A stretch of 64,000 nt of DNA from Acidobacteriota bacterium. Its GTDB lineage: Bacteria > Acidobacteriota > Terriglobia > Terriglobales > Acidobacteriaceae. Positions within the stretch are counted from its first letter, which is position 1. Every line of letters starts with the position of its first letter. The stretch spans positions 182,185-246,184 of the forward strand of contig JACPYL010000018.1 in the NCBI GenBank assembly GCA_016196065.1. The letters are read 5' to 3'. The notes below the pieces were generated by a model that saw only the letters and a program-made list of their open reading frames with translations, was not told where the DNA came from and made no database searches. Made by a program: the position numbers and the translations under genes. Positions 1 through 64,000 of this stretch are shown here, in pieces.

Positions 1-685
1 TCCCATGGCAGAAGGCCAACCAACCACCAAGGTTGCCGATGAGGATGCCGCGCACTTTCTGATCCGAATGGTGCGCAAGTATCCACACGAAGTCACCATC
101 TATGAGGGCGGCCCTATGACGAACCTGGCGCTCGCGACTTCCCTTGATCCGCAGTTCCCCGAGTTAGCGCAGGAACTCGTCTTCATGGGGGGCAGCCTTG
201 CGCCGGTGAGCGACAGTCCCGAATTCGACAACACTCCGCGTCACGAATTCAATTTCTGGTTTGATCCGGAAGCAGCGCAGATCGTATTGCGCGCCCCCTG
301 GAAAAAGATCGTCTGCACACCGACTGATGTTTCCGTAAAGACGCATCTCACATCGGCGCTTGTGAAACAGATCGAGGCGAGCGGCACTCCCCTGGCGAAG
401 TACTTGTCGCGCTTTGCAATGTACAACCCCGGCGCCGACATTATGTGGGACGAACTTGCGGCAGCCGCGTGGATCGATCCGACGATCATCACGAAGAAAG
501 AAACTCGCTTCATGGGCGTCGATCTGGACCACGGGCCCGGATACGGAAATACGCTGACGTGGAGCGACAAAGTCAAACCGGCAATGACCGTGCAGCCAGT
601 GGAGATTCAGGTGGATCTGGACACGGAGAAATTTTACAAAATTTTTGTCAGCCTGATGAGCGCACCCACTCCCAACGCACACTGA
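1..685 (+). CDS. nucleoside hydrolase-like protein (IUNH fold), 5'-truncated by window edge
   Basis: The frame is open to base 1. It aligns colinearly (roughly two thirds identical by eye) with the C-terminal two thirds of the 4602-5690 paralogue. Shared motifs are DEDAAHFLIRMV.KYPH, GGPMTNLALA, HEFNFWFDPEAA and MWDELAAAAWIDP. Confidence 0.85.
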   Translation, partial: PMAEGQPTTKVADEDAAHFLIRMVRKYPHEVTIYEGGPMTNLALATSLDPQFPELAQELVFMGGSLAPVSDSPEFDNTPRHEFNFWFDPEAAQIVLRAPWKKIVCTPTDVSVKTHLTSALVKQIEASGTPLAKYLSRFAMYNPGADIMWDELAAAAWIDPTIITKKETRFMGVDLDHGPGYGNTLTWSDKVKPAMTVQPVEIQVDLDTEKFYKIFVSLMSAPTPNAH

Positions 686-689
686 CGGT

Positions 690-1883
690 TTACGGCTTGT
701 CGGGATGAGCCGCGGGCTGTGGGTCGCGCAGCGCAACTACAAATTGCGGGATTGCCAACCGCTCGCGTTCGGCCTCGGCAGCGGCCATCTTGGACGACAG
801 TTCGTACAACTTCAATTCCTGTTGAGCTTTCCCTTTCTCTCCCGCGCGCCGGTACGCTTGCGCCAATCGATAGTGCGGTTCCTCCATCTGTGGATTCACC
901 TCCGCCGCCCGCTGGAACGCGGCAATCGCCTTGGACGAATCTCCCGCATCTGCGTAGATGATTCCCCGCAACAAATACGCAGGCCCCAGCTTTGGGTCGA
1001 GATGCACAGCGGCGTCCAGGAGGGACGCTACGTGAGTCTTGACTGCTGCATCTGCTGTGCCTTGAGCAGGCTTCCAGAGAGCGGCAGCATAGTAATAGTT
1101 CGCAAGCGCATTCTGCGGGTAGAGGCGGACAAATCGGGCCAGACGGTCGATCACGGCCACGGAGGGGACCACGCCGGCATTTTGCATCTTCGCAAGAAAG
1201 AGGTAGGGCGCCTGATCCACGGGATTCGAATCCGATGCCGCACAAATGCAATCAGTAGCCTTTTCGTAAGACCCGCGCGCATACCATGCGACTCCGAGTC
1301 CAATCAGCATCCGCACTGAATTTGGGAAGAGCCGATTCCCTCTTGTGAAAACTTCGATAGCGGGGTCGTGAGCACGATGTGCCAGAAGTTCTGTTCCCCA
1401 ATCGAAGAGATACGGTTCGGTCGGGCTCAGTTCGGCGGCGCGCTGATATTCGCGGACGGCCTCCAACGGACGCTTCAGTTCTTCTTCAATACCGCCAAGT
1501 TGATGATGTAACGCGGCATTGTTCGAATCGCGCTCGATTGCCTGCCGCAGCGATTTTTCTTCCTGTGCCAGAGCGGCGGCGGAATGAACGCTCTCCGCCT
1601 GCTTGCTGAGTGAGACGGTGTCTTTGGCCAGGGACTCCTTCGTGCGCACCACCGTGTCCGAACCGTGTCCACCGAGATTGGTTGCATCCGCAACCCCGGC
1701 CACCGTGAACTGAGGTTCGTCGTAGAACTGTGGAGACGTCGAGGTGGTCTTGCTTGCCTGTGGAGGGTCTGCCGGCTTTGCCTTCGTGGGCTGACACTGG
1801 GCGTCGACCAAAACCGGTGCCAGCAGCGCCATCAGCGCCACGAAACAATGCATGAGCCGCCACTTCGAATGACTGTTGGGCAC
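690..1883 (-). CDS. exported TPR-repeat protein
   Basis: GTG start followed by a signal-like leader (MPNSHSKWRLMHCFVALMALLAPVLVDAQ). It has repeated TPR-like helices (e.g. AVREYQRAAELSP, AIAAFQRAAEVNP). Convergent with the upstream hydrolase gene. Confidence 0.75.
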   Translation of the reverse strand: MPNSHSKWRLMHCFVALMALLAPVLVDAQCQPTKAKPADPPQASKTTSTSPQFYDEPQFTVAGVADATNLGGHGSDTVVRTKESLAKDTVSLSKQAESVHSAAALAQEEKSLRQAIERDSNNAALHHQLGGIEEELKRPLEAVREYQRAAELSPTEPYLFDWGTELLAHRAHDPAIEVFTRGNRLFPNSVRMLIGLGVAWYARGSYEKATDCICAASDSNPVDQAPYLFLAKMQNAGVVPSVAVIDRLARFVRLYPQNALANYYYAAALWKPAQGTADAAVKTHVASLLDAAVHLDPKLGPAYLLRGIIYADAGDSSKAIAAFQRAAEVNPQMEEPHYRLAQAYRRAGEKGKAQQELKLYELSSKMAAAEAERERLAIPQFVVALRDPQPAAHPDKP

Positions 1884-2075
1884 GATAGGTTAGCGTATCA
1901 AAACGCAGTGAATTCTAGCCTCTCACCGGCTGCGCAGCAAATTCGCAACGAGGCCACGGTCTCCGCCAAGAATCATTTCTTTTGACTTGCGGACGCGTAT
2001 AATCCCGTGACGCCCGTGGGGGCTTCCAGTAAACAGCGCAGCCGCTCGCAAAACAACAATCAGGAGCACGTAGAA

Positions 2076-2162
2076 ATGTGTGGAATTGTTGCGCTCTTTT
2101 CGCGCCGCGATCCGATCGCGGAAGAGGTCGTGTACAGAGCGACGAGAATCAAAAATAGCTAA
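2076..2162 (+). pseudogene. 28-codon remnant resembling the N-terminus of a class-II glutamine amidotransferase (asparagine-synthase-like)
   Basis: AGGAG lies 8 nt upstream of the ATG. The translation is MCGIVALFSRRDPIAEEVVYRATRIKNS*. MCGI(V/A)G/A with Cys2 is the Ntn-amidotransferase signature. The frame stops after 28 codons and no continuation is evident in other frames. Confidence 0.3.
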
Positions 2163-2250
2163 CGATCGGACCCTGAAGTTGTTAATGAGCGCATGCGTTC
2201 TGCAAGAGGGATTTCGGTTAGCGTCATAGATTGCTCGGGAGGATTGCTCA

Positions 2251-3351
2251 ATGAGGCTGCATATCGCCGCTCTGCTCGCTGCTCTTTCCATATTCGTGCC
2301 CGGTGCGGTTGGCGCACAGCGAATTAAAGTGATCGTCGATCAGGACGCGCGTGGCCCCGCGACCACTGACATGCAGTCAATCCTGATCTTCCTTCAGTCT
2401 GACAAATTTGATGTGCTAGGCGTGACCACGGTCAGCGGCGATCAGTGGGTCAAAGAAGAGACCCGGCGCACGCTACGACTGCTCGAAGTCGCCGGCCGAA
2501 CCGATGCCCCCGTCATTGAAGGCGCGGAATTTCCGCTGCTCAACTCCAAAGAAGAAAGCGAGCGCTGGGAATCCCTGTACGGCAAGTTCCGCTACAAGGG
2601 CTGTTGGAGCGACTTCTCCAACCGGCCTGCCAGCACGCCACCCGCATTTCGCGAAGGGTATCACGAGCCGAACATCGTGCCGCCGCTGGTGGAGGGCGAA
2701 CCCAACGCCAAAGCCCTCAACGAAACTGCGGCGCATTTTATCGTTCGCATGGTCCATCAGTATCCCGGAGAAGTGGTGATATGGGCCGGCGGCCCGCTGA
2801 CCAATGTCGCGCTCGCTTTGCGACTGGATCCGGAAGTGGCAACACTCGCGAAGAGCCTGGTCCTGATGGGAAGCGGTATGTATTCGGACAACGGCGGTAT
2901 CGGAGGCGTGGATGGGCGGCGCGAATTCAACTGGTGGTTTGATCCGGAAGCAGTACGTATCGCCATGCGGGCGCCTTGGAAGAAAATTGTCATCACACCC
3001 ATCGATGTCTCGGTTAAGACAAAACTAGGCGCAGAAATCCGGTCCGCCATTGCGAAGGCCGACACTCCGGTGGCGCGCTACCTTACCGCTTACTCTGTTG
3101 ATAGTTTCATGTGGGACGAGCTTTCCGCGGCGGCGATGGTCGATCCTTCGATCATCACCGGGCAGAAGGAGCTTTACGTCGATATCGACATCGACCACGG
3201 TCCCAGTTACGGACAAACGCTATTTTGGAGTCCGGGCACAGTGCTTCCTCCCTATGAGAGGCTGGCCACCGTGCAGTTCGATGTCGACACTACGAAGTTG
3301 TACGATCTGTACATTAAATTGATGACGCAGCCGCCACGATCCGTAAAATAG
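2251..3351 (+). CDS. exported nucleoside hydrolase-like protein, non-canonical motif class (DQD..GP..TD)
   Basis: GGGAGG SD and a Sec-type leader (MRLHIAALLAALSIFVPGAVGAQ). The N-terminal motif is VIVDQDARGPATTD. Other IUNH motifs are REFNWWFDPEAV and MWDELSAAAMVDP. Confidence 0.85.
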   Translation: MRLHIAALLAALSIFVPGAVGAQRIKVIVDQDARGPATTDMQSILIFLQSDKFDVLGVTTVSGDQWVKEETRRTLRLLEVAGRTDAPVIEGAEFPLLNSKEESERWESLYGKFRYKGCWSDFSNRPASTPPAFREGYHEPNIVPPLVEGEPNAKALNETAAHFIVRMVHQYPGEVVIWAGGPLTNVALALRLDPEVATLAKSLVLMGSGMYSDNGGIGGVDGRREFNWWFDPEAVRIAMRAPWKKIVITPIDVSVKTKLGAEIRSAIAKADTPVARYLTAYSVDSFMWDELSAAAMVDPSIITGQKELYVDIDIDHGPSYGQTLFWSPGTVLPPYERLATVQFDVDTTKLYDLYIKLMTQPPRSVK

Positions 3352-3390
3352 CGGCTGGAATTCTCGGGGCAGTTTCAGATAAGGAGCAAC

Positions 3391-4554
3391 ATGGGCGAAC
3401 AACGATGGTCCGGAATGACACGACGGAGATTTGTAACCTCGTCCGCAGCAGTTTTGGCGGCCAGTGGATTCGCCGGTGAACTCAATGCCTTCGGGCAGTC
3501 GACCGCAAGTCGCGGCCCTTTCCGCGTCATTATCGACACCGACCCCGGCGTGGACGACGCGCTCGCCCTGTTGCTGGCCATGCGCTCGCCTGAACTGAAG
3601 ATTGAAGCGATCACTCCGGTGGCAGGCAATGTGCCCCTTGAATTGACGCTGCCCAACGCCCTGCGCCTGGTGGAAATCGCAGGTCGTACGGATATCCCCG
3701 TCGCAGCCGGTGCCCGAATGCCGCTCGTCCGCCGCCTGGTAACCGCGACGTATGCGCATGGCGAAAATGGACTTGGCGGCGCGGTATTTCCCGATCCGAC
3801 GATCAAGCCGGTCGCGGAGCCTGCTGCCGAGTATATTCGCCACATCGTCCGCAAGTATCCGCACGAGGTAACGCTAATCACGCTTGGCCCGCTAACGAAC
3901 ATCGCCACGGCGTTGAACAGCGACAACGAGCTTGCAGGCATGGTTCGCGGTCTCACCATGATGGGCGGTTCGCTATCGGGAGGCAACATCACTCCCGCAG
4001 CGGAGTTCAATATTTACGTAGACCCGGAAGCGGCGCGCATTGTTTTTCAGTCGGGGATTCCGATCACCATGGTCGGCCTCGACGTAACCCGTAAGACGTC
4101 CCTGACGGAGGACCACGTCCGCGTATTGGAAGCTGCACAGAATCCAGTCAGCCAGGCGGCTGGCAAGATCGGCCGCAATGCGATCAATCACAATCGCGAG
4201 CGAGGATTCCTGGTCGGACCCAACATGCATGACTCACTCGCCGTCGCTGCATTCCTCGATCCGACCATTCTGAAGTGGCAGGAATACTATGTCGATGTCG
4301 AGACGACGGGTGAGATGACTTCTGGCGAAACGCTCGGCTATAGTCCCGTTGCAGGCGATTTGAAGCGTAAGCCAGGGACGGAGAAGGACGTGCAAGCTAG
4401 CATGACGATTCGGGGCTCAGCGCCGACTCTTGCCAGCACGAAAACGTCGCCGGTGGTGCGAGACAAGTACGTGCCGAACACCAACGTGGGTGTCGACGTA
4501 GACTCAGCACGATTCTTCGATCTATTAATTGGACGGCTGGCAGGGAAAGCGTAG
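3391..4554 (+). CDS. Tat-exported inosine/uridine-preferring-type nucleoside hydrolase (canonical motif)
   Basis: AAGGAG SD and a twin-arginine leader (MTRRRFVTSSAAVLAASGFAG). It carries the canonical IIDTDPGVDDALAL motif, plus AEFNIYVDPEAA and MHDSLAVAAFLDP. Confidence 0.9.
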   Translation: MGEQRWSGMTRRRFVTSSAAVLAASGFAGELNAFGQSTASRGPFRVIIDTDPGVDDALALLLAMRSPELKIEAITPVAGNVPLELTLPNALRLVEIAGRTDIPVAAGARMPLVRRLVTATYAHGENGLGGAVFPDPTIKPVAEPAAEYIRHIVRKYPHEVTLITLGPLTNIATALNSDNELAGMVRGLTMMGGSLSGGNITPAAEFNIYVDPEAARIVFQSGIPITMVGLDVTRKTSLTEDHVRVLEAAQNPVSQAAGKIGRNAINHNRERGFLVGPNMHDSLAVAAFLDPTILKWQEYYVDVETTGEMTSGETLGYSPVAGDLKRKPGTEKDVQASMTIRGSAPTLASTKTSPVVRDKYVPNTNVGVDVDSARFFDLLIGRLAGKA

Positions 4555-4601
4555 TCCATGTATACGGACGTTAGCGTTTCTGGAAGTTCGATACTCTCGA
4601 G

Positions 4602-5690
4602 GTGAATATGCGATTGGGCCGAATCCGGGTGCTCCTACTTACTGCGTTGCTGACCTCCTGTTTTCTGTCATGGGGACAGGGCAAGCGCAAGATCATCATT
4701 GACCAAGACGCCGCTGGACCAGCCGGCACCGACCTGCAGTCAATTCTCTTGTTGATTCAATCCCCGCAGACTGAAGTGTTGGGCGTGACGGTCGTTACGG
4801 GCGATGGCTGGCTGAAGTCCGAGGTCGCGCACACGTTGCGCCTGCTCGAACTCATCGATCGTACCGATATTCCGGTCGTGCCCGGAGCCGAGTATCCTCT
4901 GGTTCGAACAAAAGCCGATACGGAACTGTGGGAAAAGCGCTATGGCTCCGTCGAGTGGCTGGGCGCATGGACGCCAAGGTTCTACCACCCGCCGGACCAA
5001 CTTGGAGAGATGCCGGAAGGCAAGCCTACCACCAAGCCGTCCGACGAAGATGCCGCGCACTTCCTGATTCGAATGGTGCACAAGTATCCCCACCAGGTGT
5101 CGATCTATGCGGGCGGCCCGATGACGAATCTCGCTCTCGCAATTTCGATTGACCCCGATTTTGCCGGGCTAGCGAAAGAGTTGTTCTTCATGGGTGCAAG
5201 TTTCAATCCGCAAACCGCCGACCCCGAGTTCATCAATAATCCGCGTCACGAATTCAATATCTGGTTCGATCCTGAAGCAGCCCACATCGTTCTGCGTGCG
5301 CCATGGAAGAAGATCATTTGCACGCCGGTGGACATTTCCGTTAAGACGCGCATGACGCAAGCGATGATTGACCGCATCAAGGCCGGTAACTCACCTGCTG
5401 CCCACTACGTCGGCACCTATGCACGCCTGTTTGGAGAATACAACTACTTATGGGATGAGCTTTCAGCGGCGGCGTGGCTAGATCCCAGCCTGATTACGAA
5501 ATCAGAAACCCGCTTCATGGATGTGGACCTAAGTCGCGGCGCGGGTTACGGAAACATGCTGACATGGAGTAAAGAGGCGAAACCCAATCTTGACGTGCAG
5601 CCGGTGGAGATACAGGTGGATCTCGATACCGAAAAGTTCTACACCATGTTTGTGGACATGCTGAAAGCACCGACTCCGCCCAAGAACTAG
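4602..5690 (+). CDS. exported nucleoside hydrolase-like protein, non-canonical motif class
   Basis: GTG start at 4602 (alternative ATG at 4608). The leader is RIRVLLLTALLTSCFLSWGQG. Motifs are IIIDQDAAGPAGTD, HEFNIWFDPEAA and LWDELSAAAWLDP. Confidence 0.85.
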   Translation: MNMRLGRIRVLLLTALLTSCFLSWGQGKRKIIIDQDAAGPAGTDLQSILLLIQSPQTEVLGVTVVTGDGWLKSEVAHTLRLLELIDRTDIPVVPGAEYPLVRTKADTELWEKRYGSVEWLGAWTPRFYHPPDQLGEMPEGKPTTKPSDEDAAHFLIRMVHKYPHQVSIYAGGPMTNLALAISIDPDFAGLAKELFFMGASFNPQTADPEFINNPRHEFNIWFDPEAAHIVLRAPWKKIICTPVDISVKTRMTQAMIDRIKAGNSPAAHYVGTYARLFGEYNYLWDELSAAAWLDPSLITKSETRFMDVDLSRGAGYGNMLTWSKEAKPNLDVQPVEIQVDLDTEKFYTMFVDMLKAPTPPKN

Positions 5691-5717
5691 CGCAGCGTGG
5701 CGCTCGGGCAGAGAACC

Positions 5718-7004
5718 TTAGTGGCCTGGAACTGCGCTCTTGGCCAGCCGTTCGGCTTCACGCTGCTCTGCCGAAGCAAGCGCCGCACGGCCCGTTTGTG
5801 AGTAGACGGCCGCCATCCCGATATGCGGCTCGGGCTCCTGAGGCCTCATTTTCGATGCTTCCTGGAAATAGCGTAATGAATCGGGGTACTGCCCAATCTC
5901 TCCGGCCTTGTACCCCAGTTTAAGGATGGAGAGGAAGAGCAGATCCGAAGTCTCTTGATCCTCTGGATTCAAATCGTGAGCGTGGCGCAGCGTCTGATAG
6001 GCAGGTAAGTCGTCCCCGAGTTTGGCCAGAATCTTCCCGTCTAAAGACACGAGTTGAGACAGATCTGGCCAGCGTGCAACCGCTGGGGCGATCGCGCTCT
6101 TCGCTTCCTCGAAACGCTGCAACTGGTAATATGCCAGCGCGACGTTGAACTGCATCTGCGGCGATTGCGGAGACAGTTCGGCGGCACGCTGAAGCGGCTT
6201 AAGTGCAGCTTCTGGATCTCCATGCTGCCCATAGATCGTACCTAGCGCAGTGAGCTTGTCGGCATTTTCTGGATCGTAGAGTTGCTCGCAGACCGCATGT
6301 GCTTCCTCGCGAGGCCCGTGATCCAGTTTGAGTGCGCAGTCTAATCTCAGTTGACTCTCCGTCGTATCCCGCTGTCGCTGCTCGTTCGACTGCGTCATCA
6401 CTCGCTGCGCTTCGTCTTCTCGTCCTTGTTTGCGATACACCATGCCCAGCTGGTAAGAGACACGAGCATCATGAGGATTAGTGCGGACCGCTTCCGTCAG
6501 CCACTTCTCTGCACCGGCAAGGTCGCCCTGCTTGAAGCAGGCAAAGCCGAGATAGTAAGTCGTATCAGGGAAGGGTGGATCGGCTGCGGCTTTTGTCAGA
6601 TTGTCAATCGCTCCGGTGAAGTTGCGCCCGTCGAGGTCGAGCCGGCCCAGGTAATACAGGACGTTAGGATGATCGCCCGCTTCACGGCGAACGATTTCAA
6701 ACTCTCTGCGAGCCTCCGCCGGTTTATGCAATTCAAACAGGGCCACACCCAGTGGAAAGCGCGCCCGCAAGACCAACTTGGGATCCAGCTTCAAGGCAGC
6801 TTGAAACTCAGCGGCGGCCACGTCGTATCGATCATTCTTGAGCGCGTTGTAGCCCTTGCCAATGTGCGCTTCGGGCGTTTCCTTGGACCTTGGCGAAGCA
6901 GTATGAGAAGCCTGTCCGGTGAGAACAACGGACGAAGCCACGATGGTCAGCAGCAATATACCGCGCAGAATGGGCCTGTTAACGATGTGAAAGCCGGCAA
7001 TCAT
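5718..7004 (-). CDS. TPR-repeat protein with N-terminal membrane anchor/leader
   Basis: The track ORF runs to 7049. I prefer the ATG at 7004 (MIAGFHIVNRPILRGILLLTIVASSVVLTGQ), which lies 4 nt after the upstream stop at 7009-7011. Multiple TPR units are present (AAAEFQAALKLDP, ALKPLQRAAELSP). Confidence 0.75.
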   Translation of the reverse strand: MIAGFHIVNRPILRGILLLTIVASSVVLTGQASHTASPRSKETPEAHIGKGYNALKNDRYDVAAAEFQAALKLDPKLVLRARFPLGVALFELHKPAEARREFEIVRREAGDHPNVLYYLGRLDLDGRNFTGAIDNLTKAAADPPFPDTTYYLGFACFKQGDLAGAEKWLTEAVRTNPHDARVSYQLGMVYRKQGREDEAQRVMTQSNEQRQRDTTESQLRLDCALKLDHGPREEAHAVCEQLYDPENADKLTALGTIYGQHGDPEAALKPLQRAAELSPQSPQMQFNVALAYYQLQRFEEAKSAIAPAVARWPDLSQLVSLDGKILAKLGDDLPAYQTLRHAHDLNPEDQETSDLLFLSILKLGYKAGEIGQYPDSLRYFQEASKMRPQEPEPHIGMAAVYSQTGRAALASAEQREAERLAKSAVPGH

Positions 7005-7008
7005 CGCA

Positions 7009-8322
7009 TCATCTCCGGCCAGCCTTCGCCAAGAGAGCGCTAGCTGCATCCTTACTGGCAGCGACTTCGCCTGCGGTCGCGGTCGTCACGAAATCGGAGA
7101 CTAACTTCTCGCACTGCTCCCTGACCTGGTCATAAGCAGTTGGATCTTGCCCGCGGACGGCGAGCAACTCCTTGAGCCAATGTTTGCCGAAACCGGCGTG
7201 CATGGTTTCGTCAGCCCAGTCGAAATCCATGTCATGCTCGCTGACGGCATCACCATAAGCGTGGAACAGTTGTGCCCGAGCGGGTTTATGGCGGATATTC
7301 TTGGTCTCAAAAAAGTAGAGCATGCCCAAGAAATAGATCGGATCTTCGCCAGAAGCACTTTCGTAGATATAGGTGCCAAGGGGGATCTCGGCGGGATCCA
7401 GGCGCCAGGCCATCAAACGCTCGTAGCCCATGCGGCAATGGCGAGACTCGTCATAGGTCCAACGCGCAGCGTTATGAATCCATTCCCATGGCAGCACGTC
7501 GGCAAACGCGTTCAGCATTGCGCCGCCAGCCTCGATCGCCCAGACTTCATTCAAGTGGCTGATCGCGGATCGCATTTGTAGTCGCATTCCTTCTCCGTAG
7601 GGATAGTTGGAATCGACAATGTCGGGCCAATAAAAGCGGCAGGACAGAAAGCGTGGATCGCGACCGGGCCGGCGAGGCGTAGCGTAAGCCTTCGAGTGCG
7701 ACAGAGGCCCCATCAACGCCGTAGACGCCGACGGCTCAACGCCCACGCCACCGACGGCCGCGAGTCGACTTGCTACTGCATCAGTCCAAACCATGGCGTC
7801 TGCGCGAAGTTCAGGGTTAAGTGAAAGCGCGGATTCCAACCACTCCTCGTATGCCCTGATCTGTTCTGCCTTCTCGGAAAGTGCTAGAGACAAGAAACGG
7901 TGAGTGGGACCATCCGCGATGGAGTCTGACGCCTGAAGATAGCCCTGGTACGCGTTGCGCAACGCGGGCAGCAGTACGTTGCCAATGCTCATCAGAAAGG
8001 CCGGGACAGACGGCGAATCCTTGACCGCGCTGAATAGTTCGATCAACGCATGGTCTGCGCCTTCTTCTTCGAGCAAGCGGCTCGGGAAGCGTAATTCGAA
8101 GACGCGCTCCCGCAGAGCATGTGCAGTCTCGGAGTTTTGCCACACGAAGCGAGCCAAGCCAGTCTTGATTCCGAGCGGGGCCACAACCGGGATCCACGCC
8201 GCCTCGGTGGTCAGCAATGAACGCTCACAGAAGAAGAATCTCTTCAGCAGCTGAGCGGTATCGAACCGCATCCATCGAGCGCGGGGCTGCTCACTGACTA
8301 AGTACTCGGAAGGTTGTGGCAT
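7009..8322 (-). CDS. ferritin-like (di-iron carboxylate type) protein of unknown function
   Basis: 437-aa ORF with three E-x-x-H motifs: NSETAHALRER, DESRHCRMGYE and ADETMHAGFG. It also has isolated conserved-looking Glu residues (FCERSL, NEVWAIEAGG), as expected in a four-helix-bundle di-iron site. No leader. Tightly linked to ribokinase upstream and the TPR gene downstream. Confidence 0.55.
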   Translation of the reverse strand: MPQPSEYLVSEQPRARWMRFDTAQLLKRFFFCERSLLTTEAAWIPVVAPLGIKTGLARFVWQNSETAHALRERVFELRFPSRLLEEEGADHALIELFSAVKDSPSVPAFLMSIGNVLLPALRNAYQGYLQASDSIADGPTHRFLSLALSEKAEQIRAYEEWLESALSLNPELRADAMVWTDAVASRLAAVGGVGVEPSASTALMGPLSHSKAYATPRRPGRDPRFLSCRFYWPDIVDSNYPYGEGMRLQMRSAISHLNEVWAIEAGGAMLNAFADVLPWEWIHNAARWTYDESRHCRMGYERLMAWRLDPAEIPLGTYIYESASGEDPIYFLGMLYFFETKNIRHKPARAQLFHAYGDAVSEHDMDFDWADETMHAGFGKHWLKELLAVRGQDPTAYDQVREQCEKLVSDFVTTATAGEVAASKDAASALLAKAGRR

Positions 8323-8386
8323 AGGTCGTGTGCCGGGTTCAGCTCAAAGCGCCGAGTGCATCCCCTCGGCATTCTTATTCTAAAGC

Positions 8387-9361
8387 TCAAGGTGGATCGA
8401 TCGCACCCGCAGGAAACCAAGCGGGCTGCGAAGCCTCGGCTCGCCGATAGTATGCCCGAACCTCATCGCGAGTCGGCAATGCAGGGATCACACCCTCTCT
8501 TGTAACCGCCAAGCCGCCGGTAACGACGGCAAACCGAACCGCGTCTTCAAGACCAGCTCCACAGGCGAGTGCCATGGCTAGTCCGGCATTGAAGGAGTCT
8601 CCAGCGCCGGTCGTGTCCGTTGCGGTCACGTGAATCGCGGGAATGTGCGTTGCCGACGACTCGGTCACGATCAGCGCGCCCTTCTCGCCCAATGTCATCA
8701 CGACCTGCCTGACTCCAATGTCGATCAACTTTTTCGCGATTACTTCAGGGGGGACATCGGCTCCTGAAGCCAACCCGGCAATCACTTTCGCTTCGGTCGC
8801 GTTTGGCGTCAGGATGTCGACGGCCTGCAAGATCGAAGGCGGAAGCGGCCTGACCGGGGCCGGATTCAGAATTGTGATTGCTCCATGCGCGCGCCCACGC
8901 ACCATTGCCGCCTCCGCTGCTGCCACCGATATCTCGAGTTGAGTCAGGACGACCCTTGACGATTCGAATGCGCCTGCAGCCTGCGTCACATCGGCGGCCG
9001 TCAACAGATTGTTCGCGCCAGGATCGATCACGATGCAATTGTTGCCACTGGCAGCCTCTACGACAATAAATCCAACTCCGGTAGGCGCATCACCGGTTTG
9101 TTTTACATGAGCAACGTCCACACCTTCGTTACGATAGAGCCCCAGAGCCGACTCGCCAAAACTGTCGTTGCCAATTCTTGCCACAAAGCTGACTCTGGCC
9201 CCCAAACGAGCACAGGCCACTGCCTGGTTGGAACCCTTACCGCCGAAATCCACTCGATAGCCGGTTCCCAGCAGAGTCTCGCCACGGCTGGGCAGACGGT
9301 CCACCTTCATGGTGAGTCCCGTCGCGTAGCTACCGACAACCGTGATTTTAGGCACGCTCAC
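8387..9361 (-). CDS. rbsK: PfkB-family ribokinase
   Basis: Motifs are GGKGSNQAVACARLGA (ribokinase signature 1) and the C-terminal DTTGAGDSFNAGLA (anion hole / catalytic Asp). Length is 324 aa. Confidence 0.85.
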   Translation of the reverse strand: MSVPKITVVGSYATGLTMKVDRLPSRGETLLGTGYRVDFGGKGSNQAVACARLGARVSFVARIGNDSFGESALGLYRNEGVDVAHVKQTGDAPTGVGFIVVEAASGNNCIVIDPGANNLLTAADVTQAAGAFESSRVVLTQLEISVAAAEAAMVRGRAHGAITILNPAPVRPLPPSILQAVDILTPNATEAKVIAGLASGADVPPEVIAKKLIDIGVRQVVMTLGEKGALIVTESSATHIPAIHVTATDTTGAGDSFNAGLAMALACGAGLEDAVRFAVVTGGLAVTREGVIPALPTRDEVRAYYRRAEASQPAWFPAGAIDPP

Positions 9362-9429
9362 GCATCATTCTCCGGGTCGAGCGGTAAGCCTACCACAGCA
9401 TTCCTGGCCTTCCAGATTTCGCGCCAACG

Positions 9430-10629
9430 TTAGTGTTGAGCGCGGGCAAGATCTCGAATCTGGTTCAAGTATCCAACATAGATGGGAATCGGAATATCCG
9501 GCGAGTCCCCGTCATTCAGGAAATGTTCGAGCCGGATTTCCATCGGGATCGAACGGATCACTTCGCCGAAACGCGCCATCTGCAGATACTTCACGCGCCA
9601 GATCTCGAGCATCAGGGAACGATATTCTTCACTGATGAAATTCATCCGCCGATCGCCGAGATAGATGGAATCGAAATGGTGATCGGCAAGTTTCTGCCGA
9701 ATCGGATCACCCGGCATCGAGAACGCGTAGGTCAGGTGAAAAAGATCCGCGAGATCGCCCCACAACACCTTCTCTTCGAATGCGCTGAAGCGGAATGATG
9801 CAGCACCACGTTGCTGAGCCACCCTGGCGTGATCGCTGGGCGGCAATCCATGGCGGCCAAGTTCTTCCCGAAACCAGTGCAGGCGGTCCCGTGTCAGATT
9901 GTGGCGCAGAAATTCGACGGCATACGCGTTGGGAAGATATAGCTTTGGATCGCTGTCCAGACGCGCGATCCACGCCGCCCAGTCTCTCTGATCGAGTGCA
10001 TCAAGTAAATCCGTAAGGTCGGACAATTTTGTATCCGGGTGAAACTTCACTGCCTGCCAGAAATGTTCCGTGGAGTCGTAGGTTGCGCCATAGAGGTCGA
10101 TGCCCTCCGCGATCGGATACCAGTTTGAAAGCACCCGACCACTCATCGACGACGAGGCGCTCCAGCAATTCACGGAATGCTTCCACTTCTGCTGGACGGC
10201 CAGAAATGCCTCGGCATAGCCCGGTGGAGTCGACTCCTTGACGCGGGCAAGCGCTTGGCGAAGTTCGTCACTAGTATGGGTCAATAACGCTTCCAGCGGA
10301 CGTTCGTCGGCCATCGACACCACGCGACTCTCAATTCCACGACGCAGCAATTCCCGCCCCAGGTTCGATCGCTCCTCAGCCGTAATACCGCCCGGCCAGC
10401 GCCCGGTCTGGGACTCGATGTAGGGAAACATCTCTGCCAGCGACTTGAACTCTATGAACCCGTGTAGAGCAAACGGTATGGGGTGGCCATCTTTCAGAAC
10501 AACCGTCGACGGAGTGACAATCTCATCGAGCGATATCTGTGGAGTTTGAGCGAACACTGTTGCCGTCAGAATGAGGGCACACACTGCCAATGAAAAGACG
10601 CACAAAAAGTTTCGATACCATACCTTCAT
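9430..10629 (-). CDS. exported NADAR (YbiA/DUF1768)-like N-glycosidase domain protein
   Basis: Sec leader MKVWYRNFLCVFSLAVCALILTATVFAQ. LSNWYPI...YDSTEHFWQAVKF (nt 10042-10074) matches the E. coli YbiA core FSNFAAWPI...WPTSEHYFQAQKF. The distal KYLQ...RLEHFLNDGDSP resembles YbiA KFEQ...LVEHTENDAYWGDG. Confidence 0.55.
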   Translation of the reverse strand: MKVWYRNFLCVFSLAVCALILTATVFAQTPQISLDEIVTPSTVVLKDGHPIPFALHGFIEFKSLAEMFPYIESQTGRWPGGITAEERSNLGRELLRRGIESRVVSMADERPLEALLTHTSDELRQALARVKESTPPGYAEAFLAVQQKWKHSVNCWSASSSMSGRVLSNWYPIAEGIDLYGATYDSTEHFWQAVKFHPDTKLSDLTDLLDALDQRDWAAWIARLDSDPKLYLPNAYAVEFLRHNLTRDRLHWFREELGRHGLPPSDHARVAQQRGAASFRFSAFEEKVLWGDLADLFHLTYAFSMPGDPIRQKLADHHFDSIYLGDRRMNFISEEYRSLMLEIWRVKYLQMARFGEVIRSIPMEIRLEHFLNDGDSPDIPIPIYVGYLNQIRDLARAQH

Positions 10630-10715
10630 GCTGCCCTCCGGCCGTTCACTGGCCCATCATTCTACCAACGGCAAGATGTATGTGCTTCTTCTCCGCAAAG
10701 GGTTTGGTTGGCGCC

Positions 10716-10744
10716 TTGACGCTCCCCGGCACGAGTGTTAGATT
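10716..10744 (+). promoter_or_regulatory. sigma70-like promoter candidate for the FG-GAP gene
   Basis: TTGACG (10716-10721), a 17-nt spacer, then TGT-TAGATT (extended -10, 10736-10744). A GGAGAAG SD lies immediately before the ATG at 10798. Confidence 0.4.
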
Positions 10745-10797
10745 TTCGATTCCACGAGAGTGAAACTGGGAGCTTTCCTCTGAGTCGACCGGAGAAG

Positions 10798-13700
10798 ATG
10801 CGCCATCTCGTCGACGTTCCCGCAGCCGACACTGGCCGACGGAATTTCTTGATCCGATGCTGCCAGGGACTTTCTGCAGCATTCTTGCCAGCTAGCTTAC
10901 GCGGCCTTGCGTTCCCTTCCGTCAACCTGGCGATCACAAGCGGAGCGCTATCTACAGAGGGCGATTATCATTTACATCCGCATTACCGAAGCCCCACCTC
11001 CCTCGATGCCACGTTGCTCAAGGCGAAGGCCGGACTCGACGAATTCATCACCGAGAAGTATGCGTACGAAATCTCTGCGATTCTTGCGGGCTGGAGTGCG
11101 AGCCTGCTGCGATCGTCGCAGGACGTAAGCGCGATTGCTGGACGGCTCGCGCCGGGTTTTCTCGGAGCGTCACTACAACCGTTGGAGTCGCGCCAGTTGC
11201 GGCCGGGCCCAGCGGTCGAAGCGTTCCAGCACAAATTTTCAACGGACCTTTCCCTGCAAGCGGATGCGTTCCTTCAAGACCTGCGGTCTTGTCTGAATAC
11301 GTTTACGGGACTCTTGACTGCTGATTTTCAGATCACCACCATTGACGCTGGGCCATTGTCTCAAAGCCCACAGAGTTCATCACAGGTCAAGACTCGTATT
11401 CGCTATGAACTGGTAGGTACGGAGCGCAACTTCTATCGTGCACAGCGGGTTGGCTACTGGGAGATGCAGTGGACTTCAGATTCACCGGGCTCGTTCCTCT
11501 TGCACAGTTGGCACGCTCTCGAAGAGACAAACAGCCGCTCGGCCAAGCCGATCTTCGTGGACATCACAAACAATGCACTGAGGAACAACCCATCCTATTC
11601 ATCGCACTTACAGCGCGGGACTGACTACTGGCGCACCGTGCTGGATGGTGCCTGCGGCATTGATATCTACGGGCACAATGGCATCGCGGTCGGCGATTTC
11701 GACAGCGATGGCTTTGACGATCTGTACGTTTGCCAGCCAGCTGGCTTGCCCAACCGCCTCTATCGAAATCGCGGTGACGGAACCTTCCAAGACGTTACGG
11801 AGACTTCGGGTGTGGGCGTCCTCGACAATACTGCGTGTGCCCTTTTCGTCGACGTCGATAACGATGGCCGCCAAGACCTGATTGTCGTCTGCGCCAGTGG
11901 GCCTTTGTTGTACTTGAATCAAGGCAACGGACAATTTCGCCAAAAGCGGGATGCGTTTCACTTCGCAACTCCACCGCAGGGGACGTTCACGGGAGCGGCT
12001 GTCGCAGACTATGACCGGGACGGGTGGCTCGATATTTATTTCTGTCTCTACGTCTACTACCAGGGCGCCGATCAATACAAATATCCGTCTCCTTATTACG
12101 ACGCCCAAAATGGGCCCCCGAATTTCCTGATGCGCAATCAGCGTGACGGCACGTTCCGCGATGTCACTGGACAAACTGGCCTCGACAAGAACAACACACG
12201 CTACAGCTTTTGCTGTGCCTGGAACGATTTCGACGGTGACGGCTGGCCCGACCTGTATGTGGTCAATGATTTCGGCCGCAAGAATCTCTACCGCAACAAC
12301 GGCGACGGCACTTTCACCGACATTGCAGATCAGGCTGGCGTGGCCGATGTCGGCGCGGGTATGGGTGTCAGCTGGCTTGACTATGACAACGACGGTCGTC
12401 CTGATCTATACGTCGCAAATATGTGGACAGCCGCCGGCGAGCGCATCGCCCAGCAGGAAGCCTTTCAGGCACATGCATCCGCGGACGTCCGGGCTCGCTA
12501 TCGCAAACATGCAATGGGCAATTCGCTGTTCCACCACGATGGATCGGATGCACGGTCCAATCGTTTTCATGACGCAACGTCGTCGGCTGGAGTAGGGATG
12601 GGCCGCTGGGCGTGGTCGAGCGACGCGTGGGACTTTGACCACGATGGATTTTCGGATCTTTATGTCACCAACGGCATGGTTTCCGGCCCATCGCGCGACG
12701 ACTTGAATAGTTTTTTCTGGCGACAGGTTGTTGCGAAGTCTCCCGCGGAGGCCAAACCATCCCGTGAATACGAACAGGGCTGGAATGCGATCAACGAGTT
12801 GATTCGAGCGGACGGCACCTGGAGCGGATACGAACGAAACGTCTTTTATGCAAATAATCGTGACGGCACATTTTCCGATGTCTCCGGCGCGGTCGGAATT
12901 GATTTCCTGGAGGATGGCCGGGCCTTCGCGCTTGCTGACTTCGATCACGATGGCCGACAGGAAGTGTTCGTCAAGAATCGGAATGCCCCGCAGTTGCGAA
13001 TTTTACAAAACGTGCTGGACGATATGCCTCCGTCGATTGCATTTCGCCTGGAGGGATCGAAGAGTAACCGGGATGCGATCGGCGCAGTAGTCACACTGGA
13101 AACAGCATCGGGCCGGCAGATGCGCACTCTGCAGGCGGGGTCGGGGTTTCTCTCGCAACACAGCAAGGATGTGTTCTTCGGCCTTGGCAACGTTAAGGAC
13201 GTCGTGAAAGCGTCGATCCTCTGGCCCAGTGGAACGAGACAAGAACTTCATGAGTTACCGATCAACCATCGAATATGGATCAAGGAAGGCTCTGAGCCAT
13301 CGCGAATCGAACCATTCTCACTCAAGGCGAAATCAGTAGAAACGAACGGGACGACTGGCGCCTCTGCTTCACGCACCCAGCCTGATGACGCTGCCTTGCC
13401 AGTCACCATCGAAACATGGCTATTGGCGCCCGTTTCCGCGCCGGACTTCTCCCTGCTCGACCTCGCCGGGGAGTCCCGCACTCTGGCTTCATTTCGCGGG
13501 CAGTCTGTGCTCCTTAGTTTCTGGACGACTGAGTCCGCAAGCAGCCAGGCCGACATGACATCCTTGGAACGCGCGCGCACGCAATGGGCAGCGCAAGGAT
13601 TGCATGTTGTCACAATAAACATCGATAGTGGCAAGTCACAAACGGATATTGAGAAGTTCGCTCGCGAGCAACGTCTGACTTTCCCAATTCTTCGTATATC

Positions 13701-14700
13701 CGACGATGTGGCTGGCATCTACAACATCGTCTACCGTTACATCTTTGATCGCCATCGCGACCTGACCTTGCCAACATCGTTCCTGATAAGTGAAACGGGA
13801 GATATCGTAAAGATCTATCAAGGCACCCTGAACGCAGAACACGTCGAACAGGATTTTCGACATCAGCCGCACACAGCCGCGGAAAGGCTTGCGAAAGCGC
13901 TGCCGTTTCCGGGCGTGACGGACAGCACTGAGTTCGGACGCAATTATCTTTCTTATGGTTCTGTGTTCTTTCAACGCGGCTACTACGATCAGGCGGGCGC
14001 TGCATTCGAACGGGCTCTGCGCGATGATCCTGATAGCGCAGAGGCCCTCTATGGCATTGGGAGTGTGTATCTCAATCAGCAGAATACAGCTGAGGCTCGT
14101 CAGAGTTTCGAGCGAGCTACGAAGCTGCGCGCAAGTTATCCGGACACACTGGCGAATGCATGGAACAACCTGGGACTTCTTTCCGCACGCGAAGGCCGCA
14201 CTGAAGAAGCAATCGGATATTTCAAACAAGCTTTGCAATTGAGCCCCGACCATGTTGTCGCGCTGGAAAACATGGGCAGTGCGTACCGTCAATTGAAGCA
14301 GTGGGATGACGCACGGAGTTTCTTTGAGCGTGCGCTTGCCATCAGTCCCGACGATGCCGAGGCCAACTACGGACTAGGCATGGTGTTCGCCCAGACTGAT
14401 GATACGAACCACGCTCTCGATCATTTCCAAAGAGCGCTACGATCCCGACCGGCGTACCCCGAAGCGCTCAACAATCTGGGGATTCTCTACCTGAGAACAC
14501 AGCGGCGCGACGAGGCAGTAGCGAAATTTGAAGAGTGCATCCGAGTGGCGCCCCCCTTTGACCAGTCGTATTTGAACCTTGCGCGGGTGTATGCGTTGGA
14601 GCAAGCTTCGGACAAGGCTCGCGCCGTTTTGCTGGAACTTCTCAAGCAACGTCCAGGACATCTGCAAGCGCAGGAGATGTTGCAACGGTTAGGGCGATGA
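10798..14700 (+). CDS. FG-GAP/VCBS repeat + ASPIC/UnbV + thioredoxin-fold (cysteine-less) + TPR multidomain protein
   Basis: ATG at 10798 is preferred over the track GTG at 10735, which lies inside the promoter candidate. RRNFLIRCC is a Tat-like leader. There are seven D-x-D-x-DG-x-x-D repeats (DFDSDGFDDLYV through DFDHDGRQEVFV). The UnbV motif is NRDAIGAVVTLE..GSGFLSQ. A redoxin-like block follows (APDFSLLDLAG..VLLSFWTTESASSQ), then C-terminal TPRs. Confidence 0.8.
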   Translation: MRHLVDVPAADTGRRNFLIRCCQGLSAAFLPASLRGLAFPSVNLAITSGALSTEGDYHLHPHYRSPTSLDATLLKAKAGLDEFITEKYAYEISAILAGWSASLLRSSQDVSAIAGRLAPGFLGASLQPLESRQLRPGPAVEAFQHKFSTDLSLQADAFLQDLRSCLNTFTGLLTADFQITTIDAGPLSQSPQSSSQVKTRIRYELVGTERNFYRAQRVGYWEMQWTSDSPGSFLLHSWHALEETNSRSAKPIFVDITNNALRNNPSYSSHLQRGTDYWRTVLDGACGIDIYGHNGIAVGDFDSDGFDDLYVCQPAGLPNRLYRNRGDGTFQDVTETSGVGVLDNTACALFVDVDNDGRQDLIVVCASGPLLYLNQGNGQFRQKRDAFHFATPPQGTFTGAAVADYDRDGWLDIYFCLYVYYQGADQYKYPSPYYDAQNGPPNFLMRNQRDGTFRDVTGQTGLDKNNTRYSFCCAWNDFDGDGWPDLYVVNDFGRKNLYRNNGDGTFTDIADQAGVADVGAGMGVSWLDYDNDGRPDLYVANMWTAAGERIAQQEAFQAHASADVRARYRKHAMGNSLFHHDGSDARSNRFHDATSSAGVGMGRWAWSSDAWDFDHDGFSDLYVTNGMVSGPSRDDLNSFFWRQVVAKSPAEAKPSREYEQGWNAINELIRADGTWSGYERNVFYANNRDGTFSDVSGAVGIDFLEDGRAFALADFDHDGRQEVFVKNRNAPQLRILQNVLDDMPPSIAFRLEGSKSNRDAIGAVVTLETASGRQMRTLQAGSGFLSQHSKDVFFGLGNVKDVVKASILWPSGTRQELHELPINHRIWIKEGSEPSRIEPFSLKAKSVETNGTTGASASRTQPDDAALPVTIETWLLAPVSAPDFSLLDLAGESRTLASFRGQSVLLSFWTTESASSQADMTSLERARTQWAAQGLHVVTINIDSGKSQTDIEKFAREQRLTFPILRISDDVAGIYNIVYRYIFDRHRDLTLPTSFLISETGDIVKIYQGTLNAEHVEQDFRHQPHTAAERLAKALPFPGVTDSTEFGRNYLSYGSVFFQRGYYDQAGAAFERALRDDPDSAEALYGIGSVYLNQQNTAEARQSFERATKLRASYPDTLANAWNNLGLLSAREGRTEEAIGYFKQALQLSPDHVVALENMGSAYRQLKQWDDARSFFERALAISPDDAEANYGLGMVFAQTDDTNHALDHFQRALRSRPAYPEALNNLGILYLRTQRRDEAVAKFEECIRVAPPFDQSYLNLARVYALEQASDKARAVLLELLKQRPGHLQAQEMLQRLGR

Positions 14701-14731
14701 CCGCGAACGGCCATCGCCTCGATAGGAATAA

Positions 14732-15703
14732 TTAGTAGGCCTTGGCTACGAAGATGATCGCCAGGCAATAAAACGCGAACATGCCGAGCAGATAAATCTT
14801 CCCCCTGCCGGGCGCTCCGGCAAACTCTTTCCATGCGAACACACCCCAGAGAGCGCCGACCATGGGGGCCGACTGCCCAACCGCGTAGGAGATCGCAAAA
14901 CCCGTTGCGCCGCCGGCGACCACATTGAAAACCGTGCCGGTCGTCCAGATCGCGCCGCCGAGAAGACCGAGCAGATGTCCGGAAGCGGGCGCGCTGAAGA
15001 AGCCGGAGAAATCGACCGGTTCACCAGCGAGCGGCTTCTTCATGAAGTAGAGATTCCAGATGAAGCAGGAGAGCAGGGCTCCCAGCGTGAGGAACACGAC
15101 GGAGCTGTAGGGCGTAAGCGCATGGCCACGGGTCGCGCCGTAGGCGACAAAGGGATTCCATAGTCCCATCAGGACACCCGACACGATGCAAATCACGATG
15201 CTCTTGCGCGTGGTGGTGCGGCCGCCGGCGAGGCTGCCGAAGGCTTTGCCGTCGAGGATGACGGCAATCAGTGCGCAAGCAACGCCGGCTGCGAGGAACA
15301 GCATGTTGCCCTTTGGCTGCAGAATGTAGCTGAGCAAGGTGCCGACTACGAGCGCGATTCCGATGGAAACAGGAAGCGCAACCGCCAACCCGGCCATATC
15401 AATGGCGGCCACCAGCAGGAGGTTCGCTAGATTGAAGATCGCGCCACCGACCATGGTCCAGAGGATATTCGAGGTATCGGCCGAGCGCACGTTATTGAGG
15501 AAACTGGTGGCGTCGTTGCCCGTGCTGCCCATGGTGAAGGCGAGGAGGAGCGACATCAGGAAGATGCCGACCGCGTAATCCCAATAAAAAAGTTCGAAGC
15601 GATAGTTCTTGACGCCCTTGTAGGTATTGGCCCAGGAGCCCCAGCACATGGCGCTTCCGATCATCATCAACAGGGCGATTCCAAAACTCGGGGGTATATA
15701 CAT
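14732..15703 (-). CDS. DMT-superfamily (GRP/RhaT-like) sugar permease
   Basis: ATG at 15703 (MYIPPSFGIALLMMIGSAMCWGSW) is preferred over the track start at 15814, which overlaps the upstream gene. About 10 hydrophobic spans are visible. It lies 55 nt downstream of an exported nucleoside hydrolase on the same strand. Family assignment is by recollection only. Confidence 0.5.
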   Translation of the reverse strand: MYIPPSFGIALLMMIGSAMCWGSWANTYKGVKNYRFELFYWDYAVGIFLMSLLLAFTMGSTGNDATSFLNNVRSADTSNILWTMVGGAIFNLANLLLVAAIDMAGLAVALPVSIGIALVVGTLLSYILQPKGNMLFLAAGVACALIAVILDGKAFGSLAGGRTTTRKSIVICIVSGVLMGLWNPFVAYGATRGHALTPYSSVVFLTLGALLSCFIWNLYFMKKPLAGEPVDFSGFFSAPASGHLLGLLGGAIWTTGTVFNVVAGGATGFAISYAVGQSAPMVGALWGVFAWKEFAGAPGRGKIYLLGMFAFYCLAIIFVAKAY

Positions 15704-15758
15704 GGTTGCTCCTCGAAAGCGATCAGGTGTTCCGGGATGAAGCCCGGACACAACGACA

Positions 15759-16847
15759 CTACTTGCCGCGAATTCGTGTAACGAACATCTCCAGAAAACG
15801 GTCGGCATCAACATCGACGCAGACTTTGGCGTTCGGCTCGACTTTGTCCGCGCCTTCGATCAAATATCGATCACCGTGCAGCACGTTGCGCTCGACATAT
15901 CCGTGTCGATTGGCCACGGTTTCGCCGCGCGTGAATTCGCCACGTGTTTCCACGTCGACATGCATCTCCGGGGCTTTCACCAGGGTCGCATCAATGGCGA
16001 CTCCGACCGCGAGTGGATCGTACATGGGAGATCCCGGGGAGCCAAATTTTTCCGAGAGATCGATCAAATATCCCGCCACCTGAACCATGAAGTCGTTGAT
16101 CGGCCCGTGAGTCTGGCCGAGTTGTGCGAGGTATCTTCTCGAGAAGAGCGTCTTGTCGCCGACGTCGAGGCCAACCATGGTGAGGCGCCAACCTGCCTGA
16201 AAAACAATTTGCGCGGCCTCGGGGTCGTTGTAGATATTCGCCTCGGCTGCGGCGTTCACATTGCCACCCGTAATCGACCCGCCCATGATGATCACTTCCT
16301 TCACCAGGGGAACGATCGACGGATCCTTGAGAACGGCGAGCGCGATGTTGGTCAGCGGCCCTACGGGCACAAGTGTGAGTTCGTGTGGCGCCGCATGCAC
16401 CATTTGGATGATCAAGTCGGGGCCGTACCGTCCGTCCACTTTGCACTTACTGGGCGGCAGTTCGACATTTGCCAAGCCATTCTTGCCGTGCCAGAACTCG
16501 GCAGTGATCAATTTCTGAAAAAGTGGATGTTGCGCTCCCGCCGCAATCGGAATATCGCAGCGATTGGCGAGCGAGACCATCCGCAGAGCGTTTTCCAGGC
16601 CTTGTTGTGCAGTCACATTGCCCGGCACAACCGTGATGGCACGGACATCGAGTTCCGGCGAATTCAGGGCCAGCATCAACGCCATGGCATCGTCGGTACC
16701 CGGGTCGGTATCGAAGATCACCTTTCGCGTGGCACCCGCCGCGGGCGCAACCAGCAGTGCTACCAGACACGCGAACAAAACGACGGCGGAACTGATTGTT
16801 CGCTGAAATAGAGCGCTGCCTTTCATGCTTACCAAAGCATCCTCCAC
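15759..16847 (-). CDS. exported nucleoside hydrolase (canonical IUNH motif)
   Basis: GTG at 16847 or ATG at 16826 (MKGSALFQRTISSAVVLFACLVALLVAPAAGA leader). Motifs are VIFDTDPGTDDAMAL, AEANIYNDPEAA and MYDPLAVGVAID. Confidence 0.9.
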   Translation of the reverse strand: MEDALVSMKGSALFQRTISSAVVLFACLVALLVAPAAGATRKVIFDTDPGTDDAMALMLALNSPELDVRAITVVPGNVTAQQGLENALRMVSLANRCDIPIAAGAQHPLFQKLITAEFWHGKNGLANVELPPSKCKVDGRYGPDLIIQMVHAAPHELTLVPVGPLTNIALAVLKDPSIVPLVKEVIIMGGSITGGNVNAAAEANIYNDPEAAQIVFQAGWRLTMVGLDVGDKTLFSRRYLAQLGQTHGPINDFMVQVAGYLIDLSEKFGSPGSPMYDPLAVGVAIDATLVKAPEMHVDVETRGEFTRGETVANRHGYVERNVLHGDRYLIEGADKVEPNAKVCVDVDADRFLEMFVTRIRGK

Positions 16848-17067
16848 GACTTTAAGAATCGCGCCTTAACCTATTCCCGCCTTGGCCGAGTGTCAAGGTG
16901 AAAGTCGTATCGCGCGGTGGTCAACCATCGCCAACGCGGCGCTTTTGGCGCAGATCGGCCCAGATACATATTTCCTCGCATCTGCCGTAAAATGGCACAG
17001 CGTCACGCCCGCGAAGGCCTTTGTTTTCTCCGCCTTCATTTCGCGGACCGAGAGCGCGGGGTTTGTT

Positions 17068-18138
17068 ATGACAGCCGATCACGACCAACAGCGCGGGATT
17101 GCGCATGACATAGTTCAGCGCGACGTGCGGCGCGACGTTCCCCACGCCGCATCACCGGAGAATGTCATTGCCGATCTGGCCGGGCGTCCCCTGTTTCGCA
17201 ATACCGGAATCCCACTCGACGAACATTGGGTTAAAGACGTACGGGTCAACACCAGCGCGGTCGAACGGCGAGCCCAGTCCCAGGTTGCGCGAAGAACCGT
17301 TAAGAAGGACTGGCAAGCGGCGTGGCTACTGCGTTCGATCACGTGCATGGATCTGACCACGCTCTCCGGGGATGACACTGACGAACGAGTCCGCCGGTTG
17401 TGCGCGAAAGCACGGCAGCCGATTCGGCAGGACCTCGTCGAAAAATTGGGCATCGCAGGACTCGACATCAAAGTCGCGGCTGTGTGCGTGTATCACACTT
17501 TTATTGAAACCGCCCTGCACGCGCTCGAAGGCACGCGCATCCATGTTGCCGCCGTCTCCACGGGATTTCCTGCTGGCCTTTCGCCGCTCGCAGAGCGGGT
17601 CGCGGAAATTCGTCGGTCCGTAGAGGCTGGAGCGCATGAAATTGACGTCGTCATCACGCGGGCCCATGTTTTTGGCGGCCATTGGCAGGCGCTCTACGAC
17701 GAAGTTGCCGCGTTCAAACACGCCTGCGGCACGGCGCACATCAAAGTAATTCTAGGAACGGGCGACCTGTTGACTCTCCGCAATGTTGCGCGAGCCAGCG
17801 TCGTGGCCATGATGGCCGGCGCCGACTTCATCAAGACATCGACCGGCAAAGAGCCGACCAATGCAACCTTACCGGTGGGATTGGTGATGACACGCGCCAT
17901 CCGCGAATACGCGCAACGTACTGGTATGGCCGTCGGCTTCAAGCCAGCGGGCGGCATTCGCACGGCGAAACAGTCTCTCGATTGGCTAGCCATGATGAAG
18001 GAAGAGCTTGGCCTCTCGTGGGTGCGCGCAGAAATGTTTCGTTTTGGTGCGAGCGGATTGCTAGGCGACATCGAGCGGCAACTCGAACATCACGTGACGG
18101 GACGCTACTCGGCCGAGAATCGCCACCCGCTGGCGTAG
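17068..18138 (+). CDS. deoC: deoxyribose-phosphate aldolase, long (eukaryote/DERA-like) form
   Basis: ATG at 17068 is preferred over the TTG at 16882. Long colinear matches to human DERA as I remember it include ARRTVKKDWQAAWLL, MDLTTLSGDDT, STGFPAG, EIDVVI, MMAGADFIKTSTGKE (Schiff-base Lys), VGFKPAGGIR and HHVTGRY. Confidence 0.9.
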   Translation: MTADHDQQRGIAHDIVQRDVRRDVPHAASPENVIADLAGRPLFRNTGIPLDEHWVKDVRVNTSAVERRAQSQVARRTVKKDWQAAWLLRSITCMDLTTLSGDDTDERVRRLCAKARQPIRQDLVEKLGIAGLDIKVAAVCVYHTFIETALHALEGTRIHVAAVSTGFPAGLSPLAERVAEIRRSVEAGAHEIDVVITRAHVFGGHWQALYDEVAAFKHACGTAHIKVILGTGDLLTLRNVARASVVAMMAGADFIKTSTGKEPTNATLPVGLVMTRAIREYAQRTGMAVGFKPAGGIRTAKQSLDWLAMMKEELGLSWVRAEMFRFGASGLLGDIERQLEHHVTGRYSAENRHPLA

Positions 18139-18164
18139 TCGGCAGGAAAGAATCGAGCACACGA

Positions 18165-20549
18165 ATGAGCATTGCCGAAAAATTTGCAACCATGGAATAC
18201 GGTCCCGCCCCCGAGGATCCGAAAGAAGCCGTTGCCTGGCTCGATCGACACGGACGGCGCTTCGCGCACTTCATCAACGGCGCATGGCAGAAACCGTCGG
18301 CAGATGGATACTTCGACACCTTCGATCCTTCGAACGGAGAGAAACTCGCCTCCCTGGCGCAGGGATCCAGTGCAGACGTGGACGCCGCGGTGAAAGCTGC
18401 ACGAGCAGCGTCCCCGAAATGGCAAGCGCTTACGCCCCACATTCGGGCGCGCTATTTGTACGCAATTGCGCGACAGATTCAGAAACATTCGCGGCTGTTC
18501 GCTGTCCTCGAAACAATGGATAACGGCAAAACGATCCGCGAAAGCCGCGACATCGACATTCCATTGGTTGCTCGACATTTCTATCATCACGCCGGTTGGG
18601 CACAGTTGCTGGAGCAGGAGTTCCCTGACTACGCTGCCTGTGGAGTCATCGGACAGATCATTCCCTGGAATTTCCCTCTGCTGATGCTGGCATGGAAAAT
18701 TGCGCCCGCTTTGGCTACCGGGAACACGGTCGTGTTGAAACCTGCTGAATTCACAACTCTCACCGCACTGTTGTTCGCCGAGGTCTGCCAGGAAGTTGGA
18801 CTGCCAGCGGGAGTGGTGAACATCGTGACGGGCGACGGTTCCACCGGCGAAGCGCTCGTGAAGCATCCCGATCTCGACAAGATCGCATTCACGGGTTCGA
18901 CCGAAGTGGGACGCGCGATCCGCTCGGCCACCGCCTCCAGCCACAAACGACTGTCCCTCGAGTTGGGAGGCAAGTCTCCCTTCATTATTTTCGAGGACGC
19001 GGACCTCGACGGCGCAGTCGAAGGACTGGTCGATGGAATCTGGTTCAACCAAGGACAAGTCTGTTGCGCTGGATCGCGCCTGCTCGTGCAAGAGAGTGTC
19101 GCCGAAACGCTAATCTCCAAAGTGCGAGACCGTATGAGCACTTTGCGGCTCGGATCGCCACTCGACAAAGGCATCGACATCGGCCCGATCGTCGCTCGGG
19201 TACAACTGGAACGAATTCGCAAACTGGTTGACCAGGGAGTCGCTGAAGGAGCGACTTGCTGGCAACCGCCAACCATATTGCCGGAGGGCGGTTTTTACTA
19301 TCCGCCGACTTTGCTGAGTAATGTCCATCCCACTTCGATCGTCGCGCAGCAGGAGATCTTCGGACCGGTTTTAGCGACGATGACCTTCCGCACTCCACGA
19401 GAAGCGGTAGAACTGGCGAACAACACGGTCTACGGACTGGCCGCCTGCGTCTGGAGTGAAAGTATTAACGTGGCATTGCAGACAGCGGCACAGTTGAAAG
19501 CCGGCGTCGTGTGGGTGAATTGCACCAACCTGTTTGACGCAGCCTGCGGATTTGGAGGCTATCGAGAAAGCGGTTACGGACGCGAAGGTGGGCGCGAGGG
19601 CTTGCTCGAATACCTGGAACCGAAGTGGTTCAAGAGTACCCCGGTTCTGCCAGTGGCGAAGACTCCGGATGCGACTGCTCACGAGAAGGCAGCTGACACT
19701 AGCGTTCCCGCCATTGATCGCACGGTGAAACTCTATATCGGTGGCAAGCAGGCTCGTCCGGATTCCGGATACAGCATGCAGGTTCGCGGCACGGACGGAA
19801 GCCTGTTGGGAGAAGCTCCGCTCGGCAACCGGAAAGATATCCGCAACGCTGTGGAAGCCGCCCGCAAAGCTGACGGTTGGGCAAAGACGACGGCCCACAA
19901 TCGCGCCCAGGTGCTCTACTACAGCGCCGAGAATCTCTCGCAAAGACGCGATGAGATTGCGCGTCGTCTCGCGGCGGTAGTCGGAGAAAAACAAGCCAAC
20001 GCAGAAGTCACCCTCGGCATTGAGCGCATCTTCTCCTATGCTGCATGGGCGGACAAATTCGATGGCGCCGTGCACAATCCGCCGTTTCGCAATATTGCCA
20101 TCGCCATGCATGAGGCGATTGGAACGATTGGCGTGATCTGTCCGAGCGAAGCGCCTCTGCTGGGATTTCTTTCCTTAGTTATGCCGGCACTCGCAGTGGG
20201 GAACACTGTGATCGCGATCCCGTCAGAACGGTATCCGCTGATCACTGGCGATCTTTACCAGCTTTTCGACACCAGCGATCTGCCGGGCGGCGCGGTCAAC
20301 ATCGTGACTGGCTATGCGTCGCAACTCTTAAAGACAATCGCGGAGCATGATGACGTCGACGCGATCTGGTGCTTTGGCGACGAGACACAGGCGGCGGCAG
20401 CTAAATCGGCTTCCATCGGGAACCTCAAACAAGTATTCACCAACGAGGGCCGCGCCATCGACTGGTTCAATCCCAAACTGGCCGAAGGACGCTGGTTTCT
20501 CGAGCACGCGACCCAGGTAAAAAACATCTGGGTTCCCTACGGCGAATAG
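18165..20549 (+). CDS. two-domain aldehyde dehydrogenase (complete ALDH + C-terminal truncated ALDH-like domain)
   Basis: True start is taken at ATG 18165 (MSIAEKFATMEYGP). The track ORF start at 17682 overlaps deoC out of frame. Domain 1 has IIPWNFPLLM, ELGGKSP (catalytic Glu) and NQGQVCCAGSR (catalytic Cys). From about nt 19716 a second ALDH-like N-terminal/NAD-binding half begins (VICPSEAPLLGF..ALAVGNTVIAIPSE..GGAVNIVTG). It ends before any catalytic Cys region. Confidence 0.85.
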   Translation: MSIAEKFATMEYGPAPEDPKEAVAWLDRHGRRFAHFINGAWQKPSADGYFDTFDPSNGEKLASLAQGSSADVDAAVKAARAASPKWQALTPHIRARYLYAIARQIQKHSRLFAVLETMDNGKTIRESRDIDIPLVARHFYHHAGWAQLLEQEFPDYAACGVIGQIIPWNFPLLMLAWKIAPALATGNTVVLKPAEFTTLTALLFAEVCQEVGLPAGVVNIVTGDGSTGEALVKHPDLDKIAFTGSTEVGRAIRSATASSHKRLSLELGGKSPFIIFEDADLDGAVEGLVDGIWFNQGQVCCAGSRLLVQESVAETLISKVRDRMSTLRLGSPLDKGIDIGPIVARVQLERIRKLVDQGVAEGATCWQPPTILPEGGFYYPPTLLSNVHPTSIVAQQEIFGPVLATMTFRTPREAVELANNTVYGLAACVWSESINVALQTAAQLKAGVVWVNCTNLFDAACGFGGYRESGYGREGGREGLLEYLEPKWFKSTPVLPVAKTPDATAHEKAADTSVPAIDRTVKLYIGGKQARPDSGYSMQVRGTDGSLLGEAPLGNRKDIRNAVEAARKADGWAKTTAHNRAQVLYYSAENLSQRRDEIARRLAAVVGEKQANAEVTLGIERIFSYAAWADKFDGAVHNPPFRNIAIAMHEAIGTIGVICPSEAPLLGFLSLVMPALAVGNTVIAIPSERYPLITGDLYQLFDTSDLPGGAVNIVTGYASQLLKTIAEHDDVDAIWCFGDETQAAAAKSASIGNLKQVFTNEGRAIDWFNPKLAEGRWFLEHATQVKNIWVPYGE

Positions 20550-20554
20550 CGCAC

Positions 20555-21235
20555 ATGAAGGCTACCGTCACTCCCCGGGTAAAGATCTGCTGTATCAGCA
20601 GCAAGGAAGAAGCGGCTCTGGCCATCGAGTGCGGCGCCTCCGCGCTGGGATTGGTCTCTCACATGCCAAGCGGGCCGGGCGTCATCACGGATCAGCAAAT
20701 TGCAGAGATTGCCGCCACGGTTCCTCCCCCGATTGCAACGTTCCTGCTGACCTCGCGACAGAGCATCAGTGAAATCATCTCTCAGCAACAATTCTGCCGC
20801 ACCAACTGCATTCAAATCTGCGACCACCTGACCGGCGGCACCCATCGAGAACTTAAAGATGCTTTGCCGGGAATTTCCATCATTCAGGTTGTTCATGTCG
20901 TGGGCCCCGAATCGGTGGAGGAAGCCTGTACCGCTGCGCGCTACGCCGACGCGATCTTGCTTGACTCAGGCAATCAGAAACTTGCAGTGAAAGAGCTCGG
21001 CGGCACCGGGAAGACCCATGACTGGAAATTCAGCAAGATGATTCGAGAGCGAATCGATGTCCCGCTTTTCCTTGCTGGTGGCCTAACGCCCGAGAACGTT
21101 GCCCAGGCGATTCAGGAGGTTGGACCATTCGGACTGGACCTCTGTTCCAGCGTGCGAAGCAGCGGCAAACTCGACGAGACGAAGCTTCGGCGCTTCTTCG
21201 CTGCGGTGCAGGGCGTCACCGCCCCGGCCTGTTGA
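20555..21235 (+). CDS. phosphoribosylanthranilate-isomerase (TrpF)-family protein
   Basis: VKICCISS corresponds to the TrpF KICGIT motif (catalytic Cys retained). LLDSG....LGGTGKTHDW corresponds to LDs..GGtGk.fdW. FLAGGLTPENV is also present. It is not next to other trp genes here. Confidence 0.7.
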   Translation: MKATVTPRVKICCISSKEEAALAIECGASALGLVSHMPSGPGVITDQQIAEIAATVPPPIATFLLTSRQSISEIISQQQFCRTNCIQICDHLTGGTHRELKDALPGISIIQVVHVVGPESVEEACTAARYADAILLDSGNQKLAVKELGGTGKTHDWKFSKMIRERIDVPLFLAGGLTPENVAQAIQEVGPFGLDLCSSVRSSGKLDETKLRRFFAAVQGVTAPAC

Positions 21236-21291
21236 CACCCGTATCTGCTCTGGCTAAACTCGCCGTTCGCGATCTGGAGTAACAGAAAAAT

Positions 21292-22227
21292 ATGGCAAAG
21301 CGTCCGCGTATTGCAGTGGTAGGAAGTGCCAACGTCGACCTGACTACGTTCACCGACCAGTTCCCCAAGCCGGGAGAAACAATCTTTGGCCAGAAATTTG
21401 ATATGGGATTCGGTGGCAAGGGCGCCAATCAGGCCGTCGCCGCCCGACTCTGTGGCTCCGATGTTTTCATGGTCGCACGCGTTGGTGATGACCTATTCGG
21501 ACCCGCAACGATCAAGAATTTTGAAAAATTAGGTATCGATGCGTCACAGGTAAAACAGGTCGCCGGCCTGTCAAGCGGTGTGGCTCCGATCTTTGTTGAT
21601 CCCGCCGGACAGAATCGGATTTTGGTCGTCAAAGGAGCCAACGACGCCCTAAAACCGGCGGACGTGGATTCCGCAGCCGACGTCCTGAAGAGCGCCGACT
21701 GCATCGTCCTGCAATTTGAAATACCACTGGAAACTGTCTACTACACCATCAAGTTCGCGCGTAAGAATGGCATTCGCTGCCTCCTCAATCCAGCCCCAGC
21801 GCAACCCATCGACGTCAAAGCGATCGCCGATCTTGATTACTTTGTCCCGAACGAAAGCGAAGCGGAAACGATTACCGGGATGCCGGTGAAGAATGTGGAC
21901 GACGCGAAGAAGTGCGCGCAGAAGCTTCTGGCAGGTGGAATCCGCCGCGTCATTATCACGCTCGGCGCAAATGGCTCGCTGCTCGCCGGAAGTGAAGGCA
22001 TGGAACACGTACCTGCATTCACGATGAAAAGCGTGGACAGCACTGGAGCGGGAGACGCGTTTATTGGCAGCTTCGCCACCTTTCTTGGTGAAGGCCTGCC
22101 CGAGCGGGAGGCCGTCCGGCGCGCCAACCTGTACGCAGGACTATCCACGACTGGTGTCGGCACGCAAAAGTCGTTTTACGACCGGGCGCGCTTCGACCAG
22201 GAGTGGTCAGCAAGATCGAAGTCCTGA
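21292..22227 (+). CDS. rbsK: PfkB-family ribokinase (second copy; could be a deoxyribokinase)
   Basis: Motifs are GGKGANQAVAAARLG, NESEAE and DSTGAGDAFIGSFA. Length is 311 aa. Confidence 0.85.
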   Translation: MAKRPRIAVVGSANVDLTTFTDQFPKPGETIFGQKFDMGFGGKGANQAVAARLCGSDVFMVARVGDDLFGPATIKNFEKLGIDASQVKQVAGLSSGVAPIFVDPAGQNRILVVKGANDALKPADVDSAADVLKSADCIVLQFEIPLETVYYTIKFARKNGIRCLLNPAPAQPIDVKAIADLDYFVPNESEAETITGMPVKNVDDAKKCAQKLLAGGIRRVIITLGANGSLLAGSEGMEHVPAFTMKSVDSTGAGDAFIGSFATFLGEGLPEREAVRRANLYAGLSTTGVGTQKSFYDRARFDQEWSARSKS

Positions 22228-22239
22228 GGCACGCATTCC

Positions 22240-23358
22240 ATGAAACGGGTTGCCATAGCGTTTTTTCTCACCGCTGTCTTATGTCTGCCCACGTACGTCT
22301 TCGCACAGAAACAAATAAAAATCATTGCTGATCAAGATAGTGCGGGTCCGGAGGGAACGAATTTTCTTTCCTTGCTCATGTTGTTGCGAGCGCCGCAAGT
22401 GGACCTGCTTGGCATCACCACGGTAAGCGGAGATCAATGGATGGAGCCTGCCACAGTTTTTGCGTTGTGGGCTACGGAGATTACCGGACGAGCCGACGTA
22501 CCTGTAGTCAAGGGCGCGGAGCGTCCGCTAGTGAATAGTCAGCGCGAGCAGGAAGCCCGTGAACATCTTTTCGGCTCGTACCTTGCCTGGCACGGCTCGT
22601 TTAATCCTGACGCTCCACCGCCGAAGGAGACATGGGCGCCTCCCGGCGGCTATCCAAAGGTGAAGCCGAAACCCGGGCGGGCTGCGGACTTCCTCATCGA
22701 TACGATCCGTGCTCATCCTGGCGAAGTGGTCCTCTACTGCGCCGGTCCGCTCACTAACATCGCGCTCGCCGTTTCCATGGACCACGACATTGTTCCGCTC
22801 ACCAAGGCAATTTACATCATGGGCGGAAGCAGTGCCGGCGGCTCGGAGCTGAACTGGTGGTGGGATCCGGAAGCAGCCGCCATCGTGCTTCGCCAGCCTT
22901 GGAAAGAAATTGTGATCACGCCCTTTGAGGCGGGTGAACAGATTTGGTCGAGCGAGAATTTGATGAAGAGAGTAGTAAGTGCCGGTGGCCCTCTTGCAAA
23001 TCACGTCAAGCAGGTTTATCTCGACCGTGAACCGCCGCCCGGAACCTCCATGTGGTCGATGATGTGGGACGAACTCACAGTGGCGTCGATCCTCGATCCC
23101 TCAGTGATAGAAAAGTCCGAGACGATGTACCTTGACGTGGATATCACGCATGGGCCGAAGTATGGACACACGGTAGTGTGGAAGCCCTCGGATGAAGTTC
23201 CACAATTCTTCCTCGCCTACAGCGGGCCACGTCCCGTCGATAAGGAAAAATGGAAGGCTCATCTGACGCCGCCCGAGCAATTGCATCCAGCTAGCGTGCA
23301 AATGAAAGTGGACACACAGAAGTTTGAGAAGATCTTTGTAAACTTAATGAGCCACTAG
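22240..23358 (+). CDS. exported nucleoside hydrolase-like protein, most divergent N-terminal motif (DQD..GP..TN)
   Basis: Leader MKRVAIAFFLTAVLCLPTYVFAQ. Motifs are IIADQDSAGPEGTN (nt 22330-22362), SELNWWWDPEAA and MWDELTVASILDP. Confidence 0.8.
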   Translation: MKRVAIAFFLTAVLCLPTYVFAQKQIKIIADQDSAGPEGTNFLSLLMLLRAPQVDLLGITTVSGDQWMEPATVFALWATEITGRADVPVVKGAERPLVNSQREQEAREHLFGSYLAWHGSFNPDAPPPKETWAPPGGYPKVKPKPGRAADFLIDTIRAHPGEVVLYCAGPLTNIALAVSMDHDIVPLTKAIYIMGGSSAGGSELNWWWDPEAAAIVLRQPWKEIVITPFEAGEQIWSSENLMKRVVSAGGPLANHVKQVYLDREPPPGTSMWSMMWDELTVASILDPSVIEKSETMYLDVDITHGPKYGHTVVWKPSDEVPQFFLAYSGPRPVDKEKWKAHLTPPEQLHPASVQMKVDTQKFEKIFVNLMSH

Positions 23359-23364
23359 GTAGAT

Positions 23365-24330
23365 ATGCAGCGCGCCTTCCTGATCGATACCGACACTGCT
23401 TCTGACGACGCCGTTGCAATCATCATGGCATTGCGTGCGCCCGATGTCCGCGTCGTCGCGATCACAACCGTTGCCGGTAACGTCGACGTTCAGCAGTCCA
23501 CCCGCAATGCGCTCTACACAGCGGAACTTTGCGGCTCCGATGTGCCTGTATATACAGGCGCGGACAAACCGTTGCTTCGCCGTTACGAAAATGCAACCTG
23601 GTTCCACGGACGCGACGGCCTGGGCGATCACGGATATCCTCCCCCGCGTCGGGCCGCGGGTAAATTGCATGCGGTCGATGCCATCATCGAAGCGGTCGAA
23701 GCGAATCCTGGGATTGTGATTGTGACGCTCGCGCCTCTCACGAATCTCGCGCTGGCGGTCGCAAAGAGACCAGACATTGTTTCGAAAGTAGGACGCTGCG
23801 TCGTGATGGGCGGTGCCCCGTGTTGCGAAGGAAATGTGACGCCGGCGGCGGAATACAACATCTGGGTCGATCCTGAAGCTGCGCGAATCGTGATGTTGAC
23901 TGGCCTGCCCATCGAACTCATCGGTTGGCATTTGAGTCGCGGAGATTCCGTGGCCGGGGAAGACGACATCGCGCAGATTCAGAAACTAAATACGCCCCTT
24001 GCGCACTTTGCGATCGAATCCAACAGTCACGCACGTACCGCTTACAAGATACAAACAGGCGAAGACGGGATTTCACTGCCTGATCCCGTCGCGATGTGTA
24101 TTGCGCTTGATCCGACTGTTGGAACCGAATGGAGCGACCACTACGTAGAGGTCGAGACGCAAAGCGAACTCACACGCGGTATGACCGTGGTCGATCGTCT
24201 CGACAAGGCCAACGACGAGCGCAATCAGTCCGTCTGGGCCGACGCGGTACGCAATGCTCCCAAGGCCAAGGTGTGCTGGACCATCGACACAAAACTCTGG
24301 AAGAACGCTCTGCTTTCGGCGCTCCGCTGA
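23365..24330 (+). CDS. cytoplasmic nucleoside hydrolase (canonical IUNH motif, no leader)
   Basis: It starts directly with MQRAFLIDTDTASDDAVAI. Other motifs are AEYNIWVDPEAA and LPDPVAMCIALDP. It lies 6 nt after the preceding exported paralogue. Confidence 0.9.
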   Translation: MQRAFLIDTDTASDDAVAIIMALRAPDVRVVAITTVAGNVDVQQSTRNALYTAELCGSDVPVYTGADKPLLRRYENATWFHGRDGLGDHGYPPPRRAAGKLHAVDAIIEAVEANPGIVIVTLAPLTNLALAVAKRPDIVSKVGRCVVMGGAPCCEGNVTPAAEYNIWVDPEAARIVMLTGLPIELIGWHLSRGDSVAGEDDIAQIQKLNTPLAHFAIESNSHARTAYKIQTGEDGISLPDPVAMCIALDPTVGTEWSDHYVEVETQSELTRGMTVVDRLDKANDERNQSVWADAVRNAPKAKVCWTIDTKLWKNALLSALR

Positions 24331-24372
24331 TTTGCGCTTCTGATATATTGACTCTCTCTCGGAGGTGCTTCC

Positions 24373-25257
24373 ATGTCCCGTATCGTGCGCTGTGGACTCA
24401 TCCAGGCAACCAATGCGCTCGGCGGCAACCGTCCATTGGCTGAAATCAAAAAAGCCATGATCGACAAGCACCTCAAGTTGATCGAACAGGCTGCCAGGAA
24501 AAAAGTGCGCGTGCTCTGCCTGCAGGAACTGTTCTATGGTCCTTATTTTTGCGCCGAACAGAATATTCGCTGGTACGAGATGACGGAGCGCGTTCCCGGC
24601 GGACCAACCACGAAACTGATGCAGCAGATTGCTGCCAGGCACGGCATGGTGATCGTGGTTCCGGTATATGAAGAGCAGATGCCCGGGCTGTATTTCAACA
24701 CCGCTGCCGTCATCGACGCGGATGGCACTTACCTGGGCAAATATCGCAAGCACCACATCCCGCACGTGCATCCCGGATTTTGGGAAAAATTCTATTTCAC
24801 TCCCGGAGATTCGGGCTATCCAGTCTTCAATACGAAATTCGCTCGCGTCGGAGTGTACATCTGTTACGACCGCCATTTTCCCGAAGGAGCCCGCGCGCTG
24901 GGGATGAACGGCGCGGAAATTGTCTTCAATCCTTCCGCAACCGTTGCGGGACTCTCCGAGCACCTGTGGGAACTCGAACAGCCGGCGCATGCGGTGGCCA
25001 ACGGATATTTTGTCGGCGCAATCAATCGCGTCGGCCGCGAAAAGCCGTGGAATATCGGCGAGTTCTATGGCAAAAGTTACTTCTGCAATCCGCGTGGCCA
25101 GATCTTCGCCCAGGCGAGCCGCAACAAGGACGAAGTGCTGGTCGCGGACGTTGATCTCGACATGATTGGCGAAGTCCGAAAGACGTGGCAGTTCTACCGC
25201 GACCGGAGACCGGAGACGTATGGGGCGTTGACGGCGCAGAGCGGGTCCACGGATTGA
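24373..25257 (+). CDS. carbon-nitrogen hydrolase: beta-ureidopropionase / N-carbamoyl-amino-acid amidohydrolase
   Basis: Nitrilase-superfamily Glu-Lys-Cys triad context: LCLQELF, KYRKHHIP and VYICYDRHFPE. Length is 294 aa. Confidence 0.8.
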   Translation: MSRIVRCGLIQATNALGGNRPLAEIKKAMIDKHLKLIEQAARKKVRVLCLQELFYGPYFCAEQNIRWYEMTERVPGGPTTKLMQQIAARHGMVIVVPVYEEQMPGLYFNTAAVIDADGTYLGKYRKHHIPHVHPGFWEKFYFTPGDSGYPVFNTKFARVGVYICYDRHFPEGARALGMNGAEIVFNPSATVAGLSEHLWELEQPAHAVANGYFVGAINRVGREKPWNIGEFYGKSYFCNPRGQIFAQASRNKDEVLVADVDLDMIGEVRKTWQFYRDRRPETYGALTAQSGSTD

Positions 25258-25285
25258 CTGTGGGTAGAAATGAAGACTTTCAGAA

Positions 25286-25361
25286 CTGTCATCCCGAACG
25301 AAGGGAGGGATCTGCATTGTGCCGGTAAACTGCAGACTCCTTACTTCGCTCGGGATGACAG
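25286..25361. repeat. 76-nt extended imperfect palindrome (REP/MITE-like hairpin or terminator)
   Basis: CTGTCATCCCGAACGAAG (25286-25303) pairs with CTTCGCTCGGGATGACAG (25344-25361), 18 bp with 1 mismatch. Inner stems are GGAG/CTCC and TCTGCA/TGCAGA, with a 14-nt loop. It sits between the amidohydrolase stop and the NCS1 start. Confidence 0.6.
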
Positions 25362-25390
25362 TTCAATTTGGTTGAGCGACCAAAGCGCAT

Positions 25391-26800
25391 ATGCAGACAT
25401 CACCATCCCGCATTGAGTCCAGTCCGCTCTACAACCTTGACCTGGCGCCCGTTTCCGCGGAGCGCCGGACCTGGGGCACATACAGCTTCGCCGCGCTGTG
25501 GGTATCGATGTCGGTCAATATTCTTACCTACATGCTGGCCGCCAGCCTGATCCAGGGCGGGATGGACTGGAAGCAGGCAGTCGCAACGGTGTTTCTTGGC
25601 AACACGATTGTCCTCGTCCCGATGCTGTTGAATTCGCACCCGGGAGCACGCTACGGTATTCCCTTTCCAGTGCTCGCGCGCGCGTCGTTCGGCGTCCTGG
25701 GCGCAAATGTTGCCGCCGTGCTCCGCGCTTTCGTTGCCTGCGGATGGTTCGGCATTCAAACCTGGATCGGCGGCGAAGCCATCAACACGCTGATCACAAC
25801 CTTGTATCCGGCGTGGAGTAGCATCCCGCACGGCGCCGCGATCTGCTTCATGGCGTTCTGGCTGATCAACCTCGCCGTGATTCTCAAGGGCATTGAGTAC
25901 ATTCGATTTCTCCAAGGGATCAGCGCGCCGGTTCTTCTTGCCGTTGGAGTTCTGCTACTCGCTTGGGCCTATAAAACCGCGGGCGGATTTGGCCCGATGG
26001 TATCAGCCACTTCCCGCTTCGGGAGTTTCGCTGATTTCTTGAAATTCCTGATACCTGCCCTCAACGGCACCGTCGGATTCTGGGCGACCGTGTCTCTCAA
26101 CATCCCCGACTTCACCCGCTTCGCGCGCAGCCAGCGCCAACAGATCATCGGCCAGGCACTCGCCCTACCCGCCACCATGACGCTTTATTCGCTGATCGGC
26201 ATTCTGGTGACTTCGGCAACCGTGGTGATCTATGGAACCGCAATCTGGGATCCCGTCCAGTTGCTCAGCCGGTTTCATTCGCCGGTTGCGGTGGTGATTT
26301 CGTTGTTAGCCATCTTGCTGGCGACGTTGAACGTGAACATTGGCGCTAACGTGGTGTCACCGGCAAATGACTTCTCCAATCTGTGGCCACGCAAGATCAG
26401 CTTCCGCACCGGCGGCGTGATGACGTGCTTCATGGGAATCGCGCTCATGCCATGGAAACTGCTGGCCGACTATAGGACGTTCATCCTCGGCTGGCTGGGT
26501 GGCTACGCGGCATTCCTCGGCCCTGTCGCCGGGATCATGATCTGCGACTATTTCGTGATTCGACGTCGGGTTTTGCTGGTGGATGATCTCTATCTGCGCG
26601 GCGGCGCGTACGAATATTCTGGCGGCTTTAACTGGTTCGCGATCATCGCTCTGGCGGCGGGAGCGGGGACGGCGCTGATTGGCTTAGTCGTGCCGTCGGT
26701 GCGGGTGTTGTATGACTATTCGTGGTTCGTGGGTTTCGCGGTGTCGTTCTTTGTCTACTACAGCTTCATGAAATTATCGGCCCGAACGCTATCGCACTGA
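25391..26800 (+). CDS. NCS1-family nucleobase/hydantoin:cation symporter
   Basis: 469 aa with about 12 hydrophobic spans. The N-terminal region (NLDLAPV..ERRTWGTYSFAALWVSMSVNI) is typical of PucI/Mhp1/Fur-type NCS1 permeases. Confidence 0.8.
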   Translation: MQTSPSRIESSPLYNLDLAPVSAERRTWGTYSFAALWVSMSVNILTYMLAASLIQGGMDWKQAVATVFLGNTIVLVPMLLNSHPGARYGIPFPVLARASFGVLGANVAAVLRAFVACGWFGIQTWIGGEAINTLITTLYPAWSSIPHGAAICFMAFWLINLAVILKGIEYIRFLQGISAPVLLAVGVLLLAWAYKTAGGFGPMVSATSRFGSFADFLKFLIPALNGTVGFWATVSLNIPDFTRFARSQRQQIIGQALALPATMTLYSLIGILVTSATVVIYGTAIWDPVQLLSRFHSPVAVVISLLAILLATLNVNIGANVVSPANDFSNLWPRKISFRTGGVMTCFMGIALMPWKLLADYRTFILGWLGGYAAFLGPVAGIMICDYFVIRRRVLLVDDLYLRGGAYEYSGGFNWFAIIALAAGAGTALIGLVVPSVRVLYDYSWFVGFAVSFFVYYSFMKLSARTLSH

Positions 26801-26823
26801 GTCCTGCCAACACGCCCCAGCAC

Positions 26824-27195
26824 TCATTCCAGAAACGTCACGCAAACGCCGTTGGGATCAATTGCGCCGAACTCTCGTGAGCCCCACGGCTTAGTTTGGA
26901 GAGAGCCGTTGGGATGAACTTTCCCGCCGCGTTGATGATATTCGGCATAAAACGCCTCCACACCCTTCACCGCGATACGGACCATTGTTTGATCACCAAC
27001 CGTACGGGCGAGGGCATGGTCATCCATGCCCGCGATGTGGAGATAGACATCGCCGCGGTGAATGCCCGCATACGACGGCGGCGTGGCGTCACGAAAAACC
27101 TCTGTGAAACCACAGACCTCAATCCACCACTTCAGAGACGCAGCGACGTCGGCGGCGGGGAGAACGGGAAGGGCGCGCGTGAAGATGGCTTCCAT
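26824..27195 (-). CDS. VOC-family (glyoxalase/bleomycin-resistance) protein
   Basis: ATG at 27195 (MEAIFTRALPVLPAADVAASLKWW) is preferred over the track start at 27369, which overlaps the upstream gene. It is about 124 aa with a bleomycin-resistance-like fold signature (FTEVF..GIHRGDVYLHI..PWGSREFGAIDPNG). Confidence 0.7.
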   Translation of the reverse strand: MEAIFTRALPVLPAADVAASLKWWIEVCGFTEVFRDATPPSYAGIHRGDVYLHIAGMDDHALARTVGDQTMVRIAVKGVEAFYAEYHQRGGKVHPNGSLQTKPWGSREFGAIDPNGVCVTFLE

Positions 27196-27209
27196 GAAGT
27201 ATGCAACTC

Positions 27210-28211
27210 CTATGAGCGGGCACGAAACTTGGGTAGGACTTCCTTCTTGTACGTTTCCAATGTGCCTTCTTCCTCGCCGCACATCAGATAAATGTTGAAT
27301 TGAGTGACGCCCACTCGCGCCAGCGCCCGGAGTTTCTCGATGTGCGCCTCGGCTGGGCCAAGCAGACAAAACCGGTCGGTTACTTCATCGGACACAAAGT
27401 CTGCATTGCTGCTGTCGACTTCGCAGTGATGAAGATAGTCATACTGTTCCTTCGTGCGGATATAGGAAGTCAGCGCTGAGGGCAGTTCTTCCGGCTTGTA
27501 GCGCGATACCAGGTCGACGACATGATTCGACACCAGCGCTGGAAACCAGCGCACATGGTCGCGCCCAATTTTCAAATCGTCTGAGACCCACACCGGCGCG
27601 GCGGCCATCACTTCAATCTTGCTCGGATCGCGTCCGACGGATTCTGCACCCTTTCTCACGAAGCCCATGCACCAGGCAATCAAATCAGGATCGGCGAATT
27701 GCAGAATCACGCCGTCGGCGACTCGTCCGGCAAGTTCGAGCACCTTGGGACCATATCCCGCCACCCACACGGGAGGAACTCCGCCGTTCGCCCACGTAAG
27801 CCGCGCGGGACGGCCTTCGTAGTCGGTTTCATTGGCTCCCGTCAGAGCGCGAAAGTCATGGACGGACTGTTCCAGTTGCGCCGACGTCACTGGCTTCTTG
27901 CCCAACACGCGCCGCGAACTGTCGCCGCGGCCGATGCCGAGTTGCATGCGCCCGCCGGAAATCAAGTTCAACGTGGCGAACAAGCTCGAGGTCACGGTGA
28001 TGTCGCGCGTGGCAGGGTTAGTCACGCATGTACCGAGGCGCATCTTCTTCGTGTTCGTCGCCATCAGTGTGAGCAGTGGATACGGGTCCAGCCACAGCAC
28101 GTGCGAATCGAAAATCCAACCGTATTCAAAGCCTGCAGCTTCTGCCTGTCGCGTTAGAGAAAGGATTCGCTCCACCGACATGTCGGGCTTGATCGTGATG
28201 CCAAACTGCAT
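27210..28211 (-). CDS. luciferase-like (LLM class) flavin/F420-dependent oxidoreductase
   Basis: MQFGITIKPD...AEAAGFEYGWIFDSH...MRLGTCVTNP...GGRMQLGIGRGD is typical of LLM / Mer-like TIM-barrel oxidoreductases. Divergent from the dihydropyrimidinase gene. Confidence 0.75.
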   Translation of the reverse strand: MQFGITIKPDMSVERILSLTRQAEAAGFEYGWIFDSHVLWLDPYPLLTLMATNTKKMRLGTCVTNPATRDITVTSSLFATLNLISGGRMQLGIGRGDSSRRVLGKKPVTSAQLEQSVHDFRALTGANETDYEGRPARLTWANGGVPPVWVAGYGPKVLELAGRVADGVILQFADPDLIAWCMGFVRKGAESVGRDPSKIEVMAAAPVWVSDDLKIGRDHVRWFPALVSNHVVDLVSRYKPEELPSALTSYIRTKEQYDYLHHCEVDSSNADFVSDEVTDRFCLLGPAEAHIEKLRALARVGVTQFNIYLMCGEEEGTLETYKKEVLPKFRARS

Positions 28212-28305
28212 GAACTGCTCCTATGAGCGCCCAGTTAATCTAACGTCGAAGTTCGGCAGTTTAGCATAAAATCTTTGCTGCACTGTTGCAGGAGAGAACC
28301 TCGAC

Positions 28306-29697
28306 ATGGGCTTCGATACCATCATTGCCAACGGTCGTGTGGTCACGGCTACCGACACCTACGCGAGCGATATCGCGATCCAGGACGGCAAAATCAATGC
28401 CATCGGGCAGAGCCTTCCGCGCGAAAATGCAGGCAAGGTCATTGATGCGGCCGGCAGGTATGTTTTCCCGGGCGGGATCGACGTCCATACGCACCTCGAC
28501 ATGCCGTTTGGCGGGACCACCAGCGCCGATGATTTCGAAACTGGCACGCGCGCTGCTGCATTCGGCGGCACCACGACGTTGATCGACTTCGCCATCCAAT
28601 ACAAGGGACAGACTCTGCGCACCGCTTACGATGCGTGGATGGCTAAGGCCTCGGGTAAGGCGGTTTGCGATTATGCATTCCACTGCATCATCACCGACCT
28701 GGCAGACGCACAGCTTGCGGAAATGAATGCGCTGGTCCGCGAGGGCGTCACCAGTTTCAAGTTGTTCATGGCCTATCCCGGCGTGTTCATGCTCGACGAT
28801 GCCAGCATCTTCAAAGCAATGCGCGCCGCCAGTAAGAATGGCAGCATGATCTGCATGCACGCGGAGAATGGCGGCGCAATCGACGTGATCGTCCAGCAGG
28901 CGCTCGCGGAAGGAAAAAGGGCTCCGAAGTACCATGCGCTGACCCGGCCAACTACAGCCGAGGCGGAAGCCGTCTCGCGCGCGATCGCTCTGGCGGAGAT
29001 GGCGGGATCGCCCGTCTATATCGTCCATCTGAGTTGCCATGACGCTCTCGAAAAAGTGCGCGAAGCACGCGATCGTGGGCTTCCTGTATATGCGGAAACG
29101 TGTCCGCAATATCTCTACCTCTCGCTCGAAAACATGGATGCTCCCGGTTTCGAAGGGGCGAAATACGTATTCACTCCGCCGCTGCGAGAGAAGTGGAACC
29201 AGGAAAAGCTCTGGAATGGACTGAAGACGGATCACCTGCAAGTTGTCTCCACCGATCACTGTCCGTTTTGTTTCAAAGAGCAAAAAGAAATGGGGAAGGA
29301 TGACTTCACCAAAATTCCGAATGGCGGCCCGGGCATTGAACATCGCATGAGTCTGATCTATTCCGGCGGCGTGGCTGGACAGCGATTCAGCGTGAATCGA
29401 TTTGTAGAACTTGTCTCGACCACGCCCGCGAAATTGTTTGGACTCTATCCGCGCAAGGGCACAATCGCCGTGGGTAGTGACGCAGATCTGGTCATCTTCG
29501 ATCCCAACCGAAAACACACGATCAGCGCGAAGACACATCACATGCGCGTGGACTACTCCATGTTTGAAGGAATCGAAGTTACAGGGATGCCGGACATCGT
29601 ACTGTCGCGAGGCAAAGTGGTAGTCGAAGCAGACAAGTTCTTGGGACGGCCAGGTGCCGGAGAATTTCTGAAACGCTCGCTCTATTCGCAACCGTAG
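28306..29697 (+). CDS. dihydropyrimidinase / D-hydantoinase
   Basis: Motifs are GGIDVHTHLDMPFGGT (metal His pair), SFKLFMAY (carbamylated Lys) and MHAENG...VSTDHCPF. Length is 463 aa. Confidence 0.9.
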   Translation: MGFDTIIANGRVVTATDTYASDIAIQDGKINAIGQSLPRENAGKVIDAAGRYVFPGGIDVHTHLDMPFGGTTSADDFETGTRAAAFGGTTTLIDFAIQYKGQTLRTAYDAWMAKASGKAVCDYAFHCIITDLADAQLAEMNALVREGVTSFKLFMAYPGVFMLDDASIFKAMRAASKNGSMICMHAENGGAIDVIVQQALAEGKRAPKYHALTRPTTAEAEAVSRAIALAEMAGSPVYIVHLSCHDALEKVREARDRGLPVYAETCPQYLYLSLENMDAPGFEGAKYVFTPPLREKWNQEKLWNGLKTDHLQVVSTDHCPFCFKEQKEMGKDDFTKIPNGGPGIEHRMSLIYSGGVAGQRFSVNRFVELVSTTPAKLFGLYPRKGTIAVGSDADLVIFDPNRKHTISAKTHHMRVDYSMFEGIEVTGMPDIVLSRGKVVVEADKFLGRPGAGEFLKRSLYSQP

Positions 29698-29750
29698 CAG
29701 GCTCTGAGCTCCGCACCGCGATCAACTTACGGGAATTGAGGTGAGCAACC

Positions 29751-30986
29751 ATGGGCGTACCTTCCAGCCAGACTGCAACTGGGACCGACGCATTCACACC
29801 GCCGGCTACAAGAATTGCCTCCATCGACCTCATTCGCGGCGCAGTGATGATCCTGATGGCCATCGATCATGTGAGAGTGTTTGCGGGAGTTCCCGCGGGT
29901 GGACCGACGCCCGGAGTGTTCTTCACGCGGTGGATCACTCACTTCTGCGCTCCAGCGTTTATTTTTTTGGCGGGCACAAGTATCTATTTCTACAGTCGAA
30001 AGCACACCGACTTTTCGAAGTTTCTGTTGATCCGCGGCGCCTGGCTGATCGCGCTTGAGTTCACCGTTCTCCGCGTGGCGTGGACTTTTAATTTTGATTT
30101 CATGCATTACGAAATGGCAGGCGTGATCTGGGTGATCGGGATCTGCATGATCCTGATGGCTGGATTGGTGAAGCTGCCCCTGAAAGTTGTAGGCACAATC
30201 GGAGTGGCGATCATCGCGCTCCATAACCTGATGGATCCCCATATGGGGAAACTATTGGAAGGGCTTGACCAGAGCCGGATTTCAGGACTTTGGAAACTCC
30301 TCTACGTCGGCTTCTTCGCCGGACCCATCCAGTTTGGGCCGAACGGTCCCAACCTCATCGTTCTTTACTCGATTATTCCCTGGATCGGCGTCATGGCAGC
30401 GGGATATGCGTTCGGCACAATTCTGCTGTTGGAGCCTGGCCGAAGGAATCGACTCTGCCTGATCATCGGACTCTCGGCGATCGGACTATTTCTTTTGTTG
30501 CGAGGATTTAATTTGTATGGCGATCCGCGACCGTGGCATCACCCGGTGCCGGGACAAAACGGCTCACAATCGATGCCGGCCGCGTTGTCGTTCCTGAACA
30601 CGAGTAAATATCCGGCATCGCTCCTATTCTTACTGATGACGCTCGGGCCAATCATGGCCCTCATCCCGCTGCTCGAAGGGCTACGCGGAGCACTGGCACG
30701 CCAGATCGCAATGTTCGGGCGCGTGCCATTCTTTTTCTACGTGCTGCATATTCCATTGATCCACGTGCTCGCGTGTGTGGTTTCGAAGATTCGATTCGGT
30801 ATAGTCAGCCCGTGGCTGTTCACCAATCACCCAATGGGTAATCCCGAACCGCCGGAAGGATATATGTGGAGCCTGCCGCTCCTTTACCTGGTATGGGCGA
30901 TGACCATCGTGCTGCTGTATTTTGCTTGCCGATGGTTTGCCGACTTCAAAGCAAGGCGGAACGACTGGTGGCTCAAATACGTGTAG
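29751..30986 (+). CDS. DUF1624 / heparan-alpha-glucosaminide N-acetyltransferase-like integral membrane protein
   Basis: RIASIDLIRGAVMILMAIDHVR is the family's N-terminal signature as I recall it. About 10 TM spans are visible. Confidence 0.6.
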   Translation: MGVPSSQTATGTDAFTPPATRIASIDLIRGAVMILMAIDHVRVFAGVPAGGPTPGVFFTRWITHFCAPAFIFLAGTSIYFYSRKHTDFSKFLLIRGAWLIALEFTVLRVAWTFNFDFMHYEMAGVIWVIGICMILMAGLVKLPLKVVGTIGVAIIALHNLMDPHMGKLLEGLDQSRISGLWKLLYVGFFAGPIQFGPNGPNLIVLYSIIPWIGVMAAGYAFGTILLLEPGRRNRLCLIIGLSAIGLFLLLRGFNLYGDPRPWHHPVPGQNGSQSMPAALSFLNTSKYPASLLFLLMTLGPIMALIPLLEGLRGALARQIAMFGRVPFFFYVLHIPLIHVLACVVSKIRFGIVSPWLFTNHPMGNPEPPEGYMWSLPLLYLVWAMTIVLLYFACRWFADFKARRNDWWLKYV

Positions 30987-31011
30987 TCGCTTCAGTCGCT
31001 GGGAATCGGTC

Positions 31012-32571
31012 TTATTTCTTGTCACCCTGTTCGGTAAAGAACTTGCCGGTCTCTCCCACGGAGAAGTAGCGCGAAGTCACGGTCTTCTTACGCGTGAAGA
31101 ACTCGATCGCGTCCCAACCGTGCACGTGCAGGTCACCGAAGAAAGAATCCTTCCATCCTGAGAATGGGAAATAAGCGGGTGATGCAGCCACGCCGATGTT
31201 CACACCCACCATACCCACTTCAACACGACGGCTGTACTCTCGGACGGCGGCGCCGTTTTCGGTGAAGATCGAAGTACCGTTACCTCGGGGATCGGAATTC
31301 ACCAGGTCGATGGCTTGATCAAGCGTCTCCACGTGCATGACGGAGAGCACTGGTCCAAAAATTTCGTCGGTCGCCGCGTGCATGCCGGGCTTTACGTTGT
31401 TCAGAATCGTTGGTCCCACAAAATTGCCGCCGGCAGGGGCGCGCTGCGGACGCCTTCCATCCACCAGCAACTCCGCGCCTTCTTTTACTCCGGTGTCGAT
31501 CGCTTCGTGAATACGGTTGCAGGCAGCGCTCGATATTACAGGGCCCAGGCTCGATTTTGGATCGGTGCCGTCACCGGCAACCAATTTTTCGGCCTCCGCT
31601 TTGAGCACACCCATGATTTTGCCTTGCGCGGCCCCAACCGTCACCAGTATGGAACCGGCCATGCAGCGTTGCCCGGCGTTGCCGAAGGCGCTGCCCAACA
31701 CGTTGGAAACGGTTTTTTCAATGACAGCGTCGGGCATCACGATCATGTAGTTCTTCGCACCGCCCAGAGCCTGTACGCGCTTGCCGTTTTCCGCTGCGCG
31801 GCGGTAGATGTATTTCGCCGTGCTGACGGATCCGACAAACGAGATCGCACGGATGCCGGGGCTATCGAGGATGCCATTCACTGCATCGTGTCCGCCATGC
31901 ACCAGGTTCACTACGCCCGGAGGCAGGCCGATGTCTTCGAGGATGTGACAGATGATTTCGGAAGTGAGCGGAACTTGCTCAGAAGGCTTCAGTACAAAAG
32001 TATTTCCGCAAACGATCGCAAACGGCAGAAACCACATCGGAACCATCGCCGGAAAATTGAACGGGGTGATGGCTGCACAAACTCCAACCGACTGCCGGAC
32101 CGTTTCTGAATTGATTCCGCGTGACACACCTTCCAGCACGCGTCCCTGCATGGTCATCGGAGACGCGCAGGCTACTTCGATCACTTCAATCGCACGCGTG
32201 ACTTCCGCGCGGGCATCGGAAAGTACTTTGCCGCCTTCACGGGTCACGGACGCCGCGAGTTCGTCAATCCGTTTCCGGAACTGTTCACGGAGCGCAAAGA
32301 TGAATTCCGTCCGTTCGCCCATCGAGCGCGAGCGCCAATCCGGCCACGCTGCACTGGCCGCGGCCGCCGCGGCTTCGACATCTTCGCGTCCTGACAATGG
32401 AGCATGGGCCAGCACTTCTCCCGTCGCGGGATTCGTTACGTCCACCAGGCCCGAGGCCTTCGCCGACACCCAACGGCCGCCAACATAGTTTTGAAGAATG
32501 CGGGCGGGAGAGGTTGCAACCGTAACTGGCGCGGTGTCTTCTTGGGTCAAAGTTCTTTGAGATGTCATCAC
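31012..32571 (-). CDS. mmsA: CoA-acylating methylmalonate/malonate-semialdehyde dehydrogenase
   Basis: Motifs are ITPFNFPAMVPMWFLPFAIVCGNTFVLKPSEQVP and GNAGQRCMAGS (catalytic Cys). Length is 519 aa. An AAGGGG SD lies in the 9-nt gap after the pyrR stop. Confidence 0.85.
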   Translation of the reverse strand: MMTSQRTLTQEDTAPVTVATSPARILQNYVGGRWVSAKASGLVDVTNPATGEVLAHAPLSGREDVEAAAAAASAAWPDWRSRSMGERTEFIFALREQFRKRIDELAASVTREGGKVLSDARAEVTRAIEVIEVACASPMTMQGRVLEGVSRGINSETVRQSVGVCAAITPFNFPAMVPMWFLPFAIVCGNTFVLKPSEQVPLTSEIICHILEDIGLPPGVVNLVHGGHDAVNGILDSPGIRAISFVGSVSTAKYIYRRAAENGKRVQALGGAKNYMIVMPDAVIEKTVSNVLGSAFGNAGQRCMAGSILVTVGAAQGKIMGVLKAEAEKLVAGDGTDPKSSLGPVISSAACNRIHEAIDTGVKEGAELLVDGRRPQRAPAGGNFVGPTILNNVKPGMHAATDEIFGPVLSVMHVETLDQAIDLVNSDPRGNGTSIFTENGAAVREYSRRVEVGMVGVNIGVAASPAYFPFSGWKDSFFGDLHVHGWDAIEFFTRKKTVTSRYFSVGETGKFFTEQGDKK

Positions 32572-32580
32572 TGCCCCTTA

Positions 32581-33174
32581 TTAGTTCACTCGTTCCGTTA
32601 TTCTTTCCATCAGCAACACCTTGTCAGAATTATCCACTTCGGTGAGCTTCACTTCGATCACTTCATTCATGGTGGTTTGCACGGTGCGTCCTATAAATGT
32701 TGCTTCAATCGGCAACTCACGATGGCCCCGATCAATCAGCACCAGCAATTGAACCCGGCTCGGACGGCCATGAAGGAACAGCGCATCCATCGCCGATCGA
32801 ATCGTTCGTCCCGTGAACAGCACATCATCGACCAGCACGATTTTTTTGTCGCCAATGGCGAACCCGATTTCCGATTTCTGCACAACTGGCTTCGGCCCAA
32901 CCGTGGAAAGGTCGTCACGATAGAACGTGATATCAAGCGTGCCGACCGGGACCGGAGCTTTTTCTCTCTGCCGGATAATCTTGGCCAGCCGTTCCGCCAG
33001 CGGAACCCCGCGCCGGCGAATTCCAACCAGCCCCAGATTCTCCACGCCGCCGCTCTTTTCGAGGATTTCGTGAGCCAGGCGCACCAGCGTCCGCTCCATT
33101 TCAGAAGCAGACATCAGTTGCAGTTTCTCGTGCAACGTGGCCCTGTTTGCGGCGCTCTTTGTGCTCATGCGCAA
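32581..33174 (-). CDS. pyrR: PyrR (pyrimidine operon regulator / uracil phosphoribosyltransferase)
   Basis: PRPP-binding loop KIVLVDDVLFTGRTIRSA, with RLAHEILEK...GIRRRGVPLAERL as the typical PyrR N-terminal half. Confidence 0.85.
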   Translation of the reverse strand: MRMSTKSAANRATLHEKLQLMSASEMERTLVRLAHEILEKSGGVENLGLVGIRRRGVPLAERLAKIIRQREKAPVPVGTLDITFYRDDLSTVGPKPVVQKSEIGFAIGDKKIVLVDDVLFTGRTIRSAMDALFLHGRPSRVQLLVLIDRGHRELPIEATFIGRTVQTTMNEVIEVKLTEVDNSDKVLLMERITERVN

Positions 33175-33454
33175 TCCTGCCTCATCTGAATGGGCCCGGT
33201 TTGAGTCCGGAAGTTGTTGCCCCAGCCGCTCGGGCGTGGCCCTGAAGGTTCACAGGTTGCCCACCGGCTAACGACTTTGACTGTAGTGGAGTAGAGTCTT
33301 GGAGGTCAAGCGCCCAGCCCGGCAATTCGCCGGTTTCTCTGCTCCAGAATGTTTGTGAAAAGTTTACTTATTGGACCTCAACTGGTTATATATGTCTGCA
33401 TGAAGTGTTGATGTCTTTCGATGACGCATCCTCATCCGAGACCAGGAGACTAGA

Positions 33455-33925
33455 GTGGGAAAACAGTTCAGCCGTACGGTGCTGTTGCTTGTCATAGCGA
33501 TCACATCGTTGACCGCAGGATCGTTATTTCTTCCCGCCTGTGATGCCCAGGAACACAGGGCGATCAATCTCTCCCCTGGCCGAAATCTCCCCTTCAACGA
33601 CGGCATCGTGGCAGGCAACACCCTGTACGTCGCGGGGCAGGAAGGTACGGACGATCAGGGCAAACTGGTTGCTGGCGGAATCAGCACAGAAGCCAAAGCC
33701 GCGCTGGAAAATATCCAGAAAGTTGTTAAGGCGGCGGGATTCGAATTGAAAGACATTGTTTCCGTCACCGTGTATCTGGCCGACATTCGCGAGTTTGGCG
33801 AGATGAATAAAGCGTATCGCGAATTCATGCCCGACCCAAAACCCGCACGCGCCACCATCCAAGCGGTCGCCTTGGTCAACAACGCTCGTATCGAAATTTC
33901 CGCGATTGCAGTGAAGCAAAAATAG
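33455..33925 (+). CDS. exported RidA/YjgF-family protein
   Basis: GTG start and leader MGKQFSRTVLLLVIAITSLTAGSLFLPACDA. RidA core: LYVAGQEG...AALENIQKVVKAAG..IVSVTVYL..ARATIQ..LVNNARIEISAIA. Confidence 0.8.
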   Translation: MGKQFSRTVLLLVIAITSLTAGSLFLPACDAQEHRAINLSPGRNLPFNDGIVAGNTLYVAGQEGTDDQGKLVAGGISTEAKAALENIQKVVKAAGFELKDIVSVTVYLADIREFGEMNKAYREFMPDPKPARATIQAVALVNNARIEISAIAVKQK

Positions 33926-33970
33926 CATCGAGCCATTTGTAATGGCCGTATTCGCATTTCCAATCCGCAC

Positions 33971-35140
33971 GTGGGGAAAAACATGCATCGTAGATTCAAA
34001 TTTCTTGTCCTGACATTTCTTCTCCTACTTTCCTTCGCACATGCCGCAGACCGCCCTGCGAAGGGTTCCTACCTCGTCTACGTAGGGACTTACACGGGCC
34101 AGGAAAGTAAAGGGATCTATGCCTTTCGCTTTGATCCCGCCTCCGGCAAGTCGACACCGATTGAACTCGTAGCGGAAACTACCAACCCCTCGTTTCTGGC
34201 GATCGATCCGAGCCATCACTACCTTTATGCTGCCAACGAAGTTGGCGATTACAAAGGTGAGAAGAGCGGCGGCATCAGCGCTTTCGCAATCGACCATAAG
34301 ACCGGCAAACTCACGTTCCTGAACGAGGTTTCCTCACACGGAGCGGACCCCTGCCACATCACGCTCGACAAGTCGGGCAAGCATCTTCTGGTTGCCAACT
34401 ACACCGGAGGGAGCGTGGCCAGTTTCCCTGTGCTTGCAGACGGCAAACTGGGCGAGCCTTCTGCCGTCGTGCAGCACAGCGGTCATGGCCCGAACGCCGA
34501 GCGCCAGGAAGGGCCGCACGCGCACGAAATCCAGTTGACGCCAGACAATCGCTTCGCCATTGCGGCCGACCTCGGTCTTGATGAACTGCTGGTCTATCGC
34601 TTCGATGTTGCTAAGGGCACATTGACTCCGAACGATCCGCCATTTGGGAAAGTCGAGCCTGGTGCCGGACCGCGGCATTTTGTTTTTGATCCGCGTGGAA
34701 AATTCGTATACGTGTTGAGTGAGATGAGTGGAAGCATCACGAGCTTCGCGTACGACGCGCGCACCGGAGCATTACGGAACCTGCAAGCGATTTCTACTTT
34801 ACCCACGGATTTCAAGGGCCACAATGATTCCGCCGAAATCGTAGCCTCGTCATCGGGCAAATTTCTCTATGCGTCGAATCGAGGCCCGGACGACATCGCA
34901 GTATTCAACACCGGTTCCGCCAAAGGAACGTTGCAACTGGTGGAGCACGTTTCAACCAAAGGCAAGGCTCCGCGTAATTTTGCGATCGACCCAACGGGAA
35001 GATTTTTGTTTGTCGCGAACCAGGAATCCAACAACATCGTCGTGTTCAAAATCGATCCTAAGACCGGTCGCCTGACCGACATTGGCCAGACACTCAAAGC
35101 ACCATCACCGGTATGCATCGTATTTCTGTCTGCTGAATAA
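33971..35140 (+). CDS. exported 7-bladed beta-propeller lactonase (6-phosphogluconolactonase-like, YbhE family)
   Basis: The leader is RRFKFLVLTFLLLLSFAHA. YVGTYTG..SKGIYAF, PSFLAIDP..LYAANE and GPRHF.FDP..FVYV are repeats typical of this family. Confidence 0.7.
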   Translation: MGKNMHRRFKFLVLTFLLLLSFAHAADRPAKGSYLVYVGTYTGQESKGIYAFRFDPASGKSTPIELVAETTNPSFLAIDPSHHYLYAANEVGDYKGEKSGGISAFAIDHKTGKLTFLNEVSSHGADPCHITLDKSGKHLLVANYTGGSVASFPVLADGKLGEPSAVVQHSGHGPNAERQEGPHAHEIQLTPDNRFAIAADLGLDELLVYRFDVAKGTLTPNDPPFGKVEPGAGPRHFVFDPRGKFVYVLSEMSGSITSFAYDARTGALRNLQAISTLPTDFKGHNDSAEIVASSSGKFLYASNRGPDDIAVFNTGSAKGTLQLVEHVSTKGKAPRNFAIDPTGRFLFVANQESNNIVVFKIDPKTGRLTDIGQTLKAPSPVCIVFLSAE

Positions 35141-35151
35141 TTGGAGAATCC

Positions 35152-36615
35152 ATGCGCTTCCTGACGTTGTGCTTGCTGGTCTTGTGGTCTTCGATCGTAT
35201 TCGCGCAGCAATATGACCTCGTTCTCGAAGGCGGCCGGGTACTCGATCCCGAAACCGGCCTCGATGCAGTCCGCAACGTCGGCATCAACAACGGGAAGAT
35301 CGCGCGCATCTCTACCGATGCCTTGCGTGGAAAACGGGTAGTCACTGCGTCCGGACTGGTCGTCGCGCCCGGCTTCATTGACCTGCATCAGCACGGCCAG
35401 GAAATTGAAAGCCAGCGCGTCAAAGCATTCGATGGGGTGACCACTGCGTTGGAACTCGAAATCGGAGTTCCGAATGTTGCAGAGTTTCTGAAAATGAAGG
35501 AAGGGAAATCACTGATCCACTACGGCAGCGCGGCCAGCCATGTGGCGGCACGGTCGCTCGTATTCGGTGCGCCTCTTTCAGGCGCTGCAACGGCTCACGC
35601 CGGCATCCCTGAAATTCTTCCCAAGAGTGGACCCGCCACCGACCAGCACGCGACGCCTGAGCAGATCGAAGCCATCAAGAAACAATTGCGCGCAGAACTC
35701 GCTGCCGGCGGATTGGCGATCGGCATGGGAATTCAATACACACCCGGCGCCACTCGACGGGAAGTGATCGAGATCTTCCGGTTCGCTGCCGCGCAGGGTG
35801 TTCCCGTCTACACGCACATGCGCAGTGCCGGGCGTGTCGAACCGGGCTCCGCGATTGAGGCCGTTGGCGAAGTGATCGGCGCGTCCGCGATCACGGGCGC
35901 CACCCTGCATATCGTGCACATCAACAGCACTTGCCAGCGCGATGCCATGGAGTGCCTGTCGATGGTGGAAGGCGCACGCGCGCGCGGCCTCGACGTGACA
36001 ACCGAGGCATATCCGTACATCCCCGGAATGACTTCCTTAAACTCGGCGCTGTTCAATCCGGGCTGGCAAGAAAAACTTGGCATCAGCTACAACGAACTCG
36101 TGCTCCCCAACACCGGCGAGCATCTGACCAAGGCGCGCTTCGACGAGCTGCACAGTTCCACGGTGACGCAGAGTGTGCTGATTTACGCCAACACACAGGA
36201 AATGGTGGACCAGATCATTCCCCACCCCATGGTCATGATCGCCAGCGATGGCGCCCAAGGTCATCCGCGAAATGCTGGAACGTTTTCGCGAATTCTCGCC
36301 CAGTATGTGCGCGAGAAGCAGACGTTGACTCTCATGGATGCGATCCGGAAGATGTCGCTGATGCCTGCTCAAGTGTTGGAGAAATCGACCCCCGCAGGGC
36401 GCGCCAAGGGACGATTGCAGGAAGGCGCCGACGCCGATATCGTCGTGTTCGACCCGAAAACGATTGCCGATCGTTCGACGTTTCAGTTGCCGATGGAGCC
36501 CAGCGTTGGCGTGCAGTACCTGGTCGTCGGAGGCACGCTTCTCATCGATCAGGGCAAATTAGCAACGAACGTCTTCCCGGGACGAGCGATTGTCGGGCCC
36601 AAATTGTCAGAGTAG
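35152..36615 (+). CDS. exported metal-dependent amidohydrolase (N-acyl-D-amino-acid deacylase-like)
   Basis: Leader MRFLTLCLLVLWSSIVFAQ. YDLVLEGGRVLDP..GLVVAPGFIDLHQHG is the metal His-x-His motif of the amidohydrolase superfamily. Confidence 0.7.
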   Translation: MRFLTLCLLVLWSSIVFAQQYDLVLEGGRVLDPETGLDAVRNVGINNGKIARISTDALRGKRVVTASGLVVAPGFIDLHQHGQEIESQRVKAFDGVTTALELEIGVPNVAEFLKMKEGKSLIHYGSAASHVAARSLVFGAPLSGAATAHAGIPEILPKSGPATDQHATPEQIEAIKKQLRAELAAGGLAIGMGIQYTPGATRREVIEIFRFAAAQGVPVYTHMRSAGRVEPGSAIEAVGEVIGASAITGATLHIVHINSTCQRDAMECLSMVEGARARGLDVTTEAYPYIPGMTSLNSALFNPGWQEKLGISYNELVLPNTGEHLTKARFDELHSSTVTQSVLIYANTQEMVDQIIPHPMVMIASDGAQGHPRNAGTFSRILAQYVREKQTLTLMDAIRKMSLMPAQVLEKSTPAGRAKGRLQEGADADIVVFDPKTIADRSTFQLPMEPSVGVQYLVVGGTLLIDQGKLATNVFPGRAIVGPKLSE

Positions 36616-36644
36616 AAATACTGTTTCGCCCACGTTTATTCCAC

Positions 36645-36670
36645 GAGAGACGCAGCAAGCGTTGTCTCTC
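36645..36670 (+). terminator. hairpin downstream of the amidohydrolase gene
   Basis: GAGAGAC (36645-36651) pairs with GTCTCTC (36664-36670) across a 12-nt loop, followed by TATTT. It is a weak intrinsic-terminator candidate. Confidence 0.35.
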
Positions 36671-36690
36671 TATTTGTTGTCTCTCTATTT
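36661..36690. repeat. perfect 15-bp tandem duplication (GTTGTCTCTCTATTT x2)
   Basis: Read directly: 36661-36675 equals 36676-36690. The first copy supplies the 3' arm of the hairpin above. Confidence 0.9.
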
Positions 36691-36739
36691 AGAGTTGGCT
36701 GGCAGACGATAGAAAATCGGTTTTGTTCGGTGCTTCAGC

Positions 36740-36768
36740 TTTACCCGCCCACGGTCCGCGGGTATAAT
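36740..36768 (+). promoter_or_regulatory. sigma70-like promoter candidate for the beta-mannosidase gene
   Basis: TATAAT at 36763-36768, with a weak -35 (TTTACC, 36740-36745) at 17-nt spacing. Confidence 0.3.
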
Positions 36769-36785
36769 CCCAGCCGCAACCATAA

Positions 36786-39470
36786 ATGTTCATGGAGTCC
36801 ATCATGGTCTCTACCCGACGTTTCGGGTTTTGTGTAATCTTCGCTTTCCTGTTCTCATTCGCCCTCCCCGTTTTTGCATTGCCACCCACCACGGTTCCCC
36901 TTCACTCCGGCTGGCGTTTCCGAGCACTGAACGACAAAAGCCATCCCGGTGTGGAGCAGTGGCACCCGGCCGAAGTGCCCGGAGTAGTGCAGATGGACCT
37001 CCTGCACAACAAGCTGATTGAGGATCCGTTTTATCGCGACAACGAAAAGTCCCTGCAATGGATCGGCCTCACGGATTGGGAGTACCAGACAGAATTCGAT
37101 GTGGATGCCGCAACGCTCGCGCGAAAACATGTTGACTTGCAATTCGCGGGACTCGACACCTACGCGGATGTCTATCTGAACGACACCGAAATCCTCAAAG
37201 CGGACAACATGTTTCGCTCTTGGCGGATTTCGGCAAAGGACAAATTGAAAGCCGGCAAGAACACGTTGCGAGTCGTCTTTCATTCTCCAATCAGGCTGAT
37301 GATGCCGAAAGTGAAGGCGATGCCCTATCGCCTGCCGACGGTAGGACAGGTTCAGATTGTCAGCGAAGAAGGGGTCGCGACCGATCCATACACTCGCAAA
37401 GCACCTTACAACTATGGATGGGACTGGGGTCCGCGCTATATCACGGAGGGGATCTGGCTCCCGGTAAAACTCATCGCATGGGACGATCTGCGGATCGATA
37501 ACTTCCATATCCGCCAGATCAAAGTCACGAAGGATGAGGCCAAACTGTCAGCGGACTTCGACATCGTCGCTACTCGCAAAGTTGATGTGACTGTTGTTGT
37601 TGAGCACCCCAGTCCAGGGAAGGGCGCTCTTTCTTCCACGCAATACAGGAGTCCTTTTCATCTGGAAGAAGGGATCAATCACATAACGCTCCCCTTTGAC
37701 ATCGCGAACCCCAGCCTGTGGTTTCCGAATGGCTACGGTTCGCAGACACTGTACAAGTTCTCCGCCACACTATTTTCGGGAACTGGACTCTCTGTTGGCA
37801 CCGGGAAGAAAGCGATGGTCGAGGACCGCGCCGAGCTACGCACGGGAATTCGCTCGCTCGAACTACGCCGCCAGCCCGACCAGTGGGGAAAGAGCTTTAC
37901 GTTTGTCGTGAATGGCATCCCGGTGTTTGCCAAAGGCGCTGACGTGATTCCCTTCGACAGCTTCATGACGCGCGTCACCCCAGCGCAACATCGCCAGATT
38001 CTGCAGTCGGCGCGCGACGCACACATGAATATGATCCGCCACTGGGGCGGAGGCTACTACGAGACCGACGACTTCTACGACATTTGCGACGAACTCGGCA
38101 TCATGGTTTGGCAGGACTTCATGTTCGGCGGCGCCATGGTTCCCGGAGACCTCGCTTTTCAGGAAAATGTCCGCGAAGAAGCGACGCAGCAGGTAAAGCG
38201 CCTCCGCGATCATCCCAGCATTTCGCTCTGGAGCGGCAACAACGAAGTGGAGACCGGCTGGCGCTATTGGGGCGACCGCGTCTATTTCAAAGAAACGTTG
38301 ACGCCGCCGCAGCGGGAGCGCGTCTGGCAAGACTACGTCGTCCTTTTCCACGACGTCATCAAGAGCGTGGTCGCAGAGAATGGTGCGCCGGTTCCCTACT
38401 GGCCGAGTTCTCCCTCCGCCAATTTTGAAGATGATCCGGGCGGCCAGCGTAACGGAGACATGCACTACTGGTCGGTGTGGCATGCGCTGGAACCAATCTC
38501 CGAGTACACACATCAGTTTCCGCGCTTCATGTCGGAATACGGTTTCCAATCATTCCCCGATATTCAAACGGTTCGTAAATTCGCCGAACCACAAGATCTC
38601 GACATCATCTCCCCGGTGATGCAGGAGCATCAGAAAAATGTCGGCGGCAACGAACGCATTCGTACCTATGTACTCCGCGAATTCCGCGAGCCCAAGGACT
38701 TCGAATCGTTCCTCTATGTCAGCCAGGTGATGCAGGCCGAGGCGATCAAAGTCGGCGCAGAGCACCTCCGGCGGCAACGTCCGCGCACGATGGGATCGCT
38801 CTACTGGCAACTGAACGACTGCTGGCCAGTCGCGTCGTGGGCGAGCATTGACTACTACGGCCGCTGGAAGGCCCTCCACTATTACGCTCGTCGCTTCTAC
38901 GATGATTTGCTGGTTTCGCCCTGGGAAGAGAACGGTACTCTGTCCGCGTACATCGTTTCCGACAAAGTACAGCCTACGGACGCCGAGTTAAGTATTCGCG
39001 TGCTTGATTTTCAGGGCAAGACCATCCTGGAGAAGAAACAGACAGTTACGGTCCCGGAGCTTTCCAGCAAGGTCTACGCATCTTTCCCTCGGCAGGAACT
39101 GCTGAAGGGCACCGATGCACAACATGCCTTTGCTGTCGTTGACTTGATACAGAGCGGGAAAGTAGTTTCACGCAACGTCGTCCTGTTCGATCACGTGCGC
39201 AATTTGGCGCTGCCCAGTGCTTCAATTCAGTCGGAAGTAACGGGCGGCAGCGGAAACTACACGCTGCGGTTGCAGTCGGCAGTCTTGGCGAAGCATGTCT
39301 ACGTGAGCTTTGGAGATCAGGACGTCGAAGTTTCCGACAATTATTTTGATCTACTCCCCAACGAGCCTATTACTCTGCAATTGAAGAGTAAGGCGGAACT
39401 AGACGAAATTAAACGATCATTAAAGGTGCGAAATATCACAGACGCGTTTACGATAGAAGCGGCCAAGTAA
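36786..39470 (+). CDS. GH2 beta-mannosidase, exported
   Basis: 894 aa with leader FGFCVIFAFLFSFALPVFA. WSGNNE (acid/base Glu) and MSEYGFQS (nucleophile Glu) sit in the expected order. The N-terminal sugar-binding domain pattern is LDTYADVYLN. Confidence 0.85.
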   Translation: MFMESIMVSTRRFGFCVIFAFLFSFALPVFALPPTTVPLHSGWRFRALNDKSHPGVEQWHPAEVPGVVQMDLLHNKLIEDPFYRDNEKSLQWIGLTDWEYQTEFDVDAATLARKHVDLQFAGLDTYADVYLNDTEILKADNMFRSWRISAKDKLKAGKNTLRVVFHSPIRLMMPKVKAMPYRLPTVGQVQIVSEEGVATDPYTRKAPYNYGWDWGPRYITEGIWLPVKLIAWDDLRIDNFHIRQIKVTKDEAKLSADFDIVATRKVDVTVVVEHPSPGKGALSSTQYRSPFHLEEGINHITLPFDIANPSLWFPNGYGSQTLYKFSATLFSGTGLSVGTGKKAMVEDRAELRTGIRSLELRRQPDQWGKSFTFVVNGIPVFAKGADVIPFDSFMTRVTPAQHRQILQSARDAHMNMIRHWGGGYYETDDFYDICDELGIMVWQDFMFGGAMVPGDLAFQENVREEATQQVKRLRDHPSISLWSGNNEVETGWRYWGDRVYFKETLTPPQRERVWQDYVVLFHDVIKSVVAENGAPVPYWPSSPSANFEDDPGGQRNGDMHYWSVWHALEPISEYTHQFPRFMSEYGFQSFPDIQTVRKFAEPQDLDIISPVMQEHQKNVGGNERIRTYVLREFREPKDFESFLYVSQVMQAEAIKVGAEHLRRQRPRTMGSLYWQLNDCWPVASWASIDYYGRWKALHYYARRFYDDLLVSPWEENGTLSAYIVSDKVQPTDAELSIRVLDFQGKTILEKKQTVTVPELSSKVYASFPRQELLKGTDAQHAFAVVDLIQSGKVVSRNVVLFDHVRNLALPSASIQSEVTGGSGNYTLRLQSAVLAKHVYVSFGDQDVEVSDNYFDLLPNEPITLQLKSKAELDEIKRSLKVRNITDAFTIEAAK

Positions 39471-39556
39471 GGCGTTCCTGCCAGGGGCGGCACAAGACTC
39501 GAACTGGAGAAAGTCGAGGTGTGGGTGTCGCAGAGGGTCTGCGGCGATTCCGGGGC

Positions 39557-40597
39557 ATGGCTAAAAGCAAGAAGTCCAGACTCAGTACACCAGGGGCAGT
39601 GACCCTGCGCGCAGTCGCGGAGCATGTCGGGTTGGCGCCCGGTACCGTCTCCGCCGTGCTGAACAACGCCCCTTCGGCGCGCTCCATTCCTGAGCACACC
39701 CGGCAGCGCATTAGGGCAGCGGCGCAGGAACTGAAATACCGTCCCAATTTTCTTGCCCGATCGTTGCGTCAAAAGCGCACTTACTCGGTGGGGCTCATCC
39801 TCGAGGAAATTGGCGACTCCTACGGATCCCTGGTCATCAGCGGTGTCGAAGCGCACCTGCGGCAGAACAACTACTTCTTTCTCACGGTAATCCATCGCCA
39901 CGATCCGGCGATGTTGCGCGACTATTCACAGCTTCTGGTGGAACGCGGAGTAGAGGGCTTCGTCACGGTCGACACCAGCTTTCAGGAAGCTCCCCCAGTG
40001 CCCACGGTCAGCGTGGCCGGGCACCGCGCCTTCCCCGGAGTGACCAACATCATCCTCGATCAGGAAAAGGGAATTCGCGTCGGCCTCGAACATCTGTATC
40101 AACTGGGACACCGCAAAATCGCGTTCATGAAAGGCCAGCCCTTCAGTTCAGATTCCGCGGATCGCTGGAAGGCAGTTTGCAAAGTGTCGCAGGACCTGGG
40201 ATTGGAAATGGACCCCCAACTCATCGTCAACCTTGAGATCGACGACCCCTCGCCGCAATTGGGCTATCCCTACGCGAAGGAGTTGCTCGCCCGCAAGAAG
40301 CCGTTTACAGCGCTCTTCGCCTACAACGATATCGCCGCGATCGGAGCGATTCGCGCCATCCAGGAAGAAGGGCTGCGCGTTCCACAGGATATCTCCGTTG
40401 TCGGATTCGACGACATTCAGTGGGCGGCCTTCAATAATCCCAGCCTCACCACGGTCCGGCAGCCACTCGTAAGAATGGGCCAGATGGCAGCCGAGACCGT
40501 CATCGGCATGATCGAAGAAAATCGTGAGCCCATCGCGGAGATCGCTGTCGAACCTACGTTGGTGATCCGCGAGTCGACCGGGCCGGCGCCGAAATAG
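39557..40597 (+). CDS. LacI-family transcriptional regulator
   Basis: ATG at 39557 is preferred over the GTG at 39521. HTH motif is VTLRAVAEHVGLAPGTVSAVLNN, followed by YRPNFLARSLR and a periplasmic-binding-fold C-terminal domain (VVGFDDI). Confidence 0.85.
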   Translation: MAKSKKSRLSTPGAVTLRAVAEHVGLAPGTVSAVLNNAPSARSIPEHTRQRIRAAAQELKYRPNFLARSLRQKRTYSVGLILEEIGDSYGSLVISGVEAHLRQNNYFFLTVIHRHDPAMLRDYSQLLVERGVEGFVTVDTSFQEAPPVPTVSVAGHRAFPGVTNIILDQEKGIRVGLEHLYQLGHRKIAFMKGQPFSSDSADRWKAVCKVSQDLGLEMDPQLIVNLEIDDPSPQLGYPYAKELLARKKPFTALFAYNDIAAIGAIRAIQEEGLRVPQDISVVGFDDIQWAAFNNPSLTTVRQPLVRMGQMAAETVIGMIEENREPIAEIAVEPTLVIRESTGPAPK

Positions 40598-40692
40598 CGT
40601 CAGCTTCCGGCTTGGTCAGGAGCTAAGGCTCATAAATCTGCACGTTGTTGAACACACTCCCCAAGTTCATACTCGCCTCCTCATTAATCAGT

Positions 40693-40715
40693 TGCCGGCC
40701 ATACCGCTGCCGGCA
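40693..40715. terminator. GC hairpin between convergent genes
   Basis: TGCCGGC (40693-40699) pairs with GCCGGCA (40709-40715) across a 9-nt loop. It directly abuts the stop of the 40716-41303 gene. No clear U-tract. Confidence 0.3.
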
Positions 40716-41303
40716 TTAGGGGACCACCATGGTGTTCAGGGTTCCAAACGGTCCCGGCGACTGGAAATCGGCAAAGCAGTCCGTGCCGTTTCCGGCGCCG
40801 CCGATCAGGTTGCATCCAGCGCCGTCACGCGCGGTGAATTCGAACTTGTATGTTCCGGACGCAATCGGGCCGACCACGACCTTGAACGAGCCCTTGCCGT
40901 TTTTGTCGGTGGTGACGACGCCGAATTCCACGGCCGCCACGCTGCCGCTGACGCCCTGACGGACGAGCGGGATGCAGTTGCCGCCATTGCTGGTCACTGG
41001 AAACTGCCCGAAGCCCGCAGGTGCGGTGTTACAGAAGATGTGAATGCCGACTTGATACAACTTGTTCGGAGTCGCGCCCACGAGGGCAAACGTGACGGTC
41101 AGTTTTTTGGCGTTCGACAGCGCCCAGGTGATGTTGCTGGAGTTGAGGTTGAGGGGCTCGCCGAAGTTGTCCCAGCCCTTCTGCCACAGTTGTTTCGTGC
41201 TGGCGGGAGCCAAGACGTCGGCGGAGTAGTCGATGGATTGCTCCGAGGCGGCGATGGTTACGAGAGCGAGCGTGAGCAACAGCAGAATGTTTCCAAGACG
41301 CAT
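40716..41303 (-). CDS. small secreted protein, unknown function
   Basis: Leader MRLGNILLLLTLALVTIAASEQ. The sequence is Gly/Thr/Asn-rich and looks beta-rich. No motif recognised. Confidence 0.55.
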   Translation of the reverse strand: MRLGNILLLLTLALVTIAASEQSIDYSADVLAPASTKQLWQKGWDNFGEPLNLNSSNITWALSNAKKLTVTFALVGATPNKLYQVGIHIFCNTAPAGFGQFPVTSNGGNCIPLVRQGVSGSVAAVEFGVVTTDKNGKGSFKVVVGPIASGTYKFEFTARDGAGCNLIGGAGNGTDCFADFQSPGPFGTLNTMVVP

Positions 41304-41348
41304 GATTTCCCCCTGGGATGCGATCGTTTTGTGTGCAGATTGAAGTTG

Positions 41349-43163
41349 TCACGGCCTGGAGCGGCCAGTCTCTTTCGCTGAAGACTTAACTCGCGGCAAG
41401 CGACTGTGATCCCAGCCCACGCTCTGTTCCGGCGTTGCCCCGAAGAGTTCGGGATGGAGATAGTGGCCACGTTCCTTTCCTTTGTCTTGTTCCACCTTGA
41501 GCGGATTCGCATTGGCGTACGCGTCGTGGCGAACACCGGTGACCTGCCAGGAAACTTTCATACCAGCGCGGCCTCCGGCGATGACGAAGTGGTTGTCAGA
41601 CAGTTCTTCCGCGATGTAGAGCGGAGCGAATCCTCCGATGGGCGTGAGCTGGTAGCGGAAGTCGCGGTTGAGAGCGGTGAACCAGTCGGGCAGGGAGACG
41701 GTAGCGGAACCGTCCGCGCCGAGGACGGCATTGCCCGTGTAGAGATTGAGCATCTCCGAGGACTCGATGGAAGTGTGGGTGAGGTACTTGTTCGCGGGAT
41801 CCAGCGGATGATCGAGGCGAAAGTTCTTCGCGCTGCCGTTGATCGATCCCGAGCAAAATAGATCACCGTTCGCTTCTATCGAACAGGAACCGCCCGACCC
41901 GTTCTGAGCAAAGAAGATTGGACCTTGCGTGTTCGCGTTAAATACCGCCATTGTGTAGACGGTGGTGCCACTGCCGATCGCTTGCACGGCGAATCCGTCG
42001 TCGACGGTTGCATAAACTGCCGTGCCGTGCAGTGCGCTGGTATCGCCCCAGACGCCGGTGCCACGGAGTGGAGGACGAATTGAGCTCGTGGCGCTGAAAC
42101 CCACACCCCGGCCGAAGACCCCAACTCCGTGGGGACTGGCGGCATAGCCAAAGACGCCAAACGTTTCCTTCGTCGCACCGAGCTGAAAACCGGTAATGGT
42201 CGTGCTCAGATCGGTGTCGGTGGCGATGCTGGCGTTGATAAGTCCCGACGCGAAGCCGCCCGCGCTGTCGCGCTTCACGATGGTGTTGCCCACGTTGCCG
42301 TTGGTCGGAGCAACCGCCCAGTTCAGGCCTAGAGTACCGGCGGTCGTGACCGGCGACCCCGTCACGGTGAAGTCGCTCACGGGGGCGCTCAGGCCAACAC
42401 TGGTTACCGTGCCGCCGCTGGTCAGGTTGGCGCAGCTCCACGCCGAGCCGCTCCACTTCAGTACTTGATTGGCCGCGCAGGCATTCGTCAGCGAGAGATT
42501 CAGCGTGCCGCTGTTACCTCCGCCGATCAGGCCGCTGCCATTTGCGGTGTTGATGCCGGTAATTCCACCGCCGCCACTGCTCGCAAACACCACGTCCAGT
42601 TCCGGGGGATGGCTCTGCGTCGTCGCCTCTTTGCTGTCAAACGTCGCATTCAGCGAGCCATTAGCCACCAGGGCGATGCCGTCGTTCGGCTGCGTTCCGT
42701 TCAGCCAGGCCTGCAGAGCCGGAGTGACGTCGATGAGGACGTAGTCCTTCACGTTCGTGCTGCTCAGCGGAATGCTGGCCGCAATCGTCGTCCCCAGCGC
42801 AGGCAGGATGTTCGCCGTGATCGTCTTTTCGTCCCAGGTGCCGTTGACGAAGTCGACGTTGAAGCTGCCTGCCGCCGGGACGGTATTCACGTAGAGCTTC
42901 AGCGTGGCCTTGGCGATGTTGCTGCCGGTGTAGCCCGAGGGAATGGAGGACAGGTCGAACTGGATGTAGGTGTTCTGCGAAGCGCTCTGCACGTCGAGCA
43001 AAGTCTTGGCGCCGAAGTTGGTGGTGGGAGTGGCCGTGTTAGTGTAGGCGTCCTGGCTTGGTGTGATCTGAGCCAAAGCAGTCAGTCCGAAGGCAACGAC
43101 GGTTGCCAAGGCACAAAGAATGCGGTTCAACAGGGTAAGGCTCGGCGCGGTTCTAGAGGGCAT
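41349..43163 (-). CDS. secreted protein: DNRLRE-like N-terminal domain + Gly-rich fibre-like repeats + conserved C-terminal domain
   Basis: The leader ends ..FGLTALAQ. The N-terminal block is SQDAYTNTATPTTNFGAKTLLDV....YIQFDLSSIP...ATLKLYV...GTWDE. A Gly/Thr/Ser-rich middle follows (GGGGITGINTANGSGLIGGGNSGTLNLS; IVKRDSAGGFASG). The C-terminal block is FRLDHPLDPANKYLTHTSIESSEM. The domain names are from memory. Confidence 0.55.
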   Translation of the reverse strand: MPSRTAPSLTLLNRILCALATVVAFGLTALAQITPSQDAYTNTATPTTNFGAKTLLDVQSASQNTYIQFDLSSIPSGYTGSNIAKATLKLYVNTVPAAGSFNVDFVNGTWDEKTITANILPALGTTIAASIPLSSTNVKDYVLIDVTPALQAWLNGTQPNDGIALVANGSLNATFDSKEATTQSHPPELDVVFASSGGGGITGINTANGSGLIGGGNSGTLNLSLTNACAANQVLKWSGSAWSCANLTSGGTVTSVGLSAPVSDFTVTGSPVTTAGTLGLNWAVAPTNGNVGNTIVKRDSAGGFASGLINASIATDTDLSTTITGFQLGATKETFGVFGYAASPHGVGVFGRGVGFSATSSIRPPLRGTGVWGDTSALHGTAVYATVDDGFAVQAIGSGTTVYTMAVFNANTQGPIFFAQNGSGGSCSIEANGDLFCSGSINGSAKNFRLDHPLDPANKYLTHTSIESSEMLNLYTGNAVLGADGSATVSLPDWFTALNRDFRYQLTPIGGFAPLYIAEELSDNHFVIAGGRAGMKVSWQVTGVRHDAYANANPLKVEQDKGKERGHYLHPELFGATPEQSVGWDHSRLPRVKSSAKETGRSRP

Positions 43164-43367
43164 GGAACGGTCTCCTGGTGTCTTGTTGGTTCAGCGCCCG
43201 GGGAAAAGGTAAGCGCTTTGGGCTCTGCGAGTTGCAGGCCCATGATCTGTGCGGATCATTTGACATTACCTGCGCCTCGGGGTCTTGAGGAATTTCTGAT
43301 TTTTGTTTGATAGAATCCTGAGCACATTTCCCCCCTCCAATAACGGCGAAAACTCGGACACCTACGG

Positions 43368-45260
43368 ATGCAGCCCACTTTCGAATTCAACGACTTTCGT
43401 CTGGAGACGGCGGAACGACGCCTGCTGCGAAATGGGGACGCGATCGCCCTGGCTCCGAAGGTCTTCGACACGCTGGTGGCGTTAGTGGAGAATCCCGGTC
43501 GCCTGATGTCCAAAGATGAGCTGATGCATCGGTTGTGGCCGGATACATTTGTCGAGGAAGTAAGCCTGGCGCAGAACATCTCACAATTGCGCAAGGCTCT
43601 AGGCGAACCTGTTGGAGATGCTCAGATCATTCAAACGGTCGCCAAGCGCGGCTACCGGTTTGTGGCGCCGGTTCGAATCGTGCCGAACGGGCAGGGATTC
43701 GCACTCTCCGCAGCCGTTCCTGTCGAACAGCAATCACCTCCATCAGAAATCGCCGAGCCAACAGGCAGGACGGGGCAGCCGAACTGGAAAATAGTCGCGG
43801 GATTGGCGGGAGCGGCGTTGGTCCTCGCCGGAGTCGTTTTGTTCGTTCCGTTTTTCCAACGGGCCGGCAAGGCGAGCGCAGCCCGGGAGATCCGATCAAT
43901 TGCCGTGCTGCCCCTGACCAATCTGTCACAGGACGCCGAACAGGAATTCTTCGCCGATGGAGTGACCGACGACCTGATCACGGAACTGGCGCGGATCCGC
44001 GCCCTGCGGGTGATTTCGCGGACTTCGGTAATGCAGTACAAGGGCACGCGCAAGACGCTGCCGGAGATTGCGCGTGAACTCAAAGTCGATGCCATCGTCG
44101 AAGGCACGGTTTCGCAGCGCAATGGGAACGTGCATATCACGGCCCAGCTGGTGCAGGCCAATCCGGAGCAGCACGTGTGGGCGGAATCCTATGAGCGTCC
44201 CCTGGCGGAAGCGCAGAACCTGCAGTCGGAAATTGCGCGTGCGATTGGAGCGGCGGTCAGGGCCACGATGACGCCCGAGGAGCAGGCGCGCATGAGGCGG
44301 TCCCGCGCGATTAACTCCGACGCCAACCTGCTCTATCTGAAAGGACGATTTTTCTGGAACAAGCGGACTGCCGCCGGCGCGAAGGACGGAGAGAAGTATT
44401 TTCAGCAGGCGATCGCACGCGATGCCGATTTCGCGCAGGCCTATGTCGGCCTGGCCGGCGCCTATATTTTTGAAGGTGGCTGGGGGGTCGAACCCGCAAC
44501 CATCGCCCTTCCCAAAGCCGAACAGGCGGCACGGCAAGCCCTGGTTCTGGATCCGGAAAATGCGGAAGCACACGCCGCACTCGGCTTGATCGCGATGAAT
44601 TATGAATGGAACTGGCCGAAAGCGGAGCGGGAATACAAGCAGGCGATTGCACTGAATCCCAATGACGCTATCGCTCACCATTGGTACGGCGAGTATCTGG
44701 CAGCCCAGGGACGCTTCGACGAAGGGTTGGAGGAGCTGCGACGCGCGGAAGAACTCGATCCGCTGTCGGTTGCGATCGTGGCCGACCGCGCCAAAATTCT
44801 CTACTTCGCCCGCCGCTACAATGAGGTCATTGCACAATCCCGCAAAGCGTTGGAAATGGATCCGGGATTCCTGAGTTCCTACTCCTGGATGATGCGCTCG
44901 TACGCCCGTCAAGGGATGCAAGAGGAAGCACAGGCAGCGCTCGAGGCTCTGCGTCAGGCAGGCGCGACCCCTCTCGATTATCAATCCAATTTCAGCATTC
45001 TGAGCGCCAGGATTGGACACCGCGACGAGGCCAGACAGATTCTGGACAGGAACCGCGATCTTTTCGACACCAGTCCAGGCACCATCCTATTCGTGGTATC
45101 GGCGGCCGGGGACAAAGAAGAGGCTTTTACCTGGATGGAGAAGTGCTTGGGGAGCCACTCCACATCGCTTACATCGCTGAAAGTGAACCCTGACTATGAT
45201 GACTTGCGCGGCGATCCGCGTTTTATCAAATACCTGGGCAGAGTGGGTTTGTCCAACTAG
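43368..45260 (+). CDS. CadC-like winged-helix (OmpR/PhoB-type DNA-binding) + TM + TPR regulator
   Basis: N-terminal FEFNDFRLETAERRLLRNGDAIALAPKVFDTLVALVENPGRLMSKDELMHRLWPD...RGYRFVAPV. One TM span (IVAGLAGAALVLAGVVLFVPFF) is followed by C-terminal TPR units. Confidence 0.8.
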   Translation: MQPTFEFNDFRLETAERRLLRNGDAIALAPKVFDTLVALVENPGRLMSKDELMHRLWPDTFVEEVSLAQNISQLRKALGEPVGDAQIIQTVAKRGYRFVAPVRIVPNGQGFALSAAVPVEQQSPPSEIAEPTGRTGQPNWKIVAGLAGAALVLAGVVLFVPFFQRAGKASAAREIRSIAVLPLTNLSQDAEQEFFADGVTDDLITELARIRALRVISRTSVMQYKGTRKTLPEIARELKVDAIVEGTVSQRNGNVHITAQLVQANPEQHVWAESYERPLAEAQNLQSEIARAIGAAVRATMTPEEQARMRRSRAINSDANLLYLKGRFFWNKRTAAGAKDGEKYFQQAIARDADFAQAYVGLAGAYIFEGGWGVEPATIALPKAEQAARQALVLDPENAEAHAALGLIAMNYEWNWPKAEREYKQAIALNPNDAIAHHWYGEYLAAQGRFDEGLEELRRAEELDPLSVAIVADRAKILYFARRYNEVIAQSRKALEMDPGFLSSYSWMMRSYARQGMQEEAQAALEALRQAGATPLDYQSNFSILSARIGHRDEARQILDRNRDLFDTSPGTILFVVSAAGDKEEAFTWMEKCLGSHSTSLTSLKVNPDYDDLRGDPRFIKYLGRVGLSN

Positions 45261-45307
45261 AGTCCGCCGGGACTCCCCGAGTTCTGGGCAAGAATACTCG
45301 TCAAGCA

Positions 45308-46105
45308 TCAGGCGAGACCGCCTCCATCCACAACCAAGTGAGTACCGGTGATCCATTTCGACATGTCGCTCGCCAGAAACAAGACGGCAGTGGCGACATC
45401 TTCCGGCGTCCCCACTCGCGCCAGAGGCCGGCGCGCTGCATCTTTCATGAACTGGACACTGTCTTCGCTCAACTGGCGGCACTCTGATGCCAGCATCGGA
45501 GTGTCGATGTCACCCGGGCAAACGCAGTTCGCGCGAATATTGTTGTTCCCGTGATCGATGGCCATCGCTCTCGTCAGATTCAGGACGCCACCCTTCGCCG
45601 CACAATAGGCGGCAGCTTTGGGCCCGCCTTTCAACGACCATCCCGATCCCGTATTGATGATCGCGCCACCACCAGCTCGGATCATGTGCGGAATCACTTC
45701 GCGGGACAGCAAGTAGACTCCCTTCAATGTCACGTCAACAACCGTGTCCCATTCTTCTTCTTCCAAGGCCAGGGTGTCTTTGCGGATGGCAATACCAGCA
45801 TTGTTACAGAGGATGTCGATACGACCGTATTCCGCCACCGTCTGCTCGACTGCGCGATGGCAATCGAGGCGGGAGGTAACGTCGCAAGCTGCACCCATCG
45901 CTCGCCCGTGTATCTCCTCAATGCGTCGAACCGTCTCGCGTGTGCCGTCGGAGTTCTTGTCGAGGACCGCCACGGCAGCACCGAACTCCGCCAAACGGAT
46001 TGCGATGCCGCGACCGATTCCCGACGCTCCTCCAGTGACGATCGCTACTTTGCCTTCCAGCGAAAGCAACTGACCGGCACGTTTGTGGACGTCCTGCAAA
46101 TTCAT
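45308..46105 (-). CDS. short-chain dehydrogenase/reductase (SDR)
   Basis: Motifs are VTGGASGIGRGIA (TGxxxGxG), NNAG and YCAAKGG (YxxxK). Confidence 0.85.
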   Translation of the reverse strand: MNLQDVHKRAGQLLSLEGKVAIVTGGASGIGRGIAIRLAEFGAAVAVLDKNSDGTRETVRRIEEIHGRAMGAACDVTSRLDCHRAVEQTVAEYGRIDILCNNAGIAIRKDTLALEEEEWDTVVDVTLKGVYLLSREVIPHMIRAGGGAIINTGSGWSLKGGPKAAAYCAAKGGVLNLTRAMAIDHGNNNIRANCVCPGDIDTPMLASECRQLSEDSVQFMKDAARRPLARVGTPEDVATAVLFLASDMSKWITGTHLVVDGGGLA

Positions 46106-46107
46106 TT

Positions 46108-46974
46108 CTAGCTCTCCATCGCGCCCGGTCCGCCACGCCGGCCGGAGTTCTTTGTGCGCTGGCGCCCGAGGCTGGCATTTGCGCGCATGCGCGCAAGTCC
46201 CGCGCGGAATCCGGCGTCAACCGCATGCTGGTAGCCACGTCGATTCATCGCCGCCATGGTTGTTTCAGCGACTCCGCCGGGTGTCGCCGCTTCCCTCAAC
46301 AAGCGATCCAGCGGAATCTTCCCTTTTCGCCACGCGATAATTCCGTCCGCCAGCGCATGCGCGGCCGATAGCAGGGCAATCCTGCGATCCAATCCGTTCG
46401 CAACGGCAGCCTCCGCCAAAGCGGCGAGAGCATGATAACCGTGGCTCGAAGAATAGTTCACGGTAAACGCGTCAAACTGACTCTCCGGCACTTCCAAAAC
46501 CGTGCCCACTGACGCAAATACCCTGCGGATTTGATCGCGAGAAATACTAGGCATTTTCCGGTCAAACGTGAGAGCAGTCAGGCCGTTCCCCGTCCGGCAG
46601 ACCGGACTGGGCATGGCTCGAGCCCAAACAACACGCTTGCCAGACACATGGCGCAGCGCAGCGAGAGTCACGCCCGCTGCGAGACTGACCGCGAGCATGG
46701 AGCAGCCTCGTTTGAAATTCAACGGAATCGCTTTCTGTAAGTCCAACAGAAGATCGTGAACAGATTCCGGTCTGACCGCGACGACCAGAAGATCGGCATG
46801 GGCCACCGCACCGGCCAGACTTGGCTCGGTGGTCACGGCGAACTCCTTCTTGATGCGCTTCAGTTTGCGCGGATGAGGATCGTGCACTGCGAGGTGGTGC
46901 CGGCAACCAGCAAGACGCAGTCCGGCGAGCATTGCGGTTGTAATGCGGCCGCCTCCCAGAAAAACTATTTTCAT
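46108..46974 (-). CDS. pyrroline-5-carboxylate-reductase-like NAD(P)H oxidoreductase
   Basis: MKIVFLGGGRITTAMLAGL is the Rossmann start. The C-terminal helical dimerisation region is AEAAVANGLDRRIALLSAAHALADG. It starts 2 nt upstream of the SDR gene. Confidence 0.65.
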   Translation of the reverse strand: MKIVFLGGGRITTAMLAGLRLAGCRHHLAVHDPHPRKLKRIKKEFAVTTEPSLAGAVAHADLLVVAVRPESVHDLLLDLQKAIPLNFKRGCSMLAVSLAAGVTLAALRHVSGKRVVWARAMPSPVCRTGNGLTALTFDRKMPSISRDQIRRVFASVGTVLEVPESQFDAFTVNYSSSHGYHALAALAEAAVANGLDRRIALLSAAHALADGIIAWRKGKIPLDRLLREAATPGGVAETTMAAMNRRGYQHAVDAGFRAGLARMRANASLGRQRTKNSGRRGGPGAMES

Positions 46975-47016
46975 TTTTTTCGAGTGCCTCTACCAGACGA
47001 TCGGTACTTCGTCGCT

Positions 47017-48354
47017 TCAATCAATGGCCGCGAGCGACAGTTCCATCGACGCAAGTGTCTTTTCGACGTCTTCCGGCGTGTGTGCCACGGTGACAATCGA
47101 ATGAAGCGTGGCCGCGGGACTGGTATACACGCCGTGTTCAAAGAGCTTCCACGAAAGACGTTGATATTTCTTGCGATCCACATAGCGGCAGAACTCACGG
47201 TAGTCGCGGATGCAGGGTTTGTCAGTGAACATGATCTGAAACATTGGTCCGACGCGCTGCACAATGGCTGGAATACTTTTGCGAGCAAATAACGAGGTCA
47301 GGCCCGAAGCCAGTTGGTCGGCCAGATTCCAGATATAGCGAAATGCGGCGCCGTTATTGGCGGTAAGTTTCGTAAGATTCGCACGCGCCGCGTGCATTCC
47401 GATACGGGAAGCATTGTGGGTCCCATAGTGTAGAACGGCTCCGCCTGAAAGTGCGCGCATCACATCCGCACGTCCGGCAAACGCCGCGACCGGCAACCCG
47501 CTTCCCAGCGCCTTGCCAAACGTCACCATATCCGGGGAGAGCTTGTAGTACTCCTGGCATCCACCGGGTGCGATGCGGAATCCGGTGACTGTTTCATCAA
47601 GAATAAAAAGTGCGCCATGTTGGCGCGCGAGACTCTGCAAGCCTTCGAGATATCGAGGAGCAGGCGGGATAACGCCCATATTCGCCATGATGCCTTCCGT
47701 GATGACGGCAGCGACCTCGCCCGGATTCGATTGCAACGTATTCTCCAGTGCCGGTAGATCGTTCCATGGCACAACGATCGTGTCGTCGAGGGCATGGCGA
47801 TTCAGACCAGCACTGTCTACGGCTCGGACGGGAATATTTCCCAGATCAACCTGTTCGGGCGGTAACGGATTGGACGCGATCAAGACGTCGTCGTACCACC
47901 CGTGATAATGACCTTCGAACTTAAGGATTTTCGGCCGTCCCGTAAATCCACGGGCGATTCGCAGCACGGCCATGACCGCTTCTGTGCCGGTATTTGCAAA
48001 TCGCACCACTTCCGCATTGGGCACGATCTTCTGGAGTAACTCCGCAACCTCTACCTCAATTGCGGTTGCGGTGGCGAAGTGCGCTCCCGTGGCTGCTCCT
48101 TCCGCGATCGACCGCGAGACATCCGGATCGGCATGACCGAGTGGCAGCGCTCCGAACCCCATCATCCAGTCGATGTATTCGTTGCCATCCACGTCATAGA
48201 GACGTGAGCCTTTCCCACGCTCGATGAACATCGGGTACTCACCATAGTTCGCCGGGCCTCGCGATGGAGAACTCCCTCCTTCGATCAACAAGCGCGACGC
48301 ACGCTGGTAGAGTTGTTTGGACTTCTCGGTCTGGAAGCTCGTGCCGATTTTCAT
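47017..48354 (-). CDS. class-III (glutamate-1-semialdehyde aminomutase-like) PLP aminotransferase
   Basis: Motifs are LIEGGSSPSRG (HemL-like N-terminus), FILDETVTGFR, TFGKALGSGLP (PLP Lys) and GTHNAS. Confidence 0.8.
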   Translation of the reverse strand: MKIGTSFQTEKSKQLYQRASRLLIEGGSSPSRGPANYGEYPMFIERGKGSRLYDVDGNEYIDWMMGFGALPLGHADPDVSRSIAEGAATGAHFATATAIEVEVAELLQKIVPNAEVVRFANTGTEAVMAVLRIARGFTGRPKILKFEGHYHGWYDDVLIASNPLPPEQVDLGNIPVRAVDSAGLNRHALDDTIVVPWNDLPALENTLQSNPGEVAAVITEGIMANMGVIPPAPRYLEGLQSLARQHGALFILDETVTGFRIAPGGCQEYYKLSPDMVTFGKALGSGLPVAAFAGRADVMRALSGGAVLHYGTHNASRIGMHAARANLTKLTANNGAAFRYIWNLADQLASGLTSLFARKSIPAIVQRVGPMFQIMFTDKPCIRDYREFCRYVDRKKYQRLSWKLFEHGVYTSPAATLHSIVTVAHTPEDVEKTLASMELSLAAID

Positions 48355-48446
48355 TGGAGGATGGCCTCTCGCAACCCATCATGTCAGCGTGGCTTTTTCC
48401 GCAATGCATAACCTCAACGCGGTGGTCTTCGGTATACGTTACGCGC

Positions 48447-50054
48447 TTATCGGGTCAATTCCTTCACTTGCATGCGATAAGGCTCCAGGAGTTTGCCGGT
48501 TGCGTGCTGTACCAATGTAACTGCGAGTTGATAATTGACTTCAGCTTGCAGGACAATCGTCTCTGCTTGCGCGACTTCCTTTTGCGCGTCCAGCACAAAA
48601 AAAACCTGCTCGGTACCTAGTTCGATTTTCCTCTGTTCGGCAGCGAGGTTCTTGCGCGAAAGGTCGAGCGCTTGCCGGCTGGCAGCTAAGCTGAGTTTCG
48701 CTTCTTCCAGTTGGTGAACTGCATTCGTAACATCCAGCGTGATCTGCTCCTTCAGTCGCCGTTCGGAGTACAGGTCGCGGCGCCGCGAAACCATTGCTGT
48801 ACCAAGCTCGGCTTGCGCAGACCGGTTCTTGATCGGGAGATTCAGGCTGAGCGAGAAGCCATATGTCGGATAGCCAAACGTGAAAGCCTGGTTCAGTGAA
48901 TCGCCCAGACCGCCGCTTGGACTACCTGCCACTCCATTGCCAGCATAGTTTCCCGCCAGCCGCAGATCTGGCAACAGGTTATTGTGAGCGAGTCGGATGC
49001 TCACGTCGTCATTGGCGAGCGCCTGCCTCAGGGCCTCGAGTTCGGGACGGACTTCCATCGCCTGCTGGAGTGCGGTCGTCGCGTCGATATCGAAAGCGGC
49101 CTCGTCACGCACCGGCATTTCTGTAAGGTCAAGGTCAAGGGCTCGAAGAAGCGGGTCGACGGACGCTCCGAGCGTAAAACGGAGAGCGTCCTCGGTCCGC
49201 TTCAGATCGTACTCGGCCTGGATCACTTGTACACGCCGGGTTGCAACCTGCGACTCGGAACGATAAATGTCGAGCGGAGCCAATGCCCCTAATTCGAGCT
49301 CGCGCTTAGCGCGCTTGTAGCTGGCGTCGGCAGCGTCTTGAGATTTCTTTGCGATTTCCACACTCCCGCGGGCCAGTACGACGTTCCAGTACTGCGTAAC
49401 AGTATTCAGAACGGCATCGTTCACCTGAGCCTCGAAGCTCGCCAGGGAGATGCGGACGTTTCGGCGTGCGATGACCAGGGGCGCGCGGTTTGCGAACAAC
49501 CATCGATTTCGAAGCAAGGGCTGCGTAATCTGGAAATTCAAACCTGACGTGATGGAGGGATTGAGGAAAATGTTCGAGTCGTTGGTGGCAAACCGATTGG
49601 CGGTGAAGCCGACTTGCAGATTCGTCCCGGTCTCGAGCGTCTGGCCGTAATCTACTTTCGAGGCCTGAAGGAGTGAAGTGGGGATTGGAGCCCCTTGGAG
49701 GTCGGAATTGGCTGGAAACGTCGCACGCTGGGCGTTGAAGCTGACTGACAGGGCAGGATCAAATGTCGAGTGCGCCCGTAGCAGCGAGAACTTCGAATCT
49801 TCAACGTTTAGTTCCTGCAGGCGGACATTGCTGTTACTCATCAGCGTCGCGATGATCGCTTCCTCTAGGCTGAGGCGCAACTTGCCGTCCACGACGTGCT
49901 CCTGAAGGTATTTCGGTGCGGGAAGTTGGTCGGAGATGACTTGCGGACTGCTGAGCGCATGAAAAGTCTCCCGCTCATAGATGTTCTGCGCAAACGACAG
50001 AGTACCCAGCAGAAGAAGGGCCCAAAGTAAACGGAGTTTCATCTCAGCCTCCAC
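48447..50054 (-). CDS. TolC-family outer-membrane efflux protein
   Basis: Leader KLRLLWALLLLGTLSFAQ. It has the duplicated OEP coiled-coil/beta-barrel repeat architecture. Length is 535 aa. Confidence 0.85.
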   Translation of the reverse strand: MEAEMKLRLLWALLLLGTLSFAQNIYERETFHALSSPQVISDQLPAPKYLQEHVVDGKLRLSLEEAIIATLMSNSNVRLQELNVEDSKFSLLRAHSTFDPALSVSFNAQRATFPANSDLQGAPIPTSLLQASKVDYGQTLETGTNLQVGFTANRFATNDSNIFLNPSITSGLNFQITQPLLRNRWLFANRAPLVIARRNVRISLASFEAQVNDAVLNTVTQYWNVVLARGSVEIAKKSQDAADASYKRAKRELELGALAPLDIYRSESQVATRRVQVIQAEYDLKRTEDALRFTLGASVDPLLRALDLDLTEMPVRDEAAFDIDATTALQQAMEVRPELEALRQALANDDVSIRLAHNNLLPDLRLAGNYAGNGVAGSPSGGLGDSLNQAFTFGYPTYGFSLSLNLPIKNRSAQAELGTAMVSRRRDLYSERRLKEQITLDVTNAVHQLEEAKLSLAASRQALDLSRKNLAAEQRKIELGTEQVFFVLDAQKEVAQAETIVLQAEVNYQLAVTLVQHATGKLLEPYRMQVKELTR

Positions 50055-50096
50055 ATTGTTTAGTTTCCCTGCAAGAATTCGCGGCGCAAGCGCGGG

Positions 50097-51398
50097 CTAT
50101 TCGTACCGGATGGCCTCCACCGGGTCGAGCCGTGCTGCCTTCATCGCCGGGTAGATGCCAAATACCAACCCCACCGAAATCGAAACGAGAAACGCAAGCA
50201 GGATCGAAGGCGCAGTCACGATGGTTGACCATCCCGCGAGCACCGCAATCAGGCGTGACATCCCAAAGCCGAAGGCGATGCCGAAAGTTCCACCCACAAA
50301 GGAAATCATGATTGCCTCAACCACAAACTGGCGCACGATATCAGACTGGCGCGCACCCACGGCGCGTCGTACACCGATTTCGCGTGTGCGCTCGAGAATG
50401 CTGGCCAACATGATGTTCATGATCCCGATGCCGCCTACGAGCAGGGAGATTGACGCGATCGCCACCATGACAGCGCTGAAGAGGCGCTCCGTCCGTTTCT
50501 GTTCCGCCAGCAATTCTGCGGGCACAATTACGCTGAAGTCGGCGGCACCGTGGTGCGACGATTCGAGGATTGCCCGCACGACCTGCGAACTTGGTACTAG
50601 TTGATCGCTGTCCTTCACGTTCAGATAAATTCCGTCGATCTCGTCGCGTCTTCTGCTGTATGTGTTCTCAAGTCGAAACATTGCTGCATTCAAGGGAACG
50701 TAGATAATGTTGTTCAAGTCTTCCGACGGCACGTCAGGCAGGTCGGTTTGAGCGGCAACCTGAGGAGCCACCGTGCCGATCACACGGAACCACTGTTCAT
50801 CGAGCTTCACATACTGACCGACAGAGTTCGCCGCGCCGTACAGGCTGGCCTTTGCGCCCGCGCCCAACACGCATACCGGGGCGCCGTGTTTTTCCTGGTC
50901 GTCATCGAAAAAGCTGCCCTCAGTTACGCGAAGCCCTCCAATGATCGTGTATTCAGGGCTGACGCCATACACGGTGGGGGTGTCCATCCGCGCCTTGGGA
51001 ATTGTCTTCGTCGGCACGTAGCGTTTCCGGGCGGTGGAGGCGGCAACATCGCTGAGGTTATCGCGAATCACGCGGTAATCCTGCAAGGTCAGGCCAGGTG
51101 AGACTTGGCGGATTTTCTGATGAGCCTGCCAATCGGTGGTCTCTTTAGCCTCCACAATCAGGTTGTGCACACCCATCTGTTCGATGAACGCCATCACTCT
51201 TTGGCGAGCACCGGCCCCTATGGAAAGCATGGAGACCACTGCTGCCACGCCAAAGATCATGCCTAGCATGGTGAGCAGCGTACGCAGTCGGTGAGCCAGC
51301 AGGTTCTGCAATCCCAGGCTGAAGTCAGGCGTCCAACGGCCAATCCACCGGATCGCGCGCGCCCGGAGTGTTTCGAATTTGGCGCTTGTCTCCGTCAT
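50097..51398 (-). CDS. MacB/FtsX-type ABC transporter permease (no ATPase domain)
   Basis: It has an N-terminal TM (LRTLLTMLGMIFGVAAVVSMLSIG), a large periplasmic domain and a C-terminal FtsX module (ILERTREIGVRRAVGA). Length is 433 aa, so there is no room for an NBD. Confidence 0.85.
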   Translation of the reverse strand: MTETSAKFETLRARAIRWIGRWTPDFSLGLQNLLAHRLRTLLTMLGMIFGVAAVVSMLSIGAGARQRVMAFIEQMGVHNLIVEAKETTDWQAHQKIRQVSPGLTLQDYRVIRDNLSDVAASTARKRYVPTKTIPKARMDTPTVYGVSPEYTIIGGLRVTEGSFFDDDQEKHGAPVCVLGAGAKASLYGAANSVGQYVKLDEQWFRVIGTVAPQVAAQTDLPDVPSEDLNNIIYVPLNAAMFRLENTYSRRRDEIDGIYLNVKDSDQLVPSSQVVRAILESSHHGAADFSVIVPAELLAEQKRTERLFSAVMVAIASISLLVGGIGIMNIMLASILERTREIGVRRAVGARQSDIVRQFVVEAIMISFVGGTFGIAFGFGMSRLIAVLAGWSTIVTAPSILLAFLVSISVGLVFGIYPAMKAARLDPVEAIRYE

Positions 51399-52706
51399 TC
51401 AGCGCGTCCCTCCACTCAAACTCGGTTCTGTCGAGGAATGACTGGACGATTTCCGAGGGATCGTGGGATCAACAAATGCGATCTGCGTGTCGGCCGCGAG
51501 CCCATCCACAGCAGTGCGACTCTCGGTCTCTGCTTCGACCTTCACTTCGCGAGCTTCATACGTCTTGCCCCGCTTGACGTATACCACGCGTTTCCCGTCT
51601 TTCATGAACACTGCCTGGCGCGGCACGTAAAGAATATTCTTGCGGGCGTTGCCCTCGATCACCATCTGCACGGTAAAGCCGGCTCGCAGCCGCGGATCGG
51701 AACCTGGCAACTGCACCGTAACTTCAAATTGTCCCCCTGTCACTTCATCGAAGAAGTTTCTTGAGGCTATCCCGGAAATGGTCTTCACCGAACCTTGAAA
51801 AGTCTGATTCGGCAAAGCATCCAGTTGGATTCTTGCCGCCTGTCCCACTTTCACATTGCTGCGCTCTCGCTCGTCGAGCTTGGCAGACACCTCCATGGTC
51901 GCGGGATCGATAACGCGCGCGATCGTCGTGCCTGGACCCGTCTGATCCCCTTCATGGTAATCGGGTAGGGCCATTCCTCCCCCGAAAAACTCACCATTGG
52001 AGCCCTCATTCTTTTCGACGGCCACTACGCCATCCAAGGGAGCGCGCACTCTCATCTTCTCGATGTTCTGTTGCGCCTGCTCCATGGCTAACTTTGCTTT
52101 ATGGCGCCTCTCTTGGGCAAGTCCGATCATGGCTTGTCCCGAGACAGTATGGGACTTGACGTCCTGTTCGAGTTGCGCCAGCACCCGCCGCGCCTGATCG
52201 AGCGCCAGGTCGTTCTTCCTGGCATCGATCGCGCTCGCTAGTTCGTTCTTGCCAACTTCGAGTTCCGCGCGGCGGACATCGAAGCGAGCTGTTAAGAGTG
52301 CGACCTTATCCCGCGCGGCTTGCACTGAAGCATCCGCCTTGGCTTGTGCGATCTCCTCATCCGCCTCTTCCAGCTCGGAGCGGCTCTGTTCCATCTTGAA
52401 CTGTTGCTCGGCGGGATCAAATTCGATCACCACATCGTTTTTCTTGACGGGCACTCCGGTATGGAGAAGGTGAGTAATCTGGAGCGATCCACCTCCGATT
52501 TGAGGAGCGGCAAGCATCGCGGAGAGAGTGGCTCGCACTTCCCCGGTGGCATGGATTTTGGAATCGAGATCCCCGCGCTTCACCTGCACCGATGGGATGT
52601 CGTCACTCTCGCTGACCGGTGAAGCCCAGTGGAATGCGGCGGCCACCCCGAGGCCAAGGGCCAGCAGGATGCCAACTAGCAGCCAAATCTTGCGCACGCC
52701 GCTCAC
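51399..52706 (-). CDS. HlyD-family periplasmic adaptor (MFP) 1
   Basis: N-terminal anchor, lipoyl-like halves (VKRGDL...; ..VKKNDVVIEFD), a long coiled-coil and a beta-barrel region. It directly abuts the permease start. Confidence 0.8.
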   Translation of the reverse strand: MSGVRKIWLLVGILLALGLGVAAAFHWASPVSESDDIPSVQVKRGDLDSKIHATGEVRATLSAMLAAPQIGGGSLQITHLLHTGVPVKKNDVVIEFDPAEQQFKMEQSRSELEEADEEIAQAKADASVQAARDKVALLTARFDVRRAELEVGKNELASAIDARKNDLALDQARRVLAQLEQDVKSHTVSGQAMIGLAQERRHKAKLAMEQAQQNIEKMRVRAPLDGVVAVEKNEGSNGEFFGGGMALPDYHEGDQTGPGTTIARVIDPATMEVSAKLDERERSNVKVGQAARIQLDALPNQTFQGSVKTISGIASRNFFDEVTGGQFEVTVQLPGSDPRLRAGFTVQMVIEGNARKNILYVPRQAVFMKDGKRVVYVKRGKTYEAREVKVEAETESRTAVDGLAADTQIAFVDPTIPRKSSSHSSTEPSLSGGTR

Positions 52707-52713
52707 AACGATG

Positions 52714-53961
52714 TCACTCCTTGTTCGAAGGATCCTTCAAAGCCACGCGCTCCCCGGAGCGCAGCCCATTGGCAACGAGAATGCGATCACCGCTCCGACG
52801 ATCTTCTTTCACTTCTCGCTCTTCAAATTTCGAACCGCGAAGTACATACACAACTGAACGTCCGGATTTCTGGAACGATGCCGCGATTGGGATCGTGAGC
52901 GCCTCTCTGACCTTATCGACTACGACACTCAATTGCGCGCTCATCCCCGGCTTGAGCCGGGCGTCACTCTGATCGAGCAGAACCAGGAAAGTGAAATTTC
53001 TCGGAAACGGCCAGCCGCTGGAAAAATCAGTCGTTGCCGCGCCACTGATCAGGTCGATGCGGCCCGTAAACTGGCGGTCCGGAATCGCGTCGAATTGCAC
53101 GTTCACTTCCTGACCGCTCTTTAGCCGGCCGCGTTCGGTTTCGTCCACCCGGGCCGATACCCGTAGCGTGGAAACGTCGGGAAATTCGGCAATGGGCGCT
53201 CCCGGCCATGCCCGATCGCCGGCCTTGAACGCAGCCTGTCCTTCACCGCGCCACAGTTGCAGCAACGAAATCATGCCATCCGAAGGGGCGCGCAGCGTCA
53301 TTTCGCTCAAGGCCCGCTCGGCACGCTGCGCATCGAAAGTCGCCTTCTTGCTCCCCTGGATTTTGTTTGCGATCGCTGCCTTACTGGCCTCGCGATCGGA
53401 CTTCTGTTTCTGTTCCGCTTCCCGCAGGCGCTGTTCGGCATCGCCAACTTTCAACCGATTTTTGTCGCCTTCGATCGCTGAAATAATCTCCTGCTTGCCG
53501 GCTTCGAGCTTTGCAGTCTCGACGTCGTATTTCGCCTTGGCAACGGCAGTAACATTCCCTTCTTCGGAGAGGCGCGCTTCCGCACGCGCCTGGTCGATTT
53601 CCGCCTGCGCCGATTTCAAAGCTGACTTGTATTGGGCCAGGTCTTGCTCGGTGCGCGTCTTGTCAAATTCGACTACCGAATCGCCCTTCTTGACCTGGGA
53701 TCCATCCGTCGCAATCTTTACGATCTGGAGATCGCCAGCTTCGGCCGGGGCGGAGAGGGTGAGCGATCGAAGCGCTTTCACCTCACCACGCAACGACAGC
53801 GAATCGACAAATTCGCCGCGCGTGACCTCAGCGGTCGGAACAGATGGCGGCCGGTTCGTTAATCCGACTGCGCCAACCAATACTGTGAGAACCACGAAAA
53901 CAAACACCCCTAGCAACAGCGCAGGCCGGTATTTCCAGAGTGCTTGCAGCCTGGCGATCAT
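52714..53961 (-). CDS. HlyD-family periplasmic adaptor (MFP) 2
   Basis: Same architecture as MFP 1 (VTRGEF.., VKKGDSVVEFD, coiled-coil). 7 nt upstream of MFP 1. Confidence 0.8.
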   Translation of the reverse strand: MIARLQALWKYRPALLLGVFVFVVLTVLVGAVGLTNRPPSVPTAEVTRGEFVDSLSLRGEVKALRSLTLSAPAEAGDLQIVKIATDGSQVKKGDSVVEFDKTRTEQDLAQYKSALKSAQAEIDQARAEARLSEEGNVTAVAKAKYDVETAKLEAGKQEIISAIEGDKNRLKVGDAEQRLREAEQKQKSDREASKAAIANKIQGSKKATFDAQRAERALSEMTLRAPSDGMISLLQLWRGEGQAAFKAGDRAWPGAPIAEFPDVSTLRVSARVDETERGRLKSGQEVNVQFDAIPDRQFTGRIDLISGAATTDFSSGWPFPRNFTFLVLLDQSDARLKPGMSAQLSVVVDKVREALTIPIAASFQKSGRSVVYVLRGSKFEEREVKEDRRSGDRILVANGLRSGERVALKDPSNKE

Positions 53962-55193
53962 CGCTCCGCCTTCATCTCGCCACCGGCGGGATCCACTGTT
54001 AGGTCGACCGCAGCCGAAAGGTCGGGCATAAGCCGGGCGTCAGTGCCTTGTATCGAAAAAATTGTCGAGAAAGTTCGCACCTTGGAGGAAAAATCCCCGC
54101 TCCTGGCGATTGGTGCAATCTGCTCCAACTTGCCGGGAAGCACGAACTCTGGATAGGCATCCAGTCGCACGTTTGCATCCTGGCCGATTCGAAGACCGAG
54201 TATGTCTTCCTGATTGACCAATACCTGCACCTGCATAGCCGAAGGATTGACGACCCGCATAAAGGGAACACCAGGCTGTACCTGATCTCCCTCCTGCACC
54301 TCGCCCATTCTGCCGTTCTTCCAGATCGTGTTCAACACGACGACTCCGTCCAACGGAGAATGAATCTGCATGAGATCGGCGTTGCTTTGCGCATTTCGCA
54401 TGATCCGTTGCGTCCGGTCGCGTTGGATCTCAAGAATGCGGATCGCAGCGCGCGCTGCGCTGCGTTTCAGCTCAAAGGTTTCTTTTAATTGCTGCAGCGT
54501 CGCCTTGGCCTGCTCCTGATTCTGCTGGGTCTTTTCCACATCAATGCGCGACATCAATTCGACCTTCTTCATATCCAGGTCGGCATTCTTGAGGGCGCTC
54601 TCCGCTTGATGGAGATCGGTCTCGTCCTTGGCGCGGATCGCATCTTCCTTCGCTTGCTTTTCGGCGACTTGGCCCACCAGTTTGTTGTACTCCGTTTGCT
54701 TGTCGAGAAAATCTCTCATCTGTGCCTGGCGGTCGAATTCCACCAACAAGTCACCTGCCTTAACCTTGCTTCCACCAGTCAGCAGCCGCGTGATCGTCAG
54801 CGTACTCACCGTTTGTCCCGAGAGAGCGGGAGCCAGAATCGCGCGCGCCTGGACCGCTTCCGTAGTTCCCTTGAGACGAAGGAGGTGGGACGTTCCAGGA
54901 GTTTGAGCGGAGGTCCCCGGCCCGCTTCGCTGTGTCCCTGACTTACGAATCACCAGGAAGGACAGACCGGCAAGAAATACAAGGAAGATCGTCGCGAATG
55001 CCAGCAACTTGCGAGAAGGTTTCCAGCCCGTTGCCTTTTCGTCGGCAACTGACTGAAGCTCTCCCTCCGCCGGTGAGACGGTGGGAGCGGAGTCATCCAT
55101 CAATCTTCCGTCCGGCGACTGCATAGCCATAGAACGCTGACTTCGTCCAAGGTTGCGCGCAAACTCTTCAGGGCTTTCCCTATTATCTGCCAA
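53958..55193 (-). CDS. HlyD-family periplasmic adaptor (MFP) 3 with ~70-aa cytoplasmic N-extension
   Basis: TTG start at 55193; alternative ATGs near 55130 are possible. The TM span is LLAFATIFLVFLAGLSFLVI. VKAGDLLVEFD and a coiled-coil are present. 4-nt overlap with MFP 2. Confidence 0.7.
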   Translation of the reverse strand: MADNRESPEEFARNLGRSQRSMAMQSPDGRLMDDSAPTVSPAEGELQSVADEKATGWKPSRKLLAFATIFLVFLAGLSFLVIRKSGTQRSGPGTSAQTPGTSHLLRLKGTTEAVQARAILAPALSGQTVSTLTITRLLTGGSKVKAGDLLVEFDRQAQMRDFLDKQTEYNKLVGQVAEKQAKEDAIRAKDETDLHQAESALKNADLDMKKVELMSRIDVEKTQQNQEQAKATLQQLKETFELKRSAARAAIRILEIQRDRTQRIMRNAQSNADLMQIHSPLDGVVVLNTIWKNGRMGEVQEGDQVQPGVPFMRVVNPSAMQVQVLVNQEDILGLRIGQDANVRLDAYPEFVLPGKLEQIAPIARSGDFSSKVRTFSTIFSIQGTDARLMPDLSAAVDLTVDPAGGEMKAER

Positions 55194-55510
55194 AGTCCCC
55201 TTTAACAGGTATTAGCTTTGCGATCTTAAATATAAGCATAGGGAGACAGCTTTGATCCCTATATATCTCGTTCCAAAGTCGAAATATTCGTGATGGCATG
55301 ACCGATTACTGCGGCGTTGATGTGAGGGGAAACTGAAGGGGATCGACCAAGCCACAATTTAATAACGTGATAGGAGTGGAGGGTGAGCGTAGCTGAACAC
55401 TAAGGCTGGTTGAACTCCGAGGTCCTAAGATTGGCGGTACGAAAAGTCAACGACCTAGCGTTCTTTGCAGGAATTGGGATCACTTAGTATTTACACGCCC
55501 TTTGCGGTGC

Positions 55511-56800
55511 TCAGCGGTTCCCCGCCTCGGCGCCCTGTAGGTCCAGACTCACGCGTTCCCCGTTAATAAGGACAGACGCCTGGTCAATGAGCTGTTGTCC
55601 CGTGCAATCGTACGCCTCGTAGCAACGCAATGCAGTCGTGGGGAAAAAGAACTCGACTGCTTCATTGCCTTGACTGGCGGGCACTTTGTCCTGCAGATGG
55701 ATGGTGGTGCTGAAAGCGATGCCGTCGAAATCAAGTTCACCCTTGTAGTAGGCCATCACGGGACGGAGAAGATGTCCGATGTGATCGTCAAATGCAAGAG
55801 CTGCCATCTTGTAGCGGCTGCCCGCCGCGGCCGCCGGCAAAGTGGTCGTCACCGAAAATTCGAGATACGCTCCTTTGCGGAACGCGACCATCGCAGGTGG
55901 CGCGTAGGCTACAAAGTGCGCCTGCGCATCGATTTCTTTCACCACCAGATCCGTCACTTTTTGATAAGACGCCTGAGTCTTCGCAAGCGCCTCAGCCGAA
56001 GTGTCGCGAGGCGGGGCTGGAGGAGGTTCGGGTGGCGTCATGCGCGGAAAGGCACGCGGGGCGGCGGTGCTCTCTGCTGCTTTTGACGATTTGGATTTTC
56101 GGCTGGAATCCCTGCTGGCGGCCGGATCCTGGTTCTGCGCATCGATGCGCGCTGCTTCCTGCGCGGCGCGATCGCTCAGATAGAGGACAAAGGGCTCACC
56201 GTTGATAAAGAATTGTCCATCGAGGACGGCCGCCTGACGATCGTTTTCAGTCTTACCGTTGACCAGTCGCAGGGCAGCGTCTTTGGGTAATACAAACACC
56301 AAGTTCTCTGGGCGCTCCATCTTCATACCCATCGCCTTGCCGCGGACGTGATGAGAAATCTCCATCGCGAAGCCTTCGATTTCCGGGATGTCTTTGAGTT
56401 CGTGCACGGCGATGTCCACAATGGGCATCATGACGTCCTGAAACGTGCGGAGAGCGCGATGGCTTTTGTCCACCATATCTCCGGAATAGGACGCGAAGTA
56501 ATTGCCGGTCAACTCGACGACGGTCAAGCCACTGTAGTTGTCGAAGCGAAGGGAACGTTGGTCGGCGTGCTCCTGCTGGGCCAACTCAAGATCGAGGACG
56601 CGGCTGAAATAGAAGGCGTAAGGGAAGATGTGTCCCTGAATTTCGGCCCCTGCGGTTTGCAGCTGCTGGAAGTATTTCTCCTGCAGCGCCCGCATTTGCG
56701 GTTCCTTGATTTCAGCAGGAGTGAGCGTTTGTGCTGTCGCCAGCGATGCCAGGCCCAACACGACCACCAGCCACAACCTTTTACTGCTGCGCGTAAACAA
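55511..56800 (-). CDS. exported hypothetical protein with internal two-domain duplication
   Basis: Leader KRLWLVVVLGLASLATAQ. Two halves are separated by a Ser/Pro/Ala-rich linker (..SSRKSKSSKAAESTAAPRAFPRMTPPEPPPAPPRD..). The halves end in similar strands (LDGQFFINGEPFVLYL vs IDQASVLINGERVSLDL). 20-nt overlap with the upstream cytochrome gene. Confidence 0.5.
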   Translation of the reverse strand: MFTRSSKRLWLVVVLGLASLATAQTLTPAEIKEPQMRALQEKYFQQLQTAGAEIQGHIFPYAFYFSRVLDLELAQQEHADQRSLRFDNYSGLTVVELTGNYFASYSGDMVDKSHRALRTFQDVMMPIVDIAVHELKDIPEIEGFAMEISHHVRGKAMGMKMERPENLVFVLPKDAALRLVNGKTENDRQAAVLDGQFFINGEPFVLYLSDRAAQEAARIDAQNQDPAASRDSSRKSKSSKAAESTAAPRAFPRMTPPEPPPAPPRDTSAEALAKTQASYQKVTDLVVKEIDAQAHFVAYAPPAMVAFRKGAYLEFSVTTTLPAAAAGSRYKMAALAFDDHIGHLLRPVMAYYKGELDFDGIAFSTTIHLQDKVPASQGNEAVEFFFPTTALRCYEAYDCTGQQLIDQASVLINGERVSLDLQGAEAGNR

Positions 56801-57551
56801 TTCCGGGAGCTCCGTAAGGGGGATCGGAAATCATTCGGATGTAAGCGATCACCGCCTGCATCTCGGATTTCGACAAAGTATATCCGTACGGTGGCATCAG
56901 CGGAGATTTATTGAGTGCCGGCCCTCCGTGGGAGATGATCGCAGTCAGGTCGGCATCCGTCATTTTGTTGAGCGTATCGCCTTCTGTAAAGGGATGTGGC
57001 TTGGTTTCGAGGTTGTCGTAGTTCGATACACGCTCGGCGCTTGATTCCTGATTGTGGCATCGTGCGCAGTACTGGTCATTGAGTTGGCTGCCCAACATTT
57101 CCTGGTAGCCGAGCGCGACCTCTTCGACTTTGAGATCAACAACTTTACCGGCCTTGGTCGCTGTGCTCGCAGTAATTTGATAGCGTCCGGGAACCACGCC
57201 GAGGGAAACGTTGCTGGTGAACTGTCCGCTGGAGTCGGTGAGTCCAGTTGCCGGATCGAGATAGACGCCGTTTGGTCCGCGGAGCGTGACCAGAGCGCCC
57301 GGTAAGGCGTTGCCTTGCTCGTCATTGACTTGCAGAACTACGGGCTGAGCGAGGGGTGTTCCTACTGCGGCAGCCTGCTTGCCGCCGCTCGATTCCACAA
57401 TCGCGGTCCCGTATGCGGTTGGCTTCGGCAACGGCGCGGAAGAAGTCGAAGAGCGCGAACAGGCCAAATTGCAAAGGAGGAGCGCAAGAGACAAAACAAG
57501 CGCGCTCCCAGCGGCAGTCCGCTTACCGGATTTCTTGGACTGATACGTCAT
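56781..57551 (-). CDS. lipoprotein-like Ig-domain + monohaem c-type cytochrome
   Basis: The leader ends LLCNLACS (possible lipobox). An Ig-like block follows (PVVLQVNDEQGNALPGALVTL..GRYQITAS). A single CARCH haem motif and a distal Met (SPLMPPYG) are present. Confidence 0.75.
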   Translation of the reverse strand: MTYQSKKSGKRTAAGSALVLSLALLLCNLACSRSSTSSAPLPKPTAYGTAIVESSGGKQAAAVGTPLAQPVVLQVNDEQGNALPGALVTLRGPNGVYLDPATGLTDSSGQFTSNVSLGVVPGRYQITASTATKAGKVVDLKVEEVALGYQEMLGSQLNDQYCARCHNQESSAERVSNYDNLETKPHPFTEGDTLNKMTDADLTAIISHGGPALNKSPLMPPYGYTLSKSEMQAVIAYIRMISDPPYGAPGIVYAQQ

Positions 57552-59620
57552 CGCTTTTTCGCCTCCTGCGCTTCGCGCCCTTTTTGGCTCATCAGGAATG
57601 CGGTCAGGGCGCGGGCGTCATCGTCGCTCATATTGCGCTTCGGCTCCTGTGTGCCGGGACGGAGCGCTTGCGGGTCTTTCATCCAGTTATAGACCCACGC
57701 CGCACTCAGGCGGGAGCCGACATGCGTCAATGTCGGACCGACGTAGCCCTTGTCCTGTTTGGTGTCGATGATGTGGCAACCCTGGCATGCGAATTTGGAA
57801 TAGTAGAGTTGTTTGCCCAATTCAACTTCTCCGGCGGAATAGCCGGACATCGGCATCGCATCGCGGTCGATCTTCGGAGACTGGTAGACCGCCATGATGT
57901 AGTCGGTCAGCGTATTGATTTCCGCGTCCGTCAGGTTGAACTTGGGCATGCGGCGAATCAACGCTGGCCGCAGCGTGTTCGGATTGCGAAAGAATTGCAC
58001 CAGCCATTCCCGCTGCACCGAACTGCCCTCCCATGTAAGGTCGGGAGCCATGTCGCCGCCACGGCCGTTGATGGCGTGGCAAGAGAAGCAGTTCAGATCT
58101 TTGATCAGCTTGCCTGCTGCGCCGGCAGGCTCATAATGCGAAGCGGGAAGAGCAGCCACCGTTTTTGCGGCGGGCATCGTGAGAGACCGTTCGTTATGGG
58201 AGAGCAAAGCGTTCTCGAGAGCATCCACCTGCGCGGTCGAGAACGTATACTGCGGCATTTTCAATCCCGACCCGAAGGCGCGCGGCTGACGAATCTTTGC
58301 GTTGATGTAGTCGTAGAGCGTGTGCGGAACACCGGCCGCGAATGCCAATTGACTCACCGGCTTGCTTCCGATCCGTGTCAGCTCCGGCGCAAAATTGTCG
58401 GGATGCTTGATGCCGTTAATCTCATGGCAGGACGCGCATCCATAGTCATTCACGAGGCGCTTGCCGTGATCAATCTGTTCTTGCGTGGCAGTATCGAGGT
58501 GAACGTTCGCGAGCAAATCAGAGTCTGACTTGCCCATTAGGAAGCCAGTGAGCAGGCCGACTTCCTGATCCGTGAAGCGATAGTGCGGCATGCCCGTGGG
58601 CGGATCGTAATCGTGTGGATTGCGCACCCAGGCCTGCAGCCACTCCGGCCTTACCTTGGTGCCTACTTTCGTCAGTTCCGGTCCCACATTGCCGCCCACC
58701 AGATTGCCGGCGGCATTCTGCACGGCGTGGCATGAAGCACAGAACGATTCTCCGTACAGGCTGGCCGCCTTCGTCTGAAGAGCGGCGTCGTCTTTCACTT
58801 TCTTTGCCTGATCGAGCGAAGCTTGTACGACTTTGACGCCAGCCGATGTGCTCGAAGAAATAAGAAACGCTGAAATGTCGCGGGCGTCTTCATCCTTCAA
58901 TTTGAAATTCGGCATGGTCGCGGAAGTCGAATACGCCTGCGGATCTTTCAGCCAGGCGTAGACCCATTCGCGTGTCGTCTTGTCGGCGACGTGCGCGAGC
59001 GACGGCGGATCGTCCACGCCGGTGATCACGCTGCCGTCAGGACGCTTGATCGTATGGCAGTGAACACAGCCATATTGCGCCAGCATCTTGCGGCCGAGAT
59101 TGAGTTGCGGAGTGCCTTTCAGATCCTGCTGGTGACACTGTCCGCAGGATGACTCCAGGTACTTTGCGGGCAGCAGAGGCTCTTCCCATGCGAGCGTGCT
59201 CATGTGAGCTTCTTCGACAGATGTTGCAGCGCCTTGTCCGCGATGGCACACCGAGCAGCCAAACTGTTCGAGCTTATGCGGGATAGGAGGATGCGGACGG
59301 TAGGGCTGCGCGGTGACGTCCATCAGGGTCGGTTCTTTGAGCGCCGAATGGCAGGACTCGCAACGATCGACGACGTTCATTTCCGGCAGCCAGATCTGCT
59401 GAATGCCGGGTTCGAAGTGGCGGCTCAGTGTAACGGCGTCGCTGCGCTTGCTGATCAGTTTTTCGTAGCCGCGCTGGTAGCGCCGCCATTCGGCAAAATG
59501 ATTCTTGGCGGGAGCGATCGCCAGCAGGATCAGCAGGAAAAGACTCGTCCAACCGAAGGCACGCACCGTATTGCCGAAGAATTTCTGACGAAGTTTTTCG
59601 AGAGAGTCGGGGAGCCGCAC
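57548..59620 (-). CDS. membrane-anchored octahaem c-type cytochrome
   Basis: Eight CxxCH motifs read in the translation: CESCH, CSVCH, CGQCH, CVHCH, CASCH, CASCH, CFSCH and CQGCH. N-terminal TM is WTSLFLLILLAIAPA. The C-terminal units look like class-I cyt c (..MPNF, ..MPHY, ..MPQY, ..MPKF). Confidence 0.85.
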   Translation of the reverse strand: MRLPDSLEKLRQKFFGNTVRAFGWTSLFLLILLAIAPAKNHFAEWRRYQRGYEKLISKRSDAVTLSRHFEPGIQQIWLPEMNVVDRCESCHSALKEPTLMDVTAQPYRPHPPIPHKLEQFGCSVCHRGQGAATSVEEAHMSTLAWEEPLLPAKYLESSCGQCHQQDLKGTPQLNLGRKMLAQYGCVHCHTIKRPDGSVITGVDDPPSLAHVADKTTREWVYAWLKDPQAYSTSATMPNFKLKDEDARDISAFLISSSTSAGVKVVQASLDQAKKVKDDAALQTKAASLYGESFCASCHAVQNAAGNLVGGNVGPELTKVGTKVRPEWLQAWVRNPHDYDPPTGMPHYRFTDQEVGLLTGFLMGKSDSDLLANVHLDTATQEQIDHGKRLVNDYGCASCHEINGIKHPDNFAPELTRIGSKPVSQLAFAAGVPHTLYDYINAKIRQPRAFGSGLKMPQYTFSTAQVDALENALLSHNERSLTMPAAKTVAALPASHYEPAGAAGKLIKDLNCFSCHAINGRGGDMAPDLTWEGSSVQREWLVQFFRNPNTLRPALIRRMPKFNLTDAEINTLTDYIMAVYQSPKIDRDAMPMSGYSAGEVELGKQLYYSKFACQGCHIIDTKQDKGYVGPTLTHVGSRLSAAWVYNWMKDPQALRPGTQEPKRNMSDDDARALTAFLMSQKGREAQEAKKR

Positions 59621-60337
59621 TTAACTCCTCCAGGGCAGAACCCAGGACCATCCCGGGCCGCGGAAAAGGGTGCCGACCGCAGTCAGCACAACCAGTTCAA
59701 AGAGGAACCAGCTCATAATCCAAAAGGAGAGCGGTTTTGCCGCCAGTGAGCGGCGGAAGCGAGAGGGAGAATCGACAGTTGCGCCGGCGGCCATCGCCAT
59801 CAGGGCCACCGTGATCAGCGTGGGAACGAGTGCCACTATCACATCGAAGGCGAGCAGGAATAGTGAGAACACGCTCGCCACCACCCAGAAGATACGCAGG
59901 CGTTTTTGGCGGTCCTTGGTAAATAGACCTTCTGCTTCGATGTTGATGTTGAAATATGGAATCACGATCAGTGCGAGAACGACCAGCGTCGGCACAAGTA
60001 CGCCGGCCACCATCGGCGGAAAGTAGTGCAGCAATTCCTGCAATCCCAGGAAGTACCACGGTGCCTTGGCGGGATTCGGAGTGTGCGATGGGTCCGCCAG
60101 TCCTTCCAGAGGTGCATTGAAAAACAGCGAAATCAGCACCAGGATAATAGTGAGTACCTGCATCACAATCGCGGCCCGGAAGATTACTTCCGGAAACGAT
60201 TGCACAACCTCTTCGTCATGGGCCTTGACCTGCGCCGAGGTGCGGCGCGTCACAAACGCTACCCGCACCGGCGACTTGCGGACATCAGACCCGACTGCGG
60301 CAACGAAGTCTTTGTTCTTATCTTTTACGTCGCTCAT
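59621..60337 (-). CDS. cytochrome b C-terminal part (subunit IV / PetD-like)
   Basis: The Qo-loop motif [13 protein letters not shown] (APWY at nt 60053-60064) is followed by three TM helices. 4-nt overlap with cyt b. Confidence 0.8.
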
Positions 60338-61116
60338 ACCGGAGGCCTCACTGGAGCGGTCGTCATCACAACGTCCGGCTCACTGTGTCGCGCATACAGA
60401 CCGCCATCCTTGCGGATTCGCCAGAAATGGATCATCACGAACAACAACGCAACCAGCGGAAGAATCATGCAGTGCAGTACGTAAAAACGGAGCAGGGCAT
60501 TGGCATTCACGAAATGTCCGCCGAGCATCAGGAAACGGACCTTCCCGCCCACGATTGGAACGGCCGACGCGATATTAGATCCAACCGTGATCGCCCAGAA
60601 GGCCAGTTGATCCCAAGGCAACAGGTATCCGGTGTAACTGAGGAGGAGCGTGATCAGAAGCAGCACGACTCCGACTACCCAGTTGAATTCGCGTGGCGGA
60701 CGATACGCGCCTCGGTAAAACACGCGAAACATGTGCGCGAAGACCAGGAAGACCATTGCGTGCGCGGACCAGCGATGCAGGTTCCTCAGAAACTGCCCGG
60801 AAGAAACGACGAACTGCAGATCCTTGGTGTCGGCGTAAGCCTGCGGTGCCGAGGGATGGTAGTAGAGCATGAGCAGAATCCCTGTGATCACGAGAATCAC
60901 GAAGGTGCCGAGCGTCAGCGTGCCCAGATACCAGGTCGCGTTGAATTCCAGCATGCGCTTGCGCACTTTGGTGGACAGCAAGTGCAGGAAGACGTTTTGC
61001 TGGATGGCCATCGAGTTATGCAGCGTGCTCGATCCCGTGCCACCACGAAACACGGAGCGCCACACCCGCGTCTCACGTAATTCGTCGAAATATCGATTGA
61101 AAGTTGCATTCATCAC
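60334..61116 (-). CDS. cytochrome b (b6-like N-terminal four-helix part)
   Basis: Two bis-His helix pairs are present: [20 protein letters not shown] and [23 protein letters not shown]. Confidence 0.9.
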
Positions 61117-61616
61117 TAAACCCTCACGAACTGCAGCGCGCGGACTTCGGTAGAACGGTCGACCATCAATTCGCCGTCCTCACTCAGCCACATCCGCAGC
61201 CAGGGCAGAGGCTTGGGCGCCGGCCCTTCTTTCTTGACGCCTTCACGAGTGAACTTGCTGCCGTGACATGGGCACGCGATGGTGTCAATCTCCGGTTTCC
61301 ATGCGGTCAGGCAGCCGAGATGCGTGCACACGGCGTTCAGTGCAAAGAAACCCTCCGCTCCGTGCACAACAAATATTCGTGCGTCGACATCGAGCGTGAC
61401 GGAATCGAGTGCATAACTTGCCGGCTGGCCCATATTCACGATCGGAGACGGCTCATAGAGCACATTTGGCGACAGAAACTGGTAGCCGAAAGCGGCCGTA
61501 CCGGCGGCCGCAATGCCGAGCGAACCGAGTCCCATCTTCACGAAGAACTCGCGACGGTCGATGCTGGAGTCCGCCGCTCCCTGAATTCGATCCTGGTTTT
61601 TCTTTTCCTCTGCCAT
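61116..61616 (-). CDS. Rieske [2Fe-2S] subunit, Tat-targeted
   Basis: ATG at 61616 ([31 protein letters not shown]) is preferred over the track start at 61715, which overlaps the upstream gene. Cluster boxes are CTHLGC and CPCHGS. Confidence 0.9.
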
Positions 61617-61662
61617 GTTTCCCTCTGCAACGTCTTCCCCGAACAGCGTGGTCGTGCCGTGA

Positions 61663-63648
61663 CTACTTCCGAACGCCCGCAGGTATGGCGGGTTGCGCGC
61701 GCAGTGGCGCGTCAATCGCTTCGATCGAAATCAGGCCTGTCGACTCAGCCGGGAGCAGGTTATAGGACTCCATGCTGATCGTTTGCACGGGACAACGCGC
61801 TGCGCACAGGCCGCACCGGATGCAACGCGTTTCATCTTTGATCATTACCGACCCAACGCCTTGGGCGAGCTCCTCGACCGCGATATCGGGCAGTTCGGCT
61901 TCATAGAGCGCGCTGTTAACCGACAGGTGTTCCAGTGTCTCTGCGCTGAACTCGAAGCGATCGAGCGTGACGAGTTCCAGGCAGTTTTCCGGACAGACGT
62001 CGACACACCCGCCGCAGAGAATGCAAATCGACCTATCGTCGGCATTACCCTCGAAAATCGTGTTGACCCAGCAGTGCAGGCACCGTTGCGCCTCGACCAT
62101 CGCCGATTGCTCGTCGTAACTTTCTTCTACTTCCGTCATCCCCGTCCGGCGGTCGAGCGGCAACATCGGGATCGGCTGCCGGATCAGGTCCATGAATTCT
62201 TGCGGCATGGTGTGGCGTTTCAGATCGGTCACTTCGATGACGGGCTCAGGATGTTTCGCGCCGCGCAGGAATTCGTCGATACCCATGGCGGCGCGCTTGC
62301 CGTCACCGACACTGTCGATAATCAGGCGAGGGCCGAATACGCAATCGCCGCCTGCGAATACTCCGGCAGAGGAGGTCATCAACGAATGCGGATTCACCGC
62401 GATCAGACCCCGCGGTGAAACTTCGACACCGTCTTCCGGATGCAGGAAATCGAGTTTGGTGGTCTGGCCGATCGCCATGATGACTGTGTCGCATTCGATT
62501 TCGGTTTCGCTGTTTTCGTAAAAGGCCGGGCTGAATCGATGATTTTCATCGAATACCGATTTCGTTTTCAGACACTCGAGCGCGACCACCTTACCCTCTT
62601 TGCCGATAAACCGCTTGGGACCAAATCCGGCGTGGAGGATTACGCCTTCCATCTCTGCTTCTTCAATTTCTTCGAGCGCAGCCGGCATTTCGTCGCGGCC
62701 TTCCAGGCAGACCACGTGCACTTCCTGAGCGCCCATGCGCAACGCGGAGAGGGAGATGTCCACCATTTCCTTGGTTGCGACGGCGTTGACGTTGTCATCG
62801 GAGGGCGCAAGTTCCTCGACGCCGGAGGCATGCTGACGCAAAACTTCGCGGGCCGCCGAGCGGGCGACGTCCATGGCGACATTTCCGCCGCCGATGACCA
62901 GCACATTGCGGCCGATGGTGAATTTGTAGCCGAGATTCACATTGAGCAGGAAATCCACGCCGCGGTGCACGCCATCGAGATCCACGCCAGGAATCGTCAG
63001 ATCGCGGCTGCGATGCGCACCAATTGCAATCAGGATGGCGTGGAATCCTTGCTGGCGCAGATCGGCGATCTGGAAATCGCGTCCTGCAGTTTGATTCAGC
63101 TTGAGAGTGATGTCACCGGTGGCGAGAATTTCGCGAACCTGTGCTTCGATTACATCGCGCGGCAGTCGATATTCGGGGATGCCGAGATAGAGCATGCCAC
63201 CGGCCACTGGCGCAGCTTCGAAGATCGTGACCGAATAACCCATGAGGGCAAGATCATGCGCGGCCGAGAGCCCGACCGGGCCGCCTCCGATAATTGCGAC
63301 CTTGAAGGGAAGCTTCTCCGAGACTCGCTCGGCATTGACGTCAATATGGTGTTTTGATTCCGGGCCGTAGCGCTCGGTCAGAAATCGTTTCAATGCGCGA
63401 ATAGAAATTGGCTTGTCGATCTGGCCGCGACGGCACGCCGTTTCGCACGGGTGAGCGCAGACTCGTCCGCAGATGCTGGCCAGCGGGTTCGGTCCGCGGG
63501 CGTATTTGTAAGCTTCTTCGAATTGACCTTCGGCAATCAGCCCGACATAGCGGCCCGCATTGGTGTGTGCGGGACACGCCATCATGCAGGGAAAATTGGT
63601 ATGCAACCAATCTTCGTCCACCCGCTTGTCGATGAAGCGCTTCAGCAT
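61663..63648 (-). CDS. GltD-like FAD/NAD(P)H oxidoreductase fused to a 2x[4Fe-4S] ferredoxin domain
   Basis: N-terminal Cys cluster is CMMACPAHTN...CGRVCAHPCETACRRG. Two dinucleotide folds are VAIIGGGPVGLSAA and VLVIGGGNVAMDVA. The C-terminus carries CILCGGCVDVCP and CIRCGLCAARCP. Confidence 0.85.
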   Translation of the reverse strand: MLKRFIDKRVDEDWLHTNFPCMMACPAHTNAGRYVGLIAEGQFEEAYKYARGPNPLASICGRVCAHPCETACRRGQIDKPISIRALKRFLTERYGPESKHHIDVNAERVSEKLPFKVAIIGGGPVGLSAAHDLALMGYSVTIFEAAPVAGGMLYLGIPEYRLPRDVIEAQVREILATGDITLKLNQTAGRDFQIADLRQQGFHAILIAIGAHRSRDLTIPGVDLDGVHRGVDFLLNVNLGYKFTIGRNVLVIGGGNVAMDVARSAAREVLRQHASGVEELAPSDDNVNAVATKEMVDISLSALRMGAQEVHVVCLEGRDEMPAALEEIEEAEMEGVILHAGFGPKRFIGKEGKVVALECLKTKSVFDENHRFSPAFYENSETEIECDTVIMAIGQTTKLDFLHPEDGVEVSPRGLIAVNPHSLMTSSAGVFAGGDCVFGPRLIIDSVGDGKRAAMGIDEFLRGAKHPEPVIEVTDLKRHTMPQEFMDLIRQPIPMLPLDRRTGMTEVEESYDEQSAMVEAQRCLHCWVNTIFEGNADDRSICILCGGCVDVCPENCLELVTLDRFEFSAETLEHLSVNSALYEAELPDIAVEELAQGVGSVMIKDETRCIRCGLCAARCPVQTISMESYNLLPAESTGLISIEAIDAPLRAQPAIPAGVRK

Positions 63649-63693
63649 GAACTTGTGCTCGGCGTTGTCGGAGTCGGTGTAGAAAAAGAGTAA

Positions 63694-63720
63694 GGAGAGC
63701 TGACGTCTGGTCAGCTCTCC
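63694..63720 (-). terminator. intrinsic terminator/attenuator between cupredoxin-like gene and the oxidoreductase gene
   Basis: Perfect 11-bp stem: GGAGAGCTGAC (63694-63704) pairs with GTCAGCTCTCC (63710-63720) across a 5-nt loop. On the minus-strand transcript it is followed by UUACUCUUUUUCU. Confidence 0.55.
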
Positions 63721-63730
63721 TCGCGAGTCT

Positions 63731-64000
63731 TTACTTGGTTAGGGTGAAATCGGCTTTGGCGTCGCCAGCGACCGCAGTGGCTTTCGTCTGGCTCTTGGCG
63801 CCTTCATGCCATGCGACGACGTTGTACTGGCCGTCGGGAACGTTTTCGATTTTGTAATTGCCGCTCTTGTCAGTGATCGCGTAGTAAGGAGTGGGGCTTA
63901 CCACCACATATCCCGACATCTCCGGGTGGACGTTGCACAACAGCGCCGCTGCGCCTGCCTGGTCGAACTTGAACGGACGCTTTTCACCCTGCGGCCATGT
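63731..64000 (-). CDS. cupredoxin-like + carboxypeptidase-regulatory-like domain protein, 5'-truncated by window edge
   Basis: The frame stays open to base 64000 (TWPQGEKRPFKFDQAGAAALLCNVHPEMSGYVVV...). C-x2-H-x2-M resembles a type-1 copper loop. The tail TDKSGNYKIENVPDGQYNVVAWHEG resembles CarboxypepD_reg-like strands. Confidence 0.5.
   Translation of the reverse strand, partial: TWPQGEKRPFKFDQAGAAALLCNVHPEMSGYVVVSPTPYYAITDKSGNYKIENVPDGQYNVVAWHEGAKSQTKATAVAGDAKADFTLTK

Follow-up and report, generated by a model that had tools for sequence, protein, structure and literature searches.

A gene island with eight nucleoside hydrolase paralogues in an uncultured Terriglobales acidobacterium, a probable SusD-less analogue of the Bacteroides ribose-utilisation locus

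The nearest described precedent for the locus analysed here is the ribose-utilisation (rus) locus of Bacteroides, which includes SusC/D, a periplasmic nucleoside hydrolase, two ribokinases and a permease. The rus-like loci of Bacteroides have reportedly diversified towards many ribose-containing substrates. A preliminary description of the present DNA had pointed to the same precedent, and the literature agrees, placing the hydrolase in the periplasm. It had also presented a multi-paralogue exported arrangement as not known from Acidobacteria; likewise, the literature search retrieved no paper describing one in this group, and the array did not turn out to be an already characterised operon type.

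The window, i.e. the whole stretch of 64,000 nt that was analysed, corresponds to positions 182,185-246,184 (forward strand) of contig JACPYL010000018.1 of Acidobacteriota bacterium GCA_016196065.1, an uncultured Terriglobales soil acidobacterium known from metagenomes only. It carries an island that associates an outer-membrane importer and eight paralogues of the IUNH family with pentose-catabolic and base-catabolic genes. The upstream part of this island is provided by the Logan contig L001, which matches the window with 1 mismatch in 12,658 nt and runs on upstream, adding the full NH1 gene, an eighth IUNH gene (NH0) and the gene of an outer-membrane barrel. The seven copies initially counted are thus those of the window, and the island has eight. 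All seven reading frames of the window match PF01156 in a Pfam profile search (E 3e-40 to 1.5e-94, 139-318 bits, cut-off 34.2 bits). Seven IUNH genes in 24 kb, versus three in the 4.6 Mb of E. coli K-12, are far beyond chance. The paralogues are as follows:

L001 2692-3789, off-window: NH0, eighth copy, preceding NH1; divergent paralogue, predicted to be exported
2..685 (+): NH1, divergent paralogue, predicted to be exported, C-terminal 227 aa only, 139 bits (full gene, 360 aa, L001 3786-4868)
2251..3351 (+): NH2, divergent paralogue, Sec leader, 175 bits
3391..4554 (+): NH3, canonical RihA-like IUNH, twin-arginine leader, 318 bits
4608..5690 (+): NH4, divergent paralogue, Sec leader, 197 bits
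15759..16826 (-): NH5, canonical IUNH, Sec leader, Tyr at the leaving-group position, 308 bits
22240..23358 (+): NH6, divergent paralogue, Sec leader, 184 bits
23365..24330 (+): NH7, canonical IUNH, leaderless, cytoplasmic, 300 bits, domain from residue 5

The array is headed by a transporter gene that abuts or overlaps NH genes, and several putative accessory genes are interspersed:

L001 1-2586, off-window: SusC-like TonB-dependent transporter with signal peptide, PF25183 barrel (658-742 bits), CarboxypepD_reg (83 bits) and Plug (27 bits, cut-off 23.9)
690..1883 (-): TPRa, exported TPR protein (TPR families) accompanying the transporter, leader in 12/15 orthologues
5718..7004 (-): TPRb, second TPR protein (TPR families)
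7009..8322 (-): DUF455, ferritin-like cytoplasmic protein, PF04305 39 bits
9430..10629 (-): exported conserved protein, 399 aa, Sec leader in 8/9 orthologues
10798..14700 (+): FG-GAP / UnbV_ASPIC / AhpC-TSA / TPR protein (Pfam families), Tat-like leader GRRNFLI

DUF455 travels with ribokinase 1, which it adjoins in 15 loci. The protein encoded at 9430..10629 had been described as exported and NADAR-like; its Sec leader is retained, while searches of Pfam, of the PDB and by fold gave no match, the likeness to YbiA being limited to a 49-column motif alignment with 5.7% probability, and the NADAR-like assignment is not confirmed. The island contains no gene for a nuclease, a phosphatase or a regulator.

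The other genes, apart from that of a PRAI/TrpF-like isomerase, could handle the products of the hydrolases:

8387..9361 (-): ribokinase 1 (PfkB1), PfkB family, TIGR02152 303.4 bits (cut-off 299.65)
14732..15703 (-): DMT-superfamily permease, ureide-permease / GRP-like, Ureide_permease 80 bits, start codon refined
17068..18138 (+): DeoC, deoxyribose-phosphate aldolase, TIGR00126 160 bits (cut-off 117), start refined by orthologue conservation
18165..20549 (+): aldehyde dehydrogenase, Aldedh 646 bits, with an extra half ALDH domain (C-terminal, partial)
20555..21235 (+): PRAI/TrpF-like isomerase, PF00697, 130 bits versus an NCBIfam cut-off of 215
21292..22227 (+): ribokinase 2, TIGR02152 340 bits
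24373..25257 (+): CN-hydrolase, candidate beta-ureidopropionase, PF00795 218 bits, under the aguB cut-off
25391..26800 (+): NCS1 nucleobase:cation symporter, TIGR00800 385 bits (cut-off 353)
28306..29697 (+): dihydropyrimidinase, TIGR02033 646 bits (cut-off 393)
31012..32571 (-): CoA-acylating (methyl)malonate-semialdehyde dehydrogenase (MMSDH), TIGR01722 566 bits (cut-off 448)

The two PfkB ribokinases, the DERA-type DeoC and the aldehyde dehydrogenase of the preliminary description are therefore all recovered. Its DMT sugar permease belongs to the DMT family, but Ureide_permease is the best match and Sugar_transport (26.0 bits) falls just under its cut-off of 26.3. This permease, whose gene lies directly 3' of NH4 in several loci, may import pentose or base, and its cargo may be bases instead of sugar. 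The aldehyde dehydrogenase, conserved over its whole length in orthologues, is presumed to be an acetaldehyde sink. IUNH enzymes normally need a 2'-OH, and no enzyme obviously yielding free deoxyribose was identified; the link of DeoC to the hydrolases is therefore conjectural.

The preliminary description had left the conservation of synteny across Acidobacteriota to be checked. Using NH4 as the anchor, 56 fully flanked Terriglobales loci from distinct species were compared: the transporter is present in 46/56, TPRa and the FG-GAP protein in 47/56 each, a ribokinase in 29/56 and TPRb in 28/56. The set made of transporter, TPR protein, FG-GAP/ASPIC protein, exported hydrolases, ribokinases and DMT permease is found again in dozens of Terriglobales species. 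The FG-GAP/UnbV_ASPIC protein is a conserved accessory component. Compact variants display the order DeoC-ALDH-RbsK-TBDT-TPR-NH4-FGGAP-CNhydrolase-NCS1, and the CN-hydrolase is linked to NCS1 in 14 loci. The PRAI/TrpF-like isomerase was found in this genome only among the loci examined. The parts are also found, rearranged, on a Vicinamibacteria-type contig carrying a DMT permease, two PfkB, three exported IUNH, FG-GAP/ASPIC and TPR proteins and a transporter adjoined by an exported TPR-like protein; one of its hydrolases closely matches NH6, with the identical signature ADQDSAGPxGTN / GD / MWDE.

Altogether, these data support the riboside-scavenging interpretation initially put forward. The functions and substrates of the island proteins, which we infer, would probably be those of a nucleoside (N-riboside) utilisation locus, a SusD-less analogue of rus. 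Nucleosides and related N-ribosides from dead biomass would be pumped over the outer membrane and cleaved into pentose and base by the battery of hydrolases in the periplasm, and the products would be taken in by the DMT and NCS1 permeases. The two ribokinases would phosphorylate ribose, and probably deoxyribose too, DeoC and the aldehyde dehydrogenase would dispose of deoxyribose-5-phosphate, and dihydropyrimidinase, CN-hydrolase and malonate-semialdehyde dehydrogenase would degrade pyrimidine bases. NH3, NH5 and NH7 would be ordinary ribonucleoside hydrolases, whereas the five divergent copies would most likely allow a broader set of substrates, including purine ribosides and those that are 2'-modified or unusual in other ways.

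This distinction relies on the alignment of catalytic residues and the identity matrix obtained with E. coli RihA/B/C. The IUNH motifs had been attributed to all seven copies of the window; every copy does have the E-x-N...DPEA motif as well as the distal Asp, but the N-terminal Asp cluster is canonical (DXDXXXDD, as DTDxxxDD) in three only: NH3 (DTDPGVDD and MHD; 44% identity with RihA), NH5 (DTDPGTDD / MYD) and NH7, whose nearest PDB relatives are S. solfataricus IunH-1/2. In NH0, NH1, NH2, NH4 and NH6, which from their sequences form one divergent exported subfamily, it is replaced by D/N-x-D-x-x-G-P-x-x-[ST]-[DN]. Furthermore, Asp14 is changed to Ser/Thr, Asn39 to Asp and His239 to Trp, Asn160 and the His82 loop are replaced too, and two subfamily-specific loops of about 30 and 10 aa, low-confidence in the AF2 model, are added. 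At least 523 GTDB species contain relatives of NH4, whose AF2 model matches the IUNH fold (TM 0.80-0.85). The general-base/Ca2+ Asp10, the GPxTN loop, Glu166/Asn168 and Asp242 are kept in all eight paralogues. No close relative of this subfamily has been solved or characterised, and ordinary nucleosides are not to be assumed as substrates of its five members.

The divergent exported paralogues might not be nucleosidases at all, an alternative that we regard as unlikely, though less so than those considered below. Their substrates would then be conjugates that are larger than nucleosides or of another kind, from which they would set free ribose or a different furanose: compounds derived from NAD/ADP-ribose, secondary metabolites bearing ribosyl groups, cofactors (cobalamin, queuosine) or ribofuranose-containing glycans, for example. 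The replacement of the ribose-contacting Asp14, Asn160, His82 loop and His239, the two additional loops, the diversification of rus-like loci and the NADAR-core-like motif of the exported protein are consistent with such substrates. Nucleosides are small enough to pass porins, while TonB-dependent transporters usually handle compounds that are too big for porins or too rare to be taken up through them; the transporter may therefore take something larger, and such conjugates would explain the need for it and for the accessory TPR and FG-GAP proteins. However, the Ca2+ site and Glu166/Asn168 are kept, and the conserved neighbourhood includes base-catabolic genes and the NCS1 permease. Moreover, relatives of the divergent clade repeatedly adjoin nucleoside or nucleobase permeases and base deaminases: distant members lie beside a purine nucleoside permease, a nucleoside phosphorylase and a classic TonB receptor, beside an adenine deaminase, a transthyretin-like protein and NCS1, beside adenosine and cytidine deaminases or, in Novosphingobium, beside a xanthine/uracil permease.

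Some divergent copies may be weak, inactive or of different specificity, since none of the five has the DXDXXXDD motif, the His82 loop or His239, and since NH1 and NH6 carry Asn instead of the bidentate Ca2+ ligand Asp15. That some of them, especially NH1 and NH6, are catalytically dead and act as periplasmic riboside binders or sensors replacing SusD/SusE-like binders appears quite improbable. In its favour, the island encodes neither SusD nor a solute-binding protein, and the S-N signature of NH1 (I-N-E-D-F-S-G-P-G-G-S-N, GD and WDE, the first Asp being Asn in most orthologues) and the T-N signature of NH6 (ADQDSAGPEGTN, GD and WDE) are fixed in 34 and 3 orthologues, respectively. Yet these copies show no change at Asp10, Asp242, Glu166/Asn168 or the GPxTN loop, and Ca2+ can still be ligated by an Asn side chain. 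More generally, identity reaches 38-64% between paralogues versus 74-90% between orthologues, and signatures specific to each orthogroup are kept across 19-82 species, such as the NH2 motif VDQDARGPATTD, found in 36/37 orthologues. Each paralogue thus stands for an orthologue group of long standing that has been conserved independently of the others and is marked by a particular active-site signature.

A protective or signalling battery, inactivating nucleoside antibiotics of soil actinomycetes or riboside signals of plants or microbes (cytokinin ribosides, for instance) in the periplasm, is very unlikely. In its favour, this soil organism has many specialised paralogues, and the HopQ1/XopQ effectors are secreted nucleoside-hydrolase-like proteins with a non-nutritional role; but close linkage of the hydrolases with ribokinases, DeoC, permeases and base-catabolic genes is seen again and again, and no resistance or efflux genes are found in the island.

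Scavenging outside the cytoplasm also depends on the leaders, which were called by a hydrophobicity/charge heuristic applied to orthologues from other species. Sec-type leaders were found in 19/19 orthologues of NH0, 33/34 of NH1, 37/37 of NH2, 81/82 of NH4 and 3/3 of NH6, and the RR motif in 45/47 NH3 orthologues; leaders also occur in 39/47 full-length cluster representatives. They consist of 20-45 residues (basic n-region, hydrophobic core, AxA-type end), vary in sequence but not in position, and the Sec-type ones end just ahead of the first beta-strand. The controls are leader-free (0/17 for each ribokinase and for DUF455), and so is NH7. The leaders of the preliminary description, twin-arginine for NH3 and none for NH7, are thus borne out. 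Seven of the eight paralogues have Sec or Tat leaders and are therefore predicted to be delivered to the periplasm, which is most likely where cleavage occurs, after active import. Several reading frames have GTG or alternative starts, but that the leaders are start-codon artefacts of ordinary cytoplasmic Rih-type enzymes is hardly credible, as such stretches always precede the first beta-strand in dozens of species, the RR motif recurs and the cytoplasmic controls lack them.

The locus differs from E. coli, whose RihA/B/C are leaderless, as previously stated and now seen in the alignment, and begin directly at the DxD strand, whereas NH0-NH6 carry leaders. Its architecture resembles that of a Bacteroides polysaccharide-utilisation locus, minus SusD. 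Like rus, it has a SusC-like transporter, predicted periplasmic hydrolases, two ribokinases and a permease; in contrast to rus, which has SusC/D, it is larger and SusD-less. The island would thus represent a larger, uncharacterised form of rus-like ribose-utilisation locus.

The preliminary description of this stretch proposed a riboside-scavenging island (1-24330) that included seven IUNH paralogues. All seven ORFs indeed match PF01156 (IU_nuc_hydro), scoring 139-318 bits where the gathering score is 34.2, but the true count is eight. The Logan contig L001, which reaches 4.2 kb upstream of the window, carries an additional IUNH gene (NH0) that lies just 5' of NH1 and overlaps it by 4 bp; NH0 and the full-length NH1 are also listed as PF01156.

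IUNH genes of the window, all matching PF01156
2-685, NH1 (complete gene of 360 aa on L001)
2251-3351, NH2
3391-4554, NH3
4602-5690, ORF of NH4
15759-16847, minus strand, NH5
22240-23358, NH6
23365-24330, NH7

An assembly artefact was considered and rejected, because three assemblies agree and because the synteny recurs in other MAGs: the DNA of the window is also present in two independent Logan assemblies, with 1 mismatch in 12,658 nt, besides the NCBI MAG contig. A 297-kb MAG contig encodes a protein with 100% identity to NH4.

The IUNH alpha/beta fold was recovered in the AF2 model of NH4 (pLDDT 78.6, pTM 0.81), in which two subfamily-specific loops are of low confidence. A Foldseek comparison of this model with solved nucleoside hydrolases gave E values of 1e-20 to 1e-23 and target-normalised TM scores of 0.79-0.85, with an identity of only 20-27%. 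None of the copies reaches the NCBIfam equivalog cut-offs for RihA, RihB, RihC or UriH; NH3 comes closest (285 bits versus the 433 required for RihA), whereas the divergent copies score 58-105 bits against cut-offs of 382-459.

The eight copies were aligned and compared in an identity matrix with E. coli RihA, RihB and RihC (from NC_000913), and their PDB matches were ranked. The Asp-cluster motif attributed beforehand to all copies is canonical in NH3, NH5 and NH7 only; the DXDXXXDD fingerprint is absent from NH0, NH1, NH2, NH4 and NH6, as seen both in the alignment and in orthologues. In the three canonical copies, which score 300-318 bits against the Pfam family, DTDxxxDD is accompanied by GN39 and by the His82 'HG' loop; position 239 is Tyr in NH5 and Pro in NH7. 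NH3 is nearest to RihA (E 2.8e-69) and NH7, by PDB ranking, to the enzymes of S. solfataricus. The divergent five share 38-64% identity with each other and 21-34% with the canonical copies. All of them display a 3-residue insertion after DxD, leading to [DN]-x-D-x-x-G-P-x-x-[ST]-[DN], a Ser or Thr instead of the ribose-contacting third Asp, Asp instead of Asn39, a Trp-rich insertion of 25-35 residues in place of the His82 loop, an altered loop ahead of Glu166 and Trp instead of His239 ('WDE').

Asp10, the GPxTN loop, Glu166/Asn168, DPEA and Asp242 are present throughout the eight copies; of these, Asp10, GPxTN, ExN and Asp242 are invariant, in RihA/B/C as well. The copies retain the Ca2+ ligands (Asp10, Asp15, Thr126 loop, Asp242) and the ribose-binding Glu166/Asn168, except that ligand position 15 is Asn in NH1 and NH6. 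The active-site signatures are orthogroup-specific and near-invariant across 19-82 species, and orthologues are 74-90% identical versus about 40-64% between paralogues. Therefore, the duplications are old and each copy evolves under its own constraint.

The location of these enzymes was addressed by scoring the N-termini of the orthologues of every island gene taken from 80 loci of different GTDB species. Sec-type leaders are conserved in the orthologues of NH0 (19/19), NH1 (33/34), NH2 (37/37), NH4 (81/82) and NH6 (3/3): a basic n-region is followed by a hydrophobic core, and an AxA-like end comes immediately before the first beta-strand. NH5 also has a Sec-type leader. The twin-arginine leader of NH3 was likewise found as [ST]-R-R-x-F-V in 45 of 47 orthologues, its less hydrophobic core being as expected for Tat. 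NH7 is leaderless, as proposed, and begins at the DxD strand, like RihA/B/C in the alignment. Both ribokinases and DUF455, used as negative controls, each gave leaders in 0 of 17 orthologues. As real signal peptides should, the leaders vary in sequence but not in position; seven of the eight IUNH copies are therefore predicted to be exported. As the organism is diderm, these copies would reach at least the periplasm. The leader of the window NH4 (4608-4700) contains a lipobox-like L-T-S-C; lipoprotein anchoring was not adopted, since lipidation is doubtful for a pattern found in just 18 of 82 orthologues.

At least 523 GTDB species have relatives of NH4, and the 80 best matches all come from uncultured Terriglobales/Terriglobia MAGs. 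Among the 56 loci with full 10-kb flanks, which carry from one to six IUNH orthogroups each, the upstream transporter is present in 46, a TPR protein (TPRa) and an FG-GAP/ASPIC protein in 47 each and a ribokinase in 29. In its full form, the locus has the order TBDT-NH0-NH1-TPRa(-)-NH2-NH3-NH4, TBDT being the TonB-dependent transporter; in its compact form, the order is DeoC-ALDH-RbsK2-TBDT-TPRa(-)-NH4-FGGAP(-)-CNhydrolase-NCS1 (RbsK2 being the second ribokinase), and the transporter/hydrolase module occupies the exact place of NH6-NH7 in the window. That modules are shuffled in this way inside a single neighbourhood speaks for a functional link between them. The synteny across Acidobacteriota that the preliminary description had asked about thus exists, the gene set recurring in 46-47 of the 56 loci and on a Vicinamibacteria-type contig. 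The latter carries genes for a DMT permease, a PfkB kinase, three exported IUNH (one with an NH6-type and one with an NH4-type signature), an FG-GAP/ASPIC protein (10234-11808 of that contig), a TPR protein, a CarboxypepD_reg/PF25183 transporter and a second PfkB kinase.

More largely, a search of 1.84 billion cluster representatives yielded 8,025 IUNH-like clusters, of which 264 match NH4 with E <=1e-30. Leaders were found in 39 of the 47 full-length NH4-like cluster representatives (32-53% identity), which bear automatic names only. The relatives have various neighbours. For example, an exported IUNH is encoded on one contig with a nucleoside phosphorylase, a NUP purine-nucleoside permease and a classic Plug/TonB_dep_Rec receptor, on another near an adenine deaminase, a transthyretin-like protein and NCS1, and on a third near adenosine and cytidine deaminases. 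On a Novosphingobium megaplasmid, a homologue of 42% identity that has a leader together with DNDFLGPGQSN, GD and WDE is followed by a xanthine/uracil-family permease gene. As independent cases, these neighbourhoods make nucleosides the favoured substrates of the divergent clade. The genome with a 47%-identical exported homologue (GCA_000526255.1) also encodes, a few kb upstream, DarT-Macro (DarTG) toxin-antitoxin and HEPN/nucleotidyltransferase pairs (5523-7032 of the extracted locus); both pairs are probably unrelated neighbours.

The gene that precedes NH0 on L001 by 105 bp encodes a large outer-membrane beta-barrel (PF25183, 658 bits). Its full-length orthologue from another locus has a signal peptide, a CarboxypepD_reg domain (83 bits), an 838-position barrel and, when scanned alone, a Plug domain (27 bits versus a cut-off of 23.9). 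A PDB sequence search with the transporter gave no match, so its assignment as TonB-dependent is drawn from the Pfam Plug, CarboxypepD_reg and barrel architecture alone. The predicted architecture of the transporter is of the SusC type, without a SusD gene: no island protein matches the SusD family, and the TPR proteins present are generic. The 105-bp transporter-NH0 spacer (L001 2586-2691) contains an 11-bp GC-rich stem (GGGCAGACTGA...TCAGTCTGCCC) with a T-rich tail behind it; this element may act as a partial terminator and so adjust how much transporter is made relative to the enzymes.

Several of the other functions previously assigned to the island were recovered by curated models. The two PfkB ribokinases score 303 and 340 bits versus an equivalog cut-off of 299.65 (TIGR02152) and the DERA-type DeoC, whose start was placed at 17068 from orthologue conservation, 160 bits versus 117 (TIGR00126). 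The island thus encodes a DeoC equivalog and a PfkB pentose kinase, as in a deoxyribose-catabolic set of the DeoC/DeoK type, the specificity of either kinase for deoxyribose being putative. The aldehyde dehydrogenase is also present (18165-20549); this protein of about 794 aa has a complete ALDH domain and, behind it, a second one consisting of the N-terminal half only (130 bits), and orthologues conserve it over its full length. The proposed DMT sugar permease does belong to the DMT family, but its sugar specificity is unproven, as the match to the sugar porter family is only marginal (26.0 versus 26.3) and the best match is Ureide_permease (80 bits). The proposed base-catabolic cluster agrees with the genes downstream, where an NCS1 nucleobase symporter, a dihydropyrimidinase and a malonate-semialdehyde dehydrogenase score above curated cut-offs and a CN-hydrolase does not; no dihydropyrimidine dehydrogenase was seen in it. 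A luciferase-like monooxygenase is encoded within this pyrimidine-catabolic cluster (27210-28211, minus strand); the pyrimidine monooxygenase RutA belongs to the luciferase-like monooxygenase superfamily.

Between the ALDH gene and ribokinase 2, a TrpF/PRAI-like gene (20555-21235) scores 130 bits versus an NCBIfam TrpF cut-off of 215 and is missing at the corresponding position in the other loci examined; with N-ribosylamines as its putative substrates, an isomerase of the Amadori type would be suggestive in a riboside island. The FG-GAP protein of 1,300 aa (10798-14700, plus strand) combines a Tat-like leader (GRRNFLI), FG-GAP repeats, UnbV_ASPIC, an AhpC/TSA thioredoxin-like domain and TPRs, and the conserved FG-GAP/ASPIC protein is a candidate accessory component. 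A module on the minus strand (7009-10629) encodes an exported unknown protein, ribokinase 1, DUF455 and the second TPR protein, TPRb. These genes stay together in about 15 loci, where their orientation with respect to the NH array is in some cases reversed. DUF455 is ferritin-like and cytoplasmic, and searches with it returned no PDB relative and no useful literature.

The exported protein of this module (ORF 9430-10629, 399 aa) had been described as NADAR-like. Its export is supported (leader in 8 of 9 orthologues), its NADAR identity is not. NADARs cleave N-ribosyl bonds, and the likeness to them consists of LSNWYP..G..LYGATYDSTEHFWQAVKF compared with the YbiA core FSNF..I.V.GKTWPTSEHYFQAQKF, with 31% identity over 49 columns; the protein is, however, 2.5 times longer than a NADAR domain and exported. 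Beyond this short motif, no support came from any approach: there was no match to PF08719 or any Pfam family even at E up to 10, nor in the PDB by phmmer; the AF2 model (pLDDT 71, below 50 across the motif) had no Foldseek match in the PDB with E <1; and hhalign against E. coli YbiA gave a probability of 5.7%, with the core motif alone aligned.

No regulator gene lies within the island. Rfam at gathering thresholds detected no riboswitch or other known RNA in the whole window, promoter and terminator scans of 14-27.5 kb gave sites no more numerous than in shuffled sequence, and the search for an operator shared by five intergenic regions gave only chance 9-mers. The 133-bp gap between the CN-hydrolase and NCS1 genes contains an 82-nt hairpin (25283-25364) in perfect register, with 41-nt arms that are 80% complementary and no spacer. 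It is unique in the window and has no Rfam match; it may act as an attenuator or terminator, or represent a REP-like element. Beyond the island, 33971-45260 is an unrelated-looking carbohydrate block that also includes a 7-bladed lactonase and an amidohydrolase.

Other features of the carbohydrate block
36786-39470, GH2 beta-mannosidase-like enzyme
39521-40597, LacI-family regulator
41349-43163, minus strand, CBM96 protein
43368-45260, OmpR-C/TPR (BTAD-like) regulator

LacI is the second commonest regulator type in rus-like loci; the LacI-family regulator found here lies 13 kb from the island.

Globally, the core of the riboside-scavenging interpretation is supported, after correction of the copy number, the motifs, the NADAR assignment and the permease. 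What the sequences show is the identity of the genes, the presence of leaders and the conservation of both the catalytic cores and the linkage. The proposed extracytoplasmic cleavage agrees with the seven exported copies, its place being amended to the periplasm, behind a TonB-dependent transporter. In the proposed pathway, nucleosides or related N-ribosides would be taken up by TonB-energised transport and hydrolysed in the periplasm by a battery of specialised enzymes, and the pentoses and bases would be imported through DMT and NCS1. Phosphorylation by the two ribokinases, use of deoxyribose-5-phosphate by DeoC and ALDH and reductive pyrimidine degradation would follow, and NH7 would serve for nucleosides that enter the cytoplasm intact. 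The island encodes no nuclease or phosphatase, and no obvious producer of free deoxyribose unless some divergent copies accept 2'-deoxynucleosides.

The divergent five are marked by the 3-residue Asp-motif insertion, the Asp14/Asn39 carboxylate swap and the Trp for His239. A more speculative proposal, which we regard as rather unlikely, is that they form a new IUNH-fold specificity class for 2'-deoxy-, 2'-O-methyl- or otherwise modified (purine) nucleosides, which the canonical Ca2+/2'-OH-dependent enzymes handle poorly, and that they make up, with the SusD-less transporter, TPR and FG-GAP/ASPIC proteins, a phylum-wide acidobacterial 'nucleoside utilisation locus' feeding deoxyribose to DeoC. 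If so, a major part of the turnover of nucleic-acid necromass in soil could pass through this locus.

Few groups of soil bacteria are as abundant as the Terriglobales or have been so little cultured, and nucleic acids are a large, fast-cycling necromass pool of organic C, N and P. A dedicated import and periplasmic hydrolysis system would give Terriglobales a concrete nutritional niche, and the locus would supply marker genes for metatranscriptomic or stable-isotope studies. It also exposes a widespread IUNH-fold clade (about 260 clusters at 50% identity), most members of which have leaders, while none has been characterised or had its structure solved; with a re-wired active site, these proteins could offer new riboside specificities for nucleoside biocatalysis. 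Furthermore, the concept of the PUL (TBDT plus periplasmic enzymes) would be extended to a non-glycan substrate outside Bacteroidota, and the TPR and FG-GAP/ASPIC proteins are flagged as candidate accessory components. The locus is conserved and widespread in an important uncultured group; conceptually, it is not unprecedented.

Among known enzymes, RihA/B/C are 32-44% identical to NH3, NH5 and NH7, and NH3 has their full motif set (DXDXXXDD, GN39, HG82, ExN, His239-Asp240). Two of these canonical copies differ from the leaderless RihA/B/C in their leaders, of the Tat type in NH3 and of the Sec type in NH5, and the divergent five are only 21-28% identical to RihA/B/C. The divergent five resemble the purine-specific trypanosome IAG-NH, a group II IUNH, in having Trp directly before the Ca-binding Asp and Asp for Asn39. 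In IAG-NH, Trp260 and Asp40 are hallmarks of a stacking-based purine mechanism. The WDE Trp is found in all five divergent orthogroups, but no equivalent of Trp83 was assigned and the sequence similarity is far weaker to IAG-NH (E 1.6e-8) than to group I enzymes (E 6.7e-24). The structural neighbours of the NH4 model are group I and plant enzymes, and neither the 3-residue Asp-motif insertion nor the change of Asp14 to Ser/Thr is a feature of IAG-NH. The resemblance is probably convergent.

The preliminary view that no such multi-paralogue exported arrangement had been described for Acidobacteria agrees with the literature searched, in which no description was found. The search on exported bacterial nucleoside hydrolases, Acidobacteria and TonB returned the Bacteroides rus work alone, and no account of the exported subfamily; the uncharacterised 'nuc_hydro' subgroups of CDD may include it. 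The rus PUL of Bacteroides thetaiotaomicron (BT2802-09), already named as the nearest precedent, is indeed the closest described system. Besides SusC/D, two ribokinases and a permease, it encodes RusNH, a hydrolase reported as apparently periplasmic whose DXDXXXDD motif is canonical, and the enzyme content of rus-like PULs is highly variable across Bacteroidetes. The island follows the same logic, clustering a TBDT, exported nucleoside hydrolases, two ribokinases and a permease: a SusC-like TBDT gene lies next to enzyme genes, both ribokinases score above the cut-off, seven IUNH are exported and DMT and NCS1 permeases are present. Nevertheless, it belongs to a different phylum, its transporter barrel is of the acidobacterial PF25183 type, a different family, and no SusD-like lipoprotein, RusGH or RusR was found in it. 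It has eight IUNH instead of one, five of them from a subfamily without DXDXXXDD, and adds DeoC, ALDH, pyrimidine-base catabolism and the conserved TPR and FG-GAP/ASPIC proteins. By analogy, the acidobacterial locus would work like a rus PUL while not being a member of that group.

Follow-up and report, generated by a model that had tools for sequence, protein, structure and literature searches.

Escherichia coli YbiA (E. coli YbiA; 2B3W; PF08719/DUF1768), a protein of 160 aa, works in the cytoplasm as a damage-control enzyme of riboflavin synthesis (PMC9503650). The catalytic residues of NADARs include a Glu/Lys pair conserved throughout the superfamily (PMC11543638), and the residue at one position of the last strand defines the subfamily and is His in phage NADARs (PMC11125620). 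DarT1-associated and stand-alone NADARs ('extended YbiA-like fold': 8BAT, P. nicotianae 8BAU; BC4488 family) carry an N-terminal extension on the YbiA core and, in P. nicotianae, also an insertion within the fold (PMC11543638). These extended NADARs are cytoplasmic antitoxins or stand-alone proteins acting on ADP-ribosyl-guanine, with Asp in the last strand. Viral NADARs are intracellular proteins of small size with ties to NAD/ADPr conflict systems (PMC9503650). The ribose-utilization (Rus) PULs of Bacteroidetes encode a TonB-dependent outer-membrane transporter, one or more exported nucleoside hydrolases, a permease and a LacI-type regulator, besides one or two ribokinases, and have a variable slot in which other enzymes that release ribose, for instance ADP-ribosylglycohydrolases or NAD hydrolases, are found (Glowacki et al., bioRxiv 10.1101/574913).

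Here we analyzed a 64,000-nt stretch of DNA (the window) from a soil member of the Acidobacteriota; it encodes an unannotated 399-aa protein, X399. Remote homology and fold relate X399, very distantly, to the ribose-cleaving NADAR/YbiA enzymes. YbiA was its best-probability structural match in the PDB, and the two proteins share, in co-linear order, the [FL]SN[FW], S/T-E-H-aromatic-aromatic-Q-A-x-K-[FY], M..(W/L)R.K[FY].Q, L-E-H-x-x-N-D and G-Y-L..(I/L)R motifs. In contrast to YbiA, X399 possesses a predicted signal peptide, an N-terminal extension of ~120 aa and an insertion of ~100 aa between core helices and gives no PF08719 match, and its family lacks the conserved last-strand Glu and the WG after the ND motif. 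The Glu/Lys pair and a YbiA core with added segments are common to X399 and the extended NADARs, whereas the predicted export signal and the catabolic neighbours are specific to X399, and no ART toxin partner was seen in the loci examined. Giant-virus NADARs and putative phage NADARs (gp30.3 type and others) were the best matches of X399 in BFVD, with 11-15% sequence identity, and the invariant His369 in the last strand of X399 is comparable to the last-strand His of phage NADARs. The Rus PUL layout is exactly reproduced in three loci (L098-L100), where the variable slot is taken by the X399 homologue. Unlike the Rus PULs, the X399 loci belong to another phylum and no SusD partner was identified in them, their NADAR-like accessory enzyme is absent from the list in that paper (bioRxiv 10.1101/574913), and there was no TonB-type receptor gene among the examined ORFs of the window.

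Gene organization of the X399 cluster

X399 is followed on the minus strand by genes for a ribokinase, a DUF455 protein and a TPR protein.

9430..10629, minus strand: X399 precursor, divergent NADAR/YbiA-superfamily protein (ORF and translation; stop codon 9430-9432)
8387..9361, minus strand: ribokinase of 324 aa, GTG start, cytoplasmic, without leader (TIGR02152, PfkB)
7009..8322, minus strand: DUF455 ferritin-like protein of 437 aa, cytoplasmic (PF04305; two ExxH motifs)
5718..7004, minus strand: TPR protein, exported or anchored, with a hydrophobic segment at its N-terminus (TPR Pfam matches, N-terminus)

The ORFs and their coordinates agree with the original prediction of a same-strand four-gene cluster with gaps of 68, 64 and 4 nt, in which the 4-nt gap presumes that the TPR gene starts at ATG 7004. 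The longest ORF of this gene is 5718-7049, and a start at ATG 7049 would instead give a 41-nt overlap of the last two genes; ATG 7004 was favoured because the resulting 428 aa agree with a 422-aa homologue in L001. No terminator-like hairpins were found in the three intergenic gaps. The four genes may be co-transcribed. The ribokinase and the TPR protein were also correctly predicted, the former matching TIGR02152 (303.4 bits against a cutoff of 299.65) and PfkB (E 1.9e-62), and the latter matching TPR families of Pfam. In the case of the gene described as ferritin-like, DUF455 (PF04305) matched with 39.3 bits against a cutoff of 34.3, covering residues 238-396 only; two ExxH motifs, DESRH and DETMH, were read from the translation, and a search for a PDB relative found none.

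The cluster is flanked by the following genes.

2251..5690, plus strand: three IUNH genes, 2251-3351, 3391-4554 and 4602-5690 (PF01156, E 1e-51 to 1e-94)
10735..14700, plus strand: giant FG-GAP/UnbV_ASPIC-AhpC-TPR protein, divergently transcribed (Pfam)
14732-15814, minus strand: ureide-permease/sugar-transport-like membrane protein (Pfam)
15759-16847, minus strand: fourth leader-bearing IUNH (Pfam, leader)

The three IUNH genes are convergent to the X399 cluster, and their leaders are of the Sec, twin-arginine and lipobox-like types. Six IUNH genes lie within the first 30 kb of the window, a region that also encodes two PfkB kinases, a DeoC-like aldolase and several base permeases and amidohydrolases, and the pair of the ureide-permease-like gene and IUNH (14732..16847) recurs in relatives.

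Architecture and predicted export of X399

X399 was divided into the following parts.

10549..10629, minus strand: predicted Sec signal peptide MKVWYRNFLCVFSLAVCALILTATVFA, residues 1-27 (hydropathy and cleavage-site heuristic)
10195..10548, minus strand: N-terminal extension, residues 28-145 (AF2 model; outside the hhalign-aligned region)
9952..10194, minus strand: first half of the NADAR core, residues 146-226 (hhalign to YbiA 16-56 and beyond)
10042..10074, minus strand: catalytic-helix motif STEHFWQAVKF, S186-F196 (six residues invariant in 119/119; YbiA alignment)
9640..9951, minus strand: family-specific insertion of ~104 aa, residues 227-330 (AF2, Foldseek columns, hhalign splice)
9433..9639, minus strand: second half of the NADAR core, residues 331-399 (hhalign of 338-373 to YbiA 95-130)
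9511..9534, minus strand: last-strand motif RLEHFLND, residues 366-373, then GDSP (coordinates and conservation)

The N-terminus, MKVWYRNFLCVFSLAVCALILTATVFA followed by QT, contains the basic residues K2 and R6, a hydrophobic core of 12 residues whose Kyte-Doolittle hydropathy averages 2.91 and, just ahead of Q28, the small-residue site VFA. The same leader heuristic detected a comparable hydrophobic N-terminus in 146 of 153 family members. A leader-like N-terminus kept across the family in this heuristic prediction supports the export that had been claimed for X399, and the protein is probably exported, judging from its sequence. The leader would be cleaved and X399 would reside in the periplasm, which is most likely the compartment that the original prediction had called 'outside the cell'.

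The N-terminal extension was modelled confidently as a mixed alpha/beta structure apart from the YbiA core. The first half of the core consists of a beta strand (NCWSAS), the LSNW loop (residues 167-170), a beta hairpin and the catalytic helix, whose motif, residues 186-196, lies exactly at the predicted nt 10042-10074. The insertion, which had been overlooked and splits the NADAR domain, is helical with one hairpin and holds an invariant LWGDLAD (289-295). The second half starts with two helices (LMLEIWRVKYLQ..), which are followed by RLEH as the last strand, then by the ND motif and a C-terminal helix (VGYLNQIR).

Gene neighbourhoods and proposed role of the X399 family

Homologues of X399 form about 3000 clusters, every one annotated 'hypothetical', and the family is known from Acidobacteriota only. 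Its gene context varies between loci, with a neighbourhood that recurs in some of them. In the divergent clade, ~50% identical to X399, an IUNH gene lies immediately downstream in 11/17 loci. In L098, L099 and L100, a LacI-X399-IUNH-IUNH-PfkB arrangement adjoins a TonB-type OMP-IUNH-permease unit. Leaders were recognized at L098 on the X399 homologue, on the upstream IUNH and the two downstream ones, and on the OMP, but not on PfkB. IUNH genes are also immediately adjacent in L009, L024, L029, L040, L056, L161, L165, L166 and L168, and in some arrangements the gene of the X399 homologue overlaps an IUNH or xanthine/uracil permease gene by 4 nt. The divergent pairing of X399 with the giant FG-GAP protein is kept in L001, L003, L004, L007 and L008, and FG-GAP/ASPIC genes also adjoin homologues of the divergent clade. 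The RbsK-DUF455 pair travels together in relatives (L003, L007, L008, L056, L152), and the TPR gene directly follows X399 in L001, L004 and L005, which are close relatives without RbsK-DUF455. RbsK-DUF455 is a lineage-specific insertion, as is the exact four-gene operon lineage-specific.

Considering that the X399 gene recurs beside exported nucleoside hydrolases and ribokinase, a ribose-harvesting role outside the cytoplasm is suggested. On balance, we think it probable that X399 is a Sec-exported, diverged NADAR that serves as a periplasmic N-ribosyl hydrolase accessory to nucleoside/ribose scavenging. We infer both the hydrolase activity and the substrate class: X399 would hydrolyse bonds between ribose C1' and nitrogen in the periplasm, as an N-ribosyl, ribosylamine or ADP-ribosyl-type glycosidase. 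Together with the exported IUNHs, it would split external N-ribosides into bases and ribose (or ribose phosphate), the ureide-permease/sugar-transport-like carrier would bring the sugar in, and the cytoplasmic ribokinase would then phosphorylate it.

The neighbourhoods of most Terriglobia orthologues, which are 66-75% identical, fit a different role. Unrelated neighbours, including acyl reductase/HAD, chromate transporter, DUF2127, ABC and GNAT genes, surround X399 at about 68/80 Terriglobia species loci and about 60/67 Terriglobia-type metagenome loci, and the commonest neighbour family occurs in at most 22/80 loci; nucleoside genes are also absent from L093, L094 and L096 of the divergent clade. 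X399 could then have the NADAR fold and some general periplasmic function in Acidobacteriota that is unconnected with scavenging, and owe its place in the present island to a lineage-specific accident. However, this seems rather unlikely in view of the IUNH genes that adjoin X399 in several independent arrangements as well as in the divergent clade, some with the 4-nt overlaps. The claimed link to IUNH and ribokinase holds in the window and, independently, in the ~50%-identical clade, but not for most Terriglobia orthologues.

Characterised NADARs and tested YbiA-family proteins hydrolyse ADP-ribosyl-guanine in vitro (PMC11543638, PMC11125620), and with its catalytic Glu and Lys kept, X399 might strip ADP-ribose from cell-envelope targets as an exported equivalent of the NADAR antitoxins, giving immunity against secreted ADP-ribosyltransferase toxins and not serving nutrient harvest. 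We regard such a function as improbable, since no ADP-ribosyltransferase-like neighbour was seen when the Pfam/tblastn context of about 175 loci was read, and the recurrent partners of X399 are catabolic (IUNH, PfkB, permeases, LacI).

Conservation of catalytic residues

The Glu of the SEH motif, which had been proposed to be catalytic, is Glu188 and is invariant in 119 homologues, as is Lys195. These residues, both on the first core helix, align with YbiA E48 and K55, and their spacing of seven residues matches that of the superfamily catalytic pair. H189, F190, W191 and Q192 are likewise invariant in 119/119, as are S168, N169, M340, K347, H369, D373, L388 and R392, and most of the latter residues, with E188 and K195 included, fall on (nearly) invariant columns of YbiA-like NADARs. 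D373 after the last strand is the superfamily-conserved Asp, retained by X399, and the WG of the D..WG motif past the last strand is absent in the family. E368 aligns with YbiA E125, in a variable column (D79/L18/E13/S8/A1), and this third catalytic position, the last-strand acidic residue, is L, S or A in 27/119.

The unconserved third position and the missing WG, as well as the recurrence of TPR and FG-GAP/ASPIC neighbours, would suit a catalytically dead X399 that binds ribosides or acts as a scaffold in the periplasm, possibly with TPR or FG-GAP/ASPIC partners. There is little likelihood of this, however, because E188, H189, K195, H369 and D373 are invariant at only 50% overall identity, a pattern typically seen where selection maintains an active site.

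Homology and structure comparison with NADAR proteins

X399 gave no Pfam, NCBIfam or PDB sequence match (E<=10). The original prediction had named a missing PF08719 hit as evidence against its NADAR assignment, and hmmscan found no such match even at E<=10; taken formally, this outcome speaks against the assignment on its own terms, whereas remote homology (hhalign, Foldseek and residues) supports it. Using a diverse NADAR profile of 21 sequences as the hhalign target, the unspliced family alignments A1 and A4 were aligned with Prob 81.7% (P 1.1e-5) and Prob 65% (P 5.9e-5), respectively. When the insertion was removed by a post hoc splice, Prob was 94.7% and P 5.8e-8 over 100 columns, and the score climbed as profile diversity grew. 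The observed scores were 29-51, compared with means of 13-15 and a maximum of 25.3 for the column-shuffle null; 0 of 200-300 shuffles attained the observed scores, and reversed-profile controls scored 8.6-13. The C-terminal halves alone gave a co-linear alignment with P 0.016.

The AF2 model of X399 showed pLDDT 94.6 and pTM 0.91. In an unbiased Foldseek search of the PDB, YbiA (2b3w) ranked top at prob 0.75 (TM 0.51 on the target), and the remaining matches, which included G. lovleyi NADAR 8bat, had prob <=0.14. In BFVD, the top three matches were unnamed phage proteins of 158-292 aa with prob 1.0, and two NADAR-annotated proteins, from Mimivirus LCMiAC02 and Marseillevirus LCMAC102, ranked lower; E-values were marginal in both libraries (0.018 to 1). 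Although HMMER-level matches are lacking, Foldseek E-values exceed 0.01 and NADAR was picked after the motif had been seen, a convergent or chance resemblance on an unrelated fold is very hard to credit, given three co-linear blocks with common invariant residues, the hhalign P values with far lower shuffled and reversed controls, and NADAR/YbiA proteins coming first by probability in unbiased structure searches of two libraries. About 250 columns of X399 were aligned by Foldseek against targets of ~160 aa, and the order of secondary structure elements in the AF2 model is that of YbiA, whose fold is defined in PMC11125620 and PMC9503650.

Gene layout around X399

The gene for X399, a 399-residue product of the minus strand, is followed on the same strand by three further genes, and the four ORFs are present as described in the original prediction, with intergenic gaps of 68, 64 and 4 nt.

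ORFs of the four-gene group
9430-10629, minus strand: X399, 399 aa
8387-9361, minus strand: ribokinase gene, 324 aa
7009-8322, minus strand: DUF455 gene, 437 aa
5718-7049, minus strand: TPR gene, longest ORF, with the likely start at the ATG at 7004

The peptides quoted in that prediction were all located in X399: LSNW at residues 167-170, STEHFWQAVKF at residues 186-196, which is exactly nt 10042-10074, and RLEHFLND-GDSP beginning at residue 366. The second gene product matched the TIGR02152 ribokinase equivalog over its full length (303.4 bits against a cutoff of 299.65), and the third matched DUF455/PF04305 (39.3 bits against 34.3) only at residues 238-396 of 437, in its C-terminal half. 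The DUF455 protein carries DESRH and DETMH, and paired ExxH motifs are the signature of ferritin-like di-iron proteins. The fourth gene encodes a TPR protein according to Pfam. As such, the ribokinase, ferritin-like and TPR assignments made earlier agree with the domain matches, with metal binding by the DUF455 protein being putative. A search for solved structural relatives of the DUF455 protein found none, and a promoter and terminator scan detected no terminator-like hairpins in the three intergenic gaps.

In three loci carrying X399 homologues (L001, L004 and L005), the ribokinase and DUF455 genes are missing and the TPR gene directly follows that of X399, with a 4-nt overlap in L001. A conserved four-gene operon was therefore ruled out; the arrangement is lineage-specific, and the ribokinase-DUF455 pair looks like an insertion between X399 and the TPR gene. 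The grouping of X399 with ribokinase in a putative operon is thus seen in the window but is lineage-specific across the relatives. The ribokinase and DUF455 genes (window 7009-9361, minus strand) travel as a conserved pair, being found together in L003, L007, L008, L056 and L152, and a role of DUF455 in connection with ribose metabolism is possible.

Sequence and profile comparisons with NADAR proteins

The original prediction had staked the NADAR assignment on a PF08719 match, and on those terms it failed: X399 matched no Pfam-A family in hmmscan even at E ≤ 10, PF08719 included. No match was obtained in NCBIfam, and searches of PDB sequences by phmmer with X399 and by hmmsearch with the family profile were also without a match, retrieving neither 2b3w nor 8bau. 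An exhaustive phmmer search of 1.84 billion cluster representatives returned the X399 family only, including fragments of the same family, and yielded two divergent full-length members, P0124 and P0128. Several other apparently divergent matches were discarded as frameshifted junk. BLASTP of X399 against YbiA was not significant (E 0.22-0.32).

For profile-profile comparison, the YbiA reference sequence was confirmed to be identical to PDB 2b3w_A, and a YbiA-like alignment was then built. Against this narrow YbiA-only profile, hhalign aligned the X399 family weakly (Prob 13-15%, P 0.002) at exactly the blocks named in the original prediction; the score of 29.2 exceeded all 200 column shuffles (null 15.2 ± 2.8, maximum 24.6), and the C-terminal halves compared alone were co-linear (X399 338-373 with YbiA 95-130, P 0.016, with 6/200 shuffles reaching the score), values which by themselves are not significant database-wide because NADAR was picked after the motif had been seen. 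When a diverse family alignment was compared with the narrow profile, the N-terminal block was lost from the top match.

We then used a wide NADAR profile of 21 sequences (YbiA-like proteins and 10 diverse phage NADARs; Neff 3.97) with two family alignments, A1 and A4. A4 holds 119 sequences and gained a second clade from a search seeded with P0124, which is 48% identical to X399.

hhalign comparisons with the wide NADAR profile
A1: Prob 81.7%, P 1.1e-5, score 42.8
A4: Prob 65%, P 5.9e-5, score 38.6
A4 without mature residues 200-303: Prob 94.7%, P 5.8e-8 (partly post hoc, as the splice was placed by reference to the structure model), score 51.0

The spliced A4 alignment spans 100 columns and YbiA residues 27-130. 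None of 200 shuffles reached the wide-profile scores (z = 10 and 15); the shuffle null averaged 12.7-14.5 and peaked at 22.3, and reversed profiles scored 10-13. The strong signal was obtained only after the NADAR profile had been widened, and such a sharp rise with wider profiles is as expected for true homology. The NADAR claim is supported by profile-profile homology and by the predicted fold, but not as membership at the Pfam level.

Structure model

A first AF2 model, built from a shallow alignment limited to sequences with 71% identity or more, had a pLDDT of 62.7 and gave only noise in Foldseek; it was dropped in favour of a model from the 119-sequence A4 alignment, for which pLDDT and pTM were 94.6 and 0.91, respectively. 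Searching the A4 model against 350,542 PDB chains with Foldseek returned nothing at E ≤ 0.001. YbiA (2b3w) ranked second in the PDB list with the highest probability (0.75; TM 0.51 on the target; 254 columns), and all other matches had probabilities of at most 0.14, with the G. lovleyi NADAR 8bat among those listed. In BFVD, the top three matches were phage proteins of 158-292 aa with a probability of 1.0, E-values of 0.018-0.066 and TM of 0.61-0.64, and two matches were annotated as NADAR (Mimivirus LCMiAC02 and Marseillevirus LCMAC102). Across both databases the E-values were marginal, ranging from 0.018 to 1. The alignment of about 250 columns to targets of about 160 aa is as expected for a core that is split by a large insertion.

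The model runs from a strand through a hairpin, a helix with EHFWQAVK and two further helices to the insertion, and then continues with the long helix LMLEIWRVKYLQ, another helix, the strand RLEH and a C-terminal helix. This predicted order mirrors that of the YbiA fold (PMC11125620, PMC9503650). While the modelled fold, with YbiA as the most probable PDB match, is consistent with the YbiA-type blocks originally described, that domain description had overlooked the insertion of about 100 aa which splits the domain.

Conserved residues

Glu88 and Lys95 of the E. coli C7 NADAR, equivalent to Glu48 and Lys55 of YbiA, are the superfamily-conserved catalytic pair on the first core helix (PMC11543638). 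In X399, Glu188 and Lys195 have the same 7-residue spacing, align to Glu48 and Lys55 of YbiA and are invariant in 119/119 homologues. Ser168, Asn169, His189, Gln192, Met340, Lys347, His369, Asp373, Leu388 and Arg392 are likewise invariant, so that both Glu and His of the SEH motif singled out in the original prediction are retained throughout. Most of the invariant residues of the family fall in columns showing little or no variation among YbiA-like NADARs.

The last strand differs. Its subfamily-defining residue is Glu in YbiA, Asp in BC4488 and His in phage proteins (PMC11125620), and the X399 column aligned to Glu125 of YbiA fits none of the three described subfamilies cleanly: it reads Asp in 79 sequences, Leu in 18, Glu in 13, Ser in 8 and Ala in 1, with Glu368 in the window protein, next to the invariant His369. 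Of the D..WG.G motif of NADARs, X399 keeps the invariant Asp373, equivalent to Asp130 of YbiA, but this is followed by GDSPDIPIP without WG; an invariant WGD lies at residues 290-292, within the insertion. Accordingly, the predicted catalytic site is retained in its Glu/Lys pair but is atypical at the third catalytic position. Judging from the profile alignments, the predicted fold and the conserved residues, we conclude that X399 is a genuine but very divergent member of the NADAR superfamily, outside all described subfamilies.

Predicted export signals

The N-terminus of X399 carries Lys2 and Arg6, a 12-residue hydrophobic region with a hydropathy of 2.91 and VFA before Gln, which by a hydropathy and cleavage-site heuristic resembles the Sec leader that had been predicted. 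Of the 153 relatives whose N-termini are complete, 146 show an h-region of 1.6 or more, and a small-residue site is present in 152. The N-terminal sequence itself is not conserved, and a hydrophobic stretch that is kept while its sequence is not is typical of signal peptides. The leader appears compatible with either a cleavable signal peptide or an uncleaved signal anchor. A lipoprotein signal (LAVC) was rejected since position -1 is Val. In a diderm acidobacterium, export would most simply mean a periplasmic location.

Four nucleoside hydrolase (IUNH, PF01156) genes on either side of X399 also have predicted leaders, in keeping with the setting among exported nucleoside hydrolases that had been claimed.

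IUNH genes with leaders in the window
2251-3351, plus strand: Sec-type leader
3391-4554, plus strand: twin-arginine leader (MTRRRFV)
4602-5690, plus strand: lipobox-like leader (LTSC)
15759-16847, minus strand: leader present

The twin-arginine leader suggests Tat export of a folded hydrolase and LTSC suggests a lipoprotein, and given the three leader types, the IUNH array appears to use three export routes. The ribokinase and the DUF455 protein are without a leader.

Family distribution and gene neighbourhoods

At 90% identity, the X399 family falls into about 3000 clusters, every one labelled 'hypothetical' and none with a Pfam domain. At least 294 GTDB species genomes carry it; the 80 best-matching are all Terriglobia MAGs, and one family member comes from Thermoanaerobaculia. 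The window opens with a nucleoside/ribose catabolic island, which takes up its first 30 kb and has six IUNH genes, two ribokinase-family (PfkB) kinases, a ureide-permease/sugar-transport-like gene, a DeoC-like aldolase, an aldehyde dehydrogenase, a CN-hydrolase, a cytosine/purine permease and amidohydrolases. This island is shared by only the closest relatives among the 80 species loci (L003, L004, L007, L008 and, on a short contig, L005). At about 68 of these 80 loci, the neighbours are unrelated to nucleoside genes (HAD-fatty acyl reductase, chromate transporter, DUF2127, ABC and GNAT genes), and each such neighbour family is limited to at most 22 loci. Nucleoside-gene neighbours are seen at just 7 of 67 Terriglobia-type metagenome loci.

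A different IUNH gene lies directly beside that of X399 in L009, L024, L029, L040 and L056, and was confirmed as PF01156 at about 290 bits in L009, L029 and L040; in L037, a permease-IUNH pair adjoins X399. In the divergent clade, whose members are about 50% identical to X399, an IUNH gene is immediately downstream in 11 of the 17 loci with enough flank. Three of its loci (L098, L099 and L100) share the order LacI, X399 homologue, IUNH, IUNH, PfkB, with a 4-nt overlap between the homologue and the IUNH gene in L098 and L099, and have an adjoining divergent unit of TonB-type outer membrane protein (OMP), IUNH and ureide-permease-like genes. Leaders are present in L098 on the X399 homologue, on the OMP and on all three IUNHs, two downstream and one upstream, and the kinase is without one. 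At L095, a xanthine/uracil permease gene shares 4 nt with that of the homologue, which lies beside FG-GAP/ASPIC, IUNH and TonB-receptor genes. The linkage of X399 to nucleoside genes recurs independently and appears non-random, as judged from immediate adjacency and gene overlaps in several different arrangements. The suggested co-occurrence with IUNH genes is thus borne out in the divergent clade and at several independent loci, but is only partial across the family.

One MAG (CAZGSU01) has two X399 paralogues, at L036 and L067, which are 73% and 69% identical to X399; copies linked to the island and those apart from it may thus represent paralogous lineages, not orthologues. At L002, the homologue is beside an isochorismatase-family gene and an AAA_33 kinase gene (7296-7928 and 6130-7191). 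The isochorismatase family includes nicotinamidases, and this single locus may point to a connection with NAD or nicotinamide riboside.

Proposed function of X399

NADARs are known as cytoplasmic N-glycosidases which act in damage control of the riboflavin pathway and in the reversal of guanine ADP-ribosylation in toxin-antitoxin systems and phage conflicts. Their known substrates, 5'-phosphoribosylamino-pyrimidines and ADP-ribosyl-guanine, are both N-ribosides in which the ribose is attached to an exocyclic amine and the 5' position is substituted. From this substrate type we infer candidates for X399 outside the ordinary nucleosides: ribosylamines, NAD-derived ribosides and ADP-ribosyl conjugates. 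The searchable literature yielded no account of an exported NADAR; the sole co-mention of 'signal peptide' and NADAR concerned a different domain, ARPP.

The original reading of X399 as an exported NADAR-like protein and putative N-glycosidase is supported in substance, with corrections. Going further, we tentatively suggest, with somewhat less than even confidence, that the family is the first exported (periplasmic) NADAR branch, specific to Acidobacteriota, in which NADAR chemistry, elsewhere devoted to cytoplasmic damage control and antitoxin roles, has been turned to harvesting nutrients outside the cytoplasm, freeing ribose or ribose phosphate from N-ribosyl compounds resistant to IUNHs, with the N-terminal extension and the 100-aa insertion forming a new substrate-binding site. 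Candidate substrates in soil organic matter are NAD-derived ribosides, ADP-ribosylated necromass, ribosylamines and modified nucleosides. Our main proposal is that X399 acts beside the IUNHs in the periplasm, where it would hydrolyse ribosyl-nitrogen bonds and so complement them; the ribose set free would be taken up, and the product of the ribokinase gene directly downstream would phosphorylate it.

Ribose-utilization (Rus) systems of Bacteroidetes consist of a TonB-dependent transporter, nucleoside hydrolases, a permease, ribokinases and a LacI-type regulator, together with a set of other ribose-releasing enzymes that varies and includes ADP-ribosylglycohydrolases and NAD hydrolases (bioRxiv 10.1101/574913). 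The X399 locus has a partly parallel layout, with leader-bearing IUNHs, a permease-like gene and two PfkB genes in the window; neither a TonB receptor nor an adjacent LacI gene was identified near X399 there, and the full Rus-like set is present in L098-L100. By analogy, we propose that X399 fills the slot of the variable ribose-releasing enzyme. With an exported NADAR-like family, a fold and a chemistry would be assigned to a sizeable family of hypothetical proteins in a dominant soil phylum, the NADAR superfamily would reach the periplasm, and ribose/nucleoside-scavenging loci of bacteria, which matter for how necromass from nucleic acids and cofactors is turned over in soils and peat, would gain a new enzyme type. 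The branch is missed by current HMM libraries and is recoverable by profile-profile and structure methods.

Other genes in the window

The longest ORFs of the permease-like gene (14732-15814, minus strand) and the upstream IUNH gene (15759-16847, minus strand) overlap by 56 nt, and the former probably starts at a later Met (MYIPPSF...). On the plus strand at 16882-20549, a DeoC-like aldolase with its domain from residue 152 is followed by a 955-aa aldehyde dehydrogenase with its domain from residue 202; their start codons are uncertain because the listed ORFs overlap. The same pair flanks the island of L001. At 21292-29697, a PfkB gene, two IUNH genes (one encoding 321 aa without a leader), a CN-hydrolase, a cytosine/purine/uracil permease, a luciferase-like monooxygenase (minus strand) and an amidohydrolase look like a pyrimidine or purine catabolic module. 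Beyond the nucleoside island, the plus-strand genes at 33971-40597 (7-bladed lactonase, amidohydrolase, GH2 beta-mannosidase-like protein and LacI-family regulator) appear unrelated to the X399 finding.

Divergent from X399, a giant FG-GAP/UnbV_ASPIC-AhpC/TSA-TPR fusion is encoded at 10735-14700 on the plus strand, and FG-GAP/ASPIC genes also adjoin X399 homologues in the clade of about 50% identity.

FG-GAP/ASPIC genes beside X399 homologues
L095: 7223-8644
L109: 63-1043
L113: 4129-5616
L116: 2-2089

Follow-up and report, generated by a model that had tools for sequence, protein, structure and literature searches.

An NfnB/GltD-like reductase gene conserved beside a predicted APWY-type Rieske/cytochrome b cluster in Acidobacteriota

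The gene cluster and its reductase

The window, i.e., the whole stretch of 64,000 nt from contig JACPYL010000018.1 that was analyzed, carries close to its end a cluster of genes on one strand, in which an NfnB/GltD-like reductase gene lies between a cupredoxin gene and genes for a Rieske protein and cytochrome b. In coding direction, its genes and features are as follows:

63731..64000, minus strand: 3' end of a gene for a secreted cupredoxin plus CarboxypepD_reg-like protein, whose 5' part lies beyond the window edge
63682..63722, minus strand: terminator-like hairpin and T-tract between the cupredoxin and reductase genes (stem scan; folding against shuffles)
61663..63648, minus strand: reductase open reading frame, 661 aa, ATG start
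63370..63594, minus strand: N-terminal Fer4_20 domain of the reductase, residues 19-93, with Cys 21, 25, 60, 64, 68, and 72 (Pfam and motif search)
62254..63306, minus strand: FAD and NAD(P) Rossmann domains, residues 115-465 (Pfam, model, and motifs)
62704..62712, minus strand: 'CLE', residues 313-315, at the end of beta-2 in the NAD(P) domain (PDB alignments)
61765..62085, minus strand: C-terminal region, residues 522-628, with R522-C523-L-x-C526 followed by two CxxCxxCxxxCP motifs, i.e., 2x[4Fe-4S]
61116..61616, minus strand: Rieske [2Fe-2S] protein (Pfam), with Tat motif RREF and the signatures CTHLGC and CPCHGSKF ('S-F' type)
60334..61116, minus strand: short, b6-like cytochrome b of 260 aa (Pfam), with haem ligands H114/H128 and H215/H230 and an invariant N-terminal H45
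59621..60337, minus strand: subunit IV-like protein of 238 aa (Pfam Cytochrom_B_C), with four hydrophobic segments and the Qo motif APWY
57548..59620, minus strand: membrane-anchored octahaem cytochrome c of 690 aa (Pfam), with 8 CxxCH and an N-terminal hydrophobic segment at 18-39
56781..57551, minus strand: Big_1 plus monohaem cytochrome c protein of 256 aa (Pfam), with one CxxCH at 162 and an N-terminal hydrophobic segment
55511..56800, minus strand: secreted protein of 429 aa, overlapping the preceding gene by 20 nt

Pfam matches above the gathering cut-offs divide the reductase into Fer4_20 (residues 19-93), Pyr_redox_2 (115-449), and Fer4/Fer4_7 (538-628), with dinucleotide-binding motifs at 121 (GGGPVG) and 253 (GGGNVA) and C-terminal ferredoxin motifs at 542 (CILCGGCVDVCP) and 609 (CIRCGLCAARCP). 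This composition bears out an earlier sequence-only reading of this DNA, which had described an N-terminal cysteine cluster, two Rossmann folds, and a C-terminal 2x ferredoxin in the 661-aa protein. Across 71 relatives, C25, C64, C68, and C72 of the Fer4_20 domain are invariant and C21 and C60 are conserved in at least 90%, while the residues of R522-C523-L-x-C526 are likewise invariant in the alignment of the relatives. The AF2 model (pLDDT 86.4, pTM 0.88), in which an insertion of about 30 residues in the Rossmann region (residues 276-307) is of low confidence, gave 9bov_A, 8oh5_C, 9n5u_A, and 5jca_L as top Foldseek matches (E 1e-30 to 1e-49), and a PDB sequence search matched NfnABC/StnC/NfnB/GltD/DPD; the placing of the protein relative to NfnB, SudA, PreT, and GltD is a ranking by E-value and Foldseek score. 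No transmembrane segment or signal peptide was found in the reductase, again as had been described, its maximum 19-residue Kyte-Doolittle value being 1.37 against 1.7-2.7 in the membrane and secreted partners. Judged by its sequence, the protein is a cytoplasmic NAD(P)(H)-FAD-[4Fe-4S] subunit with an NfnB/GltD-like core and a C-terminal ferredoxin domain, homologous to Kuste4570/Kustd1483 of the anammox complexes discussed below.

The 'CLE' motif aligns to the 'YRR' of 9bov, 4ylf_B, 5jca_L, 5vj7, and 8oh5, and it is this 'YRR' with which NfnB/NfnABC/StnC/Xfn bind NADPH. At this site, about three quarters of the 71 relatives have a motif of the (C/S)LE type and about one-fifth have YRR. The presence of 'CLE' instead of the NADPH-binding 'YRR' suggests a preference for NADH, which is therefore the more likely coenzyme of the reductase.

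Upstream, the translation of 63731..64000 ends in ...LLCNVHPEM...TLTK and a stop codon, where CNVHPEM presumably is a CxxHxxM type-1 Cu motif (cf. amicyanin). A full-length homologue in the related locus L001 has a signal peptide and Pfam Cupredoxin_1/Copper-bind/CarboxypepD_reg, and the cupredoxin gene lies directly upstream of the reductase in nearly all related loci (44-81% identity). Downstream, the Rieske protein has its top PDB matches in 9rk4 (E 7e-25) and 9rk3 (E 1e-20), which were assigned by their motifs to Kuste4569 and Kustd1480 (PMC12954380). Cytochrome b has ExtP as its nearest NCBIfam family (262 bits, under the cut-off of 290), and in alignment with homologues its haem cN CxGG motif is absent, the site reading WYLGT. 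The APWY Qo motif occupies residues 92-95 of subunit IV (window positions 60053-60064), and by this motif and by similarity the complex would be of 'APWY' (subfamily G) type. The octahaem cytochrome c, with class-I/FixO-like domains, and the Big_1-monohaem c protein, a probable lipoprotein by its LAC lipobox, are both kept in related loci; the gene for the 429-aa secreted protein, which has zero Pfam or NCBIfam matches, is kept in about half of them. By Pfam and NCBIfam, these three downstream genes contain no HAO-type domain and the window's cluster contains no terminal reductase gene.

The coordinates place the end of the reductase gene (stop codon 61663-61665) 46 nt ahead of the Rieske start (ATG at 61616) on the same strand, as the sequence-only reading had it; the gap carries a GAGGG ribosome-binding site, and the genes after it overlap or abut. 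A promoter/terminator pair within this gap had been set beforehand as evidence against a link between reductase and bc genes. The scan of the gap was negative for terminator-like and promoter-like sites, and the gap folds no better than shuffled sequences (z +1.2). Moreover, a sigma-70 promoter scan returned nothing near the reductase gene and a count at chance level across the region. Upstream of the reductase, the hairpin at 63722-63692 has a 13-bp stem with 7 G-C pairs followed by the T-tract, and the 91-nt stretch around it folds at -26.5 kcal/mol (z -3.3), a minimum free energy matched by 0 of 200 shuffles. The strong hairpin reported earlier is thus real, but the accompanying claim that the reductase gene heads the transcription unit is not secure, because a comparable hairpin occurs upstream of the reductase in only 24 of 82 related loci and because many relatives have a gap of only 9-45 nt to the cupredoxin gene. 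Given this restricted occurrence, the hairpin may be a lineage-specific terminator or attenuator, and the upstream blue-copper gene was probably part of the ancestral unit.

Conservation of the linkage between reductase and bc genes

Related genomes were searched with a 12-sequence alignment, and the 80 best-matching of at least 570 relatives were analyzed. These are metagenome-assembled genomes (MAGs), nearly all labelled Acidobacteriota, many of them from peat, bog, and palsa samples. Synteny had been proposed as a check on the link, and among these best 80, the Rieske and cytochrome b genes lie directly downstream of the reductase in 78 of the 79 informative, mostly acidobacterial loci (57-88% identity), in the order reductase-Rieske-cytochrome b-subunit IV-octahaem c. 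In addition, the identities of reductase and cytochrome b rise together across loci (r = 0.95). The source annotations of relatives read 'formate dehydrogenase beta subunit' or 'glutamate synthase beta subunit-like.'

The linkage to bc genes persists in relatives at 39-48% identity, where some stop and start codons overlap by 1-4 nt. Specifically, a locus annotated as Nitrospinota has a different order, with the reductase followed by a fused cytochrome b and then the Rieske gene, and a Myxococcota-annotated locus as well as further distant loci also keep the bc linkage; cytochrome b is 48-64% identical to its anammox, Nitrospinota, and Myxococcota homologues. Three of 10 sampled distant representatives (P0129, P0139, and P0178) are not linked to bc genes, and in one MAG a 69%-identical paralogue (L066) stands alone, away from any bc genes. 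The neighbours of the P0129 reductase are a 4-Cys FtrD-like membrane protein and an integral membrane protein. Overall, the neighbourhood of the reductase and bc genes is not accidental, and homology and synteny support the earlier suggestion that an acidobacterial genome holds an NAD(P)-linked bc module like that of anammox bacteria. A literature search for such a module in Acidobacteria or Terriglobia found none.

Proposed mechanism and competing explanations

The reading that we favor, drawn by analogy and given a probability of about 0.5, is that the reductase would act as the cytoplasmic electron-input/output subunit of an APWY-type Rieske/cytochrome b complex that oxidizes quinol, bifurcates its electrons, and reduces NAD(P)+. 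The reductase is highly likely to function together with the bc complex; for electron flow in the NAD(P)+-reducing direction, the chance is at best about even. In the scheme that we infer, from physical association through electron path and flow direction to coenzyme, menaquinol would be oxidized at the Qo site (APWY motif). One electron would pass to the predicted high-potential S-F Rieske protein and on through the octahaem c and the monohaem c lipoprotein, probably to the product of the upstream blue-copper gene. The other electron, a strong reductant, would take haems bP and bN across the membrane, possibly with an extra haem b between two cytochrome b monomers that is held by the invariant His45. 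Entering the 2x[4Fe-4S] ferredoxin domain next, it would reach FAD by way of the pair of N-terminal [4Fe-4S] clusters, and two turnovers would reduce NAD(P)+, in this case probably NAD+. The net effect would be a quinone-based bifurcation that yields pyridine-nucleotide reductant without reversal of complex I. From standard potentials, electron transfer from MKH2 (-74 mV) to the Rieske protein (~+300 mV) and NAD+ (-320 mV) would be slightly exergonic, by about +64 mV per electron pair. It counts against this reading that the need of heterotrophic soil bacteria for such NAD(P)+ reduction is unclear. More speculatively, uncultured soil and peat Terriglobia, together with their Nitrospinota- and Myxococcota-annotated relatives, might share a haem-cN-less, NADH-type form of the anammox-like complex, conserved as a 7-8-gene module along with an octahaem cytochrome c and a blue-copper protein, and bifurcating from menaquinol to NADH.

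The same complex might instead run in the opposite direction, with the flavoprotein oxidizing NAD(P)H and passing electrons through the Fe-S clusters and b haems to N-side menaquinone, or by confurcation, a possibility that we regard as real but rather unlikely. It could act as an NAD(P)H dehydrogenase anchored in the membrane or as an N-side 'primer,' much like ferredoxin:NADP+ reductase (FNR) on cytochrome b6f; in the confurcating variant, a reversed Q cycle would reduce quinone at Qo with electrons from both NAD(P)H and a periplasmic donor of high potential (cytochrome c or blue-copper protein). The synteny and homology evidence fits this direction equally well, 'CLE' suggests NADH, a catabolic carrier, and an overall reaction so near equilibrium could be reversible. 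Dibrova et al. see such complexes as relics of membrane-anchored dehydrogenases, and the same article credits de Almeida et al. (2016) with the suggestion that the complexes pass electrons from hydrazine on to menaquinone (PMC5600118). However, a predicted high-potential S-F Rieske protein combined with a low-potential quinone fits bifurcation to a very low-potential b chain, and NADH:quinone reduction that pumps no protons would waste energy relative to complex I, as has been argued for anammox bacteria (PMC12954380). Confurcation from ~+300 mV and -320 mV to -74 mV would, moreover, be slightly endergonic under standard conditions.

Two further explanations detach the reductase from the bc genes or shift the emphasis to the periplasm. 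An independent soluble NfnB/SudA/GltD/PreT-like enzyme (e.g., a ferredoxin:NAD(P) oxidoreductase or sulfide dehydrogenase), merely adjoining the bc operon or co-regulated with it, would suit a protein that most resembles NfnB-type subunits, GltD, and DPD in fold and sequence, which has its own ferredoxin domain, whose relatives are annotated as formate dehydrogenase or glutamate synthase subunits, and which has a stand-alone paralogue and relatives without bc linkage. Such independence is nevertheless very improbable in view of the adjacency in 78 of 79 loci (best 80 of at least 570) and in loci annotated as other phyla, the occurrence of linkage across differing gene orders and with overlaps of the translational-coupling kind, and the absence of formate-dehydrogenase catalytic genes nearby and of any NfnA/SudB, PreA, or GltB partner gene in the window's operon or the 10-kb flanks of L001; the homologous anammox subunit also co-migrates with bc subunits (PMC12954380). 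This lack of partner genes likewise disfavors the PreT- or SudA-like neighbour that the sequence-only reading had offered as its alternative. The identities PreT, SudA, GltD, and formate dehydrogenase beta were rejected because their partner genes are absent nearby. A periplasm-directed respiratory module, finally, in which the octahaem c and blue-copper protein reduce an external acceptor (metal, metalloid, humics, or nitrogen oxides) in the manner of the Geobacter ext cluster for selenite/tellurite, would make the flavoprotein only an alternative cytoplasmic donor, with NAD(P)H driving periplasmic reduction via the b haems. We consider this improbable: the window's cluster has no terminal reductase gene, and electrons crossing from NAD(P)H to the P side would leave the strictly conserved Rieske/Qo machinery unused. 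In its favor, ExtP, ExtQ, and ExtS of the Geobacter selenite/tellurite-reduction operon are the nearest NCBIfam families (all under cut-off), a molybdopterin enzyme is encoded behind cytochrome c in a Myxococcota relative and an EB_dh haem-b domain protein in a Nitrospinota relative, peat, bog, and palsa are the origin of many related MAGs, and the anammox terminal partner is HAO-like (PMC12954380).

Rieske/cytochrome b complexes with an NAD(P) reductase pose an open problem in bioenergetics, since the proposed bifurcation runs the 'other way,' with an electron going uphill to NAD(P)+, and they have so far been examined only in slow-growing anammox enrichment cultures. The finding of a homologous module that is almost universally syntenic in a large Terriglobia group (best 80 of at least 570 relatives), and that recurs in loci annotated as other phyla, widens the physiological context past anammox. 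The natural variants (without haem cN; 'CLE' versus 'YRR') bear on the proposed electron path and coenzyme, and the analysis indicates organisms and genes in which the mechanism could become testable. If bifurcation from menaquinol to NADH is true, it would be a respiratory strategy in wide use and no speciality of anammox bacteria, providing NADH without reversal of complex I driven by the proton motive force, and it could serve growth or persistence on quinone-level donors, e.g., H2, CO, succinate, or reduced sulfur. A real bifurcating function would change models of reductant supply for abundant soil bacteria.

Comparison with known systems

NfnB, NfnABC-StnABC, SudA, GltD, and DPD provide the best sequence and fold matches (9bov, 8oh5, 9n5u, 5jca_L, 4ylf_B, 2vdc_G, and 1h7w) and share the Fer4_20 cysteines and both dinucleotide-binding motifs with the reductase, whereas the window's operon has no gene for the FNR-like, [2Fe-2S]-carrying small subunit NfnA/SudB, nor for GltB or PreA, 'CLE' replaces 'YRR,' and the reductase gene sits with membrane bc genes. 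NCBIfam GltD-type equivalog models score far under their cut-offs on the reductase. An 'RCLxC' pair is usually N-terminal in NfnB-type proteins, but in our reading of the alignment it precedes the extra C-terminal ferredoxin domain here.

The Geobacter ext operon is similar in that ExtP, ExtQ, and ExtS are the nearest NCBIfam families for cytochrome b, subunit IV, and cytochrome c, and differs in that every one of these scores stays below its family cut-off; to our knowledge, it has no reductase subunit of this kind. Electron exchange between NAD(P)(H) and N-side haems has a conceptual analogue in FNR, a flavoenzyme that handles pyridine nucleotides at the N side of a b6-type complex; its binding to cytochrome b6f is credited to Zhang et al. 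(2001) as cited in PMC5600118. FNR has an unrelated fold without Fe-S clusters and is not encoded in the pet operon, and its electrons enter via ferredoxin and haem cN.

Closer likeness is found in the APWY clade of cytochrome bc complexes defined by Kao and Hunte in 2014 (PMC4122944), or subfamily G, with its APWY Qo motif, split cytochrome b, S-F (mid+/high) Rieske protein, and reductase neighbour. Acidobacteria are not among the hosts listed in 2014 (PMC4122944), and no member of the clade has been characterized biochemically. The co-occurrence of such reductases with this cytochrome b subfamily is already known: for the short cytochromes b of subfamily G, a large NAD(P)-binding Fe-S oxidoreductase is described as co-occurring 'in many other cases' (PMC5600118), as noted by Dibrova et al. 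in 2013, the primary source, and in 2017.

The nearest counterparts are the anammox Rieske/cytochrome b complexes with an NAD(P) oxidoreductase subunit, Kuste4569-4574 and Kustd1480-1485 of Kuenenia stuttgartiensis (PMC12954380), a source that confirms what the sequence-only reading had said of this literature. NAD(P)+ reduction by these complexes is a proposal, the Rieske potentials of Kuste4569 and Kustd1480 were measured at +303 and +335 mV (PMC12954380), and the subunits, including the reductase homologue, co-migrate according to de Almeida 2016 as cited in PMC12954380 and PMC5600118. Anammox-type loci (L088, L105, L129, and L141), recovered with the Kuste4569 Rieske sequence, have homologues 35-44% identical to the reductase across residues 3-635 (tblastn and alignment), and their cytochrome b is about 50% identical. 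The likeness extends to the full length of the reductase (Fer4_20, FAD/NAD domains, and 2x[4Fe-4S]), the split of cytochrome b into cytochrome b6 and subunit IV with an APWY Qo motif, a 14-residue subunit IV segment that is near-identical in the window and anammox loci, and a multihaem cytochrome c downstream. The Rieske protein, with its Ser signature, is nearest to Kuste4569/Kustd1480 among solved proteins, and CPCHGSKF is S-F as in Kustd1480, from which it is predicted to be of the high-potential type. In an AF3 model of the anammox complex, His43, Arg247, and Arg511 ligate or flank a predicted extra haem b (PMC12954380). With an inferred numbering offset, cytochrome b H45, which is the His that never varies in the N.(F/W)LH motif, and the Arg of a conserved 10-residue cytochrome b segment appear to correspond to Kuste4571 His43 and to Arg247, and R522 of the reductase probably to Arg511 of Kuste4570. 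The anammox-type locus L111 keeps the His motif with no reductase gene within its 18 kb, so this His is not specific to reductase-bearing complexes.

The differences lie in gene order, haem content, partners, and coenzyme motif. The window's reductase precedes the Rieske gene, while the anammox-type loci read Rieske-reductase-cytochrome b-subunit IV. At the haem cN CxGG site, WYLGT stands against the anammox WCMGG/WCLGG, and CxGG is also absent in alignment from other acidobacterial loci and the Nitrospinota and Myxococcota relatives; with this motif missing, the modelled anammox electron path is not transferable unchanged. In place of the HAO-like anammox terminal partner, Kuste4574 (PMC12954380), the window has the octahaem c, the Big_1-monohaem c, the blue-copper protein, and the 429-aa protein. 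'CLE' contrasts with 'YRR,' although some anammox-type loci also have CLE, and the bacterium that carries the cluster belongs to the Terriglobia of soil or peat, not to the anammox planctomycetes.

Reductase protein and its operon

The open reading frame of the reductase, which a sequence-only reading had placed on the minus strand ahead of Rieske and cytochrome b genes, was recovered at the same position and length, within the following arrangement of genes.

63731-64000, minus strand: 3' part (cut by the window end) of a gene for a secreted cupredoxin with a CarboxypepD_reg-like beta-sandwich; motif CNVHPEM; L001:9334-9912 in the related locus L001
61663..63648, minus strand: reductase, 661 aa, ATG start
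61616-61116, minus strand: Rieske protein; Tat motif RREF; CTHLGC / CPCHGSKF
61116-60334, minus strand: short b6-type cytochrome b; haem ligands H114/H128 and H215/H230
60337-59621, minus strand: subunit IV-like protein (SUIV); Qo motif APWY
59620-57548, minus strand: octahaem cytochrome c, membrane-anchored; 8 CxxCH
57551-56781, minus strand: Big_1 and monohaem cytochrome c, probable lipoprotein
56800-55511, minus strand: 429-aa secreted protein, last gene of the operon; no Pfam or NCBIfam match

The N-terminal Cys cluster, two Rossmann motifs and C-terminal ferredoxin read earlier from the sequence were all found again, with Pfam assigning Fer4_20 to residues 19-93, Pyr_redox_2 to 115-449 and a C-terminal 4Fe-4S dicluster region to 538-628, together with N-terminal Cys at 21, 25, 60, 64, 68 and 72, dinucleotide motifs GGGPVG at 121 and GGGNVA at 253, and C-terminal motifs CILCGGCVDVCP at 542 and CIRCGLCAARCP at 609. 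Its maximum Kyte-Doolittle score (19-residue window) was 1.37, compared with 1.7-2.7 for the membrane or secreted partners, and the reductase is therefore soluble and without a signal peptide, in agreement with the earlier view. The AlphaFold2 model, based on a 71-sequence alignment, was confident (pLDDT 86.4, pTM 0.88), with residues 276-307 as its sole disordered insertion. Foldseek ranked NfnB-like subunits of NfnABC/StnABC first, followed by NfnI-L, Xfn, NfnB, GltD and DPD, and sequence searching gave the same order. No NCBIfam model was passed by the protein, and no NfnA/SudB, GltB, PreA or formate-dehydrogenase catalytic genes were detected by Pfam near its gene in the window or in L001. 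In GltD/NfnB-type proteins an RCLxC-type pair opens the N-terminal Fe-S domain, whereas the N-terminal domain of the window reductase lacks this pair and an invariant 'RCLxC' (residues 522-526; 62071-62085) instead precedes the C-terminal ferredoxin domain; in the folded protein this pair may complete an N-terminal cluster.

The 46-nt same-strand gap reported previously was reproduced, the reductase stop codon lying 46 nt ahead of the Rieske ATG at 61616, with a GAGGG ribosome-binding site between them. A promoter/terminator pair here had been named as evidence against a shared unit; scanning the 46 nt revealed no terminator-like or promoter-like site, and the gap folded no better than shuffled sequences. 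The genes 3' of the reductase overlap or abut on the same strand. The gene for the 429-aa protein shares 20 nt with its predecessor, and counterparts with 26-70% identity can be recognised in roughly half of the related loci. Directly 3' of the operon lies an unrelated MacB-type efflux cluster (48447-55193, minus strand) comprising three consecutive HlyD-family adaptors, a MacB_PCD/FtsX permease and an OEP outer-membrane factor.

At the 5' end, the hairpin (63722-63692) and T-tract upstream of the reductase, from which it had been concluded that the reductase heads the transcription unit, were confirmed as a structure (13-bp stem; z -3.3 for the surrounding stretch against shuffles), and the conclusion drawn from them was not. 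Almost every related locus has the cupredoxin gene directly 5' of the reductase (44-81% identity), and relatives at 39-48% identity have it too. Cupredoxin-reductase spacing is only 9-45 nt in many relatives, and a terminator-like hairpin separates the two genes in just 24 of the 82 loci. The unit therefore probably began ancestrally with the cupredoxin gene, and the window hairpin may be a terminator or attenuator peculiar to its lineage. The CNVHPEM sequence of the window protein is a type-1 copper motif of the CN(V/M)HPEM form, and the cupredoxin is likely a periplasmic electron carrier for the complex.

Conservation of the linkage to bc genes

Conservation was examined with one genome per species, yielding at least 570 relatives, the best 80 of which (57-88% identity) were inspected. 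These 80 are metagenome-assembled genomes (MAGs), nearly all labelled Acidobacteriota (Acidobacteriaceae/Terriglobales, Bryobacterales, Solibacteraceae, Acidoferrales and Pyrinomonadaceae), many of them from peat, bog and palsa samples. The synteny suggested as a check on the earlier proposal was borne out: among these best 80 of at least 570, 78 of the 79 sufficiently complete loci carry Rieske and cytochrome b genes directly after the reductase, and the full order of cupredoxin, reductase, Rieske, cytochrome b, SUIV, octahaem c and monohaem c is usually retained. This observation is further strengthened by the co-variation across loci of reductase and cytochrome b identity to the window (r = 0.95), as expected of co-inherited genes.

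The linkage extends to distant relatives at 39-48% identity, ten distant representatives having been sampled. A Nitrospinota-annotated MAG carries an EB_dh protein, the reductase, a fused long cytochrome b, Rieske and cytochrome c, with the reductase stop overlapping the cytochrome b start; a Myxococcota-annotated relative has reductase, Rieske, cytochrome b, SUIV, multihaem c and then a molybdopterin enzyme; and three taxonomically unassigned loci are likewise linked. Counting against an obligate link, three of the ten sampled distant representatives lack it, and the MAG MFD01689.bin.1.40 encodes, besides a linked copy (L058), a stand-alone paralogue of 69% identity (L066:7896-9944). We regard the reductase as a functional partner of the bc complex, with a probability of about 0.85.

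The stand-alone paralogue is surrounded by Pirin, FolD, TonB-receptor and Ser/Thr-kinase genes. In the distant representative P0129 (47% identity; L085:4526-6550), genes for an FtrD-like 4-Cys membrane-anchored protein (CPICG...CLKC), a polytopic membrane protein that matches no Pfam family and a pair of small proteins follow the reductase gene in place of Rieske and cytochrome b; they may constitute an alternative membrane module. Periplasmic partners differ by lineage, with the EB_dh (ethylbenzene-dehydrogenase-like haem b) protein encoded 5' of the reductase at L082:2070-3029 (Nitrospinota-annotated) and the molybdopterin oxidoreductase after multihaem c at L151:10573-13841 (Myxococcota-annotated). 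Upstream of the non-Terriglobales clusters L083, L084, L086, L150, L151 and L082, a sigma-54-dependent response regulator was observed, frequently accompanied by a histidine kinase; none was seen in the flank of L001, the single Terriglobales-like locus examined.

Proposed electron path and its direction

In the proposed mechanism, the reductase would dock on the cytoplasmic face of the cytochrome b dimer, and menaquinol would be oxidised at the APWY Qo site. One electron would pass to the predicted high-potential Rieske cluster, from which the octahaem cytochrome, the monohaem cytochrome and the cupredoxin would receive it. The other would travel through haems bP and bN, perhaps through an inter-monomer haem b bound by His45, and then through four [4Fe-4S] clusters and FAD to NAD(P)+. 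Menaquinone and NAD+ have standard potentials of -74 mV and -320 mV. With these values and about +300 mV for the orthologous Rieske proteins, the bifurcating reaction would be slightly exergonic and so probably reversible; to the NAD(P)+-reducing direction we give close to an even chance.

Alternatively, the same architecture could oxidise NAD(P)H into the b haems or run a reversed, confurcating Q cycle. The architecture of the window complex permits such flow equally, the clade of cytochromes b with the APWY motif has been suggested to operate in reverse (PMC4122944), and a dehydrogenase-anchor view has been proposed for the short cytochromes b of subfamily G (PMC5600118). We nevertheless consider this reversed flow rather unlikely and retain NAD(P)+ reduction as the tentative working direction.

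Comparison with anammox complexes

The literature background given in the sequence-only reading proved accurate: the anammox clusters Kuste4569-4574 and Kustd1480-1485 include NAD(P) oxidoreductase subunits (Kuste4570 and Kustd1483), the subunits co-migrate, and titration of the Rieske proteins gave +303 and +335 mV (PMC12954380). In AF3 models of these complexes, the predicted electron route starts at haem bN/cN, crosses a novel haem b held by His43 of both cytochrome b monomers and continues over four Fe-S clusters to FAD (PMC12954380). The analogous NAD(P)-linked bc module proposed for this genome is upheld by reductase, Rieske and cytochrome b homology and by conserved synteny. The best solved relatives of the window Rieske protein, itself of the S-F form, are 9rk4 (E 7e-25) and 9rk3, which we identify from their CPCHGSKY / CPCHGSGF motifs and Trp content as Kuste4569 and Kustd1480. 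In anammox-type metagenome loci retrieved with the 9rk4 sequence, the reductase aligns to residues 3-635 of the window protein at 35-44% identity, linker and ferredoxin domain included, cytochrome b is about 50% identical, and a 14-residue SUIV motif is nearly identical. Calibrating cytochrome b numbering on one such locus, L105 (His44/Arg248 versus published His43/Arg247), equates the published haem ligand by alignment with the invariant His of the N.(F/W)LH motif, H45 in the window, and places Arg247 in a conserved 10-residue stretch. Given an inferred 12-residue offset, Arg511 of Kuste4570 is most probably the invariant R522 of 'RCLxC'.

The anammox-type locus L111 (8794-11163) contains Rieske, cytochrome b (CxGG and His motif) and SUIV, with a Rieske-cytochrome b gap of only 285 nt and no reductase gene within its 18 kb. 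In L131 and L133, a cupredoxin homologue (43% identity; ~7345-7617, opposite strand) is located ~1.3 kb away from a Rieske gene with 66% identity to Kuste4569; neither locus gave a reductase or cytochrome b match.

Several differences set the window-type complex apart. The CxGG motif for haem cN (WCMGG) is present in anammox cytochrome b, whereas that position is occupied by Y or F in the window, in the other acidobacterial loci and in the relatives annotated as Nitrospinota and Myxococcota; any path to the reductase here must therefore do without haem cN. The end of beta-2 in the NAD(P) domain reads 'CLE' in the window reductase, in contrast to the 'YRR' aligned in NADP(H)-using NfnABC, NfnB, NfnI, Xfn and StnC; among 71 relatives, the motif is of (C/S)LE type in roughly three quarters and YRR in about one fifth, both types occurring in bc-linked genes, anammox-type loci included. 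As a general rule for Rossmann folds, an acidic residue at this position favours NAD(H), so NADH would be expected as coenzyme over NADPH. No HAO-like partner of the kind present in anammox was found in the window cluster by Pfam or NCBIfam, and a blue-copper gene is conserved upstream of the window-type cluster.

No paper describing the module in Acidobacteria was found in the literature searched, and the list of APWY hosts given in 2014 does not include Acidobacteria (PMC4122944). This kind of complex is already known; the additions made here are a synteny that is nearly universal in many Terriglobia MAGs, the lack of haem cN, the division between CLE and YRR, the conservation of the predicted extra-haem ligand, and the octahaem cytochrome c and cupredoxin as partners.
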